This document shows positions 1 to 64,000 of a stretch of 64,000 nucleotides of DNA, piece by piece. This DNA is from Pachysolen tannophilus NRRL Y-2460 (taxonomy: Eukaryota). Numbering within the stretch: the stretch's first letter is position 1; each line of letters starts with the position of its first letter. The position numbers were made by a program, and so were the translations under genes. A model generated the notes under the pieces. It worked only from the letters and a program-made list of their open reading frames with translations. It was not told the origin of the DNA and ran no database searches. The stretch is from positions 413,465 through 477,464 of the forward strand of contig KV454015.1 in assembly GCA_001661245.1 (NCBI GenBank), given 5' to 3'.

Positions 1-2
1 TA

Positions 3-36
<34 letters not shown>

Positions 37-99
37 CAAAAAATAAAAAAAATATAAAAAGTAGTTCTTTAAATACAAATACTCTCAAATAGGAAACTC

Positions 100-147
100 A
101 AAATTTTTCACACAAAAATTTTTTTTTCTTTTTTTTTAAAAGATGAG
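100..147. promoter_or_regulatory. RRPE-like and PAC-core motifs upstream of RRP9
   Basis: AAAATTTTTCA (RRPE reverse complement) at 100-110 and GATGAG at 142-147, upstream of a ribosome-biogenesis gene. These short motifs can arise by chance in AT-rich DNA. Confidence 0.45.
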
Positions 148-365
148 GAAAAAGGTATATAGAGAAGAAATAGAGAGAGAGAGAAAGAAAGAGTAACAGA
201 TTTTTAGTAATTAATTCATCAAAAATACTCTTTTAAGAAAAAAGTAAAAGTATAGAGACGTACGTTGGTAATTCTATGAGGAATTAGACTACGGTAGGTG
301 TATTTATTTGGATCATATACAATTAGAGAGAAAGAGAAAGAGAAAGAGTTTTTTTAATTTTTGAG

Positions 366-2012
366 ATGGTTTCAGATCCTTTCTTATCAGATCCACTGAG
401 GAAAAGGAAAAAGTCCGTACCGAAAAGAAACACTTCTCTTGTTTCAAGAAAGAAGAGCAAGTCGGCAGCAGCTACGAGCTCAACACTGAATCAAGAAGAT
501 GTGGATGAAGAAATCTCGGGAATTAGTGATAGTGATGAAGAAGAACAAGAACAAATAAATGAAGAAAATGAACAAGATGTATTAAGTAGTGATGATGAAT
601 TTGCTGGAGAATCAGCAGCAGATAAACGTCGTCGTCTTGCAAAACAATATTTGGAGAATTTAGCAAATGAATACCAAGACGAAGGAGAAGAAGGAGGAGC
701 TTTTGATGCACTGGATTTAGATAGAGATATTATTGCATCAAGATTAAAACAAGATGTTGCAGAACAAAAAGGTTATGTTTATAAATTTATTGCTGATAAT
801 TTGTTAATTAAAGATTGTAAACCTAAAATTTCAAGAGTTGGGTCAATGTCACTTACATCATTATCGATCCATTACCCTTATTGTTATACAACTTCAAAAG
901 ATATGGAATTATCTAAATGGGATATTTCAAATGTTAATAAAAAACCAATAAGGAAAAAATATGTTAAAGGTGGATTGAATTTTATAGAAATAAATAAAGA
1001 ACCACATAAAAATGGTCATATGGATGAAATATATTGTTGTTGCGCTTCTCCAAATGGTAAATACGTGGTTACTGGAGGTAAAGATAAAAGATTAATAATA
1101 TGGTCAACTGAAAATTTATCCGTATTAAAAGTTTTAGAAACAAATTCGAAAAAAGGTGAAATCTTTGGATTAATTTTTAAAAGAAATTCTGATCAATTAT
1201 ATGCTGCATGTGGTGATTTAAAAATAAGAACCTATAGTATTAATCAATTTGCTCATTTAGAAACATTATATGGACATCAAGATTTAGTAGTTGATATTAG
1301 CGCATTGGCACAAGAAAGATGTGTTACTGTTGGATCTAGAGATAGAACAGCAATGTTATGGAAAATAGCAGAGGAAACAAGATTAACTTTTAGAGGTGGT
1401 GATTCAGAATCTACTAAAAAAAAGTCTAAAAGGCAACAACAAGATGATTCACAAAAAAATGGTAAAGAAGAATATTTTAATGAAGGATCAATTGATTGTA
1501 TATCAATGATTGACGATTCACATTTTATTACCGGTTCAGATAATGGGAATATTTCCTTATGGTCTACTGCAAAGAAAAGACCACAATTCACACAAAGAAT
1601 TGCTCATGGATTAATTCCTGAAAAAACACCTCTGCAATCTTCTGCAGAATCAAATTTATCATTAGCATCAACACAGATATCAAAACCTCAACCATATTGG
1701 ATAACTTCTGTATATGCGTTACCTTATGCCAATGTTTTTTTTTCTGGTTCATGGAATGGTACTATTAAAATTTGGAAATTGTCCGATGATTTGAGATCAT
1801 TCATATCAATTGGAGAATTACCAAATGCCAAAGGTGTTGTCACTAAAATTGAAGCTATAGAAGATGATTCTGAAAATATCAAGAAATTGAGAGTATTAGC
1901 AACTCTTTCAAAAGAGCATAGATTGGGAAGATGGGTGAAATTACATGGTAATGGTGCAAGAAATGCTTTGTTTTCTGCTGTTATTGAGTATCAAAATTTA
2001 AAACCGAAATAA
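366..2012 (+). CDS. RRP9: U3 snoRNP WD40 protein Rrp9 (U3-55K)
   Basis: Acidic N-terminus with 'ESAADKRRRLAKQYLENL', WD40 repeats ('ETLYGHQD', 'CVTVGSRDRTAMLWKIAEETRLTFRGG') and the C-terminal motif 'KEHRLGRW'. Confidence 0.95.
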   Translation: MVSDPFLSDPLRKRKKSVPKRNTSLVSRKKSKSAAATSSTLNQEDVDEEISGISDSDEEEQEQINEENEQDVLSSDDEFAGESAADKRRRLAKQYLENLANEYQDEGEEGGAFDALDLDRDIIASRLKQDVAEQKGYVYKFIADNLLIKDCKPKISRVGSMSLTSLSIHYPYCYTTSKDMELSKWDISNVNKKPIRKKYVKGGLNFIEINKEPHKNGHMDEIYCCCASPNGKYVVTGGKDKRLIIWSTENLSVLKVLETNSKKGEIFGLIFKRNSDQLYAACGDLKIRTYSINQFAHLETLYGHQDLVVDISALAQERCVTVGSRDRTAMLWKIAEETRLTFRGGDSESTKKKSKRQQQDDSQKNGKEEYFNEGSIDCISMIDDSHFITGSDNGNISLWSTAKKRPQFTQRIAHGLIPEKTPLQSSAESNLSLASTQISKPQPYWITSVYALPYANVFFSGSWNGTIKIWKLSDDLRSFISIGELPNAKGVVTKIEAIEDDSENIKKLRVLATLSKEHRLGRWVKLHGNGARNALFSAVIEYQNLKPK

Positions 2013-2129
2013 GAAAAAAGAAAATAATAATCGGAAGGAATATTTAAAAAAGTTTAACTTTATTTAATTGATTAGTTATATAATTTATATTACTCGTATA
2101 AGTTCATATAAAACAGTATTATATTTAAA

Positions 2130-2689
2130 NNNNNNNNNNNNNNNNNNNNNNNNNNNNNNNNNNNNNNNNNNNNNNNNNNNNNNNNNNNNNNNNNNNNNNN
2201 NNNNNNNNNNNNNNNNNNNNNNNNNNNNNNNNNNNNNNNNNNNNNNNNNNNNNNNNNNNNNNNNNNNNNNNNNNNNNNNNNNNNNNNNNNNNNNNNNNNN
2301 NNNNNNNNNNNNNNNNNNNNNNNNNNNNNNNNNNNNNNNNNNNNNNNNNNNNNNNNNNNNNNNNNNNNNNNNNNNNNNNNNNNNNNNNNNNNNNNNNNNN
2401 NNNNNNNNNNNNNNNNNNNNNNNNNNNNNNNNNNNNNNNNNNNNNNNNNNNNNNNNNNNNNNNNNNNNNNNNNNNNNNNNNNNNNNNNNNNNNNNNNNNN
2501 NNNNNNNNNNNNNNNNNNNNNNNNNNNNNNNNNNNNNNNNNNNNNNNNNNNNNNNNNNNNNNNNNNNNNNNNNNNNNNNNNNNNNNNNNNNNNNNNNNNN
2601 NNNNNNNNNNNNNNNNNNNNNNNNNNNNNNNNNNNNNNNNNNNNNNNNNNNNNNNNNNNNNNNNNNNNNNNNNNNNNNNNNNNNNNNNN
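2130..2689. other. Assembly gap (N run)
   Basis: 560 consecutive N. Confidence 1.
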
Positions 2690-3027
2690 AAAAAAAAAAA
2701 AAACGCCATTATCTTAAAAAAAAAACATCTAAAATTAGGTATCAATTAAGCTAAGAAATTCGAAAACTCTGAACTTCCATTAGCACCCAAAAACAATAAT
2801 AAAAACAAAACCAATAGAAGCCTTATTGATAATTAAAGGTAACAAAAAAGAGTTAAAAGAGTAATACAAATAAAGAAAGAGAGAGAAAGAATAAAAAAAG
2901 AGGGACGAACGAAATAGAAAAGTTTATAGCAGCACCTTTTAAAAACAAGTCAAGAAGAAATTGAAATAACTGAAATCCATATTTGAATTCCAAAAAAATT
3001 CAGAATAAATAATCAAAAATTCTTGTC

Positions 3028-3780
3028 TTATAAAAGAGCAGCTAAAGCCAAACCAACAGCACCAAAAGCGACACCATTGGATAAGTAAAAGTTTTCAGCA
3101 CCAGCAGCTTTTGATGTTGAGGAAGCTACAGTTGAAGCAGCAGCATCTAATGATGAAGAAGCAACAACAGTTTTAAGAGTACTTGAAGATGAGGACGACG
3201 ATGATGACTCTGATGATGATTTTGAGGTTGTGTTGTAAGAACCTCTAGAAAATGAAGATAATGTGTATTTGCTGCTGACAGCACTGCTTGATGAATTAAA
3301 TCCTGTATAAGAAGAAGAAGTTGTAACAGCAGAAGCAATAGCAACAATACCTTCAGCGGCCAATAAAGTTGATGATTTTACGGCAACGTAAGAGGATGGA
3401 ACAGCTGAAGAGCTTGGTGCACTGGTAACAGAAGCGGCGGCAGCAGCACTGGCTGATAAAGCCGAAACATAAGAAGCGGCACTTGCAGCACTTGCAGCAC
3501 TTGCAGCACTCTCAACACTTTCAACACTGGCAACGCTGGCAACACTTTCAGCACTGTCATAACTTTGAACAGAAAGGACAGAAGAAAGAGAGTAAGCACT
3601 GGCTGATGATTCAGATTCCTGAATTTCAAGTTCAAGAGCAGCTGATTCGGAAGGGGTTAAAACAGTTTCAGTGATTGTGATTGTAACAGGGATAGTTGTA
3701 GTAACATCATCAACCGCTAAAACGGATTGGGATAAAAATAAAGTTGCTGAAGCAAATGGAACTAAGTATTTGGCTAACAT
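3028..3780 (-). CDS. Ser/Ala-rich secreted, probably GPI-anchored cell-wall mannoprotein
   Basis: N-terminal signal peptide (MLAKYLVPFASATLFLSQSVLA), S/A/T-rich body with SVASVE/SAA repeats, and a hydrophobic C-terminal GPI signal (…KAAGAENFYLSNGVAFGAVGLALAALL). Confidence 0.85.
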   Translation of the reverse strand: MLAKYLVPFASATLFLSQSVLAVDDVTTTIPVTITITETVLTPSESAALELEIQESESSASAYSLSSVLSVQSYDSAESVASVASVESVESAASAASAASAASYVSALSASAAAAASVTSAPSSSAVPSSYVAVKSSTLLAAEGIVAIASAVTTSSSYTGFNSSSSAVSSKYTLSSFSRGSYNTTSKSSSESSSSSSSSSTLKTVVASSSLDAAASTVASSTSKAAGAENFYLSNGVAFGAVGLALAALL

Positions 3781-5671
3781 TTTTTTTCTTTGAATTGAAT
3801 AAAAAAATTATCGTATTTAGAAATTATCAACAATTAACAATGAAATGAATTAGAAATAAACAATTAATCTTTGTTTATAATATTAATTAAATTTTAATAA
3901 AGAATGACTGAGTTGGAAATGAAGTAATTATTAAAACTTAAAACAAAACTCTTGGATAAATAAGGAATGACTAGAGTTGGAACGATAGTTCTTGCTGATG
4001 AAGCTTTTGTTTTGTTTTGTTTATGTTTTCTTCAAACAATTGGGTATCTCTTGTAAAGATTATTTATTTAAATAAACTGACAATTAAATGAATGAGTTGT
4101 TGTTATAATATTAATTGAATAAACAAATTCAAAAATGAAAACAAATTATCATTCTTCAGGATATTGGATTGTTTATAAAAAAACTGTGAACTTGACTAGA
4201 TCGAAGTTTTGGAAAAAAATTTTCTCCATTTTCTGTATGGATTCGTCCATTTTTGGAAATATGTAAACATGAAAACTTTATTCGTGCAGAAAATTGTATA
4301 TTTTCTATACATTTTAGGAAATCTAGATTTTCGAAATTGGCCCTTTTAAGAACAGTTGTTATGGTTATTCCACTAAACGTTAGATTTAGCTTCGAAATTG
4401 TAAGGGTAACACTGCTAAAACATGCAAGCCGTGCGTCAGTTATAGGCGTTTATTTACTCAAAGTTGTCAATACACAAAATATTAAGTAAATGCAACAAAG
4501 AAAAATTGTCTGACAGAATTCAGTCTGCCGTACGTAATTTTATTGTTTGCAACAAAAAATTATTAGTTACCATGGTAACATTAGCTAAAAGAGAATATTT
4601 AGTTGAACAAACAACAGTGGAAAAAAAATGATTCTTCCTTTAACTTATAGATTTAATATTTAGCACAAAAAGGAGTTCAAATGAAGATCCTGCTCTATTT
4701 ATATATTTTTAGAGTCTGGAAATTGAAGCAGTCATGATTTGGAGAAAAAGAGTGTTTCTAAAGGAAATGTAAAAAAAGCTAATTGTAAGAATAAACAAAC
4801 AAATAATTTGAAAAAAAAAAAAAAACAAACAACAACATTTTAAAGTTTAAAGTTGACATAGAAATTTTTTATACATAATGTGTGAAAGAAAGAATGAAAA
4901 AAAAAAAAAAAAAAACTCTAAAGTATAAATGAATCATGCACTACCTCACCACCTAAAGCCCAATGAGGAATCGCACTGCTCTCAGTGATGAACTTGAAAG
5001 AAAAAGTGCAAAAAAGTAGTGTCATCGATCAGAAAAATAATTGATATCTACACTACTTCTTGTTTTGTATCTGGAATTAAATAAAATATAATAGAAAAAG
5101 TGTAACTAGCACACGAGAGATTTTAATAATACTGTAAATCAGAGATGCCATTATGAACATTATTATATAGAAAATAGAAAGAGAAAAGAAACAAAAAAAA
5201 AAGAAGTTAAAAGAACAGGAAGATAAGAAGCAAAAAACAAAAAAAAAAAAAATTAAGAGAAAAACACTCCAAACGGATATACGTAGGTTTTTGAATATAA
5301 TATAATCATATATAAGTGAATAGTTATATCATGTAGAAAGCAAACTTAAACCTTGATGACAATATGATTTACTCATAACACATTATGAAAACAAAGGACA
5401 ATTCAAGAAAAAATATACATATATATATATATATAAATATATATATATATGTAAAATAATAAAAAGCTAACTCCATACTAAAAAATAAAGCAATAGCAAT
5501 GAATGAATTGACAAAAAATAACATTAATTAATAATAAATATATGTTAAGTCATTTGTATCTTAAAAGTCTAAATAAAATAGACAGCTTGGGGTGAAACTT
5601 TTTAATTTTTTTATTTCTAAAATTTTTTTTTTTTTCATTCTTTTAATCCTTCATATTTAATTAGAGTATTT

Positions 5672-8600
5672 CTAATTTCCATGACTAACAGTATTATGTG
5701 AGTTATGAATATAGTTTGCAACAGTCATTAATCGTCTTTGCTCATCATCATCCCAGCTCATATCACCTTTACTGGTCGTTCTCATCAAACCTAAATCATC
5801 TTCGTCACCATATAAATCGTCATCATTATTTTGGTTATCATCACTATCTTCATCTGATAAGGCATCTGTATTATATTCATCTTCTAAGGCAGAAGAACCA
5901 GTTGCACGGTGCCGTGTATTAATCTTCCTATGCTTTTCACCCTCATCTTGAGCTTTCCCACTTTCATTACGTTCAGAATAGGAATCATGAATATCATTAT
6001 ATTCATTATGATTTTCCTGTAACTCAATTGGACTTAGTAAACCATTTGTCGAATATAAAGGATGATTTTTCCTTGCATAACTCCTGCCATCATCGTTCGG
6101 ATCTTCATAATCATCATCATCTCCACCTATTTTGAACAGATCTTGATCAAAATCTGCGGAATTATCGAGATTATCATCATTTATATTATTACCACTATCC
6201 ATATTGAGCTCATTGGGTGGTTGATAATGTACAATACTATTTGGATTATTTGCGTTCGAATTTAATTTTGACGTAAAATCAGTAGACATTGACCAATTCA
6301 CGGGCTCGTCATCTTCGTCATCTTCATCAGAAGAACCGAATTTATCTGGTAAGTCATTAGTCATTTGTTGTGACATGTAACGAGAGAATTGATCATTATC
6401 ATCATCTGAATCAGATGCACCTGTATTTGCATTGTTACCACCACCATTGTGCATGGCATTTAAGTTCTGACTATTATCTAATGAATGGTAATCTTCATCG
6501 TCATCATCATCATCTTGATAGCCACTGCCCCTCAAATCATTATCCACATTTGGGTCCAATATCATACCTTGACTGGTATCTTGTAACTCATCATCTTCTC
6601 CAAGAGTACCACCCAATATAGCATTGTATTTTTTTCTTGTATCTACTAAAGTTTCATTTACATATTGAACCCATTCATCGTTTGAAACAGTATCATGGAT
6701 TATAAACGAAATAGATTCCGGTTGATACAATGATGTAAATTTAACAACCTCTTCCGCTATTAAAGTTAAATGTCCCATATAACCTAATCTCAAACCGGTT
6801 TGTTCTTCATAATCTTCACATTTTTTCTGACCTTCAATAATTAGCTTCGTTATATTGCCTCTTCCAAACAAATCAATAGCCAAATATTTATTATAACCAA
6901 TTTCCATAGAACCATTTAAAATTTGCTGGACAATATCAAAGACAACGTTATGTAAAAAATTGTTCCACGGGAATCTGAAAAACATATTTAATATGGTAAT
7001 TATGACATTATTATCTGCTAAAGCAATTTTTAATTGATCACCAACAACTGTATTCTGCCTCAACATTGCTTCACTCTCATTAGAATGATCAGCTAAATGT
7101 CCTTCATCCATATCAATGCTATAGTCTGCTTCATCAGTTTTTTCACGTACTTGTTGTTCTGGGAGTTCTTCTTGTTCTCCGTGTTCTAAAACTTCATTAA
7201 CTCCCTCTCTTTCTTCTCCTTCGATAGGACTGTGTTGTTCTTGTTCTTGTGTAGCGTCAAATGATTGATCCAGTGGGAGTTGATCATTAACGATATTATC
7301 TGTATTACCATTACGATCAGAAGAAATATCCAAATTATTTATGTCCCTTGAAATATCTTCATCACATACACTATTTTCTGGACTAGTACTAATCTGTTGG
7401 TTAAACTTGAATGCTGTCTTGTCTAAATTTTTTAATCTAGTTCTTTCAATGTCTCTTTCCTTAACTATGGCTTCACCTTTCTCATCGTTAAGTAAACCCA
7501 TATTAGAACAATGCAATAATTCTGCAACCAATTCGCAAATTTTAAATCTTTCAAAACCTAAAGGTTCAATACTACCAAATGGAGTTTCCAATACTTCTGG
7601 ATGAGGTTTCTCTAACATTTTTGTGAAATTTGGAATATTTTCTGCAAAAACTTTTACCAACGTACCTAAGTAAATAGGATCCCTTGAAGTTGGTGGATGC
7701 GATTTAATGGTTATGAATAATACAGGAACAAAATCATAATCTGAATTATTTTTCCTAATAATTTCAATTATTATCCCTACTGCGTTGGCCAACCCAGTCC
7801 CTCCATAAAGCATCAATCTAACCAATTCTCTAATAACAGGTTCTGAAACTAATTCCCTTGTTAATTCATTTGGACCTATTGTATTATCATCATTATTAGA
7901 GTTTGCTGATATGGTTATGAAAGCTTTTAGAAAATCTGCAGAAGCAGACTGTATTGTTGAAGGGTATTCAGGGCCTAAAAATGCTATTAGTGAAGGGATT
8001 AACTTTTGTTCTTGTAAGACATCAATGGCACCAGTAGATGTATCAGGTTTATCACTCACTATAACTTTTAATAATAAATCCATTAAAGTTGGATTATCAA
8101 TGTGCCTCATAAATCTATCAACCAATGACGGTTGGCTTAATATAAATTGAATCATTTCATCTGTCTTTTTAACTAACAAGTAATCATTAATTCTTGTAAA
8201 ATGAGACAGCGATAATATTGACAAGGATGAATCTTTATCCAAAATTGTCCATAACTTCTCCAAAAGTTCTAAATGCTCCATAAACGCTTCTGCTACTGAC
8301 CAGTCCGATTCTTCGATAAGTTGAACGGCAACTTGTGCTCTTCTACAATGAGCTTCAGCAAAAGTTTCTTCACGCTCATCATCATCATCATCATCAATAT
8401 TCATATCACTGTTATAGCTTTCATCGTAAACAGCGGATGCATCACTAGAATCGGATTCAAGATCCGACGAAATCTCACCATTACCTGTATGAGAATCTTC
8501 ATTTTCTGGTGTTTCTTGGTTTTCCTTATCAGCTTTTGTATCATTATCATTAGTTTCATTATCATGCTTTTCATCATCTATAAATGTCACATTAGTAGTA

Positions 8601-9115
8601 GTATTAGTAGTATTATTTGTAGTATTATTATTATTATTAGTAGTAGCAGAAGTAGTAGTAGCATTAGTATTAGCATTAGCATTAGCATTATTATTAGCTA
8701 TATTAGAAGTTGAAGTTGATTGATCATTATCATTGTGTATCTCAACTCCATTCTTAGCTTCTGATTCTTGACCATGATCTTGATTTCCATTTTGCTTTTC
8801 AATTTCAGCTGATTCTTTTTCAAAAATTATTTCTTGTTCTCTTTGAATCTTTGCCTCTAACAGAGTATTTTGTTCTTGTTCCAACTCTTGTTCTTGTTTT
8901 TGATAAATATCATCTTCTACAATTAAATTAATCAATTGATACAAGACATCTGGCTGTCTTAAATATTCTGTTAATTCTGCATTTGAACTTTGAACTTCTT
9001 GTATAATTTCAGGTTCATCCAATAACTCTTCCAACGAAACATCCGGTTTTTCTAATAGTTTCGACACATTAGAATCTGATGGATATGAACTATTTGAAAA
9101 CCTGGGCCAAATCAT
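5672..9115 (-). CDS. SAP190: Sit4-associated protein (SAPS domain; Sap185/Sap190 family)
   Basis: Motifs 'IIIEIIRKNNSDYD', 'IEPLGFERFKICELVAELLHCSNM', 'FPWNNFLHNVVFDIVQQI' and 'RLGYMGHLTLIAEEVVKF'. The first ATG is at 9115 (MIWPRF); the track start at 9211 is TTG. Confidence 0.9.
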   Translation of the reverse strand: MIWPRFSNSSYPSDSNVSKLLEKPDVSLEELLDEPEIIQEVQSSNAELTEYLRQPDVLYQLINLIVEDDIYQKQEQELEQEQNTLLEAKIQREQEIIFEKESAEIEKQNGNQDHGQESEAKNGVEIHNDNDQSTSTSNIANNNANANANTNATTTSATTNNNNNTTNNTTNTTTNVTFIDDEKHDNETNDNDTKADKENQETPENEDSHTGNGEISSDLESDSSDASAVYDESYNSDMNIDDDDDDEREETFAEAHCRRAQVAVQLIEESDWSVAEAFMEHLELLEKLWTILDKDSSLSILSLSHFTRINDYLLVKKTDEMIQFILSQPSLVDRFMRHIDNPTLMDLLLKVIVSDKPDTSTGAIDVLQEQKLIPSLIAFLGPEYPSTIQSASADFLKAFITISANSNNDDNTIGPNELTRELVSEPVIRELVRLMLYGGTGLANAVGIIIEIIRKNNSDYDFVPVLFITIKSHPPTSRDPIYLGTLVKVFAENIPNFTKMLEKPHPEVLETPFGSIEPLGFERFKICELVAELLHCSNMGLLNDEKGEAIVKERDIERTRLKNLDKTAFKFNQQISTSPENSVCDEDISRDINNLDISSDRNGNTDNIVNDQLPLDQSFDATQEQEQHSPIEGEEREGVNEVLEHGEQEELPEQQVREKTDEADYSIDMDEGHLADHSNESEAMLRQNTVVGDQLKIALADNNVIITILNMFFRFPWNNFLHNVVFDIVQQILNGSMEIGYNKYLAIDLFGRGNITKLIIEGQKKCEDYEEQTGLRLGYMGHLTLIAEEVVKFTSLYQPESISFIIHDTVSNDEWVQYVNETLVDTRKKYNAILGGTLGEDDELQDTSQGMILDPNVDNDLRGSGYQDDDDDDEDYHSLDNSQNLNAMHNGGGNNANTGASDSDDDNDQFSRYMSQQMTNDLPDKFGSSDEDDEDDEPVNWSMSTDFTSKLNSNANNPNSIVHYQPPNELNMDSGNNINDDNLDNSADFDQDLFKIGGDDDDYEDPNDDGRSYARKNHPLYSTNGLLSPIELQENHNEYNDIHDSYSERNESGKAQDEGEKHRKINTRHRATGSSALEDEYNTDALSDEDSDDNQNNDDDLYGDEDDLGLMRTTSKGDMSWDDDEQRRLMTVANYIHNSHNTVSHGN

Positions 9116-9752
9116 ATTCTTCCAATCTTGATGAATATTATGTATTCCTTTTTTTTTGTTTTGTTTTGTTTTCCAATATTTTTTATTTTTTTTAATATAA
9201 CACCCAATCAAATCGAATCAAATCAAATCTCCTTTCTAATTATATACATATATTTAATATAATGTAATATAATATATCGCCTCTTTTGTTTAATTCAAAT
9301 TACCTTTTTTTATTTATAACGTCAATGGATAATCAACCATTCGATATAGATTTTTCTTGAATAATGATAATGATGATAAATGCAAGTAAATAAATAAAAA
9401 AAAAAAAATAAAGAATAAAACAATCAGTGATGGGATTCAAAAAAGAAGCAAAAAAAAAATTGCTATGATTATTTCTATTTGACCTTTTTATTTTCTCTTT
9501 ACTCTTTTTCAATTTCAAGATAAAAAAAAAGATAAAGAACCAAATACCAAAGAAAAAAATAATACAAATTTACTTTTTGTTTTTTCTTTCTTTTTGATTC
9601 CTTTGGCGGTTATTTAAAACTATTTAAAAACTAAAATAATAATAATAATAATAATATTAATAAAAGAAGCGCTATAGAGTTTTCAATCTTTTTTCTCTTT
9701 TGTTTTGAATCCTAAAGAGAAAAAAAGCAAAAAAAAAAAAAAAAAGGCCAAC

Positions 9753-9910
9753 NNNNNNNNNNNNNNNNNNNNNNNNNNNNNNNNNNNNNNNNNNNNNNNN
9801 NNNNNNNNNNNNNNNNNNNNNNNNNNNNNNNNNNNNNNNNNNNNNNNNNNNNNNNNNNNNNNNNNNNNNNNNNNNNNNNNNNNNNNNNNNNNNNNNNNNN
9901 NNNNNNNNNN
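9753..9910. other. Assembly gap (N run)
   Basis: 158 consecutive N. Confidence 1.
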
Positions 9911-9997
9911 AAAATTTTTGTAACAGCGCTTAGTGTTAACTAATATAATATTATCGAAATGATATGATATCTACAACAAAGAGATATATATCTATCA

Positions 9998-10032
<35 letters not shown>

Positions 10033-10915
10033 AATATTTTCTTTGAATAATAATAATTATATATATAAAATTGTACAAGTTCCAGCAGATAGGTAGGTTA
10101 AGTTAAGGTTATAACGAGTTAGCGTCGGCTGTTGTAATACCTTAACCAAAAACTACTAAACTACTAAACTGCCAAACTGCCAAACTGCCAAAAAAACCTT
10201 TTTTTTTTATTCTTCTACTATTATTATTATGATTTGTTTGTTCCAGATACAACAGTTTGTCGTGCTCACTTTCCTGAAAAGGTAAAGACATTGAAACTCT
10301 CGCTCGTGAAAGAATCTCGATAAACCGGGGACCAGCAAACCAGCAAACTTCGAGAATTGCTTAAGATTTTTTTTTTAATTTTTTTCTGGTCAAAATTCCG
10401 GTAATGTGAATGTGACCACTTATTATTATTAATACTACTACTACTACTACTAATTTTTTCTGACCTTTTAACTACGGGTGATTGTATATCTATACGAGTG
10501 TCCGAATATCAGAGGGACAGCGTCATAGAGAACAAGGGTCATCATAATCTCAAAGGGTCAGTAAAATGAAATGAAATAAAGTGAAGTGAAGTGAAGTGAC
10601 CCGGGGTGGTTTATAAGTAGTTAGTTCTAATGTCAGGTCGTTCATTGAGACTCAAAAGAGGACAAAAGAGAACAAAAGAGAAGAAAGAAAAATTTCGGTT
10701 CAGTTTGTTTCATCAGCGGTAAAAGTATCCGGTGATTGGTTAGTTTAGGCGGGCAACTTTTGTAAGTTTGTACGGTTGCACTGGTGGAAGGAAGAGTTAC
10801 ATTACATACAGATACAGAGCTGAATTTAGATGAAAGCTATATATATATTATATATATAATGGAATGAATGGATTTATTGATTTGATTTGATTTGATTACT
10901 ATTTACAAAAATTAT

Positions 10916-12172
10916 TTACAACAAGTAAATCATTCTTCCCGAGGCATCGTACCCAATCTTTCTATCTTTCTTTGTATCACGTAAACATGTACCATACCTA
11001 TAACCGACTTTACCAACTTTAGCATCAGTAAATTTAAAAATTGATTTTTCTCCTTCTAATATAGGTGCAACAAATGAATTTTGATTATTTTTCTTATGAT
11101 TTTGAGAATCATGATGTGAAGAATGTGCTCCAGTTTCTGAAAGTTTTTCTAAAGTGACTTTGGCAGGTTCAATATCTAATACCCTTGCTGCATCAACAGG
11201 TCCAAAAGGTTCACTTTCTGCTATAGTTAAAAATCTTGAATTTTGAGTCTTTTGAGGAATTGGAATTTCTGTTAAATTTTCTGCATTTCTTTGTGGGTTA
11301 AATAAGGGAAATAATTTATACATAACTTGACTCATTTTTTGCATTTCCGGTGTAACAAGTCCCTAAAAAAAATATATATATATATATATATAAATCAAAG
11401 TTAGTAATTGAGTCTGAATATGAAAAAAAAAAAAAAATCTTTATCAATAAAAAAGAGATCAAGTAACTTATTTTCTCAGCGCATAATTTTATAACCATGT
11501 AAAAATTGTCTTAAAGACTAATCGAAAAATAATATAATTTTGCAAATTCATCATCTTGAATAATTCCCAATCTCTCTAAAAAAAAATAAAAAAATTAAAT
11601 TAACTTACCTGTTGTCTCCATTTGTTTTCAATATCATTTAATTTAATAATAGCTTCTATTCTAGGAATTTTTAAACCATATTTAATTGCAACCTCTTGAG
11701 TTGGTAATTGTTTTTCAACAATATCTTCAACAATCTTAGCTTTTAATTCATGGCTAATTTGTAAATTTGTTCGACAAAATGGATTCAATGGAAATGGTTT
11801 TAAAGCTCTATCTTTTATTTCCAGTCTATTTGGAGCTCTATTATTATTGGCAGTATCATCTTTATCCAATTGAATCTTTAAAGCTTGACCTCTTTCAATA
11901 TCAGGTTTAATATAATTCGTTACATGATCTTGAGGTAAATAAAAATATTTATTTAAATGATATTCTCCTTTAAAATTCTTTGGTCCTAAAAATTCAGCCA
12001 TTTGTAATCTTAAAGTAGTTGTATGTGATTTTGGATCTTTTCTACCAAATGCTTTTGTCTTATATTGTGGATAAGCTAATGTTCTTCTATTACGCACTTG
12101 CATCAAATTAATACCAAACCTCATCATAGAAGAGGCCCTACTGCCTCTTCTTACAAACAGATTACCTGACAT
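10916..12172 (-). CDS. MRPS35: Mitochondrial small-subunit ribosomal protein mS45; two exons, 12172-11609 and 11362-10916 (336 aa)
   Basis: Motifs 'FLGPKNFKGEY', 'LKPFPLNPFCRTN', 'RFLTIAESEPFGPVDAA' and 'VGKVGYRYG'. Splicing joins …KWRQQ|GLVTPEMQKM… in frame, merging two track ORFs. Confidence 0.9.
11363..11608 (-). other. Spliceosomal intron of MRPS35 (246 nt)
   Basis: GTAAGT donor (11608-11603), TACTAAC branch point (11406-11400), TAG acceptor ending at 11363; phase 0. Confidence 0.92.
11472..11559 (-). ncRNA. Intronic box C/D snoRNA with D' guide to 25S rRNA
   Basis: C box AUGAUGA (11554-11548), D box CUGA (11479-11476), degenerate D' AAGA and C' AUGGUUA. Guide UUCGAUUAGUCUUU (11526-11513) is complementary to conserved LSU rRNA AAAGACUAAUCGAA. 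A 12-bp flanking intronic stem encloses it. Confidence 0.75.
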
Positions 12173-12319
12173 CTATTATAAAATTTTTTCTAATCTCTTG
12201 TCTTTTCTATTCCCAATATTAATAAATACTCAATCTTTAATGGTAAAAAAAAAATTTTTGAATAAAATAACCTACTTTCACCAACTTCATTTCTTCAAAA
12301 AAAAATAATGAAATTTTTT

Positions 12320-12327
12320 CCGGGTAA
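12320..12327. promoter_or_regulatory. Reb1-type site (CCGGGTAA) upstream of MRPS35
   Basis: Exact match to the TTACCCGG consensus, ~150 bp upstream of the ATG and next to poly(dA:dT). Confidence 0.55.
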
Positions 12328-12645
12328 ACAATTTTTTTCAATTTTCATTCACGACCATCAAAATTTAGAAGATGATGCTTATTAACAGATGTGATATGAT
12401 ATGATGTCTACTACTACTTCACCTTACAATAAACGATAATTAATTACCCACAATTTTAGATATTTTTTTTTCAAAAAAAAAAGGTACAAGAATAGAAAGT
12501 TAACGTTGTGAAATAACTTTTTTTTTTTTGGTTTTTATTTTTGATGAACAAAATGGAAGAAACTATAATAAATTAAACTATATTTGAAAAATAGGTAAAG
12601 AAAAAAAAAAAAAAGTAAAAAAAAAACTTTTCATGGACGCAATCA

Positions 12646-15600
12646 TTATTTATTGTGAGGGAACTCCCGTATATATAAAAATATATATATGCTAGCAGAT
12701 ACTCTTGGCTCCAAGATTAATGATAACTTGTGTTGCTCATTCACATCAGGACAATTGTTAAACCAATTGTCCAAAAAAATTTGGATTTCATGAACCAAAT
12801 GGAAATTATAAGGATATTTTTCATATTTTAAAGCTTCAGTGACAATATGATGAACTTTATATCTTTTATAAAAATTAATCATAGATCTATCACGATTGAT
12901 GAAATCAGGAATTGCTTGACTAACAAAAGTTAAGTCTGTTAAATAAATTCCCAAGAATGGTATACATGGTTCAGCTTCTTTAACAAATTTTAACAAATCT
13001 CTATATTCGTTATAATTTCTATCAATTGACATTAATTTATCCATTTTTTTAAAACTATCTTGAAAATTTTTACCTACTAAAGCCCATGTTTTTTTCAATC
13101 TTGCAATAGGTGATGAAGAAAGTGCACTAATTATAGCAGTTAATGTTGAATAATTTTTATATTGTAAACATTTATCTGCAACTTGAATAAAATAAGTAAT
13201 TGTATCAGCTCTTTTCTTAATTTCCTTTTTCCTTATAATCATAAAAGAAACAAAATTTGATAATTTATTAGCATAAGAAATGAAAAATTTAATATTATGG
13301 GATGATCCCATATTACCATGCTTTGAACCCCACATTTTATCTAAAAATTCCATTTGAGTAATCTTAGAATATAATACAAATTCTCTCAAAGTTAATTGTC
13401 TAGCAAGTTCAGTAAAATCAATATCTTTTAATTTTAACCTTCTCAATGTCCTTGGCATAATTGGAGGAGGTGGAGGAACTTTTGAATAAATTTTAGGAAC
13501 CTTATATAAACTCCCAACACTATTTGGATCTGCTTTTTGAGATTCTAATGTAACATATTTAACATTATCAATGAAAATATCTGCTCCTGGAATGTTACTA
13601 GTAGCAACAGTATTCATAAAAAATTTGAAATTTTTAAATATATTAGAATCATAATAATTATAATTCCAATATTTTGTTACCAATAAATCAAGAATTGAAA
13701 TAACATTTTCTCTAACTCGATAAAGTTTCTTTTCATGCCAAATATTGTACTCTTCAAAACTCAAACCTTCCGGAGGTTCTGAGTTATAAATTTTAACCAA
13801 TCTTTCCAATAATTCACCGGGTTTCATAAAACTTCTAAATGTTAACAAGAATGCTTCAGTAAATTCTGGGGATCTTTCTTCATTACTAGTTAAATGAGCA
13901 ACTAAACCATCAATAGTACCACCTTTAACATTCCCCTTAGAGTCATAAATTAATGAATATTCGGCTTCATCAATATCCAAATACCATGGAACATCATTCG
14001 ATGATCTTCTTTCATGCGTATAAGTACCTTTATAATCATCAATAAGATCTGGAACAGTACTATGCCTCTCATTCATGAAAATTTCAACATCAAAATCAAC
14101 ATTCATCTTCCTCGAAGTATAATTCAAGATAGATTCTCTTTCATCAATCAATTGTTGTACTAAATAAATTACCAAACCAAGACTTTTTCCTAACTTGGCA
14201 ATAGAAGATCTCAACTTATCTTCTTTTCTAAATTGTAAACATTCATTTGTTTCATTTTTTATATCATTTTCCGTAATAAGTGCAGTTAAAGCTGCTGCTA
14301 ACTTTTCAGTAGGTAAAGCTGCAGCCGCTACACTATAATTCATTTCATCGTCTTGTCTTAAGCTTTTGAAAACTTCTGGATCATCTAAAGTCAATGCTTG
14401 TGCATCAATAACTAGTTCAGAAAACGAATCATACAATTCTTGTTTGGCCTCAAAGAATTCAATCAAAATTGGATACGTATAAGATACGACTTCTGCATTA
14501 ATAAGCTTGGAGCTATTGGAAACACTTTGCTTATCGAAATAACTTGAACTACATCTTTGAGGTAAAGATGAACTATCCTGATTTGACATGGTCCCGGAAA
14601 CTGAATTTGAATCACCCAACAAAGATGAACTGTCTTCAATAATATTTGTCGATGAACTATTCTCCTTTTCCATAGGAAGCTTTTTAATAGCTTTAAAAAC
14701 GCTAAAATCAAAAGCCTCAAGTATGTCCAATATTCTAGCAGACGGTTGTAAAGCATTGTAAACCATAGTCAAAACAGTAACATTTCTTTGTTCTCTAAAT
14801 TTCAAAGGATTCACATCTTCTGGTGGTTCAGTCTCCAATGATTTCAAAACATCATTTAAAATACCGGCCAACTTAGACTTTTTACTTTCCAAAGTTGCAA
14901 CTGCATCTTTATCCAACAATATCTTGGGCTTGTTACTATTATACTTATCCAGATAAGTCTTAATATAGTTTTTGCCATAAGCATTAGATCCATTTTTCTC
15001 TTCTCTAAGCAATTTAAATGGATTTTCCGGCTTGATGAAAAAATCATTTGTCCAATTACCTCCGTCAAAAACGTCCTTCATGAACCTTGGATACACCATC
15101 AGAGCTAATTTCGGATCATGTCCATCTTCAAATTTCAAATTACTAAATATCTTAAAACATGCCTCTGCTCTAAGTTTTAATGATTTCCCATCTAATTCCG
15201 CTTTTTTCAAGTAAGTATTATTACGCATTTCACGGGATACTTTACGTCTCATAACCGGATCGTTACCTAGCGTCGACGAATGTAATGAATCGGTATCAAT
15301 ACTTGAATGATCATCGTCTTTAGAAGCTGGTTCTGGAATATCAGCTGAAATAACTGTGGAGGAATTACGAAGATGAAGTCTTCCGTTTACACCTAATTGT
15401 GCCACACCACTTGTCATTTTTTTTAATTTTCTTTGAATAGCAGTATGGAAACCTTGATTTACCAAATTGTTCTGTGTTAGTCTTGCAGACAAATTGAAAA
15501 ATGCACATAGTTTTGTAACATCATTATAATTTGTGAAAAATAAATCAGTTGAACATTTACGCAAACCATCTAAAGTAGCATCTACCAAACATAAGAAAGC

Positions 15601-16902
15601 TGTAAAAAATTCTTTCCAATATCTCATATCTGTTCTATCACCATAAAATAAATCGTCCATATAAAACAATGGACAAGGATTATAACTTTGCTGATGTTGT
15701 TGTTGTTGTTGTTGTTGATCCGAATAAATAGACAGAGGAATCGAAGACCGTATACTTTCCTTTTTGCTGTATTTTCTAAAACTATAAGAGGATCTTTGAT
15801 TATTTCCTGCTGAAGACTCAGCAAATGCCGATCCCGTCGAGTGGTGTCCTGATAATGCTGGTGATGTAGTCGTTGCTGCTGCATGTGCAGAAGCAGAAGT
15901 AGGGGCAGGAGCAGACGCAGGAGCAGCAGCAGGAGCAGGTGAAGGTGCTGTTGTAGTTGTTGATACGCCACTCAGTGGCTTCAAGTAAGCTGGCTCGTAG
16001 TTTAATTTTTCCAGACTTCCATCATTAAGAGAAGTAATATTTTCTAATCTTGACAATTCAAGTTTCTTGGGGAATCTTAATATAGAAGTTTCATCCACCT
16101 GTGGAACTGAAATAAACGGCATTTCATTACAATATGCATTAAATCTCTCGTTATAGTATATTATTGCACCATCTGCAGTAAGGCGAGGTAACCAAACAGG
16201 TGGCTCATTTGATGTTCCCAATGCCTTCTTGCACAATGCATTAACTTCATCAATCGTTAATATATTTATTTCATCATTACCAGGAGGTTTTGATTGAAAA
16301 TTTGTTGTATGAATCATTGGGTCCTCAAAAGAATCTGGATTCATACCACCTTGAGTATTAGGAGTACTTGATTGAGTCGGAATAGCGCTAGCGCTTTCCT
16401 TTTGACTATGTTCAGAGCTTGTTATACTCATGATACTATTTTTCCGACTATTTCCTGACGTAATATTCCCATTACTATTGTTGCTATTACCACCATTATT
16501 CCCAGTCAGTGAAGTCAAACTGCTACTAATATTAGTATCATCCATTAAAATTTGTTTCAAAAGATTTGAATAACTTAAACAAGAATTGTTCATAACATTA
16601 CTATTATTAATTGGGTAGATGGATTTAGTATAATTACTAGGAAACCATCCTCTAACGGGCTCACCTGGCCCATCCTGTATTAAACCGTCCCACCAACCAG
16701 TTGGCGATTTTGTTAAAACATATACAGTTTGATCCACCACTAAATTTAATTGATTCGTCTTATCTGTCTTATATTCATTAATAACTTTAACTACATCCAT
16801 GAATTTAGCAGAATACCTTAAATTACTATTAGTACCAACAGATTCTTGCTTTTGCTGTGGTATTGGAACTTCTGGAGGGATGTCATCATCATCATCAACC
16901 AT
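12646..16902 (-). CDS. CDC25: Ras guanine-nucleotide exchange factor (SH3, REM, RasGEF)
   Basis: N-terminal SH3 ('VYVLTKSPTGWWDG…RGWFPSNY'), REM ('VKGGTIDGLVAHLT…FLLTFRSF') and CDC25 domain ('ELARQLTL', 'PCIPFLGIYLTDLTF', 'INFYKR'). Confidence 0.92.
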   Translation of the reverse strand: MVDDDDDIPPEVPIPQQKQESVGTNSNLRYSAKFMDVVKVINEYKTDKTNQLNLVVDQTVYVLTKSPTGWWDGLIQDGPGEPVRGWFPSNYTKSIYPINNSNVMNNSCLSYSNLLKQILMDDTNISSSLTSLTGNNGGNSNNSNGNITSGNSRKNSIMSITSSEHSQKESASAIPTQSSTPNTQGGMNPDSFEDPMIHTTNFQSKPPGNDEINILTIDEVNALCKKALGTSNEPPVWLPRLTADGAIIYYNERFNAYCNEMPFISVPQVDETSILRFPKKLELSRLENITSLNDGSLEKLNYEPAYLKPLSGVSTTTTAPSPAPAAAPASAPAPTSASAHAAATTTSPALSGHHSTGSAFAESSAGNNQRSSYSFRKYSKKESIRSSIPLSIYSDQQQQQQQHQQSYNPCPLFYMDDLFYGDRTDMRYWKEFFTAFLCLVDATLDGLRKCSTDLFFTNYNDVTKLCAFFNLSARLTQNNLVNQGFHTAIQRKLKKMTSGVAQLGVNGRLHLRNSSTVISADIPEPASKDDDHSSIDTDSLHSSTLGNDPVMRRKVSREMRNNTYLKKAELDGKSLKLRAEACFKIFSNLKFEDGHDPKLALMVYPRFMKDVFDGGNWTNDFFIKPENPFKLLREEKNGSNAYGKNYIKTYLDKYNSNKPKILLDKDAVATLESKKSKLAGILNDVLKSLETEPPEDVNPLKFREQRNVTVLTMVYNALQPSARILDILEAFDFSVFKAIKKLPMEKENSSSTNIIEDSSSLLGDSNSVSGTMSNQDSSSLPQRCSSSYFDKQSVSNSSKLINAEVVSYTYPILIEFFEAKQELYDSFSELVIDAQALTLDDPEVFKSLRQDDEMNYSVAAAALPTEKLAAALTALITENDIKNETNECLQFRKEDKLRSSIAKLGKSLGLVIYLVQQLIDERESILNYTSRKMNVDFDVEIFMNERHSTVPDLIDDYKGTYTHERRSSNDVPWYLDIDEAEYSLIYDSKGNVKGGTIDGLVAHLTSNEERSPEFTEAFLLTFRSFMKPGELLERLVKIYNSEPPEGLSFEEYNIWHEKKLYRVRENVISILDLLVTKYWNYNYYDSNIFKNFKFFMNTVATSNIPGADIFIDNVKYVTLESQKADPNSVGSLYKVPKIYSKVPPPPPIMPRTLRRLKLKDIDFTELARQLTLREFVLYSKITQMEFLDKMWGSKHGNMGSSHNIKFFISYANKLSNFVSFMIIRKKEIKKRADTITYFIQVADKCLQYKNYSTLTAIISALSSSPIARLKKTWALVGKNFQDSFKKMDKLMSIDRNYNEYRDLLKFVKEAEPCIPFLGIYLTDLTFVSQAIPDFINRDRSMINFYKRYKVHHIVTEALKYEKYPYNFHLVHEIQIFLDNWFNNCPDVNEQHKLSLILEPRVSASIYIFLYIREFPHNK

Positions 16903-17544
16903 GGTTAACTTTATATATTTTATTCTTTCACAAAAAAAAATTACCGATGTTTTTATTTTTTTCTTTTCTTTCCTTCCTTCTTTATTTTTAAATAAACTCT
17001 TTCACACCTTTAATCAAAATTTCATAAATCCAATAATGATCAAATAGATTAATATACTTGAAAGTTTGATATTTTAAATTAAATGTAAAAACACCGTCCG
17101 GCGGCTAAAATTGAACTTATTATATTTACACTGTTAAGTTATTTTCACTTAATTCACTTTAATCTTTCAATTTTTATAATTTATTATATCACAAATAAAC
17201 TATATCCCAAGAACCAATGTCAATGGATACAGAAATGATAAATCGGTCCGAACATCCAATATACAAATTATAACTAATTGAATTTTTAATAATTTTACTT
17301 GGTTTCTTTTAATTAATGTTTAATTTGCTCGTTCCAGCCTTTTTTTTTCCTTTTCCAAAAAATTACAAAAAATTACTAAGATTTTTTTTTTCTTTCTTTT
17401 TCGGCTGCATACAATATTACATCTAGACAAAATACTATATCAAATAAATCAAAATTTAACTAGAATAGGATGGGGAAAGTGAAGTAGGAGGTGAATGAGG
17501 AGGTGAGAAGAAAAAAACTATATAGATAAGATAAGATAATTGCT

Positions 17545-19313
17545 TCATGGACGTAAACGTTTTGGGTCTCTTGGGAATAATGAGGCACGACGGATGTTTT
17601 TCAAATCCAAGAAGAACATCAAGACTCTTTCTAAACCAATACCACCACCTGCATGAGGAGGACATCCATAAGTGAAAGCATCCAAGTAATCAGCTAAACC
17701 TGGGGAATTTGGGTCTAATTCAAGTTCGGTCATTCTTTTTCTTAAAAAGTCTGCATCATGGATACGTTGAGCACCAGATAAGATTTCTTCACCTCTCATA
17801 AAGAAATCATAAGAATTTGAATAATTATTATCTTGAGGATCAGGCATTGTATAACAAGGTCTAACTGCCAATGGAAATTTATCCAAGATATAAAAATCGG
17901 TATCATACTTGTCTCTAATTAATTTTCCCAAAAATTTTTCATTTTCAGTACTTAAATCATCATAATCACCAACTTCTTTACCATTTTCTCTTAATAATTT
18001 TATACCTTCTTTAAATGGAATTCTAACCATTTTACCATTTTCAGGAATTTTAAATTCTTCAACTGGGAATTGTTTACGTACAAGAGCAATTTCTTTTGCA
18101 TATCTTTTTTTCAATTCTGTGAAAATGAAAACAAATAAATCTGCCAATAAATCAACTGCTTCATCATAATGTTCTTCAAATGTCATTTCTAAATCAAGTC
18201 CTGTAAATTCTGTCAAATGACGATGAGTATTTGAATTTTCAGCTCTGAAAACTGGTGCAATTTCGAAAACTCTTTCAAAATCAGCAGAAATTAATTGTTG
18301 TTTATAAAATTGAGGAGATTGAGCTAAATATGCTTTACCTTTAAAATATGAAACTTCAAAAACATTTGAACCTCCTTCAGATGCAGCACCAACTAATTTA
18401 GGAGTATGAACTTCTGTAAATCCTTTATTAGTTAAAAATTCTCTAAAAAGAAGACAAATTCCAGATTGTAATCTAAAGATAGATTGATTTGTTACAGTTC
18501 TTAAATCAATAACTCTTGAATCTAATCTAGTATCTAAATTTACCACTGGAAGACCTGCAGCCTCAGCTTCAGCATCAGATCTAGAAGCATCCTCAATCAA
18601 CATTGGTAATTGTTGTGGAGTTTCAGCAATAGTATAAATTTTTGTAATATGTATTTCTGCATCTTGAACTGTAGCAGATTTAATTTCCTCATCAACTTTC
18701 TTAACAATCCCATGAACAAGAACAATACTTTCCAAATTAATTGAACCTGCCCATTTAACCATTTGCTTTGATACTGAATCACCATTTGATTTTAATAAGG
18801 CTTGAATAACATCTTGTTGTTGACGTAAAGAAATGAAAACCATTGTAGCACCTTGTTTCCTTGAATTATGAATTCTTGCTCTAAAGACAACTTCTTCACC
18901 ATCATTAACTGCTGAAAGAGTATGAATCTTAATTCTTTCAATACTAGTTTTAAAAGCAGATTGATTCAATGGTTGCTTACCATAATTATCTTTTGCAGTA
19001 TCACTAGCAGCTTCAGCAGCAGATTTAGCAGCTTGCTCTTCAGCTAATTGAGCCGCTCTTTCAGCTTTTTTCTTTTCCTTTTCCTTTTCCTTTTCCAATT
19101 TCTTTAAAGCTTTTTTAGAAAGTGGTTGACCATCGGGACTGATACATATATATATAAAAAAGAAAAAACGTTAGTAACTTGGAAAAAAAACTATTGAACA
19201 AAAAAAAAAAAAAAAAATTAAATCTTTAATTTAATTTAATTTACTTACCCAATAACCTCATGATCTGAAACTTTCAATTGTTCAAGTTGATTTTCTATAT
19301 TTTCTGAAGCCAT
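17545..19313 (-). CDS. DPS1: Cytosolic aspartyl-tRNA synthetase; exons 19313-19249 and 19138-17545 (552 aa)
   Basis: Class II motifs '[11 protein letters not shown]', '[11 protein letters not shown]' and 'GGGIGLERV…[11 protein letters not shown]'. The spliced N-terminus reads [35 protein letters not shown]. Confidence 0.95.
19139..19248 (-). other. Spliceosomal intron of DPS1 (110 nt)
   Basis: GTAAGT donor at 19248, TACTAAC at 19176-19170, CAG acceptor ending at 19139; restores the frame (phase 2). Confidence 0.92.
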
Positions 19314-19539
19314 TGTTAAGATATATATATATATATATATATATATTACTTTTTTAATTTATATTATTATTATTATTATATATATATGAAATGACTAAAT
19401 TTAAAATAATATTATTTATTCACTTTATTCAAAAAAATGTCAAAAGAGAAAGAAAAAAATTTTTTACACGCAAAAGAATATGTTTGACAGAGAAGTTGAA
19501 GAAGATGAAGAAGAAGTTAAAGAAGAAGTTGAAACCAAT

Positions 19540-20370
19540 TTATATTGATTCAATATTTTCTTTTAATTTTCTAACTTGTTCTTTTCTAGCTAATCCTTCT
19601 TTTATCTTTCTCAGTCTTCTTTGTTCTTTTGTTTCTTGTAAATGTTCTTGTTCAATTTCTTGATCATTTTTTTCAAGCATTTTGGAAATAGAATTATATA
19701 AACTGTTTAATCTTTTTTTATTTTCTTTAAACCTATCTAAAGATAAATTAGTAATTAATTCCAAATATTGTTCAGTAACTAATAAATAAAGATTTTCAGT
19801 TGTTTCTTGTAAAAAACCAATAGGTATATCTAATCTAATAGATGTTCTTATAGCAACTAAATTATTCACACCAATTCCAGATTCTCTAAATCCACAATTC
19901 ATTGCAATTGTATATAATTTTTGAGCCATTTTTAAATCTCTACATTTAACATGTAATATAAAAGGTTCAAATTTATATAAAATATATCTTGTTGTTTCAT
20001 TAATATTCAAAAATTGATCATTATTATTAATTAAAAAATTTTTATCTTTCCACCAATTTTTTAATTCAAAAGGATTATGTGTTACAAATAACCAATGTCC
20101 ACCATTTCCCTTTGCTCCAATCTTTACACCTTCATTTTTCACCTTATCATCATCATTCACATTATTATATTTTGAACCTTCAAGGAAAACACTAACCCTT
20201 CCAGAACATGATGATGTTGTAACCATATCTTTATTTGAATTTATTAAATTCATTATAGGTATACATAATTCATCAATAGTCCCTTTCGGTGACAAGTCTG
20301 GAGACTCTAAAGATGTTGACTCCATATCTTTTAAGATTTGAGTCTTTTTTTGTTCAAATAAGTCTTGCAT
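19540..20370 (-). CDS. TYW3: tRNA wybutosine methyltransferase Tyw3
   Basis: Motifs 'FEQKKTQIL', 'DLSPKGTID', 'VTTSSCSGRVSVF', 'KFEPFILHVKCRD' and 'GFRESG'. The likely start is MQDLF at 20370. Confidence 0.93.
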   Translation of the reverse strand: MQDLFEQKKTQILKDMESTSLESPDLSPKGTIDELCIPIMNLINSNKDMVTTSSCSGRVSVFLEGSKYNNVNDDDKVKNEGVKIGAKGNGGHWLFVTHNPFELKNWWKDKNFLINNNDQFLNINETTRYILYKFEPFILHVKCRDLKMAQKLYTIAMNCGFRESGIGVNNLVAIRTSIRLDIPIGFLQETTENLYLLVTEQYLELITNLSLDRFKENKKRLNSLYNSISKMLEKNDQEIEQEHLQETKEQRRLRKIKEGLARKEQVRKLKENIESI

Positions 20371-21130
20371 GATATAAACTTTATTGCCAATCCATATCTT
20401 TATATATATATATATATATAAAGATATATATATATTATATGAAAAATACATATAGTGTGGGTTTCACACCCCTAAAGAAGCAGGCAGGCAGGCAGGCAGG
20501 CAGGCAGCAACAACACCAAGATTTCCCGCCCAGACTTCTGCCATGTCTTTCCGCCCAATTTCTTTTTTAATTGTATTCTAATTCTCACACCATCCATGAC
20601 AGATAGACAATCTCTTATAATAATAAATAATAAATAGTTTGTTTAGTTTGTTTAGTTTAAGTTTGTTAGTTGATAATACTAATAAACTAATTGGAACGGC
20701 AATAATAAAACAAAAAACCCATCTTTGTACACTTTTTTATAAAAAATTAAAAAATTATTAAATTGATTGATTTTATTACAGAAAATGATTGAGAATAATT
20801 AGAAATTAATGATTAATATGATTTTAATTAAAAATTAAATATTTTATAAATTAAAAGATGTATTAAATTTGGTATTATAGTCTTTTCTCCCCTTTTTAAA
20901 TATTTTAAATATTTTAAATATTTTAAAGATTTAAAAGACTACATTTTTTGTCTTTAATATATATTTTAAAAAAAACCCATATTATTTATATTATCCTTAA
21001 TTGTATCATGTTATATATCATTAAATAAAATTCTTCTAAAAAAAAATATATATATATATATATATAAAATTATATCCTCAATATATATGTATATATGTTA
21101 TTTATTTATTTTTTTGTTTGTTTTCCATCT

Positions 21131-22264
21131 TTAATTATTTTTTTGAAATACATCTTCTTTATGTAAAACTGTTCCAAAAATTTCATCCCAAAATTTACTT
21201 GTTACTCCAAAACCTAATTCATAATTTTTATAATGATGTTCTAAATGATAAGTTTTCAATTCTTGGAAATATTTTGGTAATTTAGCATGATGTAAAATAT
21301 AATGAGTACAATCATAAATTATATAACCTAAAAATCCACCAGAGAATGCACTACAAGCAATATAAAATGGGAATATGCTAAAAACCAATTTATAAAATGG
21401 GAAGCATAATACTGCAAATAATGTTGGTGGCATAACAAGACGATATTGATCCATTGGTAAATAATGATGGACTCCATGTAATAAGAAATGTATAGCAAAT
21501 GCATATTGACTTTCTGGTAAATAATAATCCAAATGAAATAAAAATCTATGTAAACAATATTCAATAAGAGTCCAAACAAATAATCCTAAACCCCAAAAAA
21601 ATAATGCAATTAATGGATTTAAATTAATAAAACCTTTCCAAAAAATATATAAATTTAATGGAATCCAAACTAATGGAACAACATACCAAGGTGTTAATGA
21701 AAGAGGTTCAAGAAAATTACCAAATAAAGGTGCTGAACCTTTCCCATAATGTCTTGGTCTATGAACTTGATCCAAATAAAATTCTTTTGTCCAATTAGCA
21801 GTTAAAACTTGCATAAGAAGTGGTTTATCTAAATCTAAAAATTTATATTTTTGAAAATCATGAGTATAATCAGTTTGAATACTTAATTTATTTTCTGGAG
21901 GAACTTCACCAAAAATTGTAGTATCATATAATTGACCATCATGATTCATTCTAACATCAACTTGATGAGATTTATTTGATAAAAGTTCTTTAGCTTCTTC
22001 ATCAGTTGCTAAAAATCCAACCAAATAATCATCTTCTAAAATTTCATAAGCACTTTCTGAATGTATATGAGAAATTTCATCAGCCATAATTTCAGTAATA
22101 TCTTTACCAGCATAATTCAAAATAAGTTCATCTCCACCAGGATGTTCATTTAAAAAACGTGTAACATCATAAATTTTTCTTCCATAAAGTGAAACCCAAC
22201 AATCTTTTGAATTATTATGCAATCCTAACTGTTCCAAAGTATATAAAGGTAAAACCCTAGACAT
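21131..22264 (-). CDS. SCS7: Sphingolipid fatty-acid alpha-hydroxylase (cytochrome b5 fusion)
   Basis: b5 'HPGG' motif, His boxes 'HRFLFH', 'HGVHH', 'HYILHH', 'HLEHHYKNYELGFGVTS'. Confidence 0.96.
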   Translation of the reverse strand: MSRVLPLYTLEQLGLHNNSKDCWVSLYGRKIYDVTRFLNEHPGGDELILNYAGKDITEIMADEISHIHSESAYEILEDDYLVGFLATDEEAKELLSNKSHQVDVRMNHDGQLYDTTIFGEVPPENKLSIQTDYTHDFQKYKFLDLDKPLLMQVLTANWTKEFYLDQVHRPRHYGKGSAPLFGNFLEPLSLTPWYVVPLVWIPLNLYIFWKGFINLNPLIALFFWGLGLFVWTLIEYCLHRFLFHLDYYLPESQYAFAIHFLLHGVHHYLPMDQYRLVMPPTLFAVLCFPFYKLVFSIFPFYIACSAFSGGFLGYIIYDCTHYILHHAKLPKYFQELKTYHLEHHYKNYELGFGVTSKFWDEIFGTVLHKEDVFQKNN

Positions 22265-23159
22265 TTTTTTTTAATATAATACTAATAACACTCGGCTTTT
22301 TTTTTTTTTTTTTTAAAATAATAATATATCAACCAACAAATTTTAAAGAAGAAAGAAAATTTTTTTATATTTATATATTTATATATTAATAATATATATA
22401 TATATTAATATATATATATTAATTATTTCATTTAGCTAAAAACACGGTAAAAAAATTTTTTTTTTTTTAATTCTTTTAATTTTTTTTTAATTTTTTTGTT
22501 TTCTTTTACGAGAAAGAGAAATATGATCTGACCACAAAAAATTGGAGAAAAGTTAAGTAATATTCTTGCACTAGTTATAAGCAACCAACAGACGAACAAA
22601 AAAGAAAATAAATAAATAAATAAATAAATAATTAAAAACTAATCTATATATTTTAAAAAAGAACAAAAAGAGAGAAATTATTTGGTATTAGTTTTAATAT
22701 ACTTTGTCTGGAGTGATTGTTAAATTGTACTCATTTTTTTTTTTAATAATCAATCTATATTCACCTCGTGTTATTCTTTGTTTTTTCTTTAAACTAACCG
22801 TATCCGTTTAATCCATACCACTTTATACTACACATATTCTATACTTTACATAACCGTTTCTTCCTCCTTCCTCCTTCCTCCTTCCTCCATTAAATTACTT
22901 TTGTTCTTAACTTATTGAAACATTACATCTTTTGTTCTCTTGTTCTCTTGTTCCTATCGGCGCTTAATTTATTTATTTAATAAAAAAAAAGGGAGAAAAA
23001 TGGTAGTGCTTAAATACACATACAAAACAAACAAACAACAAAACATAAAAATTAATTTTCTATTAGAAATTAAGCGCTGATGAGTTTTTTTAAATTATCT
23101 ATTAAATATTTATATAATAAGTTAATCTAATTAAGTTAATTAGATGTGAGATTTGAGAA

Positions 23160-23645
23160 ATGTCTTCATCGGTAATAGATGGGATAAGTTCTTCAGGAGA
23201 ACTTTTTGAAAAATTTTCAATTGGACAACTTCAAGATATTCGTCATAATTTAGATAATGATATTATTTTTAAAAAAAATGAATTAAATGATTTAATAACA
23301 AATAAATATAGAGATTTATTAAAAGTTGCAGATAATATAACTGAATTAAATGATAAAGTTAGAGAAGAAAATGATTTATTGAAAAAATTGACTTTTAGTA
23401 AATCAGAATATGTAATTGGTGATGGTGAATTGATTGAATATTCAAATTTAATTAAATTTAATTCAAATTTAAGAAATTTAAAAATATCAAATTTAAGATT
23501 TAAAAATAAATTAATTGTTTTAAGAAATTTATTAGATGATTTAGAAAATTGTTTGGAAACATTTACAACTTTAAATAATAAATTTAATTCTTTGATCAAT
23601 AATAACAATAATAACGATAAATTTTCTTCAATTGGAGGAGAAGAA

Positions 23646-23679
<34 letters not shown>

Positions 23680-25745
23680 GGAATTCATTATCTATTGATG
23701 AATTATTAATTGATAATGAATTACCTATAGAAATTTCAAAATTAATTTATATGATTAAAAAATTTTTCCATAAAGAATTATCAAAAAATTTTTTTTTAAA
23801 TTCAAGATTTAATGATTTAGTTTCCAAAAATTTATCAATTATAAATTATCAATTACAAAATTTAACTATAGATAATGAAAATGATATAATTTTACAATTA
23901 TTAATTTCTTCAATTATAATTACAATGAAATCACCTTTAGAAACTTTAAATGATTTTTTAAACATGAGATTTATAAAATTATCAAATTATAATCTTAAAA
24001 ATGATTTTAAAATTGCAATTAATTTTATATTTAATACAATAAATTATTTAAATTTATTTAATAATGGTAAATTATCAAATGGTTTAATAAAAATAATTTA
24101 TATTAATAATTCAAATATTAATAATAATAAACATTGGATTCATTTATCTTTTTTACAAAAATGGTTAAATTATTTTGAAATTAATGAAAATAATAATATT
24201 TTTAAAATTGAATTTCCATTATCAAAAGAAAATATTAAAAATTCTATAACAATTGAAATTTTTAATAATTGTTTAAAAAATTGGAAATTTAAAATAAGTA
24301 ATTATTTATTATCAAATCTTATAATTAAAAATAATAATAATTTTACATTAAATGATGAAATTAATGAAATTTCAAAAATATTAATTGGTTTTAAAAATTT
24401 TACATCATTAGTACTTGATTTAAAATTAGAAAATAATTCATTATTAATTGATAATATTTTAGAAAAATGGGAAAAAAATTTTATTGAATTAATAAATAAT
24501 GAAATAAAAGAATTTAATAATATTAAAAATTTAATAATTAATAAACATATTAATAATGGTGATAATAATGAATTTGAAAATTATAATAAAGATGATAAAG
24601 ATTATTTATATAATTCACCAGATGATTTAAATAATATTAAAATTTATTTAGATAAAATTTCAAAAATTTCTTCAAATATTGTGGGACAAGATAAACAAAT
24701 ATTAATTAAAATTGAAGAATTTTATAAACAAATAAATGAAAATTCTCAAGTATTAATTGAATTATTTAAATTAAATCAACGTTTATTAAAACCAATTTTA
24801 AGTATTGATGATTATGAAGATCCTCAATTTTGGTCTTTAATGTCTGAAAAAATAATTAATATTTATAAAAAAATTTTGAAAAATTGTAATGAAAATATTA
24901 TTGAAATAGAGAAAAATTTTATAGATGAATTATCAAATATTGAAATTGATAATACTATTAAGATTTTTAATTTATTAAGATGTTTAATATCATTAAATAA
25001 AAAACCAAATTTAAAATATTTATTTCAAGATAAGACATTATCATCTTCATCAATTGATACTAACAAAGATGAAGTATATGCAGCATTACCAGTTCATACT
25101 AGCACTAAAACAGTAATAAGTAATGGGAAATATTCACCAATTATAACAAGGTTCTTGGAAAAACTAATACAATTAAAGATATCTTCAGTATATGATCAAT
25201 TGGAAAAACTAATAAATTTAAGATTTTCAAATTTAACTGTTGAACCTGAAGAAATACTAATATGGGATAAATTAACAGATGGAAAATTAATTCCAACTCA
25301 ACCTTCATATGAAATAGTTATATTATTATACAGATTAAGTAATTCTTTAACTGAAAATAATCAATATAATGATATTTTCCAAATTGAAGAATTTAAAAAT
25401 TTGAAAAATTCAATATCACAAAATTTACTGGAATGTATACTAAAATCAATTCCAGAAGAAATTACTACAAACCCAGACTCACAACAAATATTATCCCAGA
25501 AATTATTATTAACATATGCAGATCTAATCTACATATTCTCATTCATTTACTACGATAGAAACACTACAGTTGATGAAATTATTACAAAATTTTTCACAAA
25601 AGATGAAAAATTCAAATTTTTTTTGGAAAAACTGACAACTTTACAAAAAGAAGACTCTTTACTAAAAGACAATGAAAATCTCAGAATTATCTCAAAGAAT
25701 ATCATTGATTTCTATAAAGGCAACCAATGTTTATTTGTATTTTAA
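23160..25745 (+). CDS. COG1: Vps51/Vps67-domain tethering subunit, probably COG complex subunit 1
   Basis: N-terminal 'ELFEKFSI…KKNELNDLITNKYRDLLKVADNI' matches the Cog1/Vps51 signature. The remainder is helical and N/I/K/L-biased. Confidence 0.7.
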
Positions 25746-26128
25746 AATAGAGATTTTCTAATATCCGAATTTTTTTTCTTTTTTTGTTTTTTTTTTCTTT
25801 TTTCTTTTTTTTCTCTTGTAACGCGTTTTAAAGAATAGTAAAAAAAAAAAAAAAAAAACTTCGAAAATTTTTATATAACAAAAAGTGATCTAGATTTAAT
25901 ATATATAATTTAATATAATATAATATTATATAAAAATTCAATATAATCAAATAGCTATATTTTCCATCTATCTCTGTGTTTAATCCATTTTAAAGAATCT
26001 GAATATATATAATCATTTGTTCATTCAATTTTTATGAAATATATTATATGTATTAGGTAAAAAATTGGAAAACATATATGTATATATATATATATTTTTC
26101 AATATATATTTATAGATGAAGATAGGTA

Positions 26129-29100
26129 ATGTCGTCCAGCAGTGATAGTAATACCACGACTACTATAGCTACTACGTCTGCCGCTACGGATGAAGAAATC
26201 AATATAAAATATGAGAATCATGGGAGTATAAAGAGGGAAAATAGTGGTAATGATAGGATTCAGCAAAGGCAACAACAACAACAACAAATTCTGCAGCGCC
26301 ATTTAAGTAATCAAGAATTACAAGCAGCAAGTGAGGCTGTTGAACAAGAAATTAATGCTGTTACTGCTTTGAAAAGGTTATCGATTGGAAATAATCTTAG
26401 TTATGACCCGGATTTGCCGTTTGGTGACAACGAATATAATAGTGAATTCAACCATAATCAGCAACAGCAGCAGCAGCAGCAGCAACAACATAATAATAAT
26501 AATAGTAGTAGTAGTAGTAGTATTAACATTACTATTAATAATAATACTACTGCTACAAATAATAATAATAATAATAATAATAATATTTGGGATGATGTTT
26601 TAAGTAGCAACAGCAGTAGTGGAAGAAGTGTTAGAGCCCGGAGTACTAGTGGTGGAAGCATAGGCAGTAGTATCGGTGGTAATAATAACAAGAGCCGTAG
26701 AAATAGTCTTATGAGTTTAACTGCTATTACCGGCACATCTTCTATTGTTGGTGAATATGGTGGTGGTAGTGGTTCTCCAGCAGAAGTATCGCTGAAAATT
26801 CTTACCGATAATGAGATTGTTGATGAAGATACTATAATTGATACTGATAAGTTACTTTGGGTTCCTGCAGATGCTCATCCTGAAATTGCTCCAGAAAGGT
26901 TTAAACAGCATATACAGAAAACTGTACATGAAATAACAGAAAAATTACAAACTAAAAACAGTATTAGGAGATCAAGCTCTTTAATGGAAAGCCATAACGT
27001 TAATGATGATGATGATGATGACTTGGGTAACGAGGAACAGAAACAACAAGATGATGAACAACCAGAACAACAACTTTCAAAACAATGCTGGCGTAATGAT
27101 GAACTGAAACAACCTTCGATTAGGGATTTGACCAAGGAATTGGAAAAATTATCGGAAATGGCAGGATTAGCCGCTACAGATGCAGTGACCTTGGCAAGAA
27201 CTTTATCATCATCATCATTGGGTTATACTACAATTGAAAAAGAAGCATATGACCTTACTCCCTTGAACAAATCCACCTCTCTGATTTTTGGGAAATCAAG
27301 CAGTATTCATAACTATCCCGATAAGAAAGATGATGATACTCCGGTATTATCTCCAAAAAGTGGATCTCAATTGAAAAGAAGTAGATGGACATCCTATAGG
27401 AAAAATAGTTCTTTATCTGGATCTTCTTTAAAATCATCTCATAATGATATAACCTCATCATCTGTGAAGACATCGCCAATTTTGAAAGATGAAAATGACA
27501 GTGGAAAATTGGATGAAGTTTCAAATAATACAAAAGATTTAAAATTCAAAGTTCTTAATGATACCAAATCAGAATCTCATCCATATCAAACAACGAAAGT
27601 AGCTTCTACTGAAAATAATCGTCAACCTTTGGCGAATTTACAAGATCAACAAAAACACCAAAGACAATCACAACCACAGTCACAACCACAACCACAACAA
27701 CCACAGCAACGTCCACAACAATTTGGTAAACTGGATCTTTCTCTGCAAAATTTTGGATATCCTCAGCAACAATCTCAAAGAAAGCCACAGCAGAGACATC
27801 CTCCTTATCATCAACCAAATCAATACCAAAGAAGACCTTCTCACCCATCACTGCAAATCATTCATCAAGGAAATAATGATGGATCATCATCTCTGCAAAT
27901 TCAACAACAACAACAACAACATCAACATCAGTTTCAGCAAAGACTGCGCCCGCAAGGTCACGCCAAAAATCATCAGAAATACCCTTCATCTTTATCTGCA
28001 TCTCAGGGGCCCCTACAACAGCATCAACGTTCTCACCACCACCAGCAACATAAACTTATGACTGGAAACACGTCTAGAAAAGTCTCACCACTTCAACAAC
28101 AACATCAGATGTTTCAAAGTCAAGGTCCTTCACAACAGAGGCCACATTCAGGGTCTCCAAGGTTGAGTCAATCACTGAATTTCAGTGGACCATATCCACA
28201 GCAACTGTCTCCACGTCCTTTATCACAAAGGTCTCCGAAGATAGACTCTCAGCTGCAGTTGGCTTCTACTCTTCAGAAACAACATATGCAGCGTTCTCCT
28301 CCACCTCCCCCATCACCACTGCCATTACCATTAGAAGAACAACAAAAGCAGAAGCAAATATTAGGTCAGTCTAAAATCAACAATTTCTCATTTTTCCAGC
28401 AAGGTAAGTCCAACTCTTCAACTCAGCAGCTGCAGATTTCACCAAAAGTTAATTCTGATTTTTCAACAGAAGTTCAAGATACTAGTGGTCTTACCCAGGA
28501 AGAAAATGAATCAACAATTCCAAACAAGAAGAAGTCATATGGTGAATTGAGCACAGACACAACGACCACATCTGGATCAGATAAGAAACCATCTGCAGCA
28601 AAAAAAGGTTGGAATTGGTTCAAAGAAAGAAGTTCTGATAAACAATTATTATCTAGATCTCTTACAGATCCATATTCTAATAATGTGCTGCTACAGAAAG
28701 ATGATCCTTTGCTGTCCAGGTCGTTCTCTGACCCTAAAATTCTTAGCTCTGTTTCTACTGTTGCTTCTGCCAGTTCTAGCGGATCTTCTACACCAAATCA
28801 TTCAAGAAACAGACACGGAAGCGTTAGTATAAATGAATTAGATACCACCAAAGAAACACAGCAAGCTGAACCTGTAAAGGAAAAAGAGAATAAAAATCTC
28901 ATTACAAATTTTTTCAAAAAGAAAACACATAAGAGCGATAAACAAGTTTCATCGGCATCAAATAAATCGTCATCATTAGATAAAAAACGTCAACCTAGAA
29001 CTCCATCTCCTCCATTGTCAGATCTGCAACAGCAGCAACAAAATTTTGGACTGCCCGAACCAACTCAACAACCAACCCCTCCAGATACGACTGATAACAA

Positions 29101-29914
29101 TCCTCTTTTAAGTTATTCTATTTCGAACTCTAGTGGTAACGATACAGAAGACAAAAGAGTGCAAATGAACAGAAACAATAGATTTCAAGAACAGTCTGCT
29201 GAGGATTTGCATAATAATAACCAACAAGAGTTTGTAGCAACCTCTAATAGATACTCAGCGGGATCGACAACATCCTCATCACCACCAGCTTCACCTAAAG
29301 ACCAGAAAGATTTGCAAATCTCAAAAATTAATTCAGATTCTGGAAGTTTGTCGCAGTCAACATTGAAGGTCGAAAGTAAATCTTATGAAAGACCAAATCA
29401 ACCAATTAAGTATACGGAGTCTGCATTTGGGTTTCCATTACCTCCCCCTTCTCATTCGACTACCGTAATGTTGGATTATAGGTTTCCAATTCACGCTGAA
29501 AGGGCAATTTACAGATTATCTCATTTAAAATTGGCAAACCCTAAGAGGCCGTTGAGACAGCAGGTGTTATTGTCGAATTTCATGTATGCTTATTTAAACT
29601 TGGTTAACCATACATTGTATTTACAGCAAATGAGTGAAAATGGGGATGGCCATAATAATAACAATGATTTAAGCATGAATGGAGAAGATTTTACAGAGGA
29701 AGAGTTAATAAATAATAATCATGATCATGACGATGAAGATGATGAAGAAGAAGAAGATGAATTCATTTTGAACTTTGAAGAGGTTCTTAATGACAATGAA
29801 GCTGGACTCAGCGGTAATGAAGAGGTTGAGCTACCTCTTCAAATTAATGAATCTATAAATAAAGATTCTAGAAACCGCCACGACCAGTCAGTAGAAATTT
29901 ATTACGATGCATAG
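26129..29914 (+). CDS. ZDS1: Zds1/Zds2 family PP2A-Cdc55 regulator
   Basis: Motifs 'ALKRLSIG' and 'LLWVPADAHPEIAP', and Zds_C domain 'FGFPLPP…ERAIYRLSHLKLANPKRPLRQQVLLSNFMYAYLNLVNHTLY'; Q/N-rich linkers. Confidence 0.92.
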   Translation: MSSSSDSNTTTTIATTSAATDEEINIKYENHGSIKRENSGNDRIQQRQQQQQQILQRHLSNQELQAASEAVEQEINAVTALKRLSIGNNLSYDPDLPFGDNEYNSEFNHNQQQQQQQQQQHNNNNSSSSSSINITINNNTTATNNNNNNNNNIWDDVLSSNSSSGRSVRARSTSGGSIGSSIGGNNNKSRRNSLMSLTAITGTSSIVGEYGGGSGSPAEVSLKILTDNEIVDEDTIIDTDKLLWVPADAHPEIAPERFKQHIQKTVHEITEKLQTKNSIRRSSSLMESHNVNDDDDDDLGNEEQKQQDDEQPEQQLSKQCWRNDELKQPSIRDLTKELEKLSEMAGLAATDAVTLARTLSSSSLGYTTIEKEAYDLTPLNKSTSLIFGKSSSIHNYPDKKDDDTPVLSPKSGSQLKRSRWTSYRKNSSLSGSSLKSSHNDITSSSVKTSPILKDENDSGKLDEVSNNTKDLKFKVLNDTKSESHPYQTTKVASTENNRQPLANLQDQQKHQRQSQPQSQPQPQQPQQRPQQFGKLDLSLQNFGYPQQQSQRKPQQRHPPYHQPNQYQRRPSHPSLQIIHQGNNDGSSSLQIQQQQQQHQHQFQQRLRPQGHAKNHQKYPSSLSASQGPLQQHQRSHHHQQHKLMTGNTSRKVSPLQQQHQMFQSQGPSQQRPHSGSPRLSQSLNFSGPYPQQLSPRPLSQRSPKIDSQLQLASTLQKQHMQRSPPPPPSPLPLPLEEQQKQKQILGQSKINNFSFFQQGKSNSSTQQLQISPKVNSDFSTEVQDTSGLTQEENESTIPNKKKSYGELSTDTTTTSGSDKKPSAAKKGWNWFKERSSDKQLLSRSLTDPYSNNVLLQKDDPLLSRSFSDPKILSSVSTVASASSSGSSTPNHSRNRHGSVSINELDTTKETQQAEPVKEKENKNLITNFFKKKTHKSDKQVSSASNKSSSLDKKRQPRTPSPPLSDLQQQQQNFGLPEPTQQPTPPDTTDNNPLLSYSISNSSGNDTEDKRVQMNRNNRFQEQSAEDLHNNNQQEFVATSNRYSAGSTTSSSPPASPKDQKDLQISKINSDSGSLSQSTLKVESKSYERPNQPIKYTESAFGFPLPPPSHSTTVMLDYRFPIHAERAIYRLSHLKLANPKRPLRQQVLLSNFMYAYLNLVNHTLYLQQMSENGDGHNNNNDLSMNGEDFTEEELINNNHDHDDEDDEEEEDEFILNFEEVLNDNEAGLSGNEEVELPLQINESINKDSRNRHDQSVEIYYDA

Positions 29915-30240
29915 AAATAGAATTTAACAAAAATAGATTAAAAAGCTCAGAAGATTAAGATTAATTCAATAAGGATAGAAATGATGGAGTTTTTTTTTTT
30001 TATTTTATTTTTTTTATTTTATTTTTTATTTTATTTATTATTTGGTGGAATGTAAATAATGATACCTCACCTACTTTATAATAAAAGTCATTATGATTTG
30101 AGAATGGAGTTTTCAACTCTCCTATTTAAAGTAGCTCTAAAAATACGTTGAATGGCATTTAGGTATTATTTCTATGAAATGTTTCATCATTAGAAGATAT
30201 GTCGAACATGGAAGTTTCCTTAAGAGAAATCCATTCATAT

Positions 30241-31167
30241 TTATATCCATTCTATGTAACTCAATTGACTATCAGTCAAACTCCATAAGTTTTTCTTAAA
30301 TGCCCAGATCCCTAAAAGCAACAAATTCCAATAACAATACTTCCACCATCTTCCAAAAAATTTGGGATCATCATTTGGTAAAAAAATAGGCAATCCCATG
30401 AAGTTACAGAAAAAATGGACCACAATGCAACTGTAGATATTCCCTCCATTTCTCAAGAATAAAAACTTTGTGAACATGCCAAACAACCATGTATATATTG
30501 CCTGAACTAGGCAATTTATAACAACTCTAGTTACTGGGTAGCCTTCTTTCAACAACTGGTAACCGTGATGCAAATGAGCAAATCCAAATAAAATTGGTGT
30601 GAACACAATTAATTTAGTAAAAGAAATAGAATTCAATGGAATAAAACATGATAAAATTGAAGATGTATATATCAACTCTTCAGTGATGGGTGCTACAATG
30701 TAATTTCTAAAACCTTGTAAAGTTTTTAATTCTTCAATCAAGTCCATTACTAAGTTTTGCCGTTCTACAACTAGGCAATTGATCAATGGACCATTGAATA
30801 ACAATATAACCAACAACAATGAATTTCCCATATCTTTCAATGCTATCAATAAATATTCCAGCTTATAGGAATAAGTATGACTGATCAGGTCAAATTTAAA
30901 ACCCGGTAATACACCCATCAATACCAAACTTTCAATTACGCTATGAGTAAAAGATAAATCTTTCAAGATAAAAGGTAAAAGAATAAAAGTTATCAAAGTC
31001 ATTATGGATATCTTTTCTATTCTTGCCCTGATTATTCTAGGATCATTCCTCGCTGTAGAAGTATTGCCATTTGGTCTATCTTCTGGTGATATATATAATA
31101 CCAATACATATGATGAAGCTATCAAAAGCGATATCACTATTGCAATTGAAAATTTTGAGAAATACAT
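30241..31167 (-). CDS. RCE1: CAAX prenyl protease 2
   Basis: Motifs 'RNYIVAPITEELIY', 'FGFAHLHH' and 'HFFCNFMGLP', with multiple TM segments. The first ATG is at 31167. Confidence 0.92.
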   Translation of the reverse strand: MYFSKFSIAIVISLLIASSYVLVLYISPEDRPNGNTSTARNDPRIIRARIEKISIMTLITFILLPFILKDLSFTHSVIESLVLMGVLPGFKFDLISHTYSYKLEYLLIALKDMGNSLLLVILLFNGPLINCLVVERQNLVMDLIEELKTLQGFRNYIVAPITEELIYTSSILSCFIPLNSISFTKLIVFTPILFGFAHLHHGYQLLKEGYPVTRVVINCLVQAIYTWLFGMFTKFLFLRNGGNIYSCIVVHFFCNFMGLPIFLPNDDPKFFGRWWKYCYWNLLLLGIWAFKKNLWSLTDSQLSYIEWI

Positions 31168-31390
31168 CAAAAACTTATAAGTTAACCTTCTAGATCATGA
31201 ATATTCAAATGCCACTCACTCATTACAACACTTTTAACTACAACACTTTGTGTAAAATATGAAGTCTTTTATAATTAATTGATCCTGATCAATTTTTCAT
31301 CATTTTACTATACAAGACACGTCCAACTATCAATTTTGAGACATGTCACTTTCATCAGAGTACAAATCTATAAATCTATAAGACTATTGA

Positions 31391-33313
31391 TCACGAAGAC
31401 GAGCTCTTGTTGAGAGTTCCTCTTAAAAACCATATGGAAACTATTGCCATGAATGCTAGAGATCCACCTGCAATGACCAAATTTGATGTTGCATCACTTT
31501 CAGGTTCAGGTTCTAAATTTGGAGTAGCATTACTTGGTAATTTTGCTGTTTCAACTAAAGTGACAAACAACTCATTAAGGGAACTTGACCAACTAGAAGA
31601 TATATGCAAAGGCAGTGGTAAGAAGATAGATCTTGTATATGGTTCTGGTTGTAGGTCTGATCTTTGTTGCTGTCTATCTAAATCTGCTTTTAAAGCGACA
31701 AATACAGCAGGTAATCCATCTAATTGTGGATATTTTTCACGTAGTTCAACCAAACTATTAAAAGAATCTGGATCTGCAGAGTCATAAGTATAACACAAGA
31801 TATCACATTGATCTAATTTCGACTGATTTTCTAATATAGCTGGTTCTAATTCACCCAATTCTTCCAAGATCAAGTAACATTGTTTACCTCCTGTTAACTC
31901 CACAGTATTAGCTACAATTCTTTGTTGTATTGTAGGAGAATATAATTCACTATATTGTCTTCCTAAAAAAGCTTCTAATAATGATGTTTTACCACTTCCT
32001 GGACTACCCAATACAAAACAATTAAAAACTGTTCTATCATTTACTGGTGCTCTAAAACTTTTACCTTTTCTTTTCCGTATTTTTCTTGGTTTTGTTATTT
32101 TTAAAGCAGAAGTTGTTGAACCATTTTTCACATTACTTTCAAATCCAAGATATCCTAAATAAGCCAAAGTTGTTTTAAAATCAAGAAAAGTAGTCATTGA
32201 CCATTGTGCTAACCAACCTTGAAGAGTTACATATCCTTGTTCATTACAAACAATTGTTCTTGGGAAATTCGATTCTTGCCAAGATTTTGGTATTCCTGGA
32301 GTAGGTTTAAATAATATTCTCAATTCTTCATCATTCAATCCACCATCATTATCCTTATCAAATAATAAAAATAAATCAACCAAGAACTTATAACCAATTG
32401 GTGATAATTCAACTGATGAACCATTTGGTACGTCAAATTTCGGATATAATATTTTATCACTTAAAGATAAAGAATCTGTATAATGGAAAGTACGTAATAT
32501 ACCCCATGTAGTTTCATGTCTACCATTTTCAGCATAAAATTTATTTAAAGCTAAAAAACCTTGTTCAGATATTCCATTAGATGCAATTCCTTGAGGTAAT
32601 AATTTAATTATTGTACTTTTAATATCATTCATTTCATTTATATCTAAACCTTTTGTGAAACATTTTTTCTGTAATTCAACAAATTCTTTATCATTCAAAT
32701 AACCATCTTGATCTCTATCACTTAAAAAAAAAATTCTTTTTAAAGCATCAATTGCTAATGGTTTTAAATTACCTTCTTTATAATCAAAAATTGGAGAAAT
32801 TGGATGAGTAACAGCTCTTTGACATATATAAAAAGCTTGAGTAATATTATAATTCTCCTTTGCACTGCATCTAACACATGATTCAATCTCTTTAAAATCT
32901 CTTAACAAGGGTAAAAATTCATCAATCAGTAATTTCTCATGCTCTATATGAGGAATTAAATCAGATTTATTGGCACATACAACAACTGGTAAATTAACGC
33001 CCATTGATCGAAACATCATCATCCAATATAACGAAATTCGCTCATAAGTATAATGATCCGAATATATAAGCCATATCACATCCGCCTGTCGAATCTCCTT
33101 TTGTAACGTAGAAAGCTCAGAAGATGATGTATCAATCAATATCGTCGAATTAGGTGAATATGGTGAAGATGAAAAATCTCTTGGAATAGTTATTTCTGGA
33201 ATTACATGCTGAATATTAGGAACAAATGCTTCTTTAACCAATGAAGTAATAATACACGATTTACCAACACCTTCATCACCACACACAACAACTCTTATGG
33301 TATCCGTAGACAT
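31391..33313 (-). CDS. GEM1: Mitochondrial Rho GTPase Miro
   Basis: Two GTPase domains ('CGDEGVGKS', 'GSPGSGKTSLL'), two EF-hands (DRDQDGYL, DKDNDGGL) and a C-terminal tail anchor. Confidence 0.96.
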   Translation of the reverse strand: MSTDTIRVVVCGDEGVGKSCIITSLVKEAFVPNIQHVIPEITIPRDFSSSPYSPNSTILIDTSSSELSTLQKEIRQADVIWLIYSDHYTYERISLYWMMMFRSMGVNLPVVVCANKSDLIPHIEHEKLLIDEFLPLLRDFKEIESCVRCSAKENYNITQAFYICQRAVTHPISPIFDYKEGNLKPLAIDALKRIFFLSDRDQDGYLNDKEFVELQKKCFTKGLDINEMNDIKSTIIKLLPQGIASNGISEQGFLALNKFYAENGRHETTWGILRTFHYTDSLSLSDKILYPKFDVPNGSSVELSPIGYKFLVDLFLLFDKDNDGGLNDEELRILFKPTPGIPKSWQESNFPRTIVCNEQGYVTLQGWLAQWSMTTFLDFKTTLAYLGYLGFESNVKNGSTTSALKITKPRKIRKRKGKSFRAPVNDRTVFNCFVLGSPGSGKTSLLEAFLGRQYSELYSPTIQQRIVANTVELTGGKQCYLILEELGELEPAILENQSKLDQCDILCYTYDSADPDSFNSLVELREKYPQLDGLPAVFVALKADLDRQQQRSDLQPEPYTRSIFLPLPLHISSSWSSSLNELFVTLVETAKLPSNATPNLEPEPESDATSNLVIAGGSLAFMAIVSIWFLRGTLNKSSSS

Positions 33314-33529
33314 GATCTCTCTCTCAACTTCTATTCATTACTATAATATCATCAATTTCAATTCAATTCACATAGTAATTAAAACCCAAATAAATTATAA
33401 ACACTACTTTTTCGCCTTTTTTCAACTCTTTTTTTTTTCGATTTTAAATTGAAGTTTTGTTTTCAACAAGTTAATTAAAATAACAATTTTGAAATAGTTG
33501 ATTAATTGAGAGTGAATAGATAAAGGATA

Positions 33530-34477
33530 ATGGTATGTTTGTGCTATGATGATTGATGTTGGAAGTTGGAAATATTATTTTATTTTTTTTTGTTTTTTAA
33601 AATTTCCAATTGATAGAAAGTTTGATTAATGATTAAATGAATTATTTTATATGATTTAAATTTACTAACATGATGTTGCCACCGTTATCTTTCTTACCAA
33701 TTTTTATAGACTTCAATTGGTACAGGTTATGATCTTTCCAATAGTATTTTTTCTCCAGATGGAAGAAATTTCCAAGTGGAGTATGCTACTAAAGCAGTTG
33801 AGAATGGAGGAACTTCAATTGGTATTAAATGTAAAGATGGTATTGTATTAGCTGTTGAAAAAGTTGTTAATTCCAAATTACTTGTACCTGGGAAAAATAA
33901 AAAAATTCAAACGATTGATAGACATGTTGGTGTATGTTATTCTGGTTTAATACCTGATGGAAGACATTTGGTGAATCGTGGTAGAGATGAGGCTCAATCT
34001 TACAAATCATTGTATAAAGAACCAATTTTAGTTCCATCATTAATAGATAGATTAGGTATTTATGTTCAGAACTACACTTGCTATAACTCTGTTAGACCGT
34101 TTGGAGTTTCTGCAATTGTGGGCGGTATCGATGATAACGGTCCACATCTTTACATGATTGAACCAAGTGGTGTATATTGGGGGTATAATGGTGCCGCCAC
34201 TGGGAAGGGAAGACAAGCAGCAAAGTCTGAATTGGAAAAATTGGACTTGCCAAATTTAACCACAAGAGAGGCAGTAAAAGAAGCAGCAAAGATTATATAT
34301 CTGGCTCATGAATCAAACAAAGACAAAGATTTCGAATTAGAAATTAGTTGGATCAATTATGAAGATACTAAAGGTAGACACGAGTCTATTCCTGAAGAAT
34401 TATTAAAAGAAGCTATTGAATATGCTGCCGCTCAAAGCGATGAAGAAGAAAGCAGTGACGAAGAAATGGAAGAATAG
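33530..34477 (+). CDS. PRE10: 20S proteasome alpha-7 subunit; exon 1 is the ATG only (33530-33532), exon 2 is 33710-34477 (256 aa)
   Basis: The spliced N-terminus M|TSIGTGYDLSNSIFSPDGRNFQVEYA is the canonical alpha7 start; also 'GKGRQAAKSELEKL' and 'KDFELEISW'. Confidence 0.96.
33533..33709 (+). other. Spliceosomal intron of PRE10 (177 nt), directly after the start codon
   Basis: GTATGT donor, TACTAAC at 33663-33669, TAG acceptor ending at 33709. Confidence 0.95.
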
Positions 34478-34682
34478 ATTAATTTCTTTTATTTTATTTT
34501 GATTTGTTTTTCTTTTATTTTATTTTATTTTATTTTTTGTTTGTTCAATTTCTTTTCTACCTCCTTCTTAAAAGGTAATAATAAAGTATGTTTTAGAAAA
34601 TAGCTTTTCATTATAAACTAATAGCTAGTTTTATTAGATAATTTAATACAAGCAGAGGTGCAAAAAAAAAAAAAGGCATCTT

Positions 34683-37565
34683 CTATGTTATTTTCTCTTT
34701 TAAAGCAGCATTTTCAATTTCCAATTCTCTTAATCTAACCTTTGCATTTTCATTTTCAATAACTCTGGCTTCTCTCTCAGTTTTCCACCTCTTGGATAAC
34801 TCTTCAATCCTAAGTTTTGCCAATGAATCTATATTATCATCAACTTCGTTCGAAGCTGATAACGACTGTGTATTCGATCTACTTCGATTCTCTTTATTCT
34901 CTTCACCATCTGACACGGCAGAAAATACATTATTATTATTATTTGTATCATTCGAATTCAACTTGTCTTGTAAAACATGATTTTCTTGCTTTAAATCAGC
35001 TATTTGTTGTTTTAATTGATTAATATTAGATTCAGTAGTCTTTTGAGTTTCAGAAGTATTGAGCAATAAAGTGACATGTTCTGTAACAATTGTCTCTACA
35101 GCACTGACATAGTAATGGAAAATTGATTCATGTAATTCTTTTACTTGTATTTCGTCAAGACTTTTCTCTTCTCTGTGTAATAATTGATCAATTTTCCCTT
35201 TAGCTTGAGAAATTGAATTTGTATCTAATATTTTTTCAAAAGATTTCAAAAATTTAGACACTATTTTAGAATCAGAATTTAAAAATTCTTCATATTTAGT
35301 ATGCCAATATTCATAGATCTCAGTTGATTCTGAGGATAATTGTTGATTCAAATTTTCTAAGTCTCCAACTTTACTTTTCAAAATATCGATATTGGTTTCT
35401 AAAGTTTTTTTATCCTTTGACATACTTTCCAACCGATGCCTCAATCTGCTTTTTTCAGCGCTTAAAGTTCTTTGTTTTTCAACTGCTAAAGTTAACTCTC
35501 TTTTCAAATTATCAACAATTTTTTCGTGTTCTCTTTGCTTATAAGTGTTATTCAAGTTCGCCGTTGATAACTCTTGCTTTTGTGATCTATTCAATTCTTG
35601 TTCTTCTTGCAAAGTATCTTGTAAATGTTGATTTTTACTTAATAGTTCTTCTAGTTTATCATCATGTGTAGATTGTAACTGGTTCAATTCGTGATTCAAT
35701 CTATTTATTTCCTTTTGATTAGACAAGACTTCAGCAGATAAATTAGCTTTAGCTTCTTCCAATATTTTTATTTTATCTGAAAATTCATTATTTAAAGATT
35801 TTAACTTAAGTTCAGTTTCATCACTCGACAAGGGAATAATGGATTTTTTCTTTAATTGTTCAACTTCACGAGAATGTTCAATCTTTAAGTTATCAAGCTC
35901 ATTTTGCAAGTTGACTACCTCCTTATGACTATTACTATTTATGATATCTCCATTGATATTAATTTTTTTTTCTAAATTTGATATAGTGGATAATAATTTT
36001 TTAATTCTTTCACTCCTATTGTTGCATTGTTTTTTCAATTTTAATAATTCAGAATCCTTATCAATATATGAATTTCTTAAATCATTATACGCATCAGATA
36101 ATTTTGATGAATGACTAATTTCCAGTTCTAGTGATCTTTCAACATTTTCTGTTTGTTCTCTATTTTCAGCTAATTGTTTTTGTAAACTTTTCAATGAAAC
36201 AAGTAATACTTTTACAGTTTCAATTTCATTTTCTTTAACATTATTTTGTCTTAAAGTTTCAATCTGTTTTTTTAAAAAATCTTCATTATTTATAACTTCA
36301 TCAATTTTATGTTGAATAGCAAACAACAAAACTTGTAATTTCTCATCTAATGAGGTATTCTGTCCTCTGATTTTTAATATTGTGTTTTTTTGGTCTTTAT
36401 CAGTTGTCCATTCTGATAAAAGTATTAAAGCATTTTCTATTAAATTTTCCCATGTACTCATATTTTCTAATATTTTCCCCCAATCTTTCTCTTGTAAAGT
36501 CATTTTTTCTTGAAATAATTTGAATTGAGATTTAATTTTATGATAATTTTCTTTTAAAATTATTAAATTATTTTTCAATTGATTTATTTCATTATCTTTT
36601 AAATCACAATTTTTACAAGAAGAAATTGGAGATGAAATCATTAAAGTTTGCATTTCTAATTTTTCCAATAAATCATTTTTACCATTTTTTTTCAAAAAAT
36701 CCATAATCAATTTAATTTGTAATTGATATCCAGTAACTTTTTTCCTTAAAAGTTCAGCTTCATGAGCATTATTTACAGAATTCCCAAGAAGATTATTATT
36801 ATGATTATTATTATTAGATGAAGAAGTTAAAGCAGATAAATCAAAGTTTGGAGGACGACTTGAAATAATATTATTTTGTTTTTGCCTCCATGGTGTATTG
36901 TTATTTTCAATTTTAGGTAATTCTGGTATAGTCTTATCAATATCCAATTCATCATCTTCACTATTTGAATTGTTAAAAGTCATGTCACGAAAAGTTTTGG
37001 GATCATTTTCATCATTGTTATCTATAAAAGATAAGTTTATAAGGCTAGCGCCATTCCCAATATTCCCAATTTTCCCATTATTCCCAAAAATACCACCAAC
37101 ATTAGTACCAACACTAGCTCCTCTACTAGCTCCTCTACTGGTGAATAATCCTGATTTTCTTTTTTCTCTAATTTGATCAAAATATTGTTTCTTTGCAGAC
37201 GATGTAGGTGTTTTATTCAATTGAAAATCATTTATCTTTGAGTTTGAATTCGGTGTTCTCACTGATGGTTCTCTAATTGATCTTGTTGGAGTTCCTAATT
37301 TCTGTTTTTGTTCTTGATTTAAAGCTGCATCATGATGCACTTGTATTTGACTTCTAGAAATCACAGGCGCCTCTATCCTCGAGCTAAAACTATGATTCGG
37401 ATAATCAATAAACTCAGAAGAAAACTCTTCCTCTTCATCTTCTTCATCTTGTGAAGACATTTTCTTATAATTAATTGAACCTGATTTTGATTCACCATTT
37501 ACAACTGACCCCCCACTCAAACCATTATCAATCCCCACCAACGATTCTTGCTCAACCAAATCCAT
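34683..37565 (-). CDS. SPC72: Long coiled-coil protein, probably the SPB gamma-tubulin receptor Spc72
   Basis: CM1-like segment 'LRKKVTGYQLQIKLIMDFL', extensive heptads and an Mto1/Spc72-like C-terminus 'LRIEELSKRWKTEREARVIE…RLRELEIEN'. It lies between GEM1 and BOL3, as YAL047C does in S. cerevisiae. The first ATG is at 37565. Confidence 0.65.
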   Translation of the reverse strand: MDLVEQESLVGIDNGLSGGSVVNGESKSGSINYKKMSSQDEEDEEEEFSSEFIDYPNHSFSSRIEAPVISRSQIQVHHDAALNQEQKQKLGTPTRSIREPSVRTPNSNSKINDFQLNKTPTSSAKKQYFDQIREKRKSGLFTSRGASRGASVGTNVGGIFGNNGKIGNIGNGASLINLSFIDNNDENDPKTFRDMTFNNSNSEDDELDIDKTIPELPKIENNNTPWRQKQNNIISSRPPNFDLSALTSSSNNNNHNNNLLGNSVNNAHEAELLRKKVTGYQLQIKLIMDFLKKNGKNDLLEKLEMQTLMISSPISSCKNCDLKDNEINQLKNNLIILKENYHKIKSQFKLFQEKMTLQEKDWGKILENMSTWENLIENALILLSEWTTDKDQKNTILKIRGQNTSLDEKLQVLLFAIQHKIDEVINNEDFLKKQIETLRQNNVKENEIETVKVLLVSLKSLQKQLAENREQTENVERSLELEISHSSKLSDAYNDLRNSYIDKDSELLKLKKQCNNRSERIKKLLSTISNLEKKININGDIINSNSHKEVVNLQNELDNLKIEHSREVEQLKKKSIIPLSSDETELKLKSLNNEFSDKIKILEEAKANLSAEVLSNQKEINRLNHELNQLQSTHDDKLEELLSKNQHLQDTLQEEQELNRSQKQELSTANLNNTYKQREHEKIVDNLKRELTLAVEKQRTLSAEKSRLRHRLESMSKDKKTLETNIDILKSKVGDLENLNQQLSSESTEIYEYWHTKYEEFLNSDSKIVSKFLKSFEKILDTNSISQAKGKIDQLLHREEKSLDEIQVKELHESIFHYYVSAVETIVTEHVTLLLNTSETQKTTESNINQLKQQIADLKQENHVLQDKLNSNDTNNNNNVFSAVSDGEENKENRSRSNTQSLSASNEVDDNIDSLAKLRIEELSKRWKTEREARVIENENAKVRLRELEIENAALKEKIT

Positions 37566-38081
37566 CTCTCCACAAAAAATTAAAAAATATACTAGCAACT
37601 TATAACAGTTCTACGCTATCACACAGCAAGCGCCCATTGAATTAAAACTCATAAAGATATTTTTGTCTTGTCTTTTCTTGTCTTGTTTTGTTTTGTTTTG
37701 TTTTAGGATTTTTATTTTTTTCTTAAAAATTGAATGTAAACAAAAAAAAAAAACACTGCGCGCATATTTGATTATATGCGGACGCACTTAAAGCGCTATA
37801 AATTCACCCAAAAGCGTATCGCATTTAGTAACGCTTTTTTATTCGCTCTTTTTCTTTATCTGGTGCACCAAATATATATATATATATCTATATATAATTT
37901 TTTTTTCACCATTTTATTTCTTTAAAATCAGTTAATGATTTGTACTATAGACCATTTCCTAGTTTCTTATTAGACTGATTTTCGGCATGGAAATATGACT
38001 TTCTAAACAGTTATAATACCTTCTTTTTGTTTTGTTTTTTTGTCTCGTTGTAAATATCGATTCTCTGTATACTTTTTATTT

Positions 38082-38089
38082 TTACCCGG
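38082..38089. promoter_or_regulatory. Reb1-type site (TTACCCGG) upstream of PRT1
   Basis: Exact consensus ~200 bp upstream of the ATG. Confidence 0.55.
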
Positions 38090-38289
38090 CTGTTGTTTTG
38101 GTTTTCTTCACCGCGAAGAGCGCCCAAAAAAAAATTTTTTTCAGCGGTTTGAATGAAAAATTGGTTTTTTTTTTAAAAAAAAAAAAAGAGAAAATTGGAT
38201 TTGTATAGATTGAAATAATAAAGAAGTTAGTGGTGTCTTTATAAGTGAAACTGAAAAAGTATTAGTAGGCACGAATATATTGAAGAGAT

Positions 38290-40530
38290 ATGCCAGTTGA
38301 AGAAGAACAAGAGATTCGTATTGATGAATCGGCTATACCGATTGATGATATTGATTTTTCTGATTTAGAGGCCAAATATGCTATACCTGAAGATGATTCT
38401 TTAAGTCATTTTATTATTGTTGATGGTGCACCAATTGCTCCGGAATCAAAAGTTGCTGTTTTAAAGAAAGTATTGACAAAAGTTTTTTCTCTGGCTGGTA
38501 AAGTTACTGATATGTATATGCCAGTTGAAAATGGACAAACAAAAGGTTTTGTATTTGTTGAATTTGAAGATATTTCATCTGTTGATATTGCTTGTAAGAA
38601 ATTAAATAATAAAAAATTAGATGTTAAACATACTTTATTTGTTAATAAACTTTCTGATGTTGAAAAATATGGTGTTAAAGGACATGTTTCAGATGAATTT
38701 GTTGAACCAAAAATTGAACCATATCATGAAAGTCCATATTTAAAAAGTTGGTTACAAGATTATAATGGAAGAGATCAATTTGTATTACAAAAAGGTGATG
38801 AAGTTGGTGTATATTGGTCCAAAAATAAAAATGATCCAGAACCTGCTGTTGAACCAAGACAAAATTGGACTCAAGCTTTTGTTAGATTTTCTCCAAAAGG
38901 TTCATATTTATTTTCAATGCATGAACAAGGTATTCAAGCATGGGGAGGACCAGAATTTTCAAGATTAAAAAGATTTTTCCATCCAAATGCAAGATTAATA
39001 GATTTTTCACCATGTGAAAACTATTTGGTTTCACTTTCTCCAACTCCAATTGAAGTTCCAGCTGAAGATCATCCAGCTAGACTGTCTTTTCCATTTGGTC
39101 CAGAAAGTGAAGGTCATAAATTAATTATATGGGATATTAAATCAGGTTTACCAACTAGAACTTTTGCATTACCTCCAAATTTGGAAAATGAAAAAAAAAT
39201 GGTTTGGCCTTTAGTTAAATGGTCTTATGATGATAAATATTGTGCTAGAATGGGTCCAGATGCTTTAGCAGTTTATGAAACTTCTGATTTCCAACTTTTA
39301 GATAAAAAATTGATTAAAATTGAAGGAATTGTAGATTTTGAATGGGCACCAGCAGGTGTTAAATTGGCTGCATCTAAAAATAAAGATGCTGATCAACATG
39401 TTTTAACATATTGGACTCCAGAACAAGTTAATCAAACAGCAAGAGTTGCATTGATGCAAATTCCATCTAGAGAAGTTATTAGAACTGTTAATTTATTTCA
39501 AGTTTCTGATTGTAAATTACATTGGCAAGATGAAGCAAGATTTTTATGTGTTAAAGTTGATAGACATACAAAATCTAAAAAAACAATTTTTACAAGTTTA
39601 GAATTTTTCCATCTTTTTGAAAAAGATATTCCTGTTGAAAAATTAGAATTAAAAGATAGTGTTATAAATTTTTCTTGGGAACCAAAAGGTGAAAGATTTG
39701 TTACAATTAGTATCTTGGATGTTGGTGGTAATGTTAATCCTGCAATTGCAAGAAATACATTAACATTTTTTGGTCCAGAAGAAGAAAAAATTAAAAATAA
39801 AACAAAATTAAATATTAAAAAATGGACTGCATTTGCTTCATTTGAGAAAAAACATTCAAATACAATTGAATTTTCACCAAAGGGAAGATTTGTTGCTGTA
39901 GCTACTATTATAGGAAATAATCATGGTGAAATTGAATTTTATGATTTGGATTATGATGGAACTAATAAGGAATCTTCAACAGTTAATAATACTGGTAGTG
40001 GTAATAATAGTGTTAATAATAGTAATGTTAAAATCTCTGCAAACTTGAAACAAATTGGTTTCCAAGAATATTTTGCTTTAACAGATATAGCATGGGATCC
40101 ATCGGGACGTTACTTGGCCGCATGGTCTTCATCATGGCGTCATAAGATTGAAAATGGTTATAGACTTTATGACTTTGCTGGACACTTATTAAGAGAAGAA
40201 GTAATTGATCAATTCAAAACATTCTATTGGAGACCAAGACCACAAAGTTTATTAAGTTCAAATGACCGTAAGAAAGTTAGAAAGAATTTAAGAGAATACT
40301 CTGCACAATTCGAAGAAGCTGATGCAATGGAAGCTGATGTTGCCACAAGAGAATTAATCTTGAAAAGAAGAAAACTCTTTGAAGATTGGAACAGCTGGAG
40401 ATCGGAAATCGAAAAAATACAAAAAGACTTGGGACTCACCCAAGAAGAGGAAACTGAAGATGTCAACGAAGAAGTTGTTGAAGAGATTAGAGAAGAAGTC
40501 TTGGAAGAAAAAGAAGAAGTTGTTGAGTAA
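38290..40530 (+). CDS. PRT1: Translation initiation factor eIF3 subunit b
   Basis: Motif '[10 protein letters not shown]', RRM with 'TKGFVFVEF', beta-propeller, 'WDPSGRY' and '[10 protein letters not shown]…[11 protein letters not shown]'. Confidence 0.96.
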
Positions 40531-40972
40531 ATTATATCTTCAAATTTCTTTTTCTTTTTTTTTCTATTTTCTATTTTTTTTTTTAAAAACTAATATATAT
40601 ATATATATATACAAAATAAACAAAAGTAAAATAAAGTAAAACCCCATGATTAAAACCCGCTCTTATATAAATCAGAAATACAATTCATATTTCATATCTT
40701 ACTAGCCAATTGGTCAAGTAAACTTGATTCCTTTCTACCTTCACCTTTTTACTACTACTACTACTACTACTAAACCCTGACACAGCCCTGGTTTTGCTTT
40801 GCTTTTCAGTGGAAAAAAAAAAAAAAATTTTTTTTTCTTGGTGATTAATAATAAATCGCCCTAGAAAATGATCATTTTTATCATCGACGGGAAAGTTCAA
40901 TGAATAAAACTTGATTTGTTCTTTTTTTTAATATCTATCAGCGGGAAGCATAAGTGAGTTGTTGAGAGTGTA

Positions 40973-41449
40973 ATGTTTGTGTCAAGAGTAACAGCAAGTA
41001 TAGCTATGAGGGTGGGAGCAGGATCGAGGATTGGTGTGAATGGAGTTGGTACAAAAATGCAGAAATCCTTTTTTTCACTTTTGTCATTGAAATCAATGAC
41101 ATTAGTAGCTAATAGTTTTATTTCTTCTTCTAATGTTTTAAAATTATCAACAAGAAGTTTACCATTAGGTGTGTTTCGGTTTCAATCAAATTTGGCCTCG
41201 GAAAGAGGAGATATGAATGATTACGAATTTAAGATTTTTAGTCTTTTAAAAGAAAAATTGAATCCAAAACTTTTAATGGTTAAAGATATAAGTGGCGGGT
41301 GTGGATCCATGTTTGCAATTCAAATCGAAAGCCACGATTTTAAAGGATTAACGATGATAAAACAACATAGGCTAGTTAATGATATCTTGAAAGATGAAAT
41401 AAGCCAATGGCATGGGTTACAATTAAAGACTAAACTGATTCAAGACTGA
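40973..41449 (+). CDS. BOL3: Mitochondrial BolA-family protein Bol3 (Aim1)
   Basis: Basic, Ser-rich presequence followed by '[14 protein letters not shown]…[22 protein letters not shown]'. Confidence 0.9.
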
Positions 41450-42619
41450 ATTTATACAGTCTAAATACACTGTGGGAAGCTCTATTGTGGGAAACTCTAT
41501 GACCTCACTACTAATTATTTTTGTATATATTTATTTATCGCTTTAGCTTCAACTCCAGTTTGAACCATCATATCACCATTCTGTTTTTTCTTTCTCTTCT
41601 CTTCCCTTCCAATTCACATTCCCTTCCCTTCCTTCCCACTATAATATAGGTAAAATGCTGGTGACACTGATGACACAAACACGCGAATAGTGCCACGCAT
41701 AGTGTCATTTTAGATGACACCATTTGTGTGACACATTTGGGATGACACGTCGTTTTTATATTGTAATTTTTTTTNNNNNNNNNNNNNNNNNNNNNNNNNN
41801 NNNNNNNNNNNNNNNNNNNNNNNNNNNNNNNNNNNNNNNNNNNNNNNNNNNNNNNNNNNNNNNNNNNNNNNNNNNNNNNNNNNNNNNNNNNNNNNNNNNN
41901 NNNNNNNNNNNNNNNNNNNNNNNNNNNNNNNNNNNNNNNNNNNNNNNNNNNNNNNNNNNNNNNNNNNNNNNNNNNNNNNNNNNNNNNNNNNNNNNNNNNN
42001 NNNNNNNNNNNNNNNNNNNNNNNNNNNNNNNNNNNNNNNNNNNNNNNNNNNNNNNNNNNNNNNNNNNNNNNNNNNNNNNNNNNNNNNNNNNNNNNNNNNN
42101 NNNNNNNNNNNNNNNNNNNNNNNNNNNNNNNNNNNNNNNNNNNNNNNNNNNNNNNNNNNNNNNNNNNNNNNNNNNNNNNNNNNNNNNNNNNNNNNNNNNN
42201 NNNNNNNNNNNNNNNNNNNNNNNNNNNNNNNNNNNNNNNNNNNNNNNNNNNNNNNNNTGGGTTACAATTAAAGACTAAACTGATTCAAGACTGAATTTAT
42301 ACAGTCTAAATACACTGTGGGAAGCTCTATTGTGGGAAACTCTATGACCTCACTACTAATTATTTTTGTATATATTTATTTATCGCTTTAGCTTCAACTC
42401 CAGTTTGAACCATCATATCACCATTCTGTTTTTTCTTTCTCTTCTCTTCCCTTCCAATTCACATTCCCTTCCCTTCCTTCCCACTATAATATAGGTAAAA
42501 TGCTGGTGACACTGATGACACAAACACGCGAATAGTGCCACGCATAGTGTCATTTTAGATGACACCATTTGTGTGACACATTTGGGATGACACGTCGTTT
42601 TTATATTGTAATTTTTTTT
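41413..42619. repeat. ~360-bp direct duplication (41413-41774 and 42258-~42619) flanking an N gap (41775-42257)
   Basis: By eye the two copies are identical from TGGGTTACAATTAAAG to the poly-T. Each copy abuts the gap. Confidence 0.95.
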
Positions 42620-42986
42620 TTTNTTTTTTTCTTTGTTTTGTTTTGAAGAACCACAAAAGTGTAAACAAAACCCATAAATCATATTCCCAAACGTTTATCT
42701 ATATAATTAATTAAGAAAGCTAGAAAGGACATTATATTGACTGATGTTTCAGCAATCAACTGGAAGGGTGCTAGATATAAATTAGATATCATAAATAACT
42801 TAAATATTTGCATTTCTTGCAGGCTACAAATAATATTTAATAATAATAAAAAAACATAAAAAATTGCAAAAAAAAAACAAAATATATATATTTATTGACA
42901 ATTTTCATTTGATTTAGCTATAGCTTTCACTTTATTTGTTGTTTTTTTTTTCATATATTAGCTATAGCCTTTGATTATCTTGCGAT

Positions 42987-44957
42987 ATGATGACATCAAA
43001 GATAGCTGCAATATTGAATGAACAAGATATGTTGTCATCACCCACGAGGTTGTCGCAAAATCAAGATGATACGGAATCTTATTTGTATTTATCTTCAAGA
43101 GAACCAACAATGACCAATTTTTCTTCAAATTCAATAACTGAGACATCGCTTGAAAAAATTAGTAATTTGCTTGAAAATGCTAGGAAATTAGGGAATCAAA
43201 AGAATTTACAAGGTTTAAATAATCTGGAAAATTTGCCAAAAAATGGGTCTTCTTTTAATTTTAAAAAAAATAATAATAATATTAATATTATTAACAGTAG
43301 TAGTGGTGGTGGTAGTGGTGATGATACACCAAGTGTTAAGAAAAAATTATATGAAAGGGAAAGATTTAATTTTAAACCCTCGTTACTTTTACAAAAACAT
43401 TTTAAATCATCACCATTATCTCAATCAACACCTATAATATCAGATACTGTGGATGTATTGAATAATAAGAATAATGATTCCTCACAAGAAATTAAAAGCA
43501 AAACACCACCATTGGACAATATTGAAGAAGAATTTAAATCTTGCGATAATTCAAAAATGAAAGAAGTTTTCGAAAAAGCTAAAGAAACAGCAAATGGAAT
43601 TACAAAGACTAACATTGTTTCTGATGTAGAAGAAAATTCAATATCATCTGATAATGCAGTTAAAAGATTTTTAAAAGATTTTGCATTATTAAATGATGAA
43701 GAACGTGAAAAAGTTCAAAAAAATATATTTTCTCTTTTAGGAACGGAAATAAAACAAAATCACAAACAATCACAATCACAATCACAATCACAGTCACAGT
43801 CACAGTCTGCTAAGATAGTTCAAAATAGTAAAGCAGCTGCTGACCTTACGGGGTATCTTTCTCCAGAAACAACACCACCAACTTCTAATGATCAAGAAAG
43901 GGGAGGGAAACTTGATATAGAACAAAGTAAAACACATATATCCCGTAATGAAGATGATGAACTTGATAAATTGAAAACTTTTATTGTAACTGTAAATGGT
44001 GGTTCAGATATTTTAAAGCAATTTTATGATAATCAAGAAAAAGCAAATGGAAAATCTAAGGTCCAGCAACATCAACAACAACATCAGAATCAAAAGTTTT
44101 CACTGCCACTGCCACTGCCACTGCAACTGTCCCTTCTGATATCAGCAGATGATATCTCTAATACATCTACACCGAAACAGTCGTTTAACCCAGGAATAAA
44201 TTCATTTGTGACTCCCTCTAAAAACAAGATAAGACTTGAATCATCTTCTTCAATATTCGAAAATGACGAGAAACCCAATGAAATAAAAGACACTGAAATT
44301 TTAAAAGAAGCTCTCAGGAGAGCTGAAATTGAACTTGAAGAAAAAAATTTATATATTAATAGTTTGGAAGAACAAATTCAAGATTTGAGTTTGAAATTAG
44401 AAGAGAATGGTCATTTAAGGCAACAATTATTTGAAAAAGATAGAAAATACGCACATTTTGAAGAAGAAGTAAAATCAACTGAGCAGAATTTGAAGCTGAA
44501 GTTAGAAAGTTTAAATAACTTTATTAATTTGACAATTGGAGGTGATTCTCTGGCTATTGATGCAGACTTTTTGCAGTCAAATGGATTCGGAAAAATATAT
44601 TTTGAGTTACAAATGGATGAAATTGATAAATTGACATTAGTTGAGTTACAGAACAAGTTGAAAGAATTATTATTGGTATTATTCATACCGTATGATAGAC
44701 TTTCAATAGCATTGAATAATATAACTAGATTTTTCAGAAATGATTATATAAGATTAATAAGTTTTATCAAAAGATTACATGATATAATTTATAGAAACAA
44801 TGGTTCAGGCGTGAAATTACCCAATGTTTACAAATTTAGTTGTTTTGATGGTGAATTTGATTCTGATAATGATTATTTACAAGACGAAGTGCTGAATTTT
44901 CAAAATTGTCTAGATGAGATGTTAAAGAATGTTAGGCATTTAAAAGATGCTACTTGA
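42987..44957 (+). CDS. Uncharacterised protein with low-complexity N-terminal half, coiled coil and helical C-terminal domain
   Basis: 656-codon ORF with heptads 'ILKEALRRAEIELEEKNLYINSLEEQIQDLSLKLEE'. I recognise no family. Confidence 0.8.
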   Translation: MMTSKIAAILNEQDMLSSPTRLSQNQDDTESYLYLSSREPTMTNFSSNSITETSLEKISNLLENARKLGNQKNLQGLNNLENLPKNGSSFNFKKNNNNINIINSSSGGGSGDDTPSVKKKLYERERFNFKPSLLLQKHFKSSPLSQSTPIISDTVDVLNNKNNDSSQEIKSKTPPLDNIEEEFKSCDNSKMKEVFEKAKETANGITKTNIVSDVEENSISSDNAVKRFLKDFALLNDEEREKVQKNIFSLLGTEIKQNHKQSQSQSQSQSQSQSAKIVQNSKAAADLTGYLSPETTPPTSNDQERGGKLDIEQSKTHISRNEDDELDKLKTFIVTVNGGSDILKQFYDNQEKANGKSKVQQHQQQHQNQKFSLPLPLPLQLSLLISADDISNTSTPKQSFNPGINSFVTPSKNKIRLESSSSIFENDEKPNEIKDTEILKEALRRAEIELEEKNLYINSLEEQIQDLSLKLEENGHLRQQLFEKDRKYAHFEEEVKSTEQNLKLKLESLNNFINLTIGGDSLAIDADFLQSNGFGKIYFELQMDEIDKLTLVELQNKLKELLLVLFIPYDRLSIALNNITRFFRNDYIRLISFIKRLHDIIYRNNGSGVKLPNVYKFSCFDGEFDSDNDYLQDEVLNFQNCLDEMLKNVRHLKDAT

Positions 44958-45262
44958 AAAAAAAGAAAAAAGAAAACAGATAGTTTATCAGGCCCTTGCT
45001 GAATTATTTATTCATATTTACTTATTAATGACATTACCACTTTTTCTTCATATACTATTTATCTTGAGTTAATTCTAAATTTTTTTGCTGTAATTATACA
45101 ATTTTTATTACTAATTCTAAAAAAAAAAAGAAAAAAAAAACAAACAAAAACGCAATTATATATAAAGCTAGTAAATAAAACGATTAAAGGTTTAATATCA
45201 GTAAAATGTAAAAATTGGGTAGGTAAAAAGGGAAAAATGTAAAGGCTATCTATTAGTTTAAC

Positions 45263-48200
45263 TTAAAAAAATTTGAACTTCTTCTTAGTCTTTGTAGATT
45301 CGGAAGAATTCTTTCTACTTCCAAATGAGATCTTTCTGAAGAAAGAAGCCTTTTGAGGTTTAGGCTCTATTATGACACCATTATCATTGATCTCAGTGAA
45401 AGGTGAACGTTTAGATTTGCGTCCATGGTATTGTTCTGATTGTTGAGGGTATCTTTCATCACCTCTCTTCTTAACAAATAGAGCGCTACTATTTTTTTTT
45501 GGAATTGGAGGAGGTCTATTTTCCTGATCTTGGTCTCTTAACTCTGCAGTAGTTTGGTAATTTTTGGCAATTTTAACTGGGGATGGAGGAATATCTGGGA
45601 GATCTATTTGTTTGTAATAGTCTCTGTTAGGGTCATTTGAAATCAAGGTATCCTTTGATTCCTTATATCTCAAATCAGGTCTCTCTGCTGCTAACATTGA
45701 AGATCTGAATTGATTTTTCTTCTTTTTAGTAGTATCATATTTATTTTCAAATGAAAAATCATCAATTTCACTTTGTAATAAAGAAGCTCTTTTATCTGGA
45801 TTAGCACCATTCAAGATACTTTTCAAATCGTAAGAAGAAGATTTAGTAGAATATACGGAAAGAACACTTAATCTTTTGCTTGGATCATAACGTGATTGTC
45901 TAGTAACTTGTGGAATCTTAACATCTTCTAGTTTCCTAGGACCTTTTAAAACTGATGATCTTTTTGATTTAGCAGTCGATGCATTTCTTAATAACTTCAG
46001 ATCAGATAAACGTCCCTCTTGTTTGATTATAGATTGAAGATCAAATTTGGAATTTAATAATCTGGATTTTCTAATTTCAGACATATATTCATCAGCTATT
46101 CTAAAATCACCATCAAAGTCATCATCATCGCTACCATGAGGAATTTCAACTTCAATAAATTCTCCATTTTTCTGGTAATTTTCATATATGAGATATCTTG
46201 GATCCAATTTTGAAACTGGTCTTGGAGGAGGTCCTCTTTTCTTCTTTGGTTGATCTGAAACTGTACGTCTTTTCATCTTTTCAATCTCTTCTTTAGTCAA
46301 CATGCTACCTTTTGATTTCCGATCATCAGGATTAGAAAAAGCACGTCTATCATCAATAACTAGTTCAGAATCTACAGAATCTTCTATAATATCAGCTTCT
46401 CCTTTAGCGGTATTGTTGTTTCTCTGTGACAGTCTTTTCTTAGAAGCTGTGATTGATTGTCGTTTCGATTTTCTCTTTGCTTTCTTTGCTAATCTCATCA
46501 TAGAATTGGAGTTTTTAAGAGCTTTTATTTCATAAAATTCTTTATCATCAACAGTTTCACCACTGAAAATTTGGTCACAAAGTTTAGCAAAATCTAAAGA
46601 AGTTCTTTTAGTTTCTCTATCTAATGTTTCCCATTCTGAGTCTGCAGCTAATCTGGCATAAGTTGCAATCAACTTTGAAGTTATAGAATTACGAAGTTGT
46701 GATCTTCTTTTCTTTGGCGAAATAGTAGTTTTCTTCTTTTGAAGAGAGAACGAATTCCTTTTTGACAGGACACTCATCATTGACATTCTTTTCGAAGACC
46801 CAGATGTTGGAAATCCTCCTGAAGATGATATTAACGAAAATCTATTACTTGGCGCAGATGATGGATTTGATAATTGTTGTTGCTGCTGTTGTAGTTGTTG
46901 TTCTTGATGTTCTTCTTTTGGATATTGAGTGTTTTTCAAATCTTCGTACAAGTTTTTAGGGAGTGGTGGTAAGGAAGATGTGGGTTGCAGTGGAAGAGGT
47001 CTTCTTGGTGATATTCTTGTTGGAGTAAGAGAGTTTGGACCATTTTTAGAAAACGAAATACTATGTTTATGTGGTGAAGAAGCACTTATCAGCGATAATC
47101 TCTTATTTTTCCTAGGTGTTGTTGAAGCATTACTATAATTTCTATTTTTATTGGCGAAAGAAGATGATCTCTTTATGGAGTTTTCACGCGTTATTGGCTG
47201 TCTATCATAAGATCCATTATTCAATTTTTGTTTATCATGATCATGTCTGCTCAATAATGCATAAAAAGTCTTTTCGGTATTTGCACCTGGTGCCAATAAC
47301 GCCTGCGCAATATCTTCAGCTGCTCTACCATGCCATAAAATGACTAAATTTTGTAAGATTCTTGGATTAATATCTTTTTTAGAATTAACTGGTTTCAACC
47401 CCGCTGTAGGAGGTGGTAATTCATTATAAACTTTTAAATCTTCTTCGTTAATTGGGTATTTTAACAATAAAGGTTGATGTAAAATATCTTGAGTTTTAAT
47501 TCTTTTCTTTGGATCCACAGTAAGCATCCTAGATATTAAGTCACCAGCTTCAGGTGATAATTCACGAGGCATTTCAAATATACCACTTTGAACTTTTAAA
47601 AGCAAATTTCTAATGTTTGCATCATCAAATGGTAATCTTCCAGTAAGTAATGCAAATAATATGACACCACAAGACCAAACATCTGATGCAGAACCATGAT
47701 ATTTTAAACCACTAACAATTTCTGGAGATGCATAATGAGGAGAACCACAAGATGTTTCTAATAATCTTTCATTACTTTCCAATGCAGCCATACCAAAATC
47801 TGCAATTTTAATATTTAAATCTTTATCCAAGAGTAAATTTTCAGGTTTTAAATCTCTATGACATATACCTAAAGCATGACAATATGAAGCACCTAATATA
47901 ATTTGTCTAAAAAATGTAACTGCAATTTCTTCAGGTAAAGGTCCTTTCTCTACAAGTAAATCAAATAATTCACCAGATTCCACATATTCCAATACTAAAT
48001 ATAAAGCTTTTGAAGTTTCCCAAACATCATACAATCTTAAAACATTTTTATGATTTAATAATTTCATAATAATAATTTCTCTTTCAATTCCATAAGGTAA
48101 ACCTGCAGAATCACATCCTTTCTCTGCACTAACTTCTTCACTATCTAACAGTGACTTAGAGACAACTTTAACTGCTGCTTTTTGACCAGTATGTATATTT

Positions 48201-48361
48201 GTTGCCAATAATACTTTACCAGTAGCTCCACGACCCAATGTCTTGCCCAATTTCCATGGTCCAATCTTCTGAGGATGTTGAACTATACCCAAACCGACAG
48301 ATGACGAAAACATTGAAGATGCAAGAGACGGCTGTCTCGAATGATACGACAATGAAGTCAT
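45263..48361 (-). CDS. GIN4: Nim1-family septin-associated Ser/Thr kinase
   Basis: 'HSRQPS…HPQKIGPWKLGKTLGRGATG…GLPYGIEREIIIMKLL…LETSCGSPHYA' closely follows Candida Gin4 as recalled. Confidence 0.88.
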   Translation of the reverse strand: MTSLSYHSRQPSLASSMFSSSVGLGIVQHPQKIGPWKLGKTLGRGATGKVLLATNIHTGQKAAVKVVSKSLLDSEEVSAEKGCDSAGLPYGIEREIIIMKLLNHKNVLRLYDVWETSKALYLVLEYVESGELFDLLVEKGPLPEEIAVTFFRQIILGASYCHALGICHRDLKPENLLLDKDLNIKIADFGMAALESNERLLETSCGSPHYASPEIVSGLKYHGSASDVWSCGVILFALLTGRLPFDDANIRNLLLKVQSGIFEMPRELSPEAGDLISRMLTVDPKKRIKTQDILHQPLLLKYPINEEDLKVYNELPPPTAGLKPVNSKKDINPRILQNLVILWHGRAAEDIAQALLAPGANTEKTFYALLSRHDHDKQKLNNGSYDRQPITRENSIKRSSSFANKNRNYSNASTTPRKNKRLSLISASSPHKHSISFSKNGPNSLTPTRISPRRPLPLQPTSSLPPLPKNLYEDLKNTQYPKEEHQEQQLQQQQQQLSNPSSAPSNRFSLISSSGGFPTSGSSKRMSMMSVLSKRNSFSLQKKKTTISPKKRRSQLRNSITSKLIATYARLAADSEWETLDRETKRTSLDFAKLCDQIFSGETVDDKEFYEIKALKNSNSMMRLAKKAKRKSKRQSITASKKRLSQRNNNTAKGEADIIEDSVDSELVIDDRRAFSNPDDRKSKGSMLTKEEIEKMKRRTVSDQPKKKRGPPPRPVSKLDPRYLIYENYQKNGEFIEVEIPHGSDDDDFDGDFRIADEYMSEIRKSRLLNSKFDLQSIIKQEGRLSDLKLLRNASTAKSKRSSVLKGPRKLEDVKIPQVTRQSRYDPSKRLSVLSVYSTKSSSYDLKSILNGANPDKRASLLQSEIDDFSFENKYDTTKKKKNQFRSSMLAAERPDLRYKESKDTLISNDPNRDYYKQIDLPDIPPSPVKIAKNYQTTAELRDQDQENRPPPIPKKNSSALFVKKRGDERYPQQSEQYHGRKSKRSPFTEINDNGVIIEPKPQKASFFRKISFGSRKNSSESTKTKKKFKFF

Positions 48362-48869
48362 GATTTCTTCTTCAACCTAAATCACTGGATATATATTTCA
48401 AAAAAGAAAAAAAAAGAGAAAAAGAAGGGAAATAACTTTAAGAAGTCAATCAGTCTTCTTCAAACACGTCAATGAGAAAAATCTCTTGTACTTTTAACAA
48501 AAAAAAAAAAGACTTCAAACCTTTGTGTCTTATAATTTTGTGGTACTATTGAATTCCCAAATAAACGAATGAAACCAAATACTTCAGTATTGAATATATG
48601 AAAGCAATTGTCAATTAAAAAGTTGAATAAGATAAAAGGAAAAAAGATTTCGAAATATAATAAATTAAAATCCAACAACTTTTTCTTTTTTTTTTTCTTT
48701 TAAAAAAAAAAGAACTTAGCATACCTAATACTTTTTACTAAACTGAACATTATTTCAACCTATTTGGTATTATTTAAAAGTGAATTTGGCTCCTTCCTGC
48801 ATAATTAAAGTACGGTATTATTGATTATAAGACATCGTTTTGGAAAGTGAAAAATTGACGTGTTTTCGA

Positions 48870-48896
48870 ACGCGAAAAATTTCAAAAAAAAAATTT

Positions 48897-48930
<34 letters not shown>

Positions 48931-48941
48931 GCGACGCGAAA
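48870..48941. promoter_or_regulatory. MCB/SCB-like G1/S elements upstream of GIN4
   Basis: ACGCGAAA at 48870 and tandem ACGCGACGCGAAA at 48929-48941 flank a long poly-A tract. GIN4 is a known G1/S gene. Confidence 0.6.
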
Positions 48942-49340
48942 AAAGGTACTAAAGATCCAAGGAATAGAATGAAGGGGAAGGAAAGGGGTTTGTAATTGAG
49001 TTATTGAATTAAGAGTAGTATTAATTGCATCAACCAAAAGTGGATAAGACTTTGTTGTAATAGTAACTGGTTCAAACAAACTAAGATGTAATATATATTG
49101 TTTAAGAATTACATTTCCAAATCTTTCCTCTTCTTCTTTTTAGAAAAGAAGAAGAAAAAGAAAACTGGGGAAACATTTTAAAACGACCTTTGATTTTTTT
49201 AAGTAACATTAGAATCCTTATATATAAAATATATTTATAGAACCGATAAAGAAATATAAAAAAAAAAAAAAACAAAAACACACATCAAAAAAATACTTAT
49301 TCTCTCAAGTACAACGGTAATGAAAATAATTGTAGCATAT

Positions 49341-51587
49341 CTATAACTTTCCAGTGATAGTTTTGATTCTATCAACCTCTGCTTGTAGAGCTTTTAAATT
49401 ACCTAATATATCACTGGAATTTGAATTAGAGTTTTGAATTGCTGGAGTTGAATGTACGCTATTAACATGCCCGTTTTGGAAGTAGTCGTCAAATCCAAAC
49501 GCTTGTTGTTGTGGTGGTTGTAGGGGTTGTGGTGGTGACTGTAATTGCCGGCCATTAATATCATAATTTTGGTCCGTAATCAGAATTTTTGGAGGTAAAC
49601 TAGGAGCGGAGTTAGGCGGAGAGACGGGTTTCCTAGAGGACCGCGATGGGGGTGGCGGTGGGGGCGGCCGCTGCTGTGGCAAAGTACTTGATCTAGCCCT
49701 AGGTGGAGGCAGTGGTGGAGCAACAGGATGAATTGGATGGGAATGCTGATGATGGAGAGAAGGAAACAGTAACGGTGGTGATAATAATGGAGGTGGGGAT
49801 ACGGCTCCATTTAATACAGTACTACTAACATTTCCAAAATAATTATTTTGTAAATTTTGAGGGCTAGCATCTTCATATGCTAATGGTGATGAAACCGACC
49901 TATCTCTTCTGCTTACTGGAGGTTGTGGGGATAAATGTTTTGACTCTCTCATGGATTTCGAGACACTTCCTGTCAAATTTGGTTGTAATAACAGTGGCAG
50001 CAGGGGTAAAGGTTGAGCCGTTGTTGTAGCATCAGATCCCGTAATATCTGGAGATAACACAGACGCAATATACTGGTTACTACTACTACTGCCGTTGTTG
50101 TTGTTGCTGTTGCTGTTGTTGAATGGAAAAGATTGTTGTTGTTGTTGCTGCTGCTGCTGTTGCTGATAGAGCGGAGGAGAAGAAGGAGGGAGTGGATTCG
50201 GATTAATATTACCTATATCAGTGTTGTGATATGCATATGATGGAACACCATGTACAGACATACTATCAATTTTAACATTACGGAAATGGTTTATGGAATC
50301 TTGCATATCTTTCAATTCCTCTTCTTCATTTTCTACTTCTTCATTTGATTTGAAAGTACTACCTCTATTAGGTGGAACTCTACCTAATAACTGTTCCATA
50401 GGCAATGAAAAATCCAAATCTTCTTTTTGAACTTGATTTTCTAATGCAGGATTTATTTCTGGTTGAACAATAACTTGATCTGAAAATTTCACTTTTTTCT
50501 TTGTAAATTTTTTCTTCTTAGATGAAGAATGATTTTTCTCTTTCCCAAATTGCAAACTAGATGCTGGTGAATTAGGACGTTGACCTGTCAACATAAATTG
50601 GGCAAAATTGTCCAAATCTAATTTTGATTCAGAAGACATCATCATTACTGATCCATTGTTTTTGCTTAATGTTTCCCCTGCGATCCTTGCTCCTTTTATT
50701 CCAATTTTTTCCAAACCCCCATTAATATTGTCATTAGAGTCGTTATATTCATCATTAGTATCATCATCTTCAATATCACTATCTTCCGATTGTCGTTTCC
50801 TCGATAATATAGAAACAGGCCTTGGCACCGCGGAATTTATTTTGATTAAATGCCTCGAAGGAATTTTACCATCAACTATTGAATGAGAAATTAATCTAAG
50901 TAAACAAAAGAACTGACCGATATTTAAAGAATATTGACATTGTACAAAAATTTTTTTCAAAATTTTTTTAATTTGATCTGATAATTTAAAATTATTTAAA
51001 AAATTGAATACATCATCAATTTTAATCGTTCTTGTTCCTCTTCTTGTTATAATATCATTATACCACCTTAAATAAGTCTTTGCCTCTGTTGCAGATAGTT
51101 GTTCAATGGTTAATGATAAAGGAATTGAAGGATCATCTTTAAAATTTTTTACCAATTCTTCATCTTCTTTTTGTTTTTTCAATTTTAATTCCTGTTCCGA
51201 AATTTGTACTTGATTTAACTTGTTATCTTGATTTACATCAAGTGGTTCCTTCCTTTCCGATGAACTTAATCCATTACTTTTATTTAATTCAACAGCACCA
51301 CCATTATTTCCATTGTTTCTTACATCACTAAATAAATTTTTAAAATCAATTTGCGATATATTTTCTCCTACTCCACTATTATTATCGTTAATATTATTAC
51401 CAACATCACCATTATTTTTTAAAATTTGAATACCATCATTATCACTTTTGGGTAAATTTATCGAACTCGAAGATGAATTAAGACCAAATGAAACAGGTGG
51501 TGGAGCCGGGGAATTACTAGTACCATTGGGATTTTGTGAGTCAGATATACCAGGGATATTCAACCAATCAAACCCTGACTGGGACAT
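49341..51587 (-). CDS. SCD5: PP1 (Glc7)-targeting endocytic protein Scd5
   Basis: N-terminal 'FDWLNIPG', 'PLSLTIEQLSATEAKTYLRWY', RVxF-type 'KKVKFSD' and 'DFSLPMEQLL'. Adjacent to MIP1, as in S. cerevisiae. Confidence 0.85.
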   Translation of the reverse strand: MSQSGFDWLNIPGISDSQNPNGTSNSPAPPPVSFGLNSSSSSINLPKSDNDGIQILKNNGDVGNNINDNNSGVGENISQIDFKNLFSDVRNNGNNGGAVELNKSNGLSSSERKEPLDVNQDNKLNQVQISEQELKLKKQKEDEELVKNFKDDPSIPLSLTIEQLSATEAKTYLRWYNDIITRRGTRTIKIDDVFNFLNNFKLSDQIKKILKKIFVQCQYSLNIGQFFCLLRLISHSIVDGKIPSRHLIKINSAVPRPVSILSRKRQSEDSDIEDDDTNDEYNDSNDNINGGLEKIGIKGARIAGETLSKNNGSVMMMSSESKLDLDNFAQFMLTGQRPNSPASSLQFGKEKNHSSSKKKKFTKKKVKFSDQVIVQPEINPALENQVQKEDLDFSLPMEQLLGRVPPNRGSTFKSNEEVENEEEELKDMQDSINHFRNVKIDSMSVHGVPSYAYHNTDIGNINPNPLPPSSPPLYQQQQQQQQQQQSFPFNNSNSNNNNGSSSSNQYIASVLSPDITGSDATTTAQPLPLLPLLLQPNLTGSVSKSMRESKHLSPQPPVSRRDRSVSSPLAYEDASPQNLQNNYFGNVSSTVLNGAVSPPPLLSPPLLFPSLHHQHSHPIHPVAPPLPPPRARSSTLPQQRPPPPPPPSRSSRKPVSPPNSAPSLPPKILITDQNYDINGRQLQSPPQPLQPPQQQAFGFDDYFQNGHVNSVHSTPAIQNSNSNSSDILGNLKALQAEVDRIKTITGKL

Positions 51588-51944
51588 ATTCGTTTACTTT
51601 TCCTCTTCCTCTATTGATCTAACAGTCCTCCTAATATATTTTTATATTTACAAATAAATATAAACCAAACAATCTTAGACTCTAAAAAAAGAAACGGGAC
51701 TGCTTTAAACCTTTGGTTCTTGTTTGGATTGATACAAACCTCAGTTGACCGAATTCTTAAAACTTGTCTTCTTATAATTTACATTATTACAAAAGATATT
51801 TCTTATTTCTCTATCTTTCTTCCCAAAAAAATTTTAATTGTCTATACACTACCTTTTTATTGATTGATTCTATAAAACATTTACTAATACAGTTGTTGAA
51901 GATAATAGCATTCATCTATTTGTTTAATTTCATTTGTGATTTAT

Positions 51945-54900
51945 TCAAAAGGCTACTTCCTCAGTCAAGTCTTCTTCTTTAGAGAAATATTCCAGCTCAA
52001 AGATTTTCCTTTGCAGGTCATCTTGTGATGCTAATACAGCTTTTTTCAAATCTTTTCTAACATTTTTAAATTCTTCATCTGTTTTAACAATTTGTAATTT
52101 AATGAATAGTTCCTTTGATGCTCTATTACTAAATTCCACGTCGTCCAAGTTTTTAATGATTGGTTTCCTCTTATCATAGTTAATATATGTCAAATCCAAG
52201 TCTTTGACTGTATCTTCGAAAAATTTTTTCATACCTGGAATTTCTAATAATGACTTTATATCTAACGATTGTCCATGTGCTATTGCAATTGGATTACTTG
52301 GTGTGATACAATCTAAGTTGACTTCTTTTCTTAAAACTTTATCGATATCAACAGCAGAAAAAAAAGCGCATGACTGTGGTACTTCATTAATACCTAATTG
52401 TTGACAAAACATTGCTCTTGTCCATAAATTGCTAATTTGTAAAATTATTGCAGCTTTAAATTTATCCTCTTCTTTAACAAGATACCTTATTTCATCATGA
52501 ATTGTTATACTCAATCTTGCATCAACATTATAAAGAGATGACAAATAGTCCATGGAAATGATGAGCAAATGTAAATAATCAACACCTGAAGATTGAATAG
52601 CCCAATTTATTCTAGAAGGTAAGAATGAATTTGCCTTCAAGTTTTTCTTTGTTAGGGCCGAAGTGATACCTGCTCCTAATACAGGGGTCTTTGGAGCATC
52701 TTGTTCAGCAAGTTTTTCTAATCTATTAAAAACAATAGATTCTGAACCACCATACCAGATTTTCCCATGAGAATATATTCCAGTTTTACCCTTTGTTGCA
52801 GAATATAAATTTCTTGCAATCTCCGTTGCTTTTTCATTCGGTAAAGTTGGATTAAATTTCTTCAATAATGTAGTGGCAAATTTTAAACCAGCACCATATA
52901 TTCTACCATAATTGAAAACTTTAGCTTCATTTCTAGATATACCTAATATATTAGCAGTTTTAGAATGTAAATCTGTACCTTCATTTTTAGTACCTTCCAA
53001 TGTCATCCAACCAATAGCTGAACCTCCATGGATTTGGAAAACAGAATCCCCAATTAAACTTGCTATCCATAATTCTTCACTATCAACATCCGCCCCGACA
53101 AAGCAATAACCTGCAGGTGCTTTAATCATGGATTTTAATTCGGAACCCAATCTAGTCTTTTTCGCATTAGACGCAGTTAACCATGTATTTTCTACTGAAC
53201 GTCTAGTTATTGTACCCATTGTTACGACATTTGGTAATATTATACCAATCTTTTCTTTTAATCCAAAGTCTGCAACTGGTTCTTTACCATTGTTATCGTA
53301 ATTATGAACAACAAATTGGTTGATAATTCTTTCTCTTGCACTTGTCCAATAACTCGAAGATACAACTAATTGTAAGGCATCTTTGGCCAAATCGTAATCT
53401 GAAGTTAATACACCTTTCTCAAAAAAAGCTAAAGAGGATTTAGTCATAACACTAAAAGTTCTAGACAGAGCACCATCACTATGAGGAACTTTAAAAATAC
53501 ATTTTTCTTTATAATAATTAGATGGAATTTGTTCCCAATTAGGGTCTTCATACAATTTTTCATTAGAAATATGTGTAAAATTTTGTGATAAATAATGATC
53601 TTTTTTCTCAATTGGTGCAACAAAGCACCACCCATAAGTGTCGAGCCAAAACAAAGGATATTTATCCCATGAAAGTCTTAATAATAAAGGTGCAATTCTT
53701 GTTCTAGTGGTAAGCTTTAATTCATTTTTCACAATCAATTTCTTGTACCATTCTGGATAACCGGGCAATTTTTGATTCTTATAAGGGACTCCCTTCTTGG
53801 TATATTTAACTGGCAGGATTGTCCAATCTAATTGTGATAACCAAGGATCATCTTCCCAAGGCTTTTTCGCATTAGGATTTTTAAGATCTATTTTATCCTT
53901 TAATTTAACTACTTCATTTGCCAAACGATGTAAATTTTTTTCAATTTTTAATTTTGTTTCAACGTATAATTTTTCAGTATTTTCAATATATCTAGCCCAT
54001 GATTCATTTGTCGGTAAAAAACTTTGAGCAATATGTCTTAATGCTGCAAAGCTGACTGGATGAGGAACAATTTTACGAAATGCAGGAAAAACTTTACTGA
54101 AAACTTTAAAAGTTGCATAAACATCATTAGCACAATAATCCATTAATTTTTGGAAATTATCTATTATTACTTGTTTATCTTCAGAGGAAAAATAATCTCG
54201 AACAGCTTTGTCCATTGTTATACCACAATAAAAATCTGCAACATTTGCTAATGAGTTTAAACTACTAACTTTCATCCATGGATCTTCTTGTAATGCAGTT
54301 TCATCAGAATTTTCCAAATCTAAAACTGGATTATTTATCAATTCTTGTAAATCACTATTCTCTATATCTGATCTAATTTTATCCAATGATAATTCATCTT
54401 CATCGGTCTCATCTTCTTCTAATTTTTTGGCTTTATTTTTCTTATATTTCATCCAAGTTGGTCTTTGCCTTGAACACATCCCAGATACAGCAACATGCAA
54501 AGACATAGTATCCAAGAAAAATGCCTTTGATTGTTTCAAATTGTATTCATCTTTTATTCTAGCTCTATCATAGGAAACATTATGACCTACAATTAATTTC
54601 TCAGTTTCAAAGTTATTCATTGGAATCAAATGTTCAACTTTATCACTTTCACCTGTAAGGTAAGGTGAAACCCAAGAATACCATGCTTTTGTAGAAACAC
54701 ATGTTGCTAAAGTTGGGAAATTAGATATCTTATATAAGACTTCAACATCGAAAACCATATTATCCTCCAAAGGATAAGGTACAGGTTCTGGTTCATTTTT
54801 TGGTGAGAGATATCTATACCAACCTGATTTGAAAACCCATTTTTTAGGTTTCTTTGGTAAACTTGAACCAATTTTAATCAAATTTTCTGCCAATTGTAAA

Positions 54901-55235
54901 TATTTATCACTTTTCAAAACACCCAACTTATAAAAATGTTCATCTAATGTTTGTCCATGTAATTTTGGAATTTTAAAATCAATAGGTTCAGTTATAAAAG
55001 TTTTTTTACCTAATAATCCATTTTTTTTTAAATGTAATTTTGCTAAATTTATTACTGTACTATCCTTTCTTTTCCTCACCGGCAGCTTATACAAAGGAAA
55101 GACTTGTCGTTGTAAACCTTCAGATAAGTATTGAATACCAACTTGGTTAATTCGTGGCTCCTCATTAAATTTAGAAGAATTAAACCTTTTAAACACAATG
55201 GTTCTCCTAGTACAAACAGCATTATATTTTAACAT
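51945..55235 (-). CDS. MIP1: Mitochondrial DNA polymerase gamma
   Basis: Exo motifs 'VFDVE', 'GHNVSYDRARI', 'YCANDV'; Pol motifs 'VGADVDSEELWIA', 'RNEAKVFNYGRIYGAG', 'IHDEIRY'. The first ATG is at 55235. Confidence 0.97.
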   Translation of the reverse strand: MLKYNAVCTRRTIVFKRFNSSKFNEEPRINQVGIQYLSEGLQRQVFPLYKLPVRKRKDSTVINLAKLHLKKNGLLGKKTFITEPIDFKIPKLHGQTLDEHFYKLGVLKSDKYLQLAENLIKIGSSLPKKPKKWVFKSGWYRYLSPKNEPEPVPYPLEDNMVFDVEVLYKISNFPTLATCVSTKAWYSWVSPYLTGESDKVEHLIPMNNFETEKLIVGHNVSYDRARIKDEYNLKQSKAFFLDTMSLHVAVSGMCSRQRPTWMKYKKNKAKKLEEDETDEDELSLDKIRSDIENSDLQELINNPVLDLENSDETALQEDPWMKVSSLNSLANVADFYCGITMDKAVRDYFSSEDKQVIIDNFQKLMDYCANDVYATFKVFSKVFPAFRKIVPHPVSFAALRHIAQSFLPTNESWARYIENTEKLYVETKLKIEKNLHRLANEVVKLKDKIDLKNPNAKKPWEDDPWLSQLDWTILPVKYTKKGVPYKNQKLPGYPEWYKKLIVKNELKLTTRTRIAPLLLRLSWDKYPLFWLDTYGWCFVAPIEKKDHYLSQNFTHISNEKLYEDPNWEQIPSNYYKEKCIFKVPHSDGALSRTFSVMTKSSLAFFEKGVLTSDYDLAKDALQLVVSSSYWTSARERIINQFVVHNYDNNGKEPVADFGLKEKIGIILPNVVTMGTITRRSVENTWLTASNAKKTRLGSELKSMIKAPAGYCFVGADVDSEELWIASLIGDSVFQIHGGSAIGWMTLEGTKNEGTDLHSKTANILGISRNEAKVFNYGRIYGAGLKFATTLLKKFNPTLPNEKATEIARNLYSATKGKTGIYSHGKIWYGGSESIVFNRLEKLAEQDAPKTPVLGAGITSALTKKNLKANSFLPSRINWAIQSSGVDYLHLLIISMDYLSSLYNVDARLSITIHDEIRYLVKEEDKFKAAIILQISNLWTRAMFCQQLGINEVPQSCAFFSAVDIDKVLRKEVNLDCITPSNPIAIAHGQSLDIKSLLEIPGMKKFFEDTVKDLDLTYINYDKRKPIIKNLDDVEFSNRASKELFIKLQIVKTDEEFKNVRKDLKKAVLASQDDLQRKIFELEYFSKEEDLTEEVAF

Positions 55236-56136
55236 AACAATCACCTAGCATTATTTTTCTTTCCTTCTTTCTTTCTTTCTTTCTTTTTATTTTTCTTCCT
55301 TCTCTCTCCTTTCTCAATACCTTCTTCTTTTTCCTCTTTTCAAACAAATCAACTCTAGTTCTGCCAGATAAATAAAGTAACTAAGAAAAATTTTCTTGTT
55401 TGTTTAAAATCTTGTTTATTAAAATTACAACTACAACATTGTTGATGTTGTAGGTTTACCTTTGCAGTAGTGCGCTAGGAAACACAAATTGACGAAAAGG
55501 GAATTCACGTACATAGATACTTACATACACACGCCACAAATAATCCATAAAGAGCAAAAAATTATAGTCACTATCCACGTAAAAACTCTTTTTGTTAATA
55601 GTTTTCGGTATTGTACTGTACTGTAGTATTGTTCAGTTCAGTTCAGCCACAAAGTGTTCCATGCAAGTTCATGCATAAAGAGAATCATATTTTTGAAAAA
55701 AATAAAAAAAGAAAAATTATCACAAAGAAAGAGAGTAACCTTATCAGTTTGATACAGGTAAAAAGCTTGATACGTCTTCAAGAAAAAAAAAAACAAACAC
55801 ACACAAAGCTTTCCAGATAGATGTATAAATAACCTAGCTAACTAGCTATTTGTCTTAGTTCTTGTGTAAGTTCAATTAATGAATTGCGTATCATTGCTGA
55901 CACGTAAAGTTTACTGATATTCTTTGTACTTAGGGGCTTTTGTTAGGTGCTTTTTATTAGGGGCGTTTGACAGATTTTGTTTTTTGTTTTTAATTTAAAT
56001 TATTGAACTTTATGGCTGCCGCTGTACAAAACTATCAAAAAGTAGGTACTAATCAATTTCAATTAATACTACCGCCAATTAATAAGTTAGATTAAATAAT
56101 AATAATAATAATATATTGAATATATTCAATTAAAAA

Positions 56137-56938
56137 ATGTCTGGCAGAAGTCCTTTAAGCGACAATCAGGTAAGTTACTAGTTAATTCTACTTTCTTTTT
56201 TTTTTTTTTTCTTTTGGAGTTTATTATTTTATACTGACATTGAATTTTTTTTTTATTAATTATTATTATTATTTTTAGGTTGCTGATGAATTGAAAAAAA
56301 TGGAAACCTTCATTAAGAAGGAAGCTGATGAAAAGGCAAAGGAAATCAGATTAAAAGCAGAAGAAGAGTATGAAATTGAAAAAGCTTCGATTGTTCGTGC
56401 GGAAATCAATTCAATTGACTCATTATATGAATCCAAATTTAAAAAAGCTGCTTTAGCGCAACAAATTACAAAATCAACAATTGCAAATAAGACAAGATTA
56501 AAGATTTTAGCTGCTAGAGAACAAACTTTGGATAAGATTTTTGAAGAAGCAGAAGAAAAATTGAAAAAAATTTCACAGGATAAAAAGACTTATAAACCAA
56601 TTTTAAAATCTTTATTAGAAGAAGGTTTATTATCATTATTAGAGAAAAAAGTAACCATTAGAGTTAGAAAAAATGATGTCTCGGCTGCAAAGGAAATAAT
56701 TGACGAGGCAAGGAAAGATTTTGAAGCAAAGGCTGGATTTGCAGTTGATGTCTCAATTGATGAATCGAATTATTTAAGTTCAGAAATTGCTGGAGGAGTT
56801 GTTGTTATCAACTCCACAGGGAAAATCGAGGTCAACAACACTCTTGAAGAAAGATTGAAATTATTATCAGAAACTGCATTGCCAGGTATTAGACTCGAAT
56901 TATTTGGTCCTTCAAAGTCTAGAAAATTCTTTGATTAG
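56137..56938 (+). CDS. VMA4: V-ATPase V1 subunit E; exons 56137-56169 and 56279-56938 (230 aa)
   Basis: Spliced N-terminus MSGRSPLSDNQ|VADELKKMETFIKKEADEKAKEI; C-terminus 'NNTLEERL…LFGPSKSRKFFD'. Confidence 0.95.
56170..56278 (+). other. Spliceosomal intron of VMA4 (109 nt)
   Basis: GTAAGT donor, TACTGAC branch point at 56232-56238, TAG acceptor ending at 56278; phase 0. Confidence 0.9.
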
Positions 56939-57440
56939 ATTAGATTGATTTTAATTTTCCATTCTTTCTTTTTCATAAAGTTGTTCTCTTATAAAAAAAT
57001 CATTGAAGAACCCCTTTTCTTTTTTTTGTTTTGTTTTTTGTTTGTTTTATTCGAAATATAGTTTTCAATTAGTCCATTAAATTACCACCTTTTTATCTAT
57101 CTAGTAACCTCTCTTATAATCGATTGACCTTCTGGTAAAAAATTGATAAAATGAAAAACAGGTAGTGCATTAGTGTGATATAAAAGTTTTACCTAAAATG
57201 ACAAAAGGCCTTTCACAGGGCAAGATAGATTGATTAATAGATAGTTGTATCTTTTATCTTCTTGATTATTTTATATTGTATATAAGAGATTGTGTGAAGA
57301 AGTCTGATGAACTAGTTATAAAGAAGAATATAAATGATATAGATTTGGAGTTGTTGTTGTTGTTGTAGTTGTAGTTGTTTTTTTTTTTGGTAACCTATAA
57401 GAGGAAGGAAGAAAAGATTGTTCAGTAGACATAAAGCAGT

Positions 57441-59156
57441 ATGAATATAAATAAAATAGGTTCAAGGTATCGATGTATATATCGATCTACTAGAATATCA
57501 AGGATGTTCACTATAAACCAGCCAGTTTTATCAAGAATAACTGGTTTTAGATCGATAATTACCGAAGCAAATAATAAAAAGTATGATATACTCAAATTTT
57601 CATCATCATTTTTAAATTTAAGATATAGATCAACAGTTTCTACAATTGACAGCAAGGTTAAAGAAAATATTGAAAATAAGAATAATAATACTTTTGTAAT
57701 AGATACAGACTCACTGGATTCATTAGATGAAGCTCAAACTGGGTTATTTAAAATTTTAAAACCAATCACTCCAAATGATGCATACGTCAGTTGTACTATA
57801 TTTGATATTAATGGTAACGTTGTAGCTGTTTCAAAAAAATTCCCCAAAATGCAATTTTTATCAGAAAATGGACTTTACCCTCGTGATTTAAGGAAAATTG
57901 ATAGTTCAACTATTGATATTATACCGACAATAGCTGTAAGAAAAAATTGTATATTAGTTAATTTACTACATATAAAGGCAATTGTAAAATCAAACACAGT
58001 TATGATTTTTGATACTTCAACACCTTCAAGTGCTACCAAGTTAAGTTTATTTATGTATGATTTGGAATCAAAATTGAAAATTACACCTGCAGGATCTAAT
58101 AATAAATTGTTGGCAAATCCTTCACAACAATATTATTATGAATTTAAAGCTATTGAAAGTATATTGATTAACGTAATGACATGTCTTGAAACTGAATTAC
58201 AACTTCACTTGAATGTGTGTGGAACAATATTGGAAGAATTGGAAGATCAAATAGATAGAGATAAATTGAGAGAATTATTAATTAAATCAAAAGCATTAAC
58301 AACTTTTTATCAAAAGGCATTATTAATAAGAAATGTCTTGGATGAATTATTGGAAAATGATGAAGATTTGGGAGGAATGTATTTAACTGAAAATATGAAA
58401 AGAGAAAAACAATCAGTGCAAAATTTATCATCTGCTTCATCCACTGAGACCACTGGAAAAGATGATCCAGAAAATCCTACTGATAGAACTGATTTTGCAG
58501 AAATTGAGATGTTATTAGAAGCATATTATAAACAATGTGACGAATTCGTACAACAAGCTGAAACTTTGATAAATGATATAAAATCTACTGAGGAAATTGT
58601 TAATATCATATTAGATGCAAATAGAAACTCCTTAATGTTGTTTGAAATAAAAGTCACTATTTATACTTTAGGATTTACTGTGGCCACCGCTTTACCTGCA
58701 TTTTATGGAATGAATTTGAAAAATTACGTTGAAAATTCCAATTTTGGGTTTGGTCTGGTAATTTTTTGTTCTATTATAATGGCATTATGTGTTACTTTTT
58801 TAAATTTCTCCAAGTTAAGGTCTGTTCAAAGAATAACTATGATGTTGTCAAACTCTCTGGATACTAAAGTTGCAAGTAATGCGTCGAAGGCAGCTGCAGC
58901 TGCAGAGGCTACTAGAAAAGATGTTGAAGCACTGATGAACATTCAAAAATTAAATTTACACAATTATAGTGGGTTAAATCATAGTGTGAACGGTAGCTCA
59001 AATAACTCATTGGTGCATGAAGAAAGAAAAAAATTGAATGTCGCAATTAGCAGGTTTAGAAAATTTATAAGAAGAAATAAAAATGATACGGTTGATCCTA
59101 AGCAAAGGGATATGATCTGGAAATGGTTAGTTGATGAACAGAAAAATCAAAAATGA
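57441..59156 (+). CDS. MRS2: Mitochondrial inner-membrane Mg2+ channel (CorA family)
   Basis: Motifs 'GLYPRDLRKID', 'EMLLEAYY' and 'ILDANRNSLM', plus the YGMN signature and two TM helices. Syntenic with VMA4. Confidence 0.92.
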   Translation: MNINKIGSRYRCIYRSTRISRMFTINQPVLSRITGFRSIITEANNKKYDILKFSSSFLNLRYRSTVSTIDSKVKENIENKNNNTFVIDTDSLDSLDEAQTGLFKILKPITPNDAYVSCTIFDINGNVVAVSKKFPKMQFLSENGLYPRDLRKIDSSTIDIIPTIAVRKNCILVNLLHIKAIVKSNTVMIFDTSTPSSATKLSLFMYDLESKLKITPAGSNNKLLANPSQQYYYEFKAIESILINVMTCLETELQLHLNVCGTILEELEDQIDRDKLRELLIKSKALTTFYQKALLIRNVLDELLENDEDLGGMYLTENMKREKQSVQNLSSASSTETTGKDDPENPTDRTDFAEIEMLLEAYYKQCDEFVQQAETLINDIKSTEEIVNIILDANRNSLMLFEIKVTIYTLGFTVATALPAFYGMNLKNYVENSNFGFGLVIFCSIIMALCVTFLNFSKLRSVQRITMMLSNSLDTKVASNASKAAAAAEATRKDVEALMNIQKLNLHNYSGLNHSVNGSSNNSLVHEERKKLNVAISRFRKFIRRNKNDTVDPKQRDMIWKWLVDEQKNQK

Positions 59157-59426
59157 GTTCCTCCTTTTTGTTTTTATTTTTATTTTTAATTTTATTTCTT
59201 TCTGTATATATTGGTTTGTTAAGTTGTTGCTCAAAGGTGAAAGAAAACAACGTTTTGGTTTAGGTTTCTATCATTATAAATGGAGGGTTTTATTTTTTCT
59301 TTTATTTTTTTGTTTTTTGCTTTTGCTTTTGCAAAATTAATCTAAAGCTTATATATAGATTTTTCTTTATTATATATATATAATAATAATATAACTGCTT
59401 TTAGCCAACTGAAGGAACAAAAATGA

Positions 59427-61202
59427 TCATTCTTGATCATAAGGTACTTCATCTATAGAATTATTATAATCTTTGAATTCATCATCATCTTCGTCATCTA
59501 CGTTTAAAAAGAAAACTTGAATTGAACCGATTAAAGCAAGCAATGCTAAACTCCACCAAGTAAACCAACCAACTTCATGAGTATTTGACCAGCTCATGAT
59601 ACTACCCCAAATCAAAGGACCAAAAAACCTTCCTAATGCAATGCTTGACATTAAAACACCGTTTATAAAAGCTCTGTTTTTAGGCGGAGAAGCCCTATGA
59701 ACCAATAAATAAATTTCTGGGTAAGCATTTGCTTGGCCAAATGTCTTTAGCAAGAATAATGTGTATAAAGATACTGATGTTAAGTATGTATTTGTTGGTG
59801 ATATAAAGTTTGGTGGTAATGTAAAGATTAAAAATGGTAACATTAAATATGTTATGGGGAAGAATTGTAATAAGAATCTATAGCATTTCACTGGATCAAA
59901 ATTTCTATCCAAGAATGGGAAAACTAATATTACCATCAAAACACCTGCAAACCCAGTATATGATAATACTCTACCTATACTTGAAGAGTCGTAACCTAAT
60001 CCACCAACAATTTTAAAAGGAAATTTTGAAATCAATTTTGATGATGGATCATCTGGGGTTTCCCTGATTATTTCATAAGATAAAAATACTGGTAAAAATT
60101 CATCAAAGATTAAACAATGTGTAGACATTATAAAAGTAGAAAGTAAAGTATGTGATGTTGAAGGAAGCATTAAACTTTGCCAATTAGACAAATCTTTCAA
60201 TTGTTCTTTTGATAATACTGAGTTCGATTGGCTATAAGTTTCAACTAACAGATTTGATTGTTGCCTTGAAAGTATACTCATTGAGTTGGATGAATCCCCC
60301 TGAGAAAGAGTTTCTTCAATGTTTTCATTCAAATTAGCAGAATCATACAGGAAAGTATCTTCACTATTATCTATCAATAAAGATTCTTCTGATACTTCTA
60401 AAGGTCTTGAAATTTCAAAATTTTGTAATTCCCAAGGTCTTTTTGCAGGAATTTTAAATCCTAATTTTTTTCTTATTAAATCACCAATTTTTAAACCATA
60501 ATCAACTTTATATTTCAAATCAGGATGAGTTTCTTCTAAAAAAAAAGATAACAATAAAACTGAAAACAATAAAAAAATTGCAATAACAATATTTGATAAA
60601 CAATAAGGGTATTTTTCCAAGAGTTTATTTAAATATGGTATTTCAATTCCTCCCATTCCGAGTTTTATAAGGGAAAGATTATCTGTTTTAACTAAATAAC
60701 CGCTCATAGGTCCTACAACACATCCAATTTGCCATAATAATGGTATTGTTGAAAACGCTAATGCTTGGTGGTTTTTATTTACAGCAAGTTCACCCACCAC
60801 AGTTCTCACAACAGCTATATTACCATTAAAAGCTCCCATTAATGATCTCCCCAACAAAGCTTGATAATAATTTTTTGAAAACCCAAAAATTAAAATACTA
60901 ATCATCATACCAAATAACCCCATGATTAATACTTTTTTTCTACCAAATTTATCAGCAAAATATCCAAATTGAATACTAAATATAAATTCAAATAATGCAA
61001 ATGATGAAGATAAATAACCAACATATTTTGAAACTTCAGACTCATTTTTAGCAATTCCAAAATCTCTAACCATAAAATATACATAGGGGAAAAAAGAAGT
61101 AAAAGCAACAGGTTCTGCAAATCTTGCAACACTTATAAGAAAAATTTGCCATTTAGGAAACCCTCTTAATTGTTCTTTAAAACTAATTTTATTTGATCTC
61201 AT
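59427..61202 (-). CDS. MFS (DHA1-like) vacuolar membrane transporter, YCR023C-like
   Basis: 'SFKEQLRGFP…RFAEPVAFTSFFPYVYFMVRDF', MFS motif A 'GYFADKFGRK', and ~12 TM segments. Confidence 0.88.
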   Translation of the reverse strand: MRSNKISFKEQLRGFPKWQIFLISVARFAEPVAFTSFFPYVYFMVRDFGIAKNESEVSKYVGYLSSSFALFEFIFSIQFGYFADKFGRKKVLIMGLFGMMISILIFGFSKNYYQALLGRSLMGAFNGNIAVVRTVVGELAVNKNHQALAFSTIPLLWQIGCVVGPMSGYLVKTDNLSLIKLGMGGIEIPYLNKLLEKYPYCLSNIVIAIFLLFSVLLLSFFLEETHPDLKYKVDYGLKIGDLIRKKLGFKIPAKRPWELQNFEISRPLEVSEESLLIDNSEDTFLYDSANLNENIEETLSQGDSSNSMSILSRQQSNLLVETYSQSNSVLSKEQLKDLSNWQSLMLPSTSHTLLSTFIMSTHCLIFDEFLPVFLSYEIIRETPDDPSSKLISKFPFKIVGGLGYDSSSIGRVLSYTGFAGVLMVILVFPFLDRNFDPVKCYRFLLQFFPITYLMLPFLIFTLPPNFISPTNTYLTSVSLYTLFLLKTFGQANAYPEIYLLVHRASPPKNRAFINGVLMSSIALGRFFGPLIWGSIMSWSNTHEVGWFTWWSLALLALIGSIQVFFLNVDDEDDDEFKDYNNSIDEVPYDQE

Positions 61203-61824
61203 CTTTTCAATGAAAACAAATTCTTCAATTCTTAAGATGAAAAAAAAAACTATTCAATCATCTTCAATCCTACTTCTTACCTTATCAAACGCATTTAGAG
61301 CAATGGATATGGCTCTTATCACCAAACGATGAGTGTGCCAAAAAGAGAAAGAAGAAAACCAAACTGCGCGCAATATAAAGGAAACACGTGCGCATTTTAT
61401 AACGCTTTATTAAACCTTTATTGTGCACTGATAAATTACTAAATGCGCTTAAATAGCGGTATACATATAGAGCGCTGTATATTACCGCACTTGCGTGCGC
61501 ATTTTGTGTTTTTTTTTTTTAAATTTTTAATTTTTTTAATTTTTTTAAGCAGAAAATAAAAAAAAAAAAAACAAAAAAAAAAAACGAATTTCAACACACC
61601 TGCAAAATAACAAAACAAAGCAAAAAAAAAAATAACAAGATAATTTTTAAGTAAAAAAAAATTAGATTTAAAACAAAAGGAATTAACAATTGATTGGCCT
61701 TTACTTTACAATTTTTTTGTTTTATGAGTTGATGAGAGTTCAGGTTGGTTTAAGTAGGTTTTGGAGACGAATTTAGTGTTATAAAATAGTCAATAATTTC
61801 AATTTAATCAAGGGGCGGTACGCA

Positions 61825-64000
61825 ATGGAAACTTTAGAAGTTCGTTCGAAATCATTTATTATTAAATGGGTTGATGCTCCTGATAATTCTGTTATTCATT
61901 GGCAAATAAAGCCAATTAAGAAGTCTATAAATTTTTTGATTTATACTTATAAGGATGGGGAGAAACCGTTTCAGTTGGAATTGAGTAGTGGTGTTAACGC
62001 GGTGGTGGATAATAATTTTATTAATGGAAATGGTAATAATAGAATACATCATAATCTTAGAAAAAGATCAAATACAACACTTTCTACAATGTCAACGAAT
62101 TCAGCGGTTAGTTCATCTAATTTATCTTTGGAACAAAAATTGGAGAATGCTCGTTTAATAAAACATGAAATGATTGGGAAATGTGGTGGTGATGAATTGA
62201 TTAAAGGTGAAATACGAGTTGAAAAGGGTAATATTTTTGCTTTTGTATTTGATAATACATTTAGTAAAACAACTGCAAAGAAAGTTTTATTTACACAATA
62301 TGTTCATAATGAAAATGGTGGTGTTATAAATTGTAATACTGCAGAAATTTCTCAAGAATTAAATCATAATATTGAAAATAGTAATTCTATTGAAAATAAT
62401 AGACATTTTTCTCTTGCAGCTCCAACTTTATCACAAAGAAATTCTTTTGCTTATGATAAAAAAATTTCTACTTCATCTTCTTCATTATCTAATCATAAAT
62501 ATTCACCTGAAATTACTCCAACGAATATTAGATTTGAAATACCAGAATTATCCACAAGTAAATTAGAAGATGATGATACTATATTAAGAGTTAAAGGTGG
62601 GAAATATTTACAAGGATTTTTATTAAAAAGGAAAAGAAAAAGAACTGGGAAAAATTTTAATAAAAGATTTTTCACTTTAAATTTTAAATATGGAATTTTA
62701 AATTATTATTTAAATGATAAATCAAAACATGTTAGAGGTAATATGTTTATTAAATATGTTGCTATAACAGCAAGTCAAAGAGAAAAAATTATTGTTCTTG
62801 ATTCAGGTTTGGAAATTTGGACTTTAAAAGCATTGAGTGATGAAGATTTTAATGTTTGGGTTGCAGCTTTTAATCAAATAAAACAAGAAGGAAATAAAGA
62901 TATTTTACAATTTAATAGAAACCATAATCATGGTTCAATGGAAACAATGTTAGAAAATAATTCACAAATAGAATTGGAGCTGGAACAAGATGAAGATGAA
63001 AATAATAAAAATTTTGGTGTTATTCCAGATGAACAACTTGTTAAAAATTTACAAACTTTACAAAATAAATTGGAATCAATAAAATTTAACACTTCATCCT
63101 TAATTGAAAATTTGGAAAATTATTCATTAACTAATTCAGATCAGCAACCACCACCACAATCAACTACAAATATACCTCCTTTATCTTCATCTTCACTGCC
63201 ATCTGTAACTTTATCTAGAAAATCTTCATTTTGGAGAAGAAAGAAATCAATGGAAGGTAATACCTTAAGAGCAAGAAATAATTCTATTGATGATAGTTCA
63301 AGTACTTTCAAACCTGGTATAAACAATAACACTACAACGGCTGTTGTAGCAACAAATAACTTTAACCCTTATCTGTCATCAAGAGATATATATAAAGAAA
63401 TTGAAGAAATGGGTAAAATGCTACAACAAATAATTGATAAACAACAATTAAATCTTCAATTGACAAAACAAATATCTACAAAATCGACTACAGCCAATAG
63501 TATCTTTTCTCAGGAATTCTTTGATGCTAATGAATTTATGAATGAACTTAATAGTGGTGTGCTAATGTTAAGTGACGATTCTAATGATAGTTCAAGTGTT
63601 ACCAATAATAAAGGAATTGCATCTATTAATGGGAAAGTACCTAGGACTCCTTTAGGTGTAAGAGAAGATCTTTTATCATCAACAACAATCGAAGAGGTTA
63701 CATCAGTTATAAGTTCAAGTGAAGAAGATGATGACGATTTAAAGAAAATTGAACCAGTTAAACTGTCATCGACAATTTATGAAGAAGGTGATTTATATCC
63801 TTTAAGTTCCATTAAGACAAAAGTTAAAAGAAGAAATGACGTAAACCCTAGTACTGTTTCACCACCATCAATTATATCATTTCTTCGTAAAAATGTTGGT
63901 AAAGATTTGTCAACAATTGCTATGCCTGTTTCTGCTAATGAACCTTTAACATTATTACAAAAATATAGTGAAATTATGGAATATTGTAATTTGTTAGATG
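61825..64000 (+). CDS. OSH3: Oxysterol-binding protein homologue Osh3 (5' part; runs off the window and is absent from the ORF track)
   Basis: ATG at 61825. GOLD domain 'METLEVRSKSFIIKWV…FDNTFSKTTAKKV', PH domain 'YLQGFLLKRKRK…KRFFTLNFKYGILNYY', FFAT 'EFFDANE', and ORD start 'LRKNVGKDLSTIAMPVSANEPLTLLQ'. Confidence 0.93.
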   Translation, partial: METLEVRSKSFIIKWVDAPDNSVIHWQIKPIKKSINFLIYTYKDGEKPFQLELSSGVNAVVDNNFINGNGNNRIHHNLRKRSNTTLSTMSTNSAVSSSNLSLEQKLENARLIKHEMIGKCGGDELIKGEIRVEKGNIFAFVFDNTFSKTTAKKVLFTQYVHNENGGVINCNTAEISQELNHNIENSNSIENNRHFSLAAPTLSQRNSFAYDKKISTSSSSLSNHKYSPEITPTNIRFEIPELSTSKLEDDDTILRVKGGKYLQGFLLKRKRKRTGKNFNKRFFTLNFKYGILNYYLNDKSKHVRGNMFIKYVAITASQREKIIVLDSGLEIWTLKALSDEDFNVWVAAFNQIKQEGNKDILQFNRNHNHGSMETMLENNSQIELELEQDEDENNKNFGVIPDEQLVKNLQTLQNKLESIKFNTSSLIENLENYSLTNSDQQPPPQSTTNIPPLSSSSLPSVTLSRKSSFWRRKKSMEGNTLRARNNSIDDSSSTFKPGINNNTTTAVVATNNFNPYLSSRDIYKEIEEMGKMLQQIIDKQQLNLQLTKQISTKSTTANSIFSQEFFDANEFMNELNSGVLMLSDDSNDSSSVTNNKGIASINGKVPRTPLGVREDLLSSTTIEEVTSVISSSEEDDDDLKKIEPVKLSSTIYEEGDLYPLSSIKTKVKRRNDVNPSTVSPPSIISFLRKNVGKDLSTIAMPVSANEPLTLLQKYSEIMEYCNLLD

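Follow-up and report, generated by a model that had tools for sequence, protein, structure and literature searches.

The window, by which we mean the whole stretch of DNA analysed, comprises 64,000 nt of Pachysolen tannophilus NRRL Y-2460 (KV454015.1, 413,465-477,464; all positions below are numbered within the window). The genes on which the analysis draws, together with their in-frame CTG codons, are collected in Table 1. We take the proline-rich protein encoded between the SID-domain protein and MIP1 to be SCD5-like, the name given to it by an earlier, sequence-only reading of this DNA.

Table 1. Genes carrying CTG that are discussed in the text; coordinates are window positions.
Gene	Position	Strand	In-frame CTG
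RRP9 orthologue	366..2012	+	396, 486, 711, 1632 (residues 11, 41, 116, 423)
SAP190-like SAPS protein	5672..9115	-	8863, 8209, 7273, 6139 (residues 85, 303, 615, 993)
ZDS-like protein	26129..29914	+	18, all outside Zds_C (residues 1110-1160)
GEM1 (Miro GTPase) orthologue	31391..33313	-	32929, 31615
PRE10 (proteasome alpha-7), second exon	33716..34477	+	34301
PRT1 (eIF3b) orthologue	38290..40530	+	38491, 39082
SID-domain protein	42987..44957	+	10, six within the low-complexity tract 44103-44138
SCD5-like proline-rich protein (without Pfam match)	49341..51587	-	6, including 50003, 50000, 49994
MIP1 (mitochondrial DNA polymerase gamma)	51945..55235	-	55085, 53816, 53468, 52016, 51995
MRS2 orthologue	57441..59156	+	57714, 58755, 58857, 58932

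The 25 ORFs of the window contain 82 CTG among 15,626 codons (5.25 per 1000), found in 19 of the 25 with a mean of 3.3 per ORF, and the PRE10 exon adds one more, giving 83 in-frame CTG positions across the window. The sequence-only reading had cited such codons in RRP9 (711), SAP190 (8209), MRS2 (58755), PRT1 (38491 and 39082), MIP1 (53816), BOL3 (41435), PRE10 (34301) and two tracts (44103-44138 and 50003-49994), and every one of them lies in frame exactly where it had been placed. Only 4 of the 82 CTG fall in Pfam domain stretches, compared with 440 of 1257 TTA/TTG codons (35%; Fisher p=3e-10); the corresponding shares are 59/226 for CTT/CTC/CTA, 216/688 for Ala codons and 304/1521 for Ser codons. 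The Pfam stretches of Zds_C and MIP1 contain 0 CTG, which bears out the observation that the codon is sparse and absent from the Zds_C and polymerase cores. The G+C content of the genome is 28%, yet CTG (82) outnumbers both CTA (41) and CTC (26). Its share of the CTN box, 26.6%, is two to six times the 4.5-13.1% that G-ending codons reach in the seven remaining four-fold boxes. AT pressure would work against both this excess and that over CTA and CTC.

Aligned families reveal that CTG is not used like a Leu codon. The families of MIP1, SAP190, RRP9 and MRS2 cover 17 of the 82 CTG, the remaining 65 being in other proteins; 11 of the 17 lie in columns at least 60% occupied and the other six are gapped. 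Added up over these 11 sites, the Leu log-odds come to -15.9 bits; among 20,000 random sets of 11 true Leu sites, whether taken from TTA/TTG or from CTT/CTC/CTA, none had a sum that low. CTG codons thus do not occupy conserved Leu positions as the other Leu codons do: the mean Leu log-odds per site is -1.45 bits for CTG, +1.92 for TTA/TTG and +1.31 for CTT/CTC/CTA. Since the CTT/CTC/CTA sites do score as Leu, the effect is specific to CTG. We therefore find that CTG in the window is clearly not decoded as Leu, and the supplied translations, which give Leu at CTG, are wrong at these codons, as the sequence-only reading had claimed; the depletion from domains points the same way.

The homologue residues opposite single CTG sites are varied. 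At SAP190-303 (CTG 8209) the column holds A67/S49/T3 (n=119) and 0 L, with A in five of five named Pichiaceae examined, in agreement with the SAPS-motif Ala to which this codon had been aligned; SAP190 residues 85, 615 and 993 fall in gapped columns. RRP9-116 (CTG 711) had been matched to FDAAD/FDAGD in homologues, and A6 and G3 do occur there, but the column is mainly K57/Q37/R14, with L2 and no S, while RRP9-423 lies in a mixed polar column. MIP1-474 (CTG 53816) is K in S. cerevisiae, as stated there, within a column of K77 (n=119). MRS2-439 (CTG 58755) aligns with G30/A23/L20/V19/I13/T7/S6 (n=123 residues), so that Ser, at 6/123 against 23/123 for Ala, is indeed the poor fit it had been thought to be. 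In PDB alignments, PRT1-68 (CTG 38491), expected to face a polar K or Q, aligns with K in S. cerevisiae, the third distinct chain (4nox) having T, and PRT1-265 (CTG 39082) is a gap; GEM1 residue 129 is likewise a gap, and residue 567 faces a P in the human Miro and an L in the Drosophila protein. PRE10 34301, for which L, V or A had been given, lies opposite Leu, all five PRE10 PDB alignments shown being to S. cerevisiae chains. Judged by these alignments, the homologue residues named in the sequence-only reading were mostly correct. We note that it had overlooked RRP9-11 (CTG 396), which lies in a Ser-dominated column, S88/K9/N6/T4/A2 (n=116); the closest relative and each of the five named Pichiaceae examined have S there.

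As to what replaces Leu, the summed log-odds over the same 11 sites are +3.9 for S, +0.7 for K, -1.1 for T and -2.0 for A. The difference of S minus A, +5.8 bits, is intermediate between the -12.1 (sd 4.8) of typical Ala sites and the +19.1 (sd 4.2) of typical Ser sites. Among the candidates for a conserved Ala position, SAP190-303 is A67/S49, RRP9-11 is S88/A2 and MRS2-439 is A23/S6 among G, L, V and I. As regards Ser, there is one clear Ser column (RRP9-11) and one A/S column (SAP190-303), MRS2-439 and RRP9-116 being poor fits. On their own, the window's CTG sites cannot tell Ala from Ser and lean slightly to Ser. The sequence up to 5 positions from a CTG abounds in S, P and Q, and A averages 0.33 per site there, against 0.86 around true Ala. 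Neighbor composition was dropped as a discriminator between the two residues because the P/Q enrichment fits a mutational origin from CCG/CAG either way.

A reading of CTG as Ser in this genome, through a separate capture by a tRNA-Ser(CAG) or as a mixture of Ala and Ser, despite kinship to yeasts that read CUG as Ala, would accord with the leading score of S, with the RRP9-11 column and with the Ser-rich, Ala-poor surroundings of CTG. It would also accord with the residues of the closest relatives, which at the 12 aligned CTG sites comprise three S, three L, two E and a single N, F, D and G, with no A. When the three L sites (RRP9-116, MIP1-474 and MIP1-1081) are left out of this comparison, Ser is favored by 8-12 bits; when L is counted as a shared CTG, hand arithmetic puts the Ala reading about level with a mixed one in which the window uses Ser and its relatives Ala. 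However, the CTG codons occupy variable, polar positions, which score Ser above Ala whatever the truth, and only about three sites are informative.

The closest relatives are 61-70% identical to the window proteins. The SAP190 relative P0121 has L where the other sequences have A119/119, A115/V4 and A95/S13/C8, and the RRP9 relatives P0241 and P0242 have L in two columns that otherwise read A118/118 and A67/S26/T23. If these positions are CTG codons that were translated by the standard code, the relatives would carry the signature of a yeast that reads CTG as Ala. As a check of the method, several other sequences proved to have L in columns dominated by Ser, P0162, for one, in 6 of them. A metagenome scan with RRP9 for the DNA of the relatives returned just 3 distant WD40 loci at 21-23% identity, which were not used.

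The position of the window in the MIP1 tree (23 rows) is informative as well. The window groups with P0002 (SH-aLRT 97), and the pair is sister (100) to eight named Pichiaceae, of the genera Kuraishia, Komagataella, Ogataea, Ambrosiozyma, Brettanomyces and Pichia. Candida, Scheffersomyces, Spathaspora, Babjeviella and Saccharomycopsis all branch apart from the window, Saccharomycopsis with Phaffomycetaceae and Saccharomycetaceae. According to a published report (PMC5951914), the CUG-Ala clade of Pachysolen, Nakazawaea and Peterozyma is sister to the Leu2 Pichiaceae. The window holds that very position in the MIP1 tree, next to the Leu2 Pichiaceae and outside Ser1, Ser2 and Leu1, and belongs to neither Serinales nor Ascoideales. 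The tree itself includes no named Pachysolen, Nakazawaea or Peterozyma sequence, and no homologue hit list contained a named species of the Ala clade. The RRP9 tree joins the window with P0241/P0242 (support 98), while the SAP190 tree does not resolve its placement.

Public records of the window's genes already translate CTG as Ala under table 26. Exact table-26 translations are present in NCBI/UniRef for three of eight genes tried (MIP1, GEM1 and the SCD5-like gene), whereas none of the 7 table-1 translations and neither of the 2 table-12 translations tried had an exact match. The public MIP1 copy, P0001, is identical to the table-26 translation, from which tables 1 and 12 each differ at 5 residues. 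The table-26 translations of GEM1 (P0511, in NCBI/UniRef) and of the SCD5-like gene (P0512, in NCBI/UniRef/MetaClust) are on record, and their standard-code versions are absent.

In sum, the window very probably comes from the CUG-Ala lineage, with CUG read as Ala by a tRNA-Ala(CAG). Its source would then be the nuclear genome of a budding yeast from Alaninales, the order of Pachysolen, Nakazawaea and Peterozyma, whose code (NCBI table 26) assigns CUG to Ala through a tRNA-Ala with anticodon CAG. We infer Ala rather than Ser at the window's CTG codons, and likewise the tRNA-Ala(CAG) itself. The Ala reading is supported because of the Ala signature of the relatives, the position in the MIP1 tree and the table-26 public translations, that is, on evidence outside the window's own sites, and for the same three reasons the assignment to the Pachysolen/Peterozyma/Nakazawaea clade looks right; on both counts the sequence-only reading is upheld, Ala being the most likely residue.

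In Pachysolen, LC-MS/MS placed Ala at 97.2% of 907 fully supported CUG positions, the tRNA(CAG) has the G3:U70 pair and A73, and CUG is found in 80% of genes, with 16,824 CUG codons in 5,288 proteins (PMC4937558). The window resembles this system in that CTG is not Leu, is sparse and stays away from conserved positions; in its lineage, sister to the Leu2 Pichiaceae; in its share of genes with CTG (76% here, 80% published) and CTG per gene (3.3 here, 3.2 published); and in the use of table 26 in the records of its genes. No difference from the CUG-Ala system was found, although the few sites of the window that are informative would not, taken alone, favor Ala over Ser. The CUG-Ser1 yeasts (Candida/Debaryomycetaceae/Metschnikowiaceae, table 12) share the loss of the codon from Leu and its depletion at conserved positions, and some window CTG do lie on Ser columns (RRP9-11); unlike them, however, the window branches elsewhere and its nearest relatives have L at Ala, not Ser, columns. 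Similarly, the CUG-Ser2 yeasts (Ascoidea, Saccharomycopsis) have few CTG and avoid conserved positions, but Saccharomycopsis lies away from the window in the MIP1 tree. For the CUG-Ser2 clade, alignment-based calls are described as ambiguous where conserved CTG sites are few (PMC5951914), and the window's alignment call, with its few conserved CTG sites, is ambiguous in the same way.

Against this background the reading of CTG as Ser seems improbable. The window lies outside both CUG-Ser clades in the MIP1 tree; its sister relatives show the Ala signature at invariant Ala columns and have three L/CTG positions in common with it; S makes up just 6/123 of MRS2-439 and is missing from RRP9-116; and the public annotation uses table 26. 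A closely related possibility, a yeast of the CUG-Ala lineage that inserts Ser at CUG wholly or partly, whether by means of an additional tRNA(CAG) or because the codon is read in two ways, would explain the Ser lean of the informative sites and the residues of the relatives, but we consider it more improbable still. Lower again in our estimate stands an ambiguous reading by two competing tRNAs at sites that tolerate both residues, as in Ascoidea asiatica, a member of the CUG-Ser2 clade with stochastic Ser/Leu decoding. The mixed character of the CTG columns (polar, small, hydrophobic) would suit it, and 4 of 82 CTG in domains is what a codon of uncertain meaning would show; a clean reassignment, however, predicts equal depletion, and the Pachysolen peptides were 97.2% Ala (PMC4937558). 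An ARAGORN scan of the 64 kb found 0 tRNA genes, hence no tRNA(CAG), and the window is silent on the tRNA content of the genome. Finally, a standard code, with CTG just an infrequent Leu codon of an AT-rich genome, can be dismissed, for although Leu stands opposite PRE10 34301 in S. cerevisiae and L is tolerated at MRS2-439 (20/123), the Leu sum over 11 sites was matched by no true-Leu draw, L is absent from SAP190-303 among 119 sequences, the abundance of CTG runs against AT pressure and 0 of 7 genes have their standard-code translation on public record.

With Ala at CTG, a Leu reading would misplace residues at 83 window positions, 82 of them in 19 of the 25 ORFs and one in the PRE10 exon, and table 26 should therefore be used for any translation, search or structure prediction of this genome. 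The CUG-Ala reassignment is already known: it has been in print since 2016, is the defining trait of the order Alaninales and is applied in the public annotation of the window's genes, so these results add nothing to what is known of the genetic code. The alignments are of practical use in another respect: in the large public protein collection, proteins of CUG-reassigned yeasts have L at invariant Ala/Ser columns, as would be expected had CTG been read as Leu.

The cited CTG codons, which the sequence-only reading had proposed to encode alanine (table 26), are all in frame and at the coordinates reported for them. Their sparseness is likewise real, with CTG making up 82 of the 15,626 codons in the window's ORFs and occurring at least once in 19 of 25 ORFs. 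Within the CTN box, CTG (82) outnumbers CTA (41) and CTC (26), an excess that is not what AT pressure would leave on a synonymous leucine codon; its share of the box is 26.6%, compared with 4.5–13.1% for G-ending codons in the other seven four-fold boxes. Four of the 82 CTG codons lie within Pfam stretches, compared with 440/1257 TTA/TTG codons (p=3e-10); the counts are 59/226 for CTT/CTC/CTA, 216/688 for Ala and 304/1521 for Ser codons. Window-wide, residues up to five positions from a CTG include 0.95 Pro and 0.88 Gln per site, compared with 0.31–0.53 around most other tallied residues and with equally high values only for Pro around Pro (0.95) and Gln around Gln (1.33), while hydrophobic residues are fewer (2.46 versus 2.7–3.3). 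Such a neighborhood is as expected if CTG arose from CCG and CAG. We note that the ZDS-like ORF holds 18 of the 82 codons, many of them immediately 5' of Gln codons in Q-rich tracts, a pattern that fits a CAG-to-CTG origin.

Homologue sets comprised the best 120 matches each for MIP1, SAP190 and RRP9 and, for MRS2, the best 150 from a search of representative sequences. Alignments were made per family with every CTG written as X, and column profiles were taken without the public self match (P0001, for MIP1) and the closest relatives (P0002 in MIP1, P0121 in SAP190, P0241 and P0242 in RRP9, and P0361). Eleven of the 17 CTG sites in these four genes, in columns at least 60% occupied, were scored, with summed log-odds of +3.9 bits for Ser, +0.7 for Lys, −1.1 for Thr, −2.0 for Ala and −15.9 for Leu. 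On the last value we reject leucine for the window: when sets of 11 true Leu sites were drawn 20,000 times from these alignments, no set scored as low, alike for TTA/TTG and CTT/CTC/CTA draws. The departure is specific to CTG, since CTT/CTC/CTA sites are Leu-like (+1.31 bits per site).

Between alanine and serine, the window sites lean weakly to Ser. The Ser minus Ala score over the 11 sites is +5.8 bits, where 11 Ala sites typically give −12.1 (sd 4.8) and 11 Ser sites +19.1 (sd 4.2). Individual columns vary: A67/S49/T3 at residue 303 of SAP190, with Ala in 5/5 named Pichiaceae examined; S88/K9/N6/T4/A2 at residue 11 of RRP9, where the closest relative and 5/5 of the named Pichiaceae examined have Ser; K57/Q37/R14/A6/G3 and no Ser at residue 116 of RRP9; and G30/A23/L20/V19/I13/T7/S6 at residue 439 of MRS2. 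The PRE10 CTG at 34301 lies opposite Leu in S. cerevisiae. At 12 aligned CTG sites the closest relative has Ser three times, Leu three times, Glu twice and Asn, Phe, Asp and Gly once each, with Ala at none of the 12. Without the Leu sites this comparison favors Ser by 8–12 bits; if the relative's Leu residues are shared CTG codons, an alanine reading and a mixed reading are about equal (hand arithmetic on the 12-site tables). The lean to Ser is weak because CTG occupies variable, polar positions, where Ser exceeds Ala whatever the truth, and because the Pro- and Gln-rich neighbors match an origin from CCG and CAG. The window by itself cannot prove Ala over Ser.

The sequence-only interpretation, CTG as alanine, is nevertheless very probably right, and the reassignment is both known and already in use for these genes. 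Alanine is favored by evidence from beyond the window's own CTG sites, namely the public records of these genes, the phylogenetic position and the Leu residues of the closest relatives. The self match P0001 has no mismatch to the table-26 translation of MIP1 and differs at five residues from those by tables 1 (CTG = Leu) and 12 (CTG = Ser). Exact look-up in NCBI/UniRef recovered three table-26 products (MIP1, GEM1 and the SCD5-like gene), with standard-code products for 0/7 genes and table-12 products for 0/2; the products of SAP190, the kinase, RRP9, MRS2 and PRT1 were absent under every code tried, presumably because of differing gene models. This shows that the organism is on public file as CUG-Ala, on the basis of annotation and not of experiment. 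By LC-MS/MS, Mühlhausen et al. 2016 report Ala at 97.2% of 907 fully supported CUG positions in Pachysolen; they describe a tRNA(CAG) with a G3:U70 pair and A73, and count 16,824 CUG codons in 5,288 proteins, with 80% of genes affected (PMC4937558). In the window, CTG occurs in 76% of the ORFs at 3.3 codons per ORF, similar to these figures. Krassowski et al. cite a further 2016 paper on the Pachysolen reassignment. CUG-Ala is given as diagnostic of the order Alaninales by Groenewald et al. 2023 (PMC11182611).

In the MIP1 tree (window plus 22 of 119 non-self matches), the window joins P0002 at SH-aLRT 97, with a sister group (support 100) of Kuraishia, Komagataella, Ogataea, C. arabinofermentans, C. 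boidinii, Ambrosiozyma, Brettanomyces and Pichia. The branching matches exactly the one described by Krassowski et al. (PMC5951914), in which the Leu2 clade splits from an Ala clade of Pachysolen, Nakazawaea and Peterozyma. The RRP9 tree groups the window with P0241/P0242 (support 98); the SAP190 tree does not resolve its position.

Among the matches listed, the closest are P0002 (67% identity), P0121 (61%) and P0241/P0242 (70%). P0121 has Leu at SAP190 columns where the others count A119/119, A115/V4 and A95/S13/C8, and P0241/P0242 at RRP9 columns of A118/118 and A67/S26/T23; the window's own codons there are GCN four times and TCT once. At SAP190 column 874, Ser (TCT) in the window stands against Ala in 115/119 other SAPS proteins and Leu in the closest relative; conserved small-residue columns do therefore undergo Ala/Ser exchange in this lineage. 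Other sequences give Leu at Ser-dominated columns instead (P0162 at six), so that the screen separates both reassignments. With a stricter screen, isolated Leu also turns up in five further MIP1 sequences where Ala fills 90% or more of the column, so that SAP190 and RRP9 alone give a clean Leu-at-Ala signal. Judging from these columns, the relatives' Leu residues may well be CTG codons. Leu at conserved Ser or Ala columns is seen in P0162, P0095, P0301, P0341, P0257, P0121, P0241 and P0242; in public-collection proteins this is the pattern that standard-code translation of CUG-reassigned yeasts would be expected to leave. Errors of this kind pass to users of the large public protein collection.

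Features of the window
Feature	Position	Strand
RRP9 and SAP190, neighbors	366-9115	
ORF, mostly N	2125-2709	-
N run	2130-2689	
SAP190	5672-9115	-
N run	9753-9910	
ZDS-like ORF	26129-29914	+
GEM1	31391-33313	-
PRE10 frame	33716-34477	+
ORF, mostly N	41742-42278	+
N run	41775-42257	
N run	42623	
SCD5-like gene	49341-51587	-
MIP1	51945-55235	-

At 28% G+C, the window contains 25 ORFs that reach 150 aa or more, and these carry Pfam families of budding-yeast nuclear genes: RRP9-like WD40, SAPS, RasGEF, TYW3, Zds_C, Rce1-like, Miro GTPase, eIF3b, BolA, DNA polymerase gamma, V-ATPase E, MRS2 and others. ARAGORN found no tRNA genes within it. Four N runs total 1,202 bases; two of the runs blank nearly all of two ORFs, which for this reason lack a Pfam match. 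The PRE10 frame is open from ~33713 and starts without ATG, its conserved N-terminus (IGTGYDLSNS...) following directly on a stop-free junction; an upstream intron preceded by a short first exon is therefore probable. P0121 and P0242 list the same length for their longest contig (56,472 bases), and the neighboring arrangement of SAP190 and RRP9 in the window is probably shared by that relative.

Follow-up and report, generated by a model that had tools for sequence, protein, structure and literature searches.

A probable box C/D snoRNA of the CD39/snR83 family in the MRPS35 intron of Pachysolen tannophilus

Results

Host Gene and Intron

The analyzed window is a 64,000-nt stretch of contig KV454015.1 of Pachysolen tannophilus NRRL Y-2460 (assembly GCA_001661245.1), which contains 1202 N. 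Its minus strand carries a gene of two exons separated by a spliceosomal intron, and a box C/D snoRNA lies within this intron (Table 1). According to the Pfam analysis, residues 124–188 of exon 1 correspond to positions 2–66 of the Bot1p profile (PF12298) and exon 2 corresponds to positions 69–162, the domain being contiguous across the intron. Bot1 of Schizosaccharomyces pombe, encoded by the gene SPBC14C8.16c, is the small-subunit mitoribosomal protein mS45. In the available part of the PMC9241596 supplement, orf19.3559 of Candida albicans is given as the orthologue of S. cerevisiae Mrps35p. Since both exons match Bot1p and the C. albicans member of the family is an Mrps35p orthologue, the label MRPS35, under which the original prediction had described the host gene, is sound.

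Table 1. Features of the MRPS35 gene and of the intronic snoRNA, with positions in the 64-kb window.
Feature	Position	Strand	Evidence
MRPS35 (mS45/Bot1p family) exon 1, 188 codons, phase-0 junction	12172-11609	-	ORF; Pfam Bot1p E = 1.1e-23
Spliceosomal intron, 246 nt, GTAAGT/TACTAAC/TAG	11608-11363	-	Sequence; Pfam profile contiguity; position kept in relatives
5' splice site GTAAGT	11608-11603	-	Sequence
External stem, 5' arm AGAGAGATTGGG	11577-11566	-	Sequence; flank duplex compared with shuffles
Predicted mature box C/D snoRNA, ~87 nt	11473-11559	-	Ends placed by inference, the usual few nt past the boxes
C box AUGAUGA (ATGATGA)	11554-11548	-	Sequence; aligns with the family C box in the profile match
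D' antisense element (guide) UUCGAUUAGUCUUU, DNA TTCGATTAGTCTTT	11526-11513	-	First 13 nt equal the N. crassa CD39 guide
D' box AAGA, non-canonical, family-typical	11512-11509	-	AAGA(CA) also in N. crassa CD39 and the snR83 RNAs
C' box AUGGUUA, non-canonical, family-typical	11498-11492	-	Identical in N. crassa CD39 and S. octosporus/S. cryophilus snR83
D box CUGA (CTGA)	11479-11476	-	Sequence; CTGA in the family too
External stem, 3' arm CTTGATCTCTTT	11463-11452	-	Sequence; flank duplex compared with shuffles
Branch-point box TACTAAC	11406-11400	-	Sequence
3' splice site AG (TAG signal)	11364-11363	-	Sequence
MRPS35 exon 2, including the stop codon	11362-10916	-	ORF frame; Pfam Bot1p E = 2.3e-26

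Anatomy of the Intronic Element

The motifs that had been proposed for the element (C box, guide, AAGA, AUGGUUA, and D box, with a span of 79 nt from C to D) were all found on the minus strand. As in box C/D snoRNAs in general, a C box of the RUGAUGA type is located near the 5' end and a CUGA D box near the 3' end. The guide is separated from the C box by a spacer of 21 nt, and U 11517, the fifth nucleotide upstream of the D' box, is the one predicted to lie opposite the target A. The branch-point A (11401) follows about 75 nt downstream of the D box.

No stem directly adjoins the C and D boxes. The stem joining them is the predicted 12-bp external one, which sits 11–12 nt outside the boxes and has G-U in 4 of its 12 pairs. 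The duplex of the 30-nt flanks has an energy of -13.5 kcal/mol compared with a shuffled mean of -7.1, and 2 of the 200 shuffles were equal or better. The fold of the whole 141-nt region was unexceptional (z = -0.32), being equalled or surpassed by 66 of 200 shuffles.

Relationship to CD39 and snR83

The window element was compared with the published snoRNA sequences of Neurospora crassa and S. pombe by eye and with a short degenerate motif. According to the available parts of Liu et al. 2009 (PMC2780460), CD39 is a 73-nt intron-encoded box C/D snoRNA of N. crassa (EU780962), in which the D' guide UUCGAUUAGUCUU is followed by G and then by AAGA, and the C' box is AUGGUUA. Its guide pairs (13/0) with the 26S segment 5'-AAGACUAAUCGAA-3', the target being Am897. 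The window element is likewise intron-encoded and has the same 13-nt guide, AAGA followed by CA, the same AUGGUUA, and, by prediction, the same target A. It differs from N. crassa CD39 in carrying U before the D' box where the latter has G, which would give 14 pairs instead of 13, and in a longer spacer between the C box and the guide. For N. crassa CD39, another guide, directed to 26S-Am375, has been predicted upstream of the D box; the window element lacks it. The host gene of CD39 is not named in these parts of the paper.

The same source lists snR83 as the CD39 homologue of S. pombe and, in the part available, gives none for S. cerevisiae, Arabidopsis, or human. In the available parts of Diao et al. 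2014 (PMC4138321), the printed snR83 RNAs of S. pombe, S. octosporus, and S. cryophilus have in common the core UCGAUUAGUCUU-G-AAGACA followed by RUGGUUA. S. pombe snR83 (AJ617351) shares with the window element the guide core (12/0), AAGACA, RUGGUUA, the intronic location, and, by prediction, the equivalent target A, whereas its C' box is GUGGUUA and that of the window is AUGGUUA. The family signature can thus be written as the guide UCGAUUAGUCUU, one nucleotide, AAGACA, a short spacer, and RUGGUUA, and the window element matches it.

Relatives have also been reported in Candida. One novel C. albicans snoRNA of Mitrovich et al. 2010 targets the same region as Nc_CD_39, according to the available text of Canzler et al. 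2018 (PMC5824354), and Donovan et al. 2016 (PMC5033589) describe CD39 as a C/D snoRNA that lies in an intron of orf19.3559 and keeps its synteny in four CTG-clade species. The window element resembles Candida CD39 as a box C/D snoRNA in an intron of the MRPS35 orthologue, a likeness drawn from the published description.

As for Rfam 15, no matches were found anywhere in the 64-kb window at the gathering thresholds. At E <= 10, four matches were obtained in the region 11300–11700, none of which overlapped the snoRNA. The CD39/snR83 family appears to be absent from Rfam.

The element belongs to a described family (N. crassa CD39, S. pombe snR83, and Candida CD39), and the novelty suggested for it in the original prediction does not hold: the family, the target, and the host gene (C. 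albicans orf19.3559) are all already in print. Taken together, the comparisons indicate that the window very probably holds a genuine box C/D snoRNA, an orthologue of fungal CD39 (N. crassa, Candida) and snR83 (S. pombe), which is located in the MRPS35 pre-mRNA and would guide methylation of the LSU nucleotide equivalent to A917.

Predicted Target Site

Box C/D antisense elements are at least 10 nt long and end beside D or D', the target nucleotide standing opposite the fifth position. The 14-nt guide is complementary to the N. crassa 26S segments printed in the available part of Additional file 4 of PMC2780460. The 14th pair would be formed by the window U with the preceding rRNA A, which is seen in the CD48 duplex of the same file. 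In the CD48 D duplex the rRNA strand reads 5'-AUGGGGGCGAAAGACUA-3' and Gm888 is its fifth base; therefore, the A of AAAG-A-CU is N. crassa 897, that is, the CD39 target. The presumed match in the host species rests on these N. crassa segments together with the general conservation of this LSU stretch.

In the part of the source available, N. crassa sites are numbered 20 below their S. cerevisiae equivalents, as in the pairs Am856/Am876 (snR72), Am797/Am817, and Gm888/Gm908 (snR60), and N. crassa Am897 thus corresponds to S. cerevisiae A917. The predicted target A would be equivalent to Am897 of N. crassa, Am949 of S. pombe, and A917 of S. cerevisiae. The count of A917 in the original prediction was right, given this offset and the distance of 9 nt between Gm888 and Am897. 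Position A798 of S. cerevisiae 25S was also considered as the equivalent and was ruled out by the published offsets, which lead to A917.

The site lies 9 nt 3' of Gm908 (snR60), near it and yet distinct from it, as had been noted at the outset. Both snR60 and snR40 (Um898) guide methylation in this part of 25S domain II, within a few nucleotides of the predicted A; they are different snoRNAs with different target nucleotides and have no sequence relation to the window element beyond the boxes. The description of the site as one with no known modification in S. cerevisiae agrees with the listing in the available part of PMC2780460, where S. cerevisiae has no CD39 homologue. RiboMeth-seq data on Candida rRNA were not found in the literature searched.

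In S. pombe, 25S-Am949, which is guided by snR83, is among the sites identified by low-dNTP (dNTP-dependent) primer extension, and it is one of three S. pombe sites absent from human, plants, and budding yeast, according to the available parts of PMC4138321. This bears on the possibility that the snoRNA is functional but serves mainly for something other than methylation of the predicted A, either through chaperone pairing with helix regions in domain II of the pre-25S rRNA or with a target shifted by one nucleotide owing to a misassigned D' box. The D' box is non-canonical, so that the +5 ruler depends on where it is placed; a duplex of 14 bp would also suffice in length for a chaperone-like role, and the site is close to those of snR60 and snR40. 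Against this, Am949 has been assigned to snR83 in S. pombe, the D' box of N. crassa CD39 was placed at AAGA with the same target A, and the spacing of AAGA is equal in all the published members compared, as far as the available parts of both papers show. A main role other than methylation of this A is thus very unlikely, and methylation at the A917 equivalent is the preferred reading.

Homologues in Metagenomes and the Family Profile

Metagenome contigs were scanned with a pattern consisting of the guide, any nucleotide, AAGACA, 2–16 nt, and RUGGUUA, in which the C and D boxes were not required. The scan gave at least 109 loci (designated by L numbers below) with 88 distinct sequences and a GC content of 0.30–0.60. 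Among the matches listed, a C box, UGAUGN in form or, in one group, CGAUGA, occurs within 45 nt upstream in 107 of the 109 loci, a CUGA D box 8–45 nt after the C' box in 108, and both boxes in 106. The three misses are L001 and L099, which are cut by the contig end, and L072, which has no C box. In the 106 homologues with both boxes among the matches listed, the C-to-D span is 65–83 nt with a median of 77, close to that of the window element (79 nt). The distance from the start of UGAUGA to the guide is 12–27 nt, which corresponds to a spacer of 6–21 nt (among the matches listed).

Many homologues among the matches listed, for example L009, L049, and L071, have covarying terminal stems beside the boxes, and 25 of the 87 distinct homologue flank pairs (again among the matches listed) beat their own shuffles at p <= 0.05.

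A sequence-only covariance model, R1, was built from 83 distinct homologues (alignment A1). In both strands of the window (128 kb), it gave a single match at 11482-11556 (-), with 39.3 bits and E = 2.9e-11, a test that is partly circular in that the homologues were fetched by a signature that the window also carries. Since the profile finds only this one segment in 64 kb, the element is more than a chance assembly of motifs.

The two closest yeast-like relatives among the homologues, L034 and L046, have a GC content of 0.30–0.31 and 50% protein identity to window exon 2. When their introns were aligned with that of the window, conservation was confined to a part that begins at the C box and ends a little beyond the C' box (among the matches listed). 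Ahead of its D box the window element reads UAAAAUUAUGCG, a segment for which neither L034 and L046 nor snR83 show conservation, and the window RNA is therefore probably a single guide.

These data allow the possibility to be weighed that the element is a decaying or silent CD39 relic, recognizable in sequence but no longer assembled into a snoRNP or methylating rRNA in the host species. Its D' and C' boxes are degenerate and far from the consensus, no stem stands directly beside the C and D boxes, the C box-guide spacer, at 21 nt, is among the longest in a family where it measures 6–21 nt (among the matches listed), and the D-side guide is not conserved. However, the C box AUGAUGA and the D box CUGA fit the consensus perfectly, the guide is undamaged and would form one base pair more than that of N. 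crassa, the external stem compensates for the missing terminal stem, and the stretch bounded by the C and C' boxes is the only part of the intron conserved with L034 and L046. The relic explanation is accordingly considered unlikely, and an active snoRNA remains the favored interpretation.

Variant Homologues

An identical D-side element, AUGCGAGCCUCU, was found 12 nt before CTGA in 35 of the 109 homologues, for example in L006, L007, L012, L018, and L019, and UUGCGAGCCUCU occupies this place in four further homologues (both counts among the matches listed). This suggests a second conserved target in the homologues concerned, which presumably come from filamentous fungi. This conserved D-side element is missing from the window, from L034 and L046, from S. 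pombe snR83, and from N. crassa CD39.

In L003, L011, and L081, the sequence before the D box is AUGCAUGGCUUU. The available part of PMC2780460 shows the same antisense element in N. crassa CD4, whose D' guide is directed to 18S-Cm49. It appears, from this sequence identity, that a guide element has moved between snoRNA families.

The loci L044, L056, and L062 are nearly identical to one another and have a variant C box, AUGAUGUGA, with no Bot1p exon upstream; the host or the neighbor of the snoRNA seems to be different in this lineage. Another group (L002, L005, L008, L013, L015, L017, L039, L069, L080, L090, L091, L096, and L102) has CGAUGA in place of the UGAUGA C box, and its D' and C' boxes stand farther apart. 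The loci of the CGAUGA group are still located behind a Bot1p exon.

Conservation of the Host Gene and of the Intron Position

Upstream sequence of at least 300 nt is present in 103 loci, and a tblastn search with window exon 1 gave a match in 67 of them (among the matches listed). All 67 matches share the strand of the snoRNA and reach query residues 185–188 of 188 at their ends. They stop 54–90 nt ahead of the guide, or 133 nt ahead in the case of two loci, the corresponding distance in the window being 82 nt. For the remaining 36 loci, 55 upstream ORF segments were scanned against Pfam. Bot1p was found above the curated cut-off in 29 of these loci, with the profile match starting at 1–5 and ending at 64–76. 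In seven loci (L011, L023, L027, L044, L056, L062, and L071), the Pfam scan found no Bot1p exon within 140 nt upstream. In total, 96 of the 103 testable loci (among the matches listed) have the initial part of the Bot1p/MRPS35 domain, with its end a short way upstream of the snoRNA.

The downstream scan used the 64 loci whose flank measures 650 nt or more. It covered 144 distinct ORFs, and since duplicates were taken once, 57 loci contributed. The second part of Bot1p (from profile positions 56–74 to 147–171) was found downstream in 42 loci (among the matches listed). The downstream ORF of L044 encodes RRM_1 and not Bot1p, and in the L002-type group the upstream exon is present with no long downstream ORF.

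Thus, the host gene and the intron that holds the snoRNA are the same in nearly all the relatives sampled, with S. pombe as an apparent exception. By the naming convention of S. pombe genes, which we take to apply here, the name SPBC14C8.16c places bot1 on chromosome II. Since snR83 is listed on chromosome III in the available part of PMC4138321, its host in S. pombe is probably a gene other than bot1.

The recurrence of the host gene also bears on whether box-like motifs and complementarity to rRNA could have arisen by chance in an AT-rich intron, the stem serving only to aid splicing. At the 28.8% GC of the window, short AT-rich motifs and stems are common, and the fold of the whole region is unremarkable. 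A chance origin is nevertheless effectively refuted by the co-occurrence of the boxes, by the single R1 match in 128 kb at the E-value given above, and by the same gene and intron position in 96 of 103 related loci (among the matches listed); the guide, D' box, and C' box also match snoRNAs published in the available parts of the two papers. The claim of a box C/D snoRNA inside the MRPS35 intron, with which the analysis began, is supported by the boxes, by the family match, and by the profile match.

Discussion

Box C/D snoRNAs are stable RNAs bound by Nop1, Nop56, Nop58, and Snu13. Those in introns are co-transcribed with their host genes; splicing, debranching, and exonucleolytic trimming set them free, and the core proteins that sit on the C/D kink-turn protect them. 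In P. tannophilus, the CD39 orthologue would be transcribed within the MRPS35 pre-mRNA. Once the intron has been excised, debranching and trimming by exonucleases would release the RNA under the protection of the C/D core proteins. Since no stem stands directly beside the C and D boxes, the external stem may bring the boxes together in place of a terminal stem. From its place next to the degenerate D' box (AAGA), on the upstream side, the guide would then pair with the conserved LSU rRNA stretch AAAGACUAAUCGAA, expected at the equivalent of S. cerevisiae 913–926, and direct Nop1/fibrillarin to 2'-O-methylate the A of AAAG-A-CU, which would be selected by U 11517. For the host species, we infer processing, snoRNP assembly, and methylation from the sequence and its published relatives.

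In the available part of Lim et al. 2021 (PMC8476143), a snoRNA is proposed as the reason for the retention of an intron in intron-poor fungi, and only the introns of RPL7 (snR39/snR59) and NOG2 (snR191) are singled out. The MRPS35 case resembles these two in that a snoRNA-bearing intron is kept at a conserved position in intron-poor fungi. It differs from them in the function of the host, since RPL7 and NOG2 act in cytosolic ribosome biogenesis, whereas MRPS35 encodes a mitochondrial ribosomal protein. The idea put forward in the original prediction, namely that the snoRNA explains the retention of this intron, is strengthened by the same gene and intron position in 96 of 103 related loci (among the matches listed). 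A broader scenario, to which we give about even chances, is that the MRPS35 intron at Pfam profile position ~66 is ancient, maintained by the snoRNA, and common across much of Ascomycota, and that Saccharomycetaceae then lost the intron, the snoRNA, and the methylation together.

In the literature searched on MRPS35 with snoRNA and on mitoribosomal host genes, the association was found stated only as single-species table entries. The term 'host gene' is not used in the available text of Canzler et al. 2018 (PMC5824354). The breadth of the association between the snoRNA and the MRPS35 intron may not yet be in print.

As for the P. tannophilus genome, the analysis provides one correctly placed snoRNA gene and a predicted LSU 2'-O-methylation site that is missing in S. 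cerevisiae. Annotation based on Rfam misses the CD39/snR83 family entirely. If the proposed relationship is true, a guide for methylation of the cytosolic LSU rRNA is tied to the transcription of a gene for a mitochondrial ribosomal protein. The locus would then be a clear case of an intron retained on account of the RNA inside it and of a cytosolic ribosome-modification guide that depends on a mitochondrial-ribosome gene for its expression.
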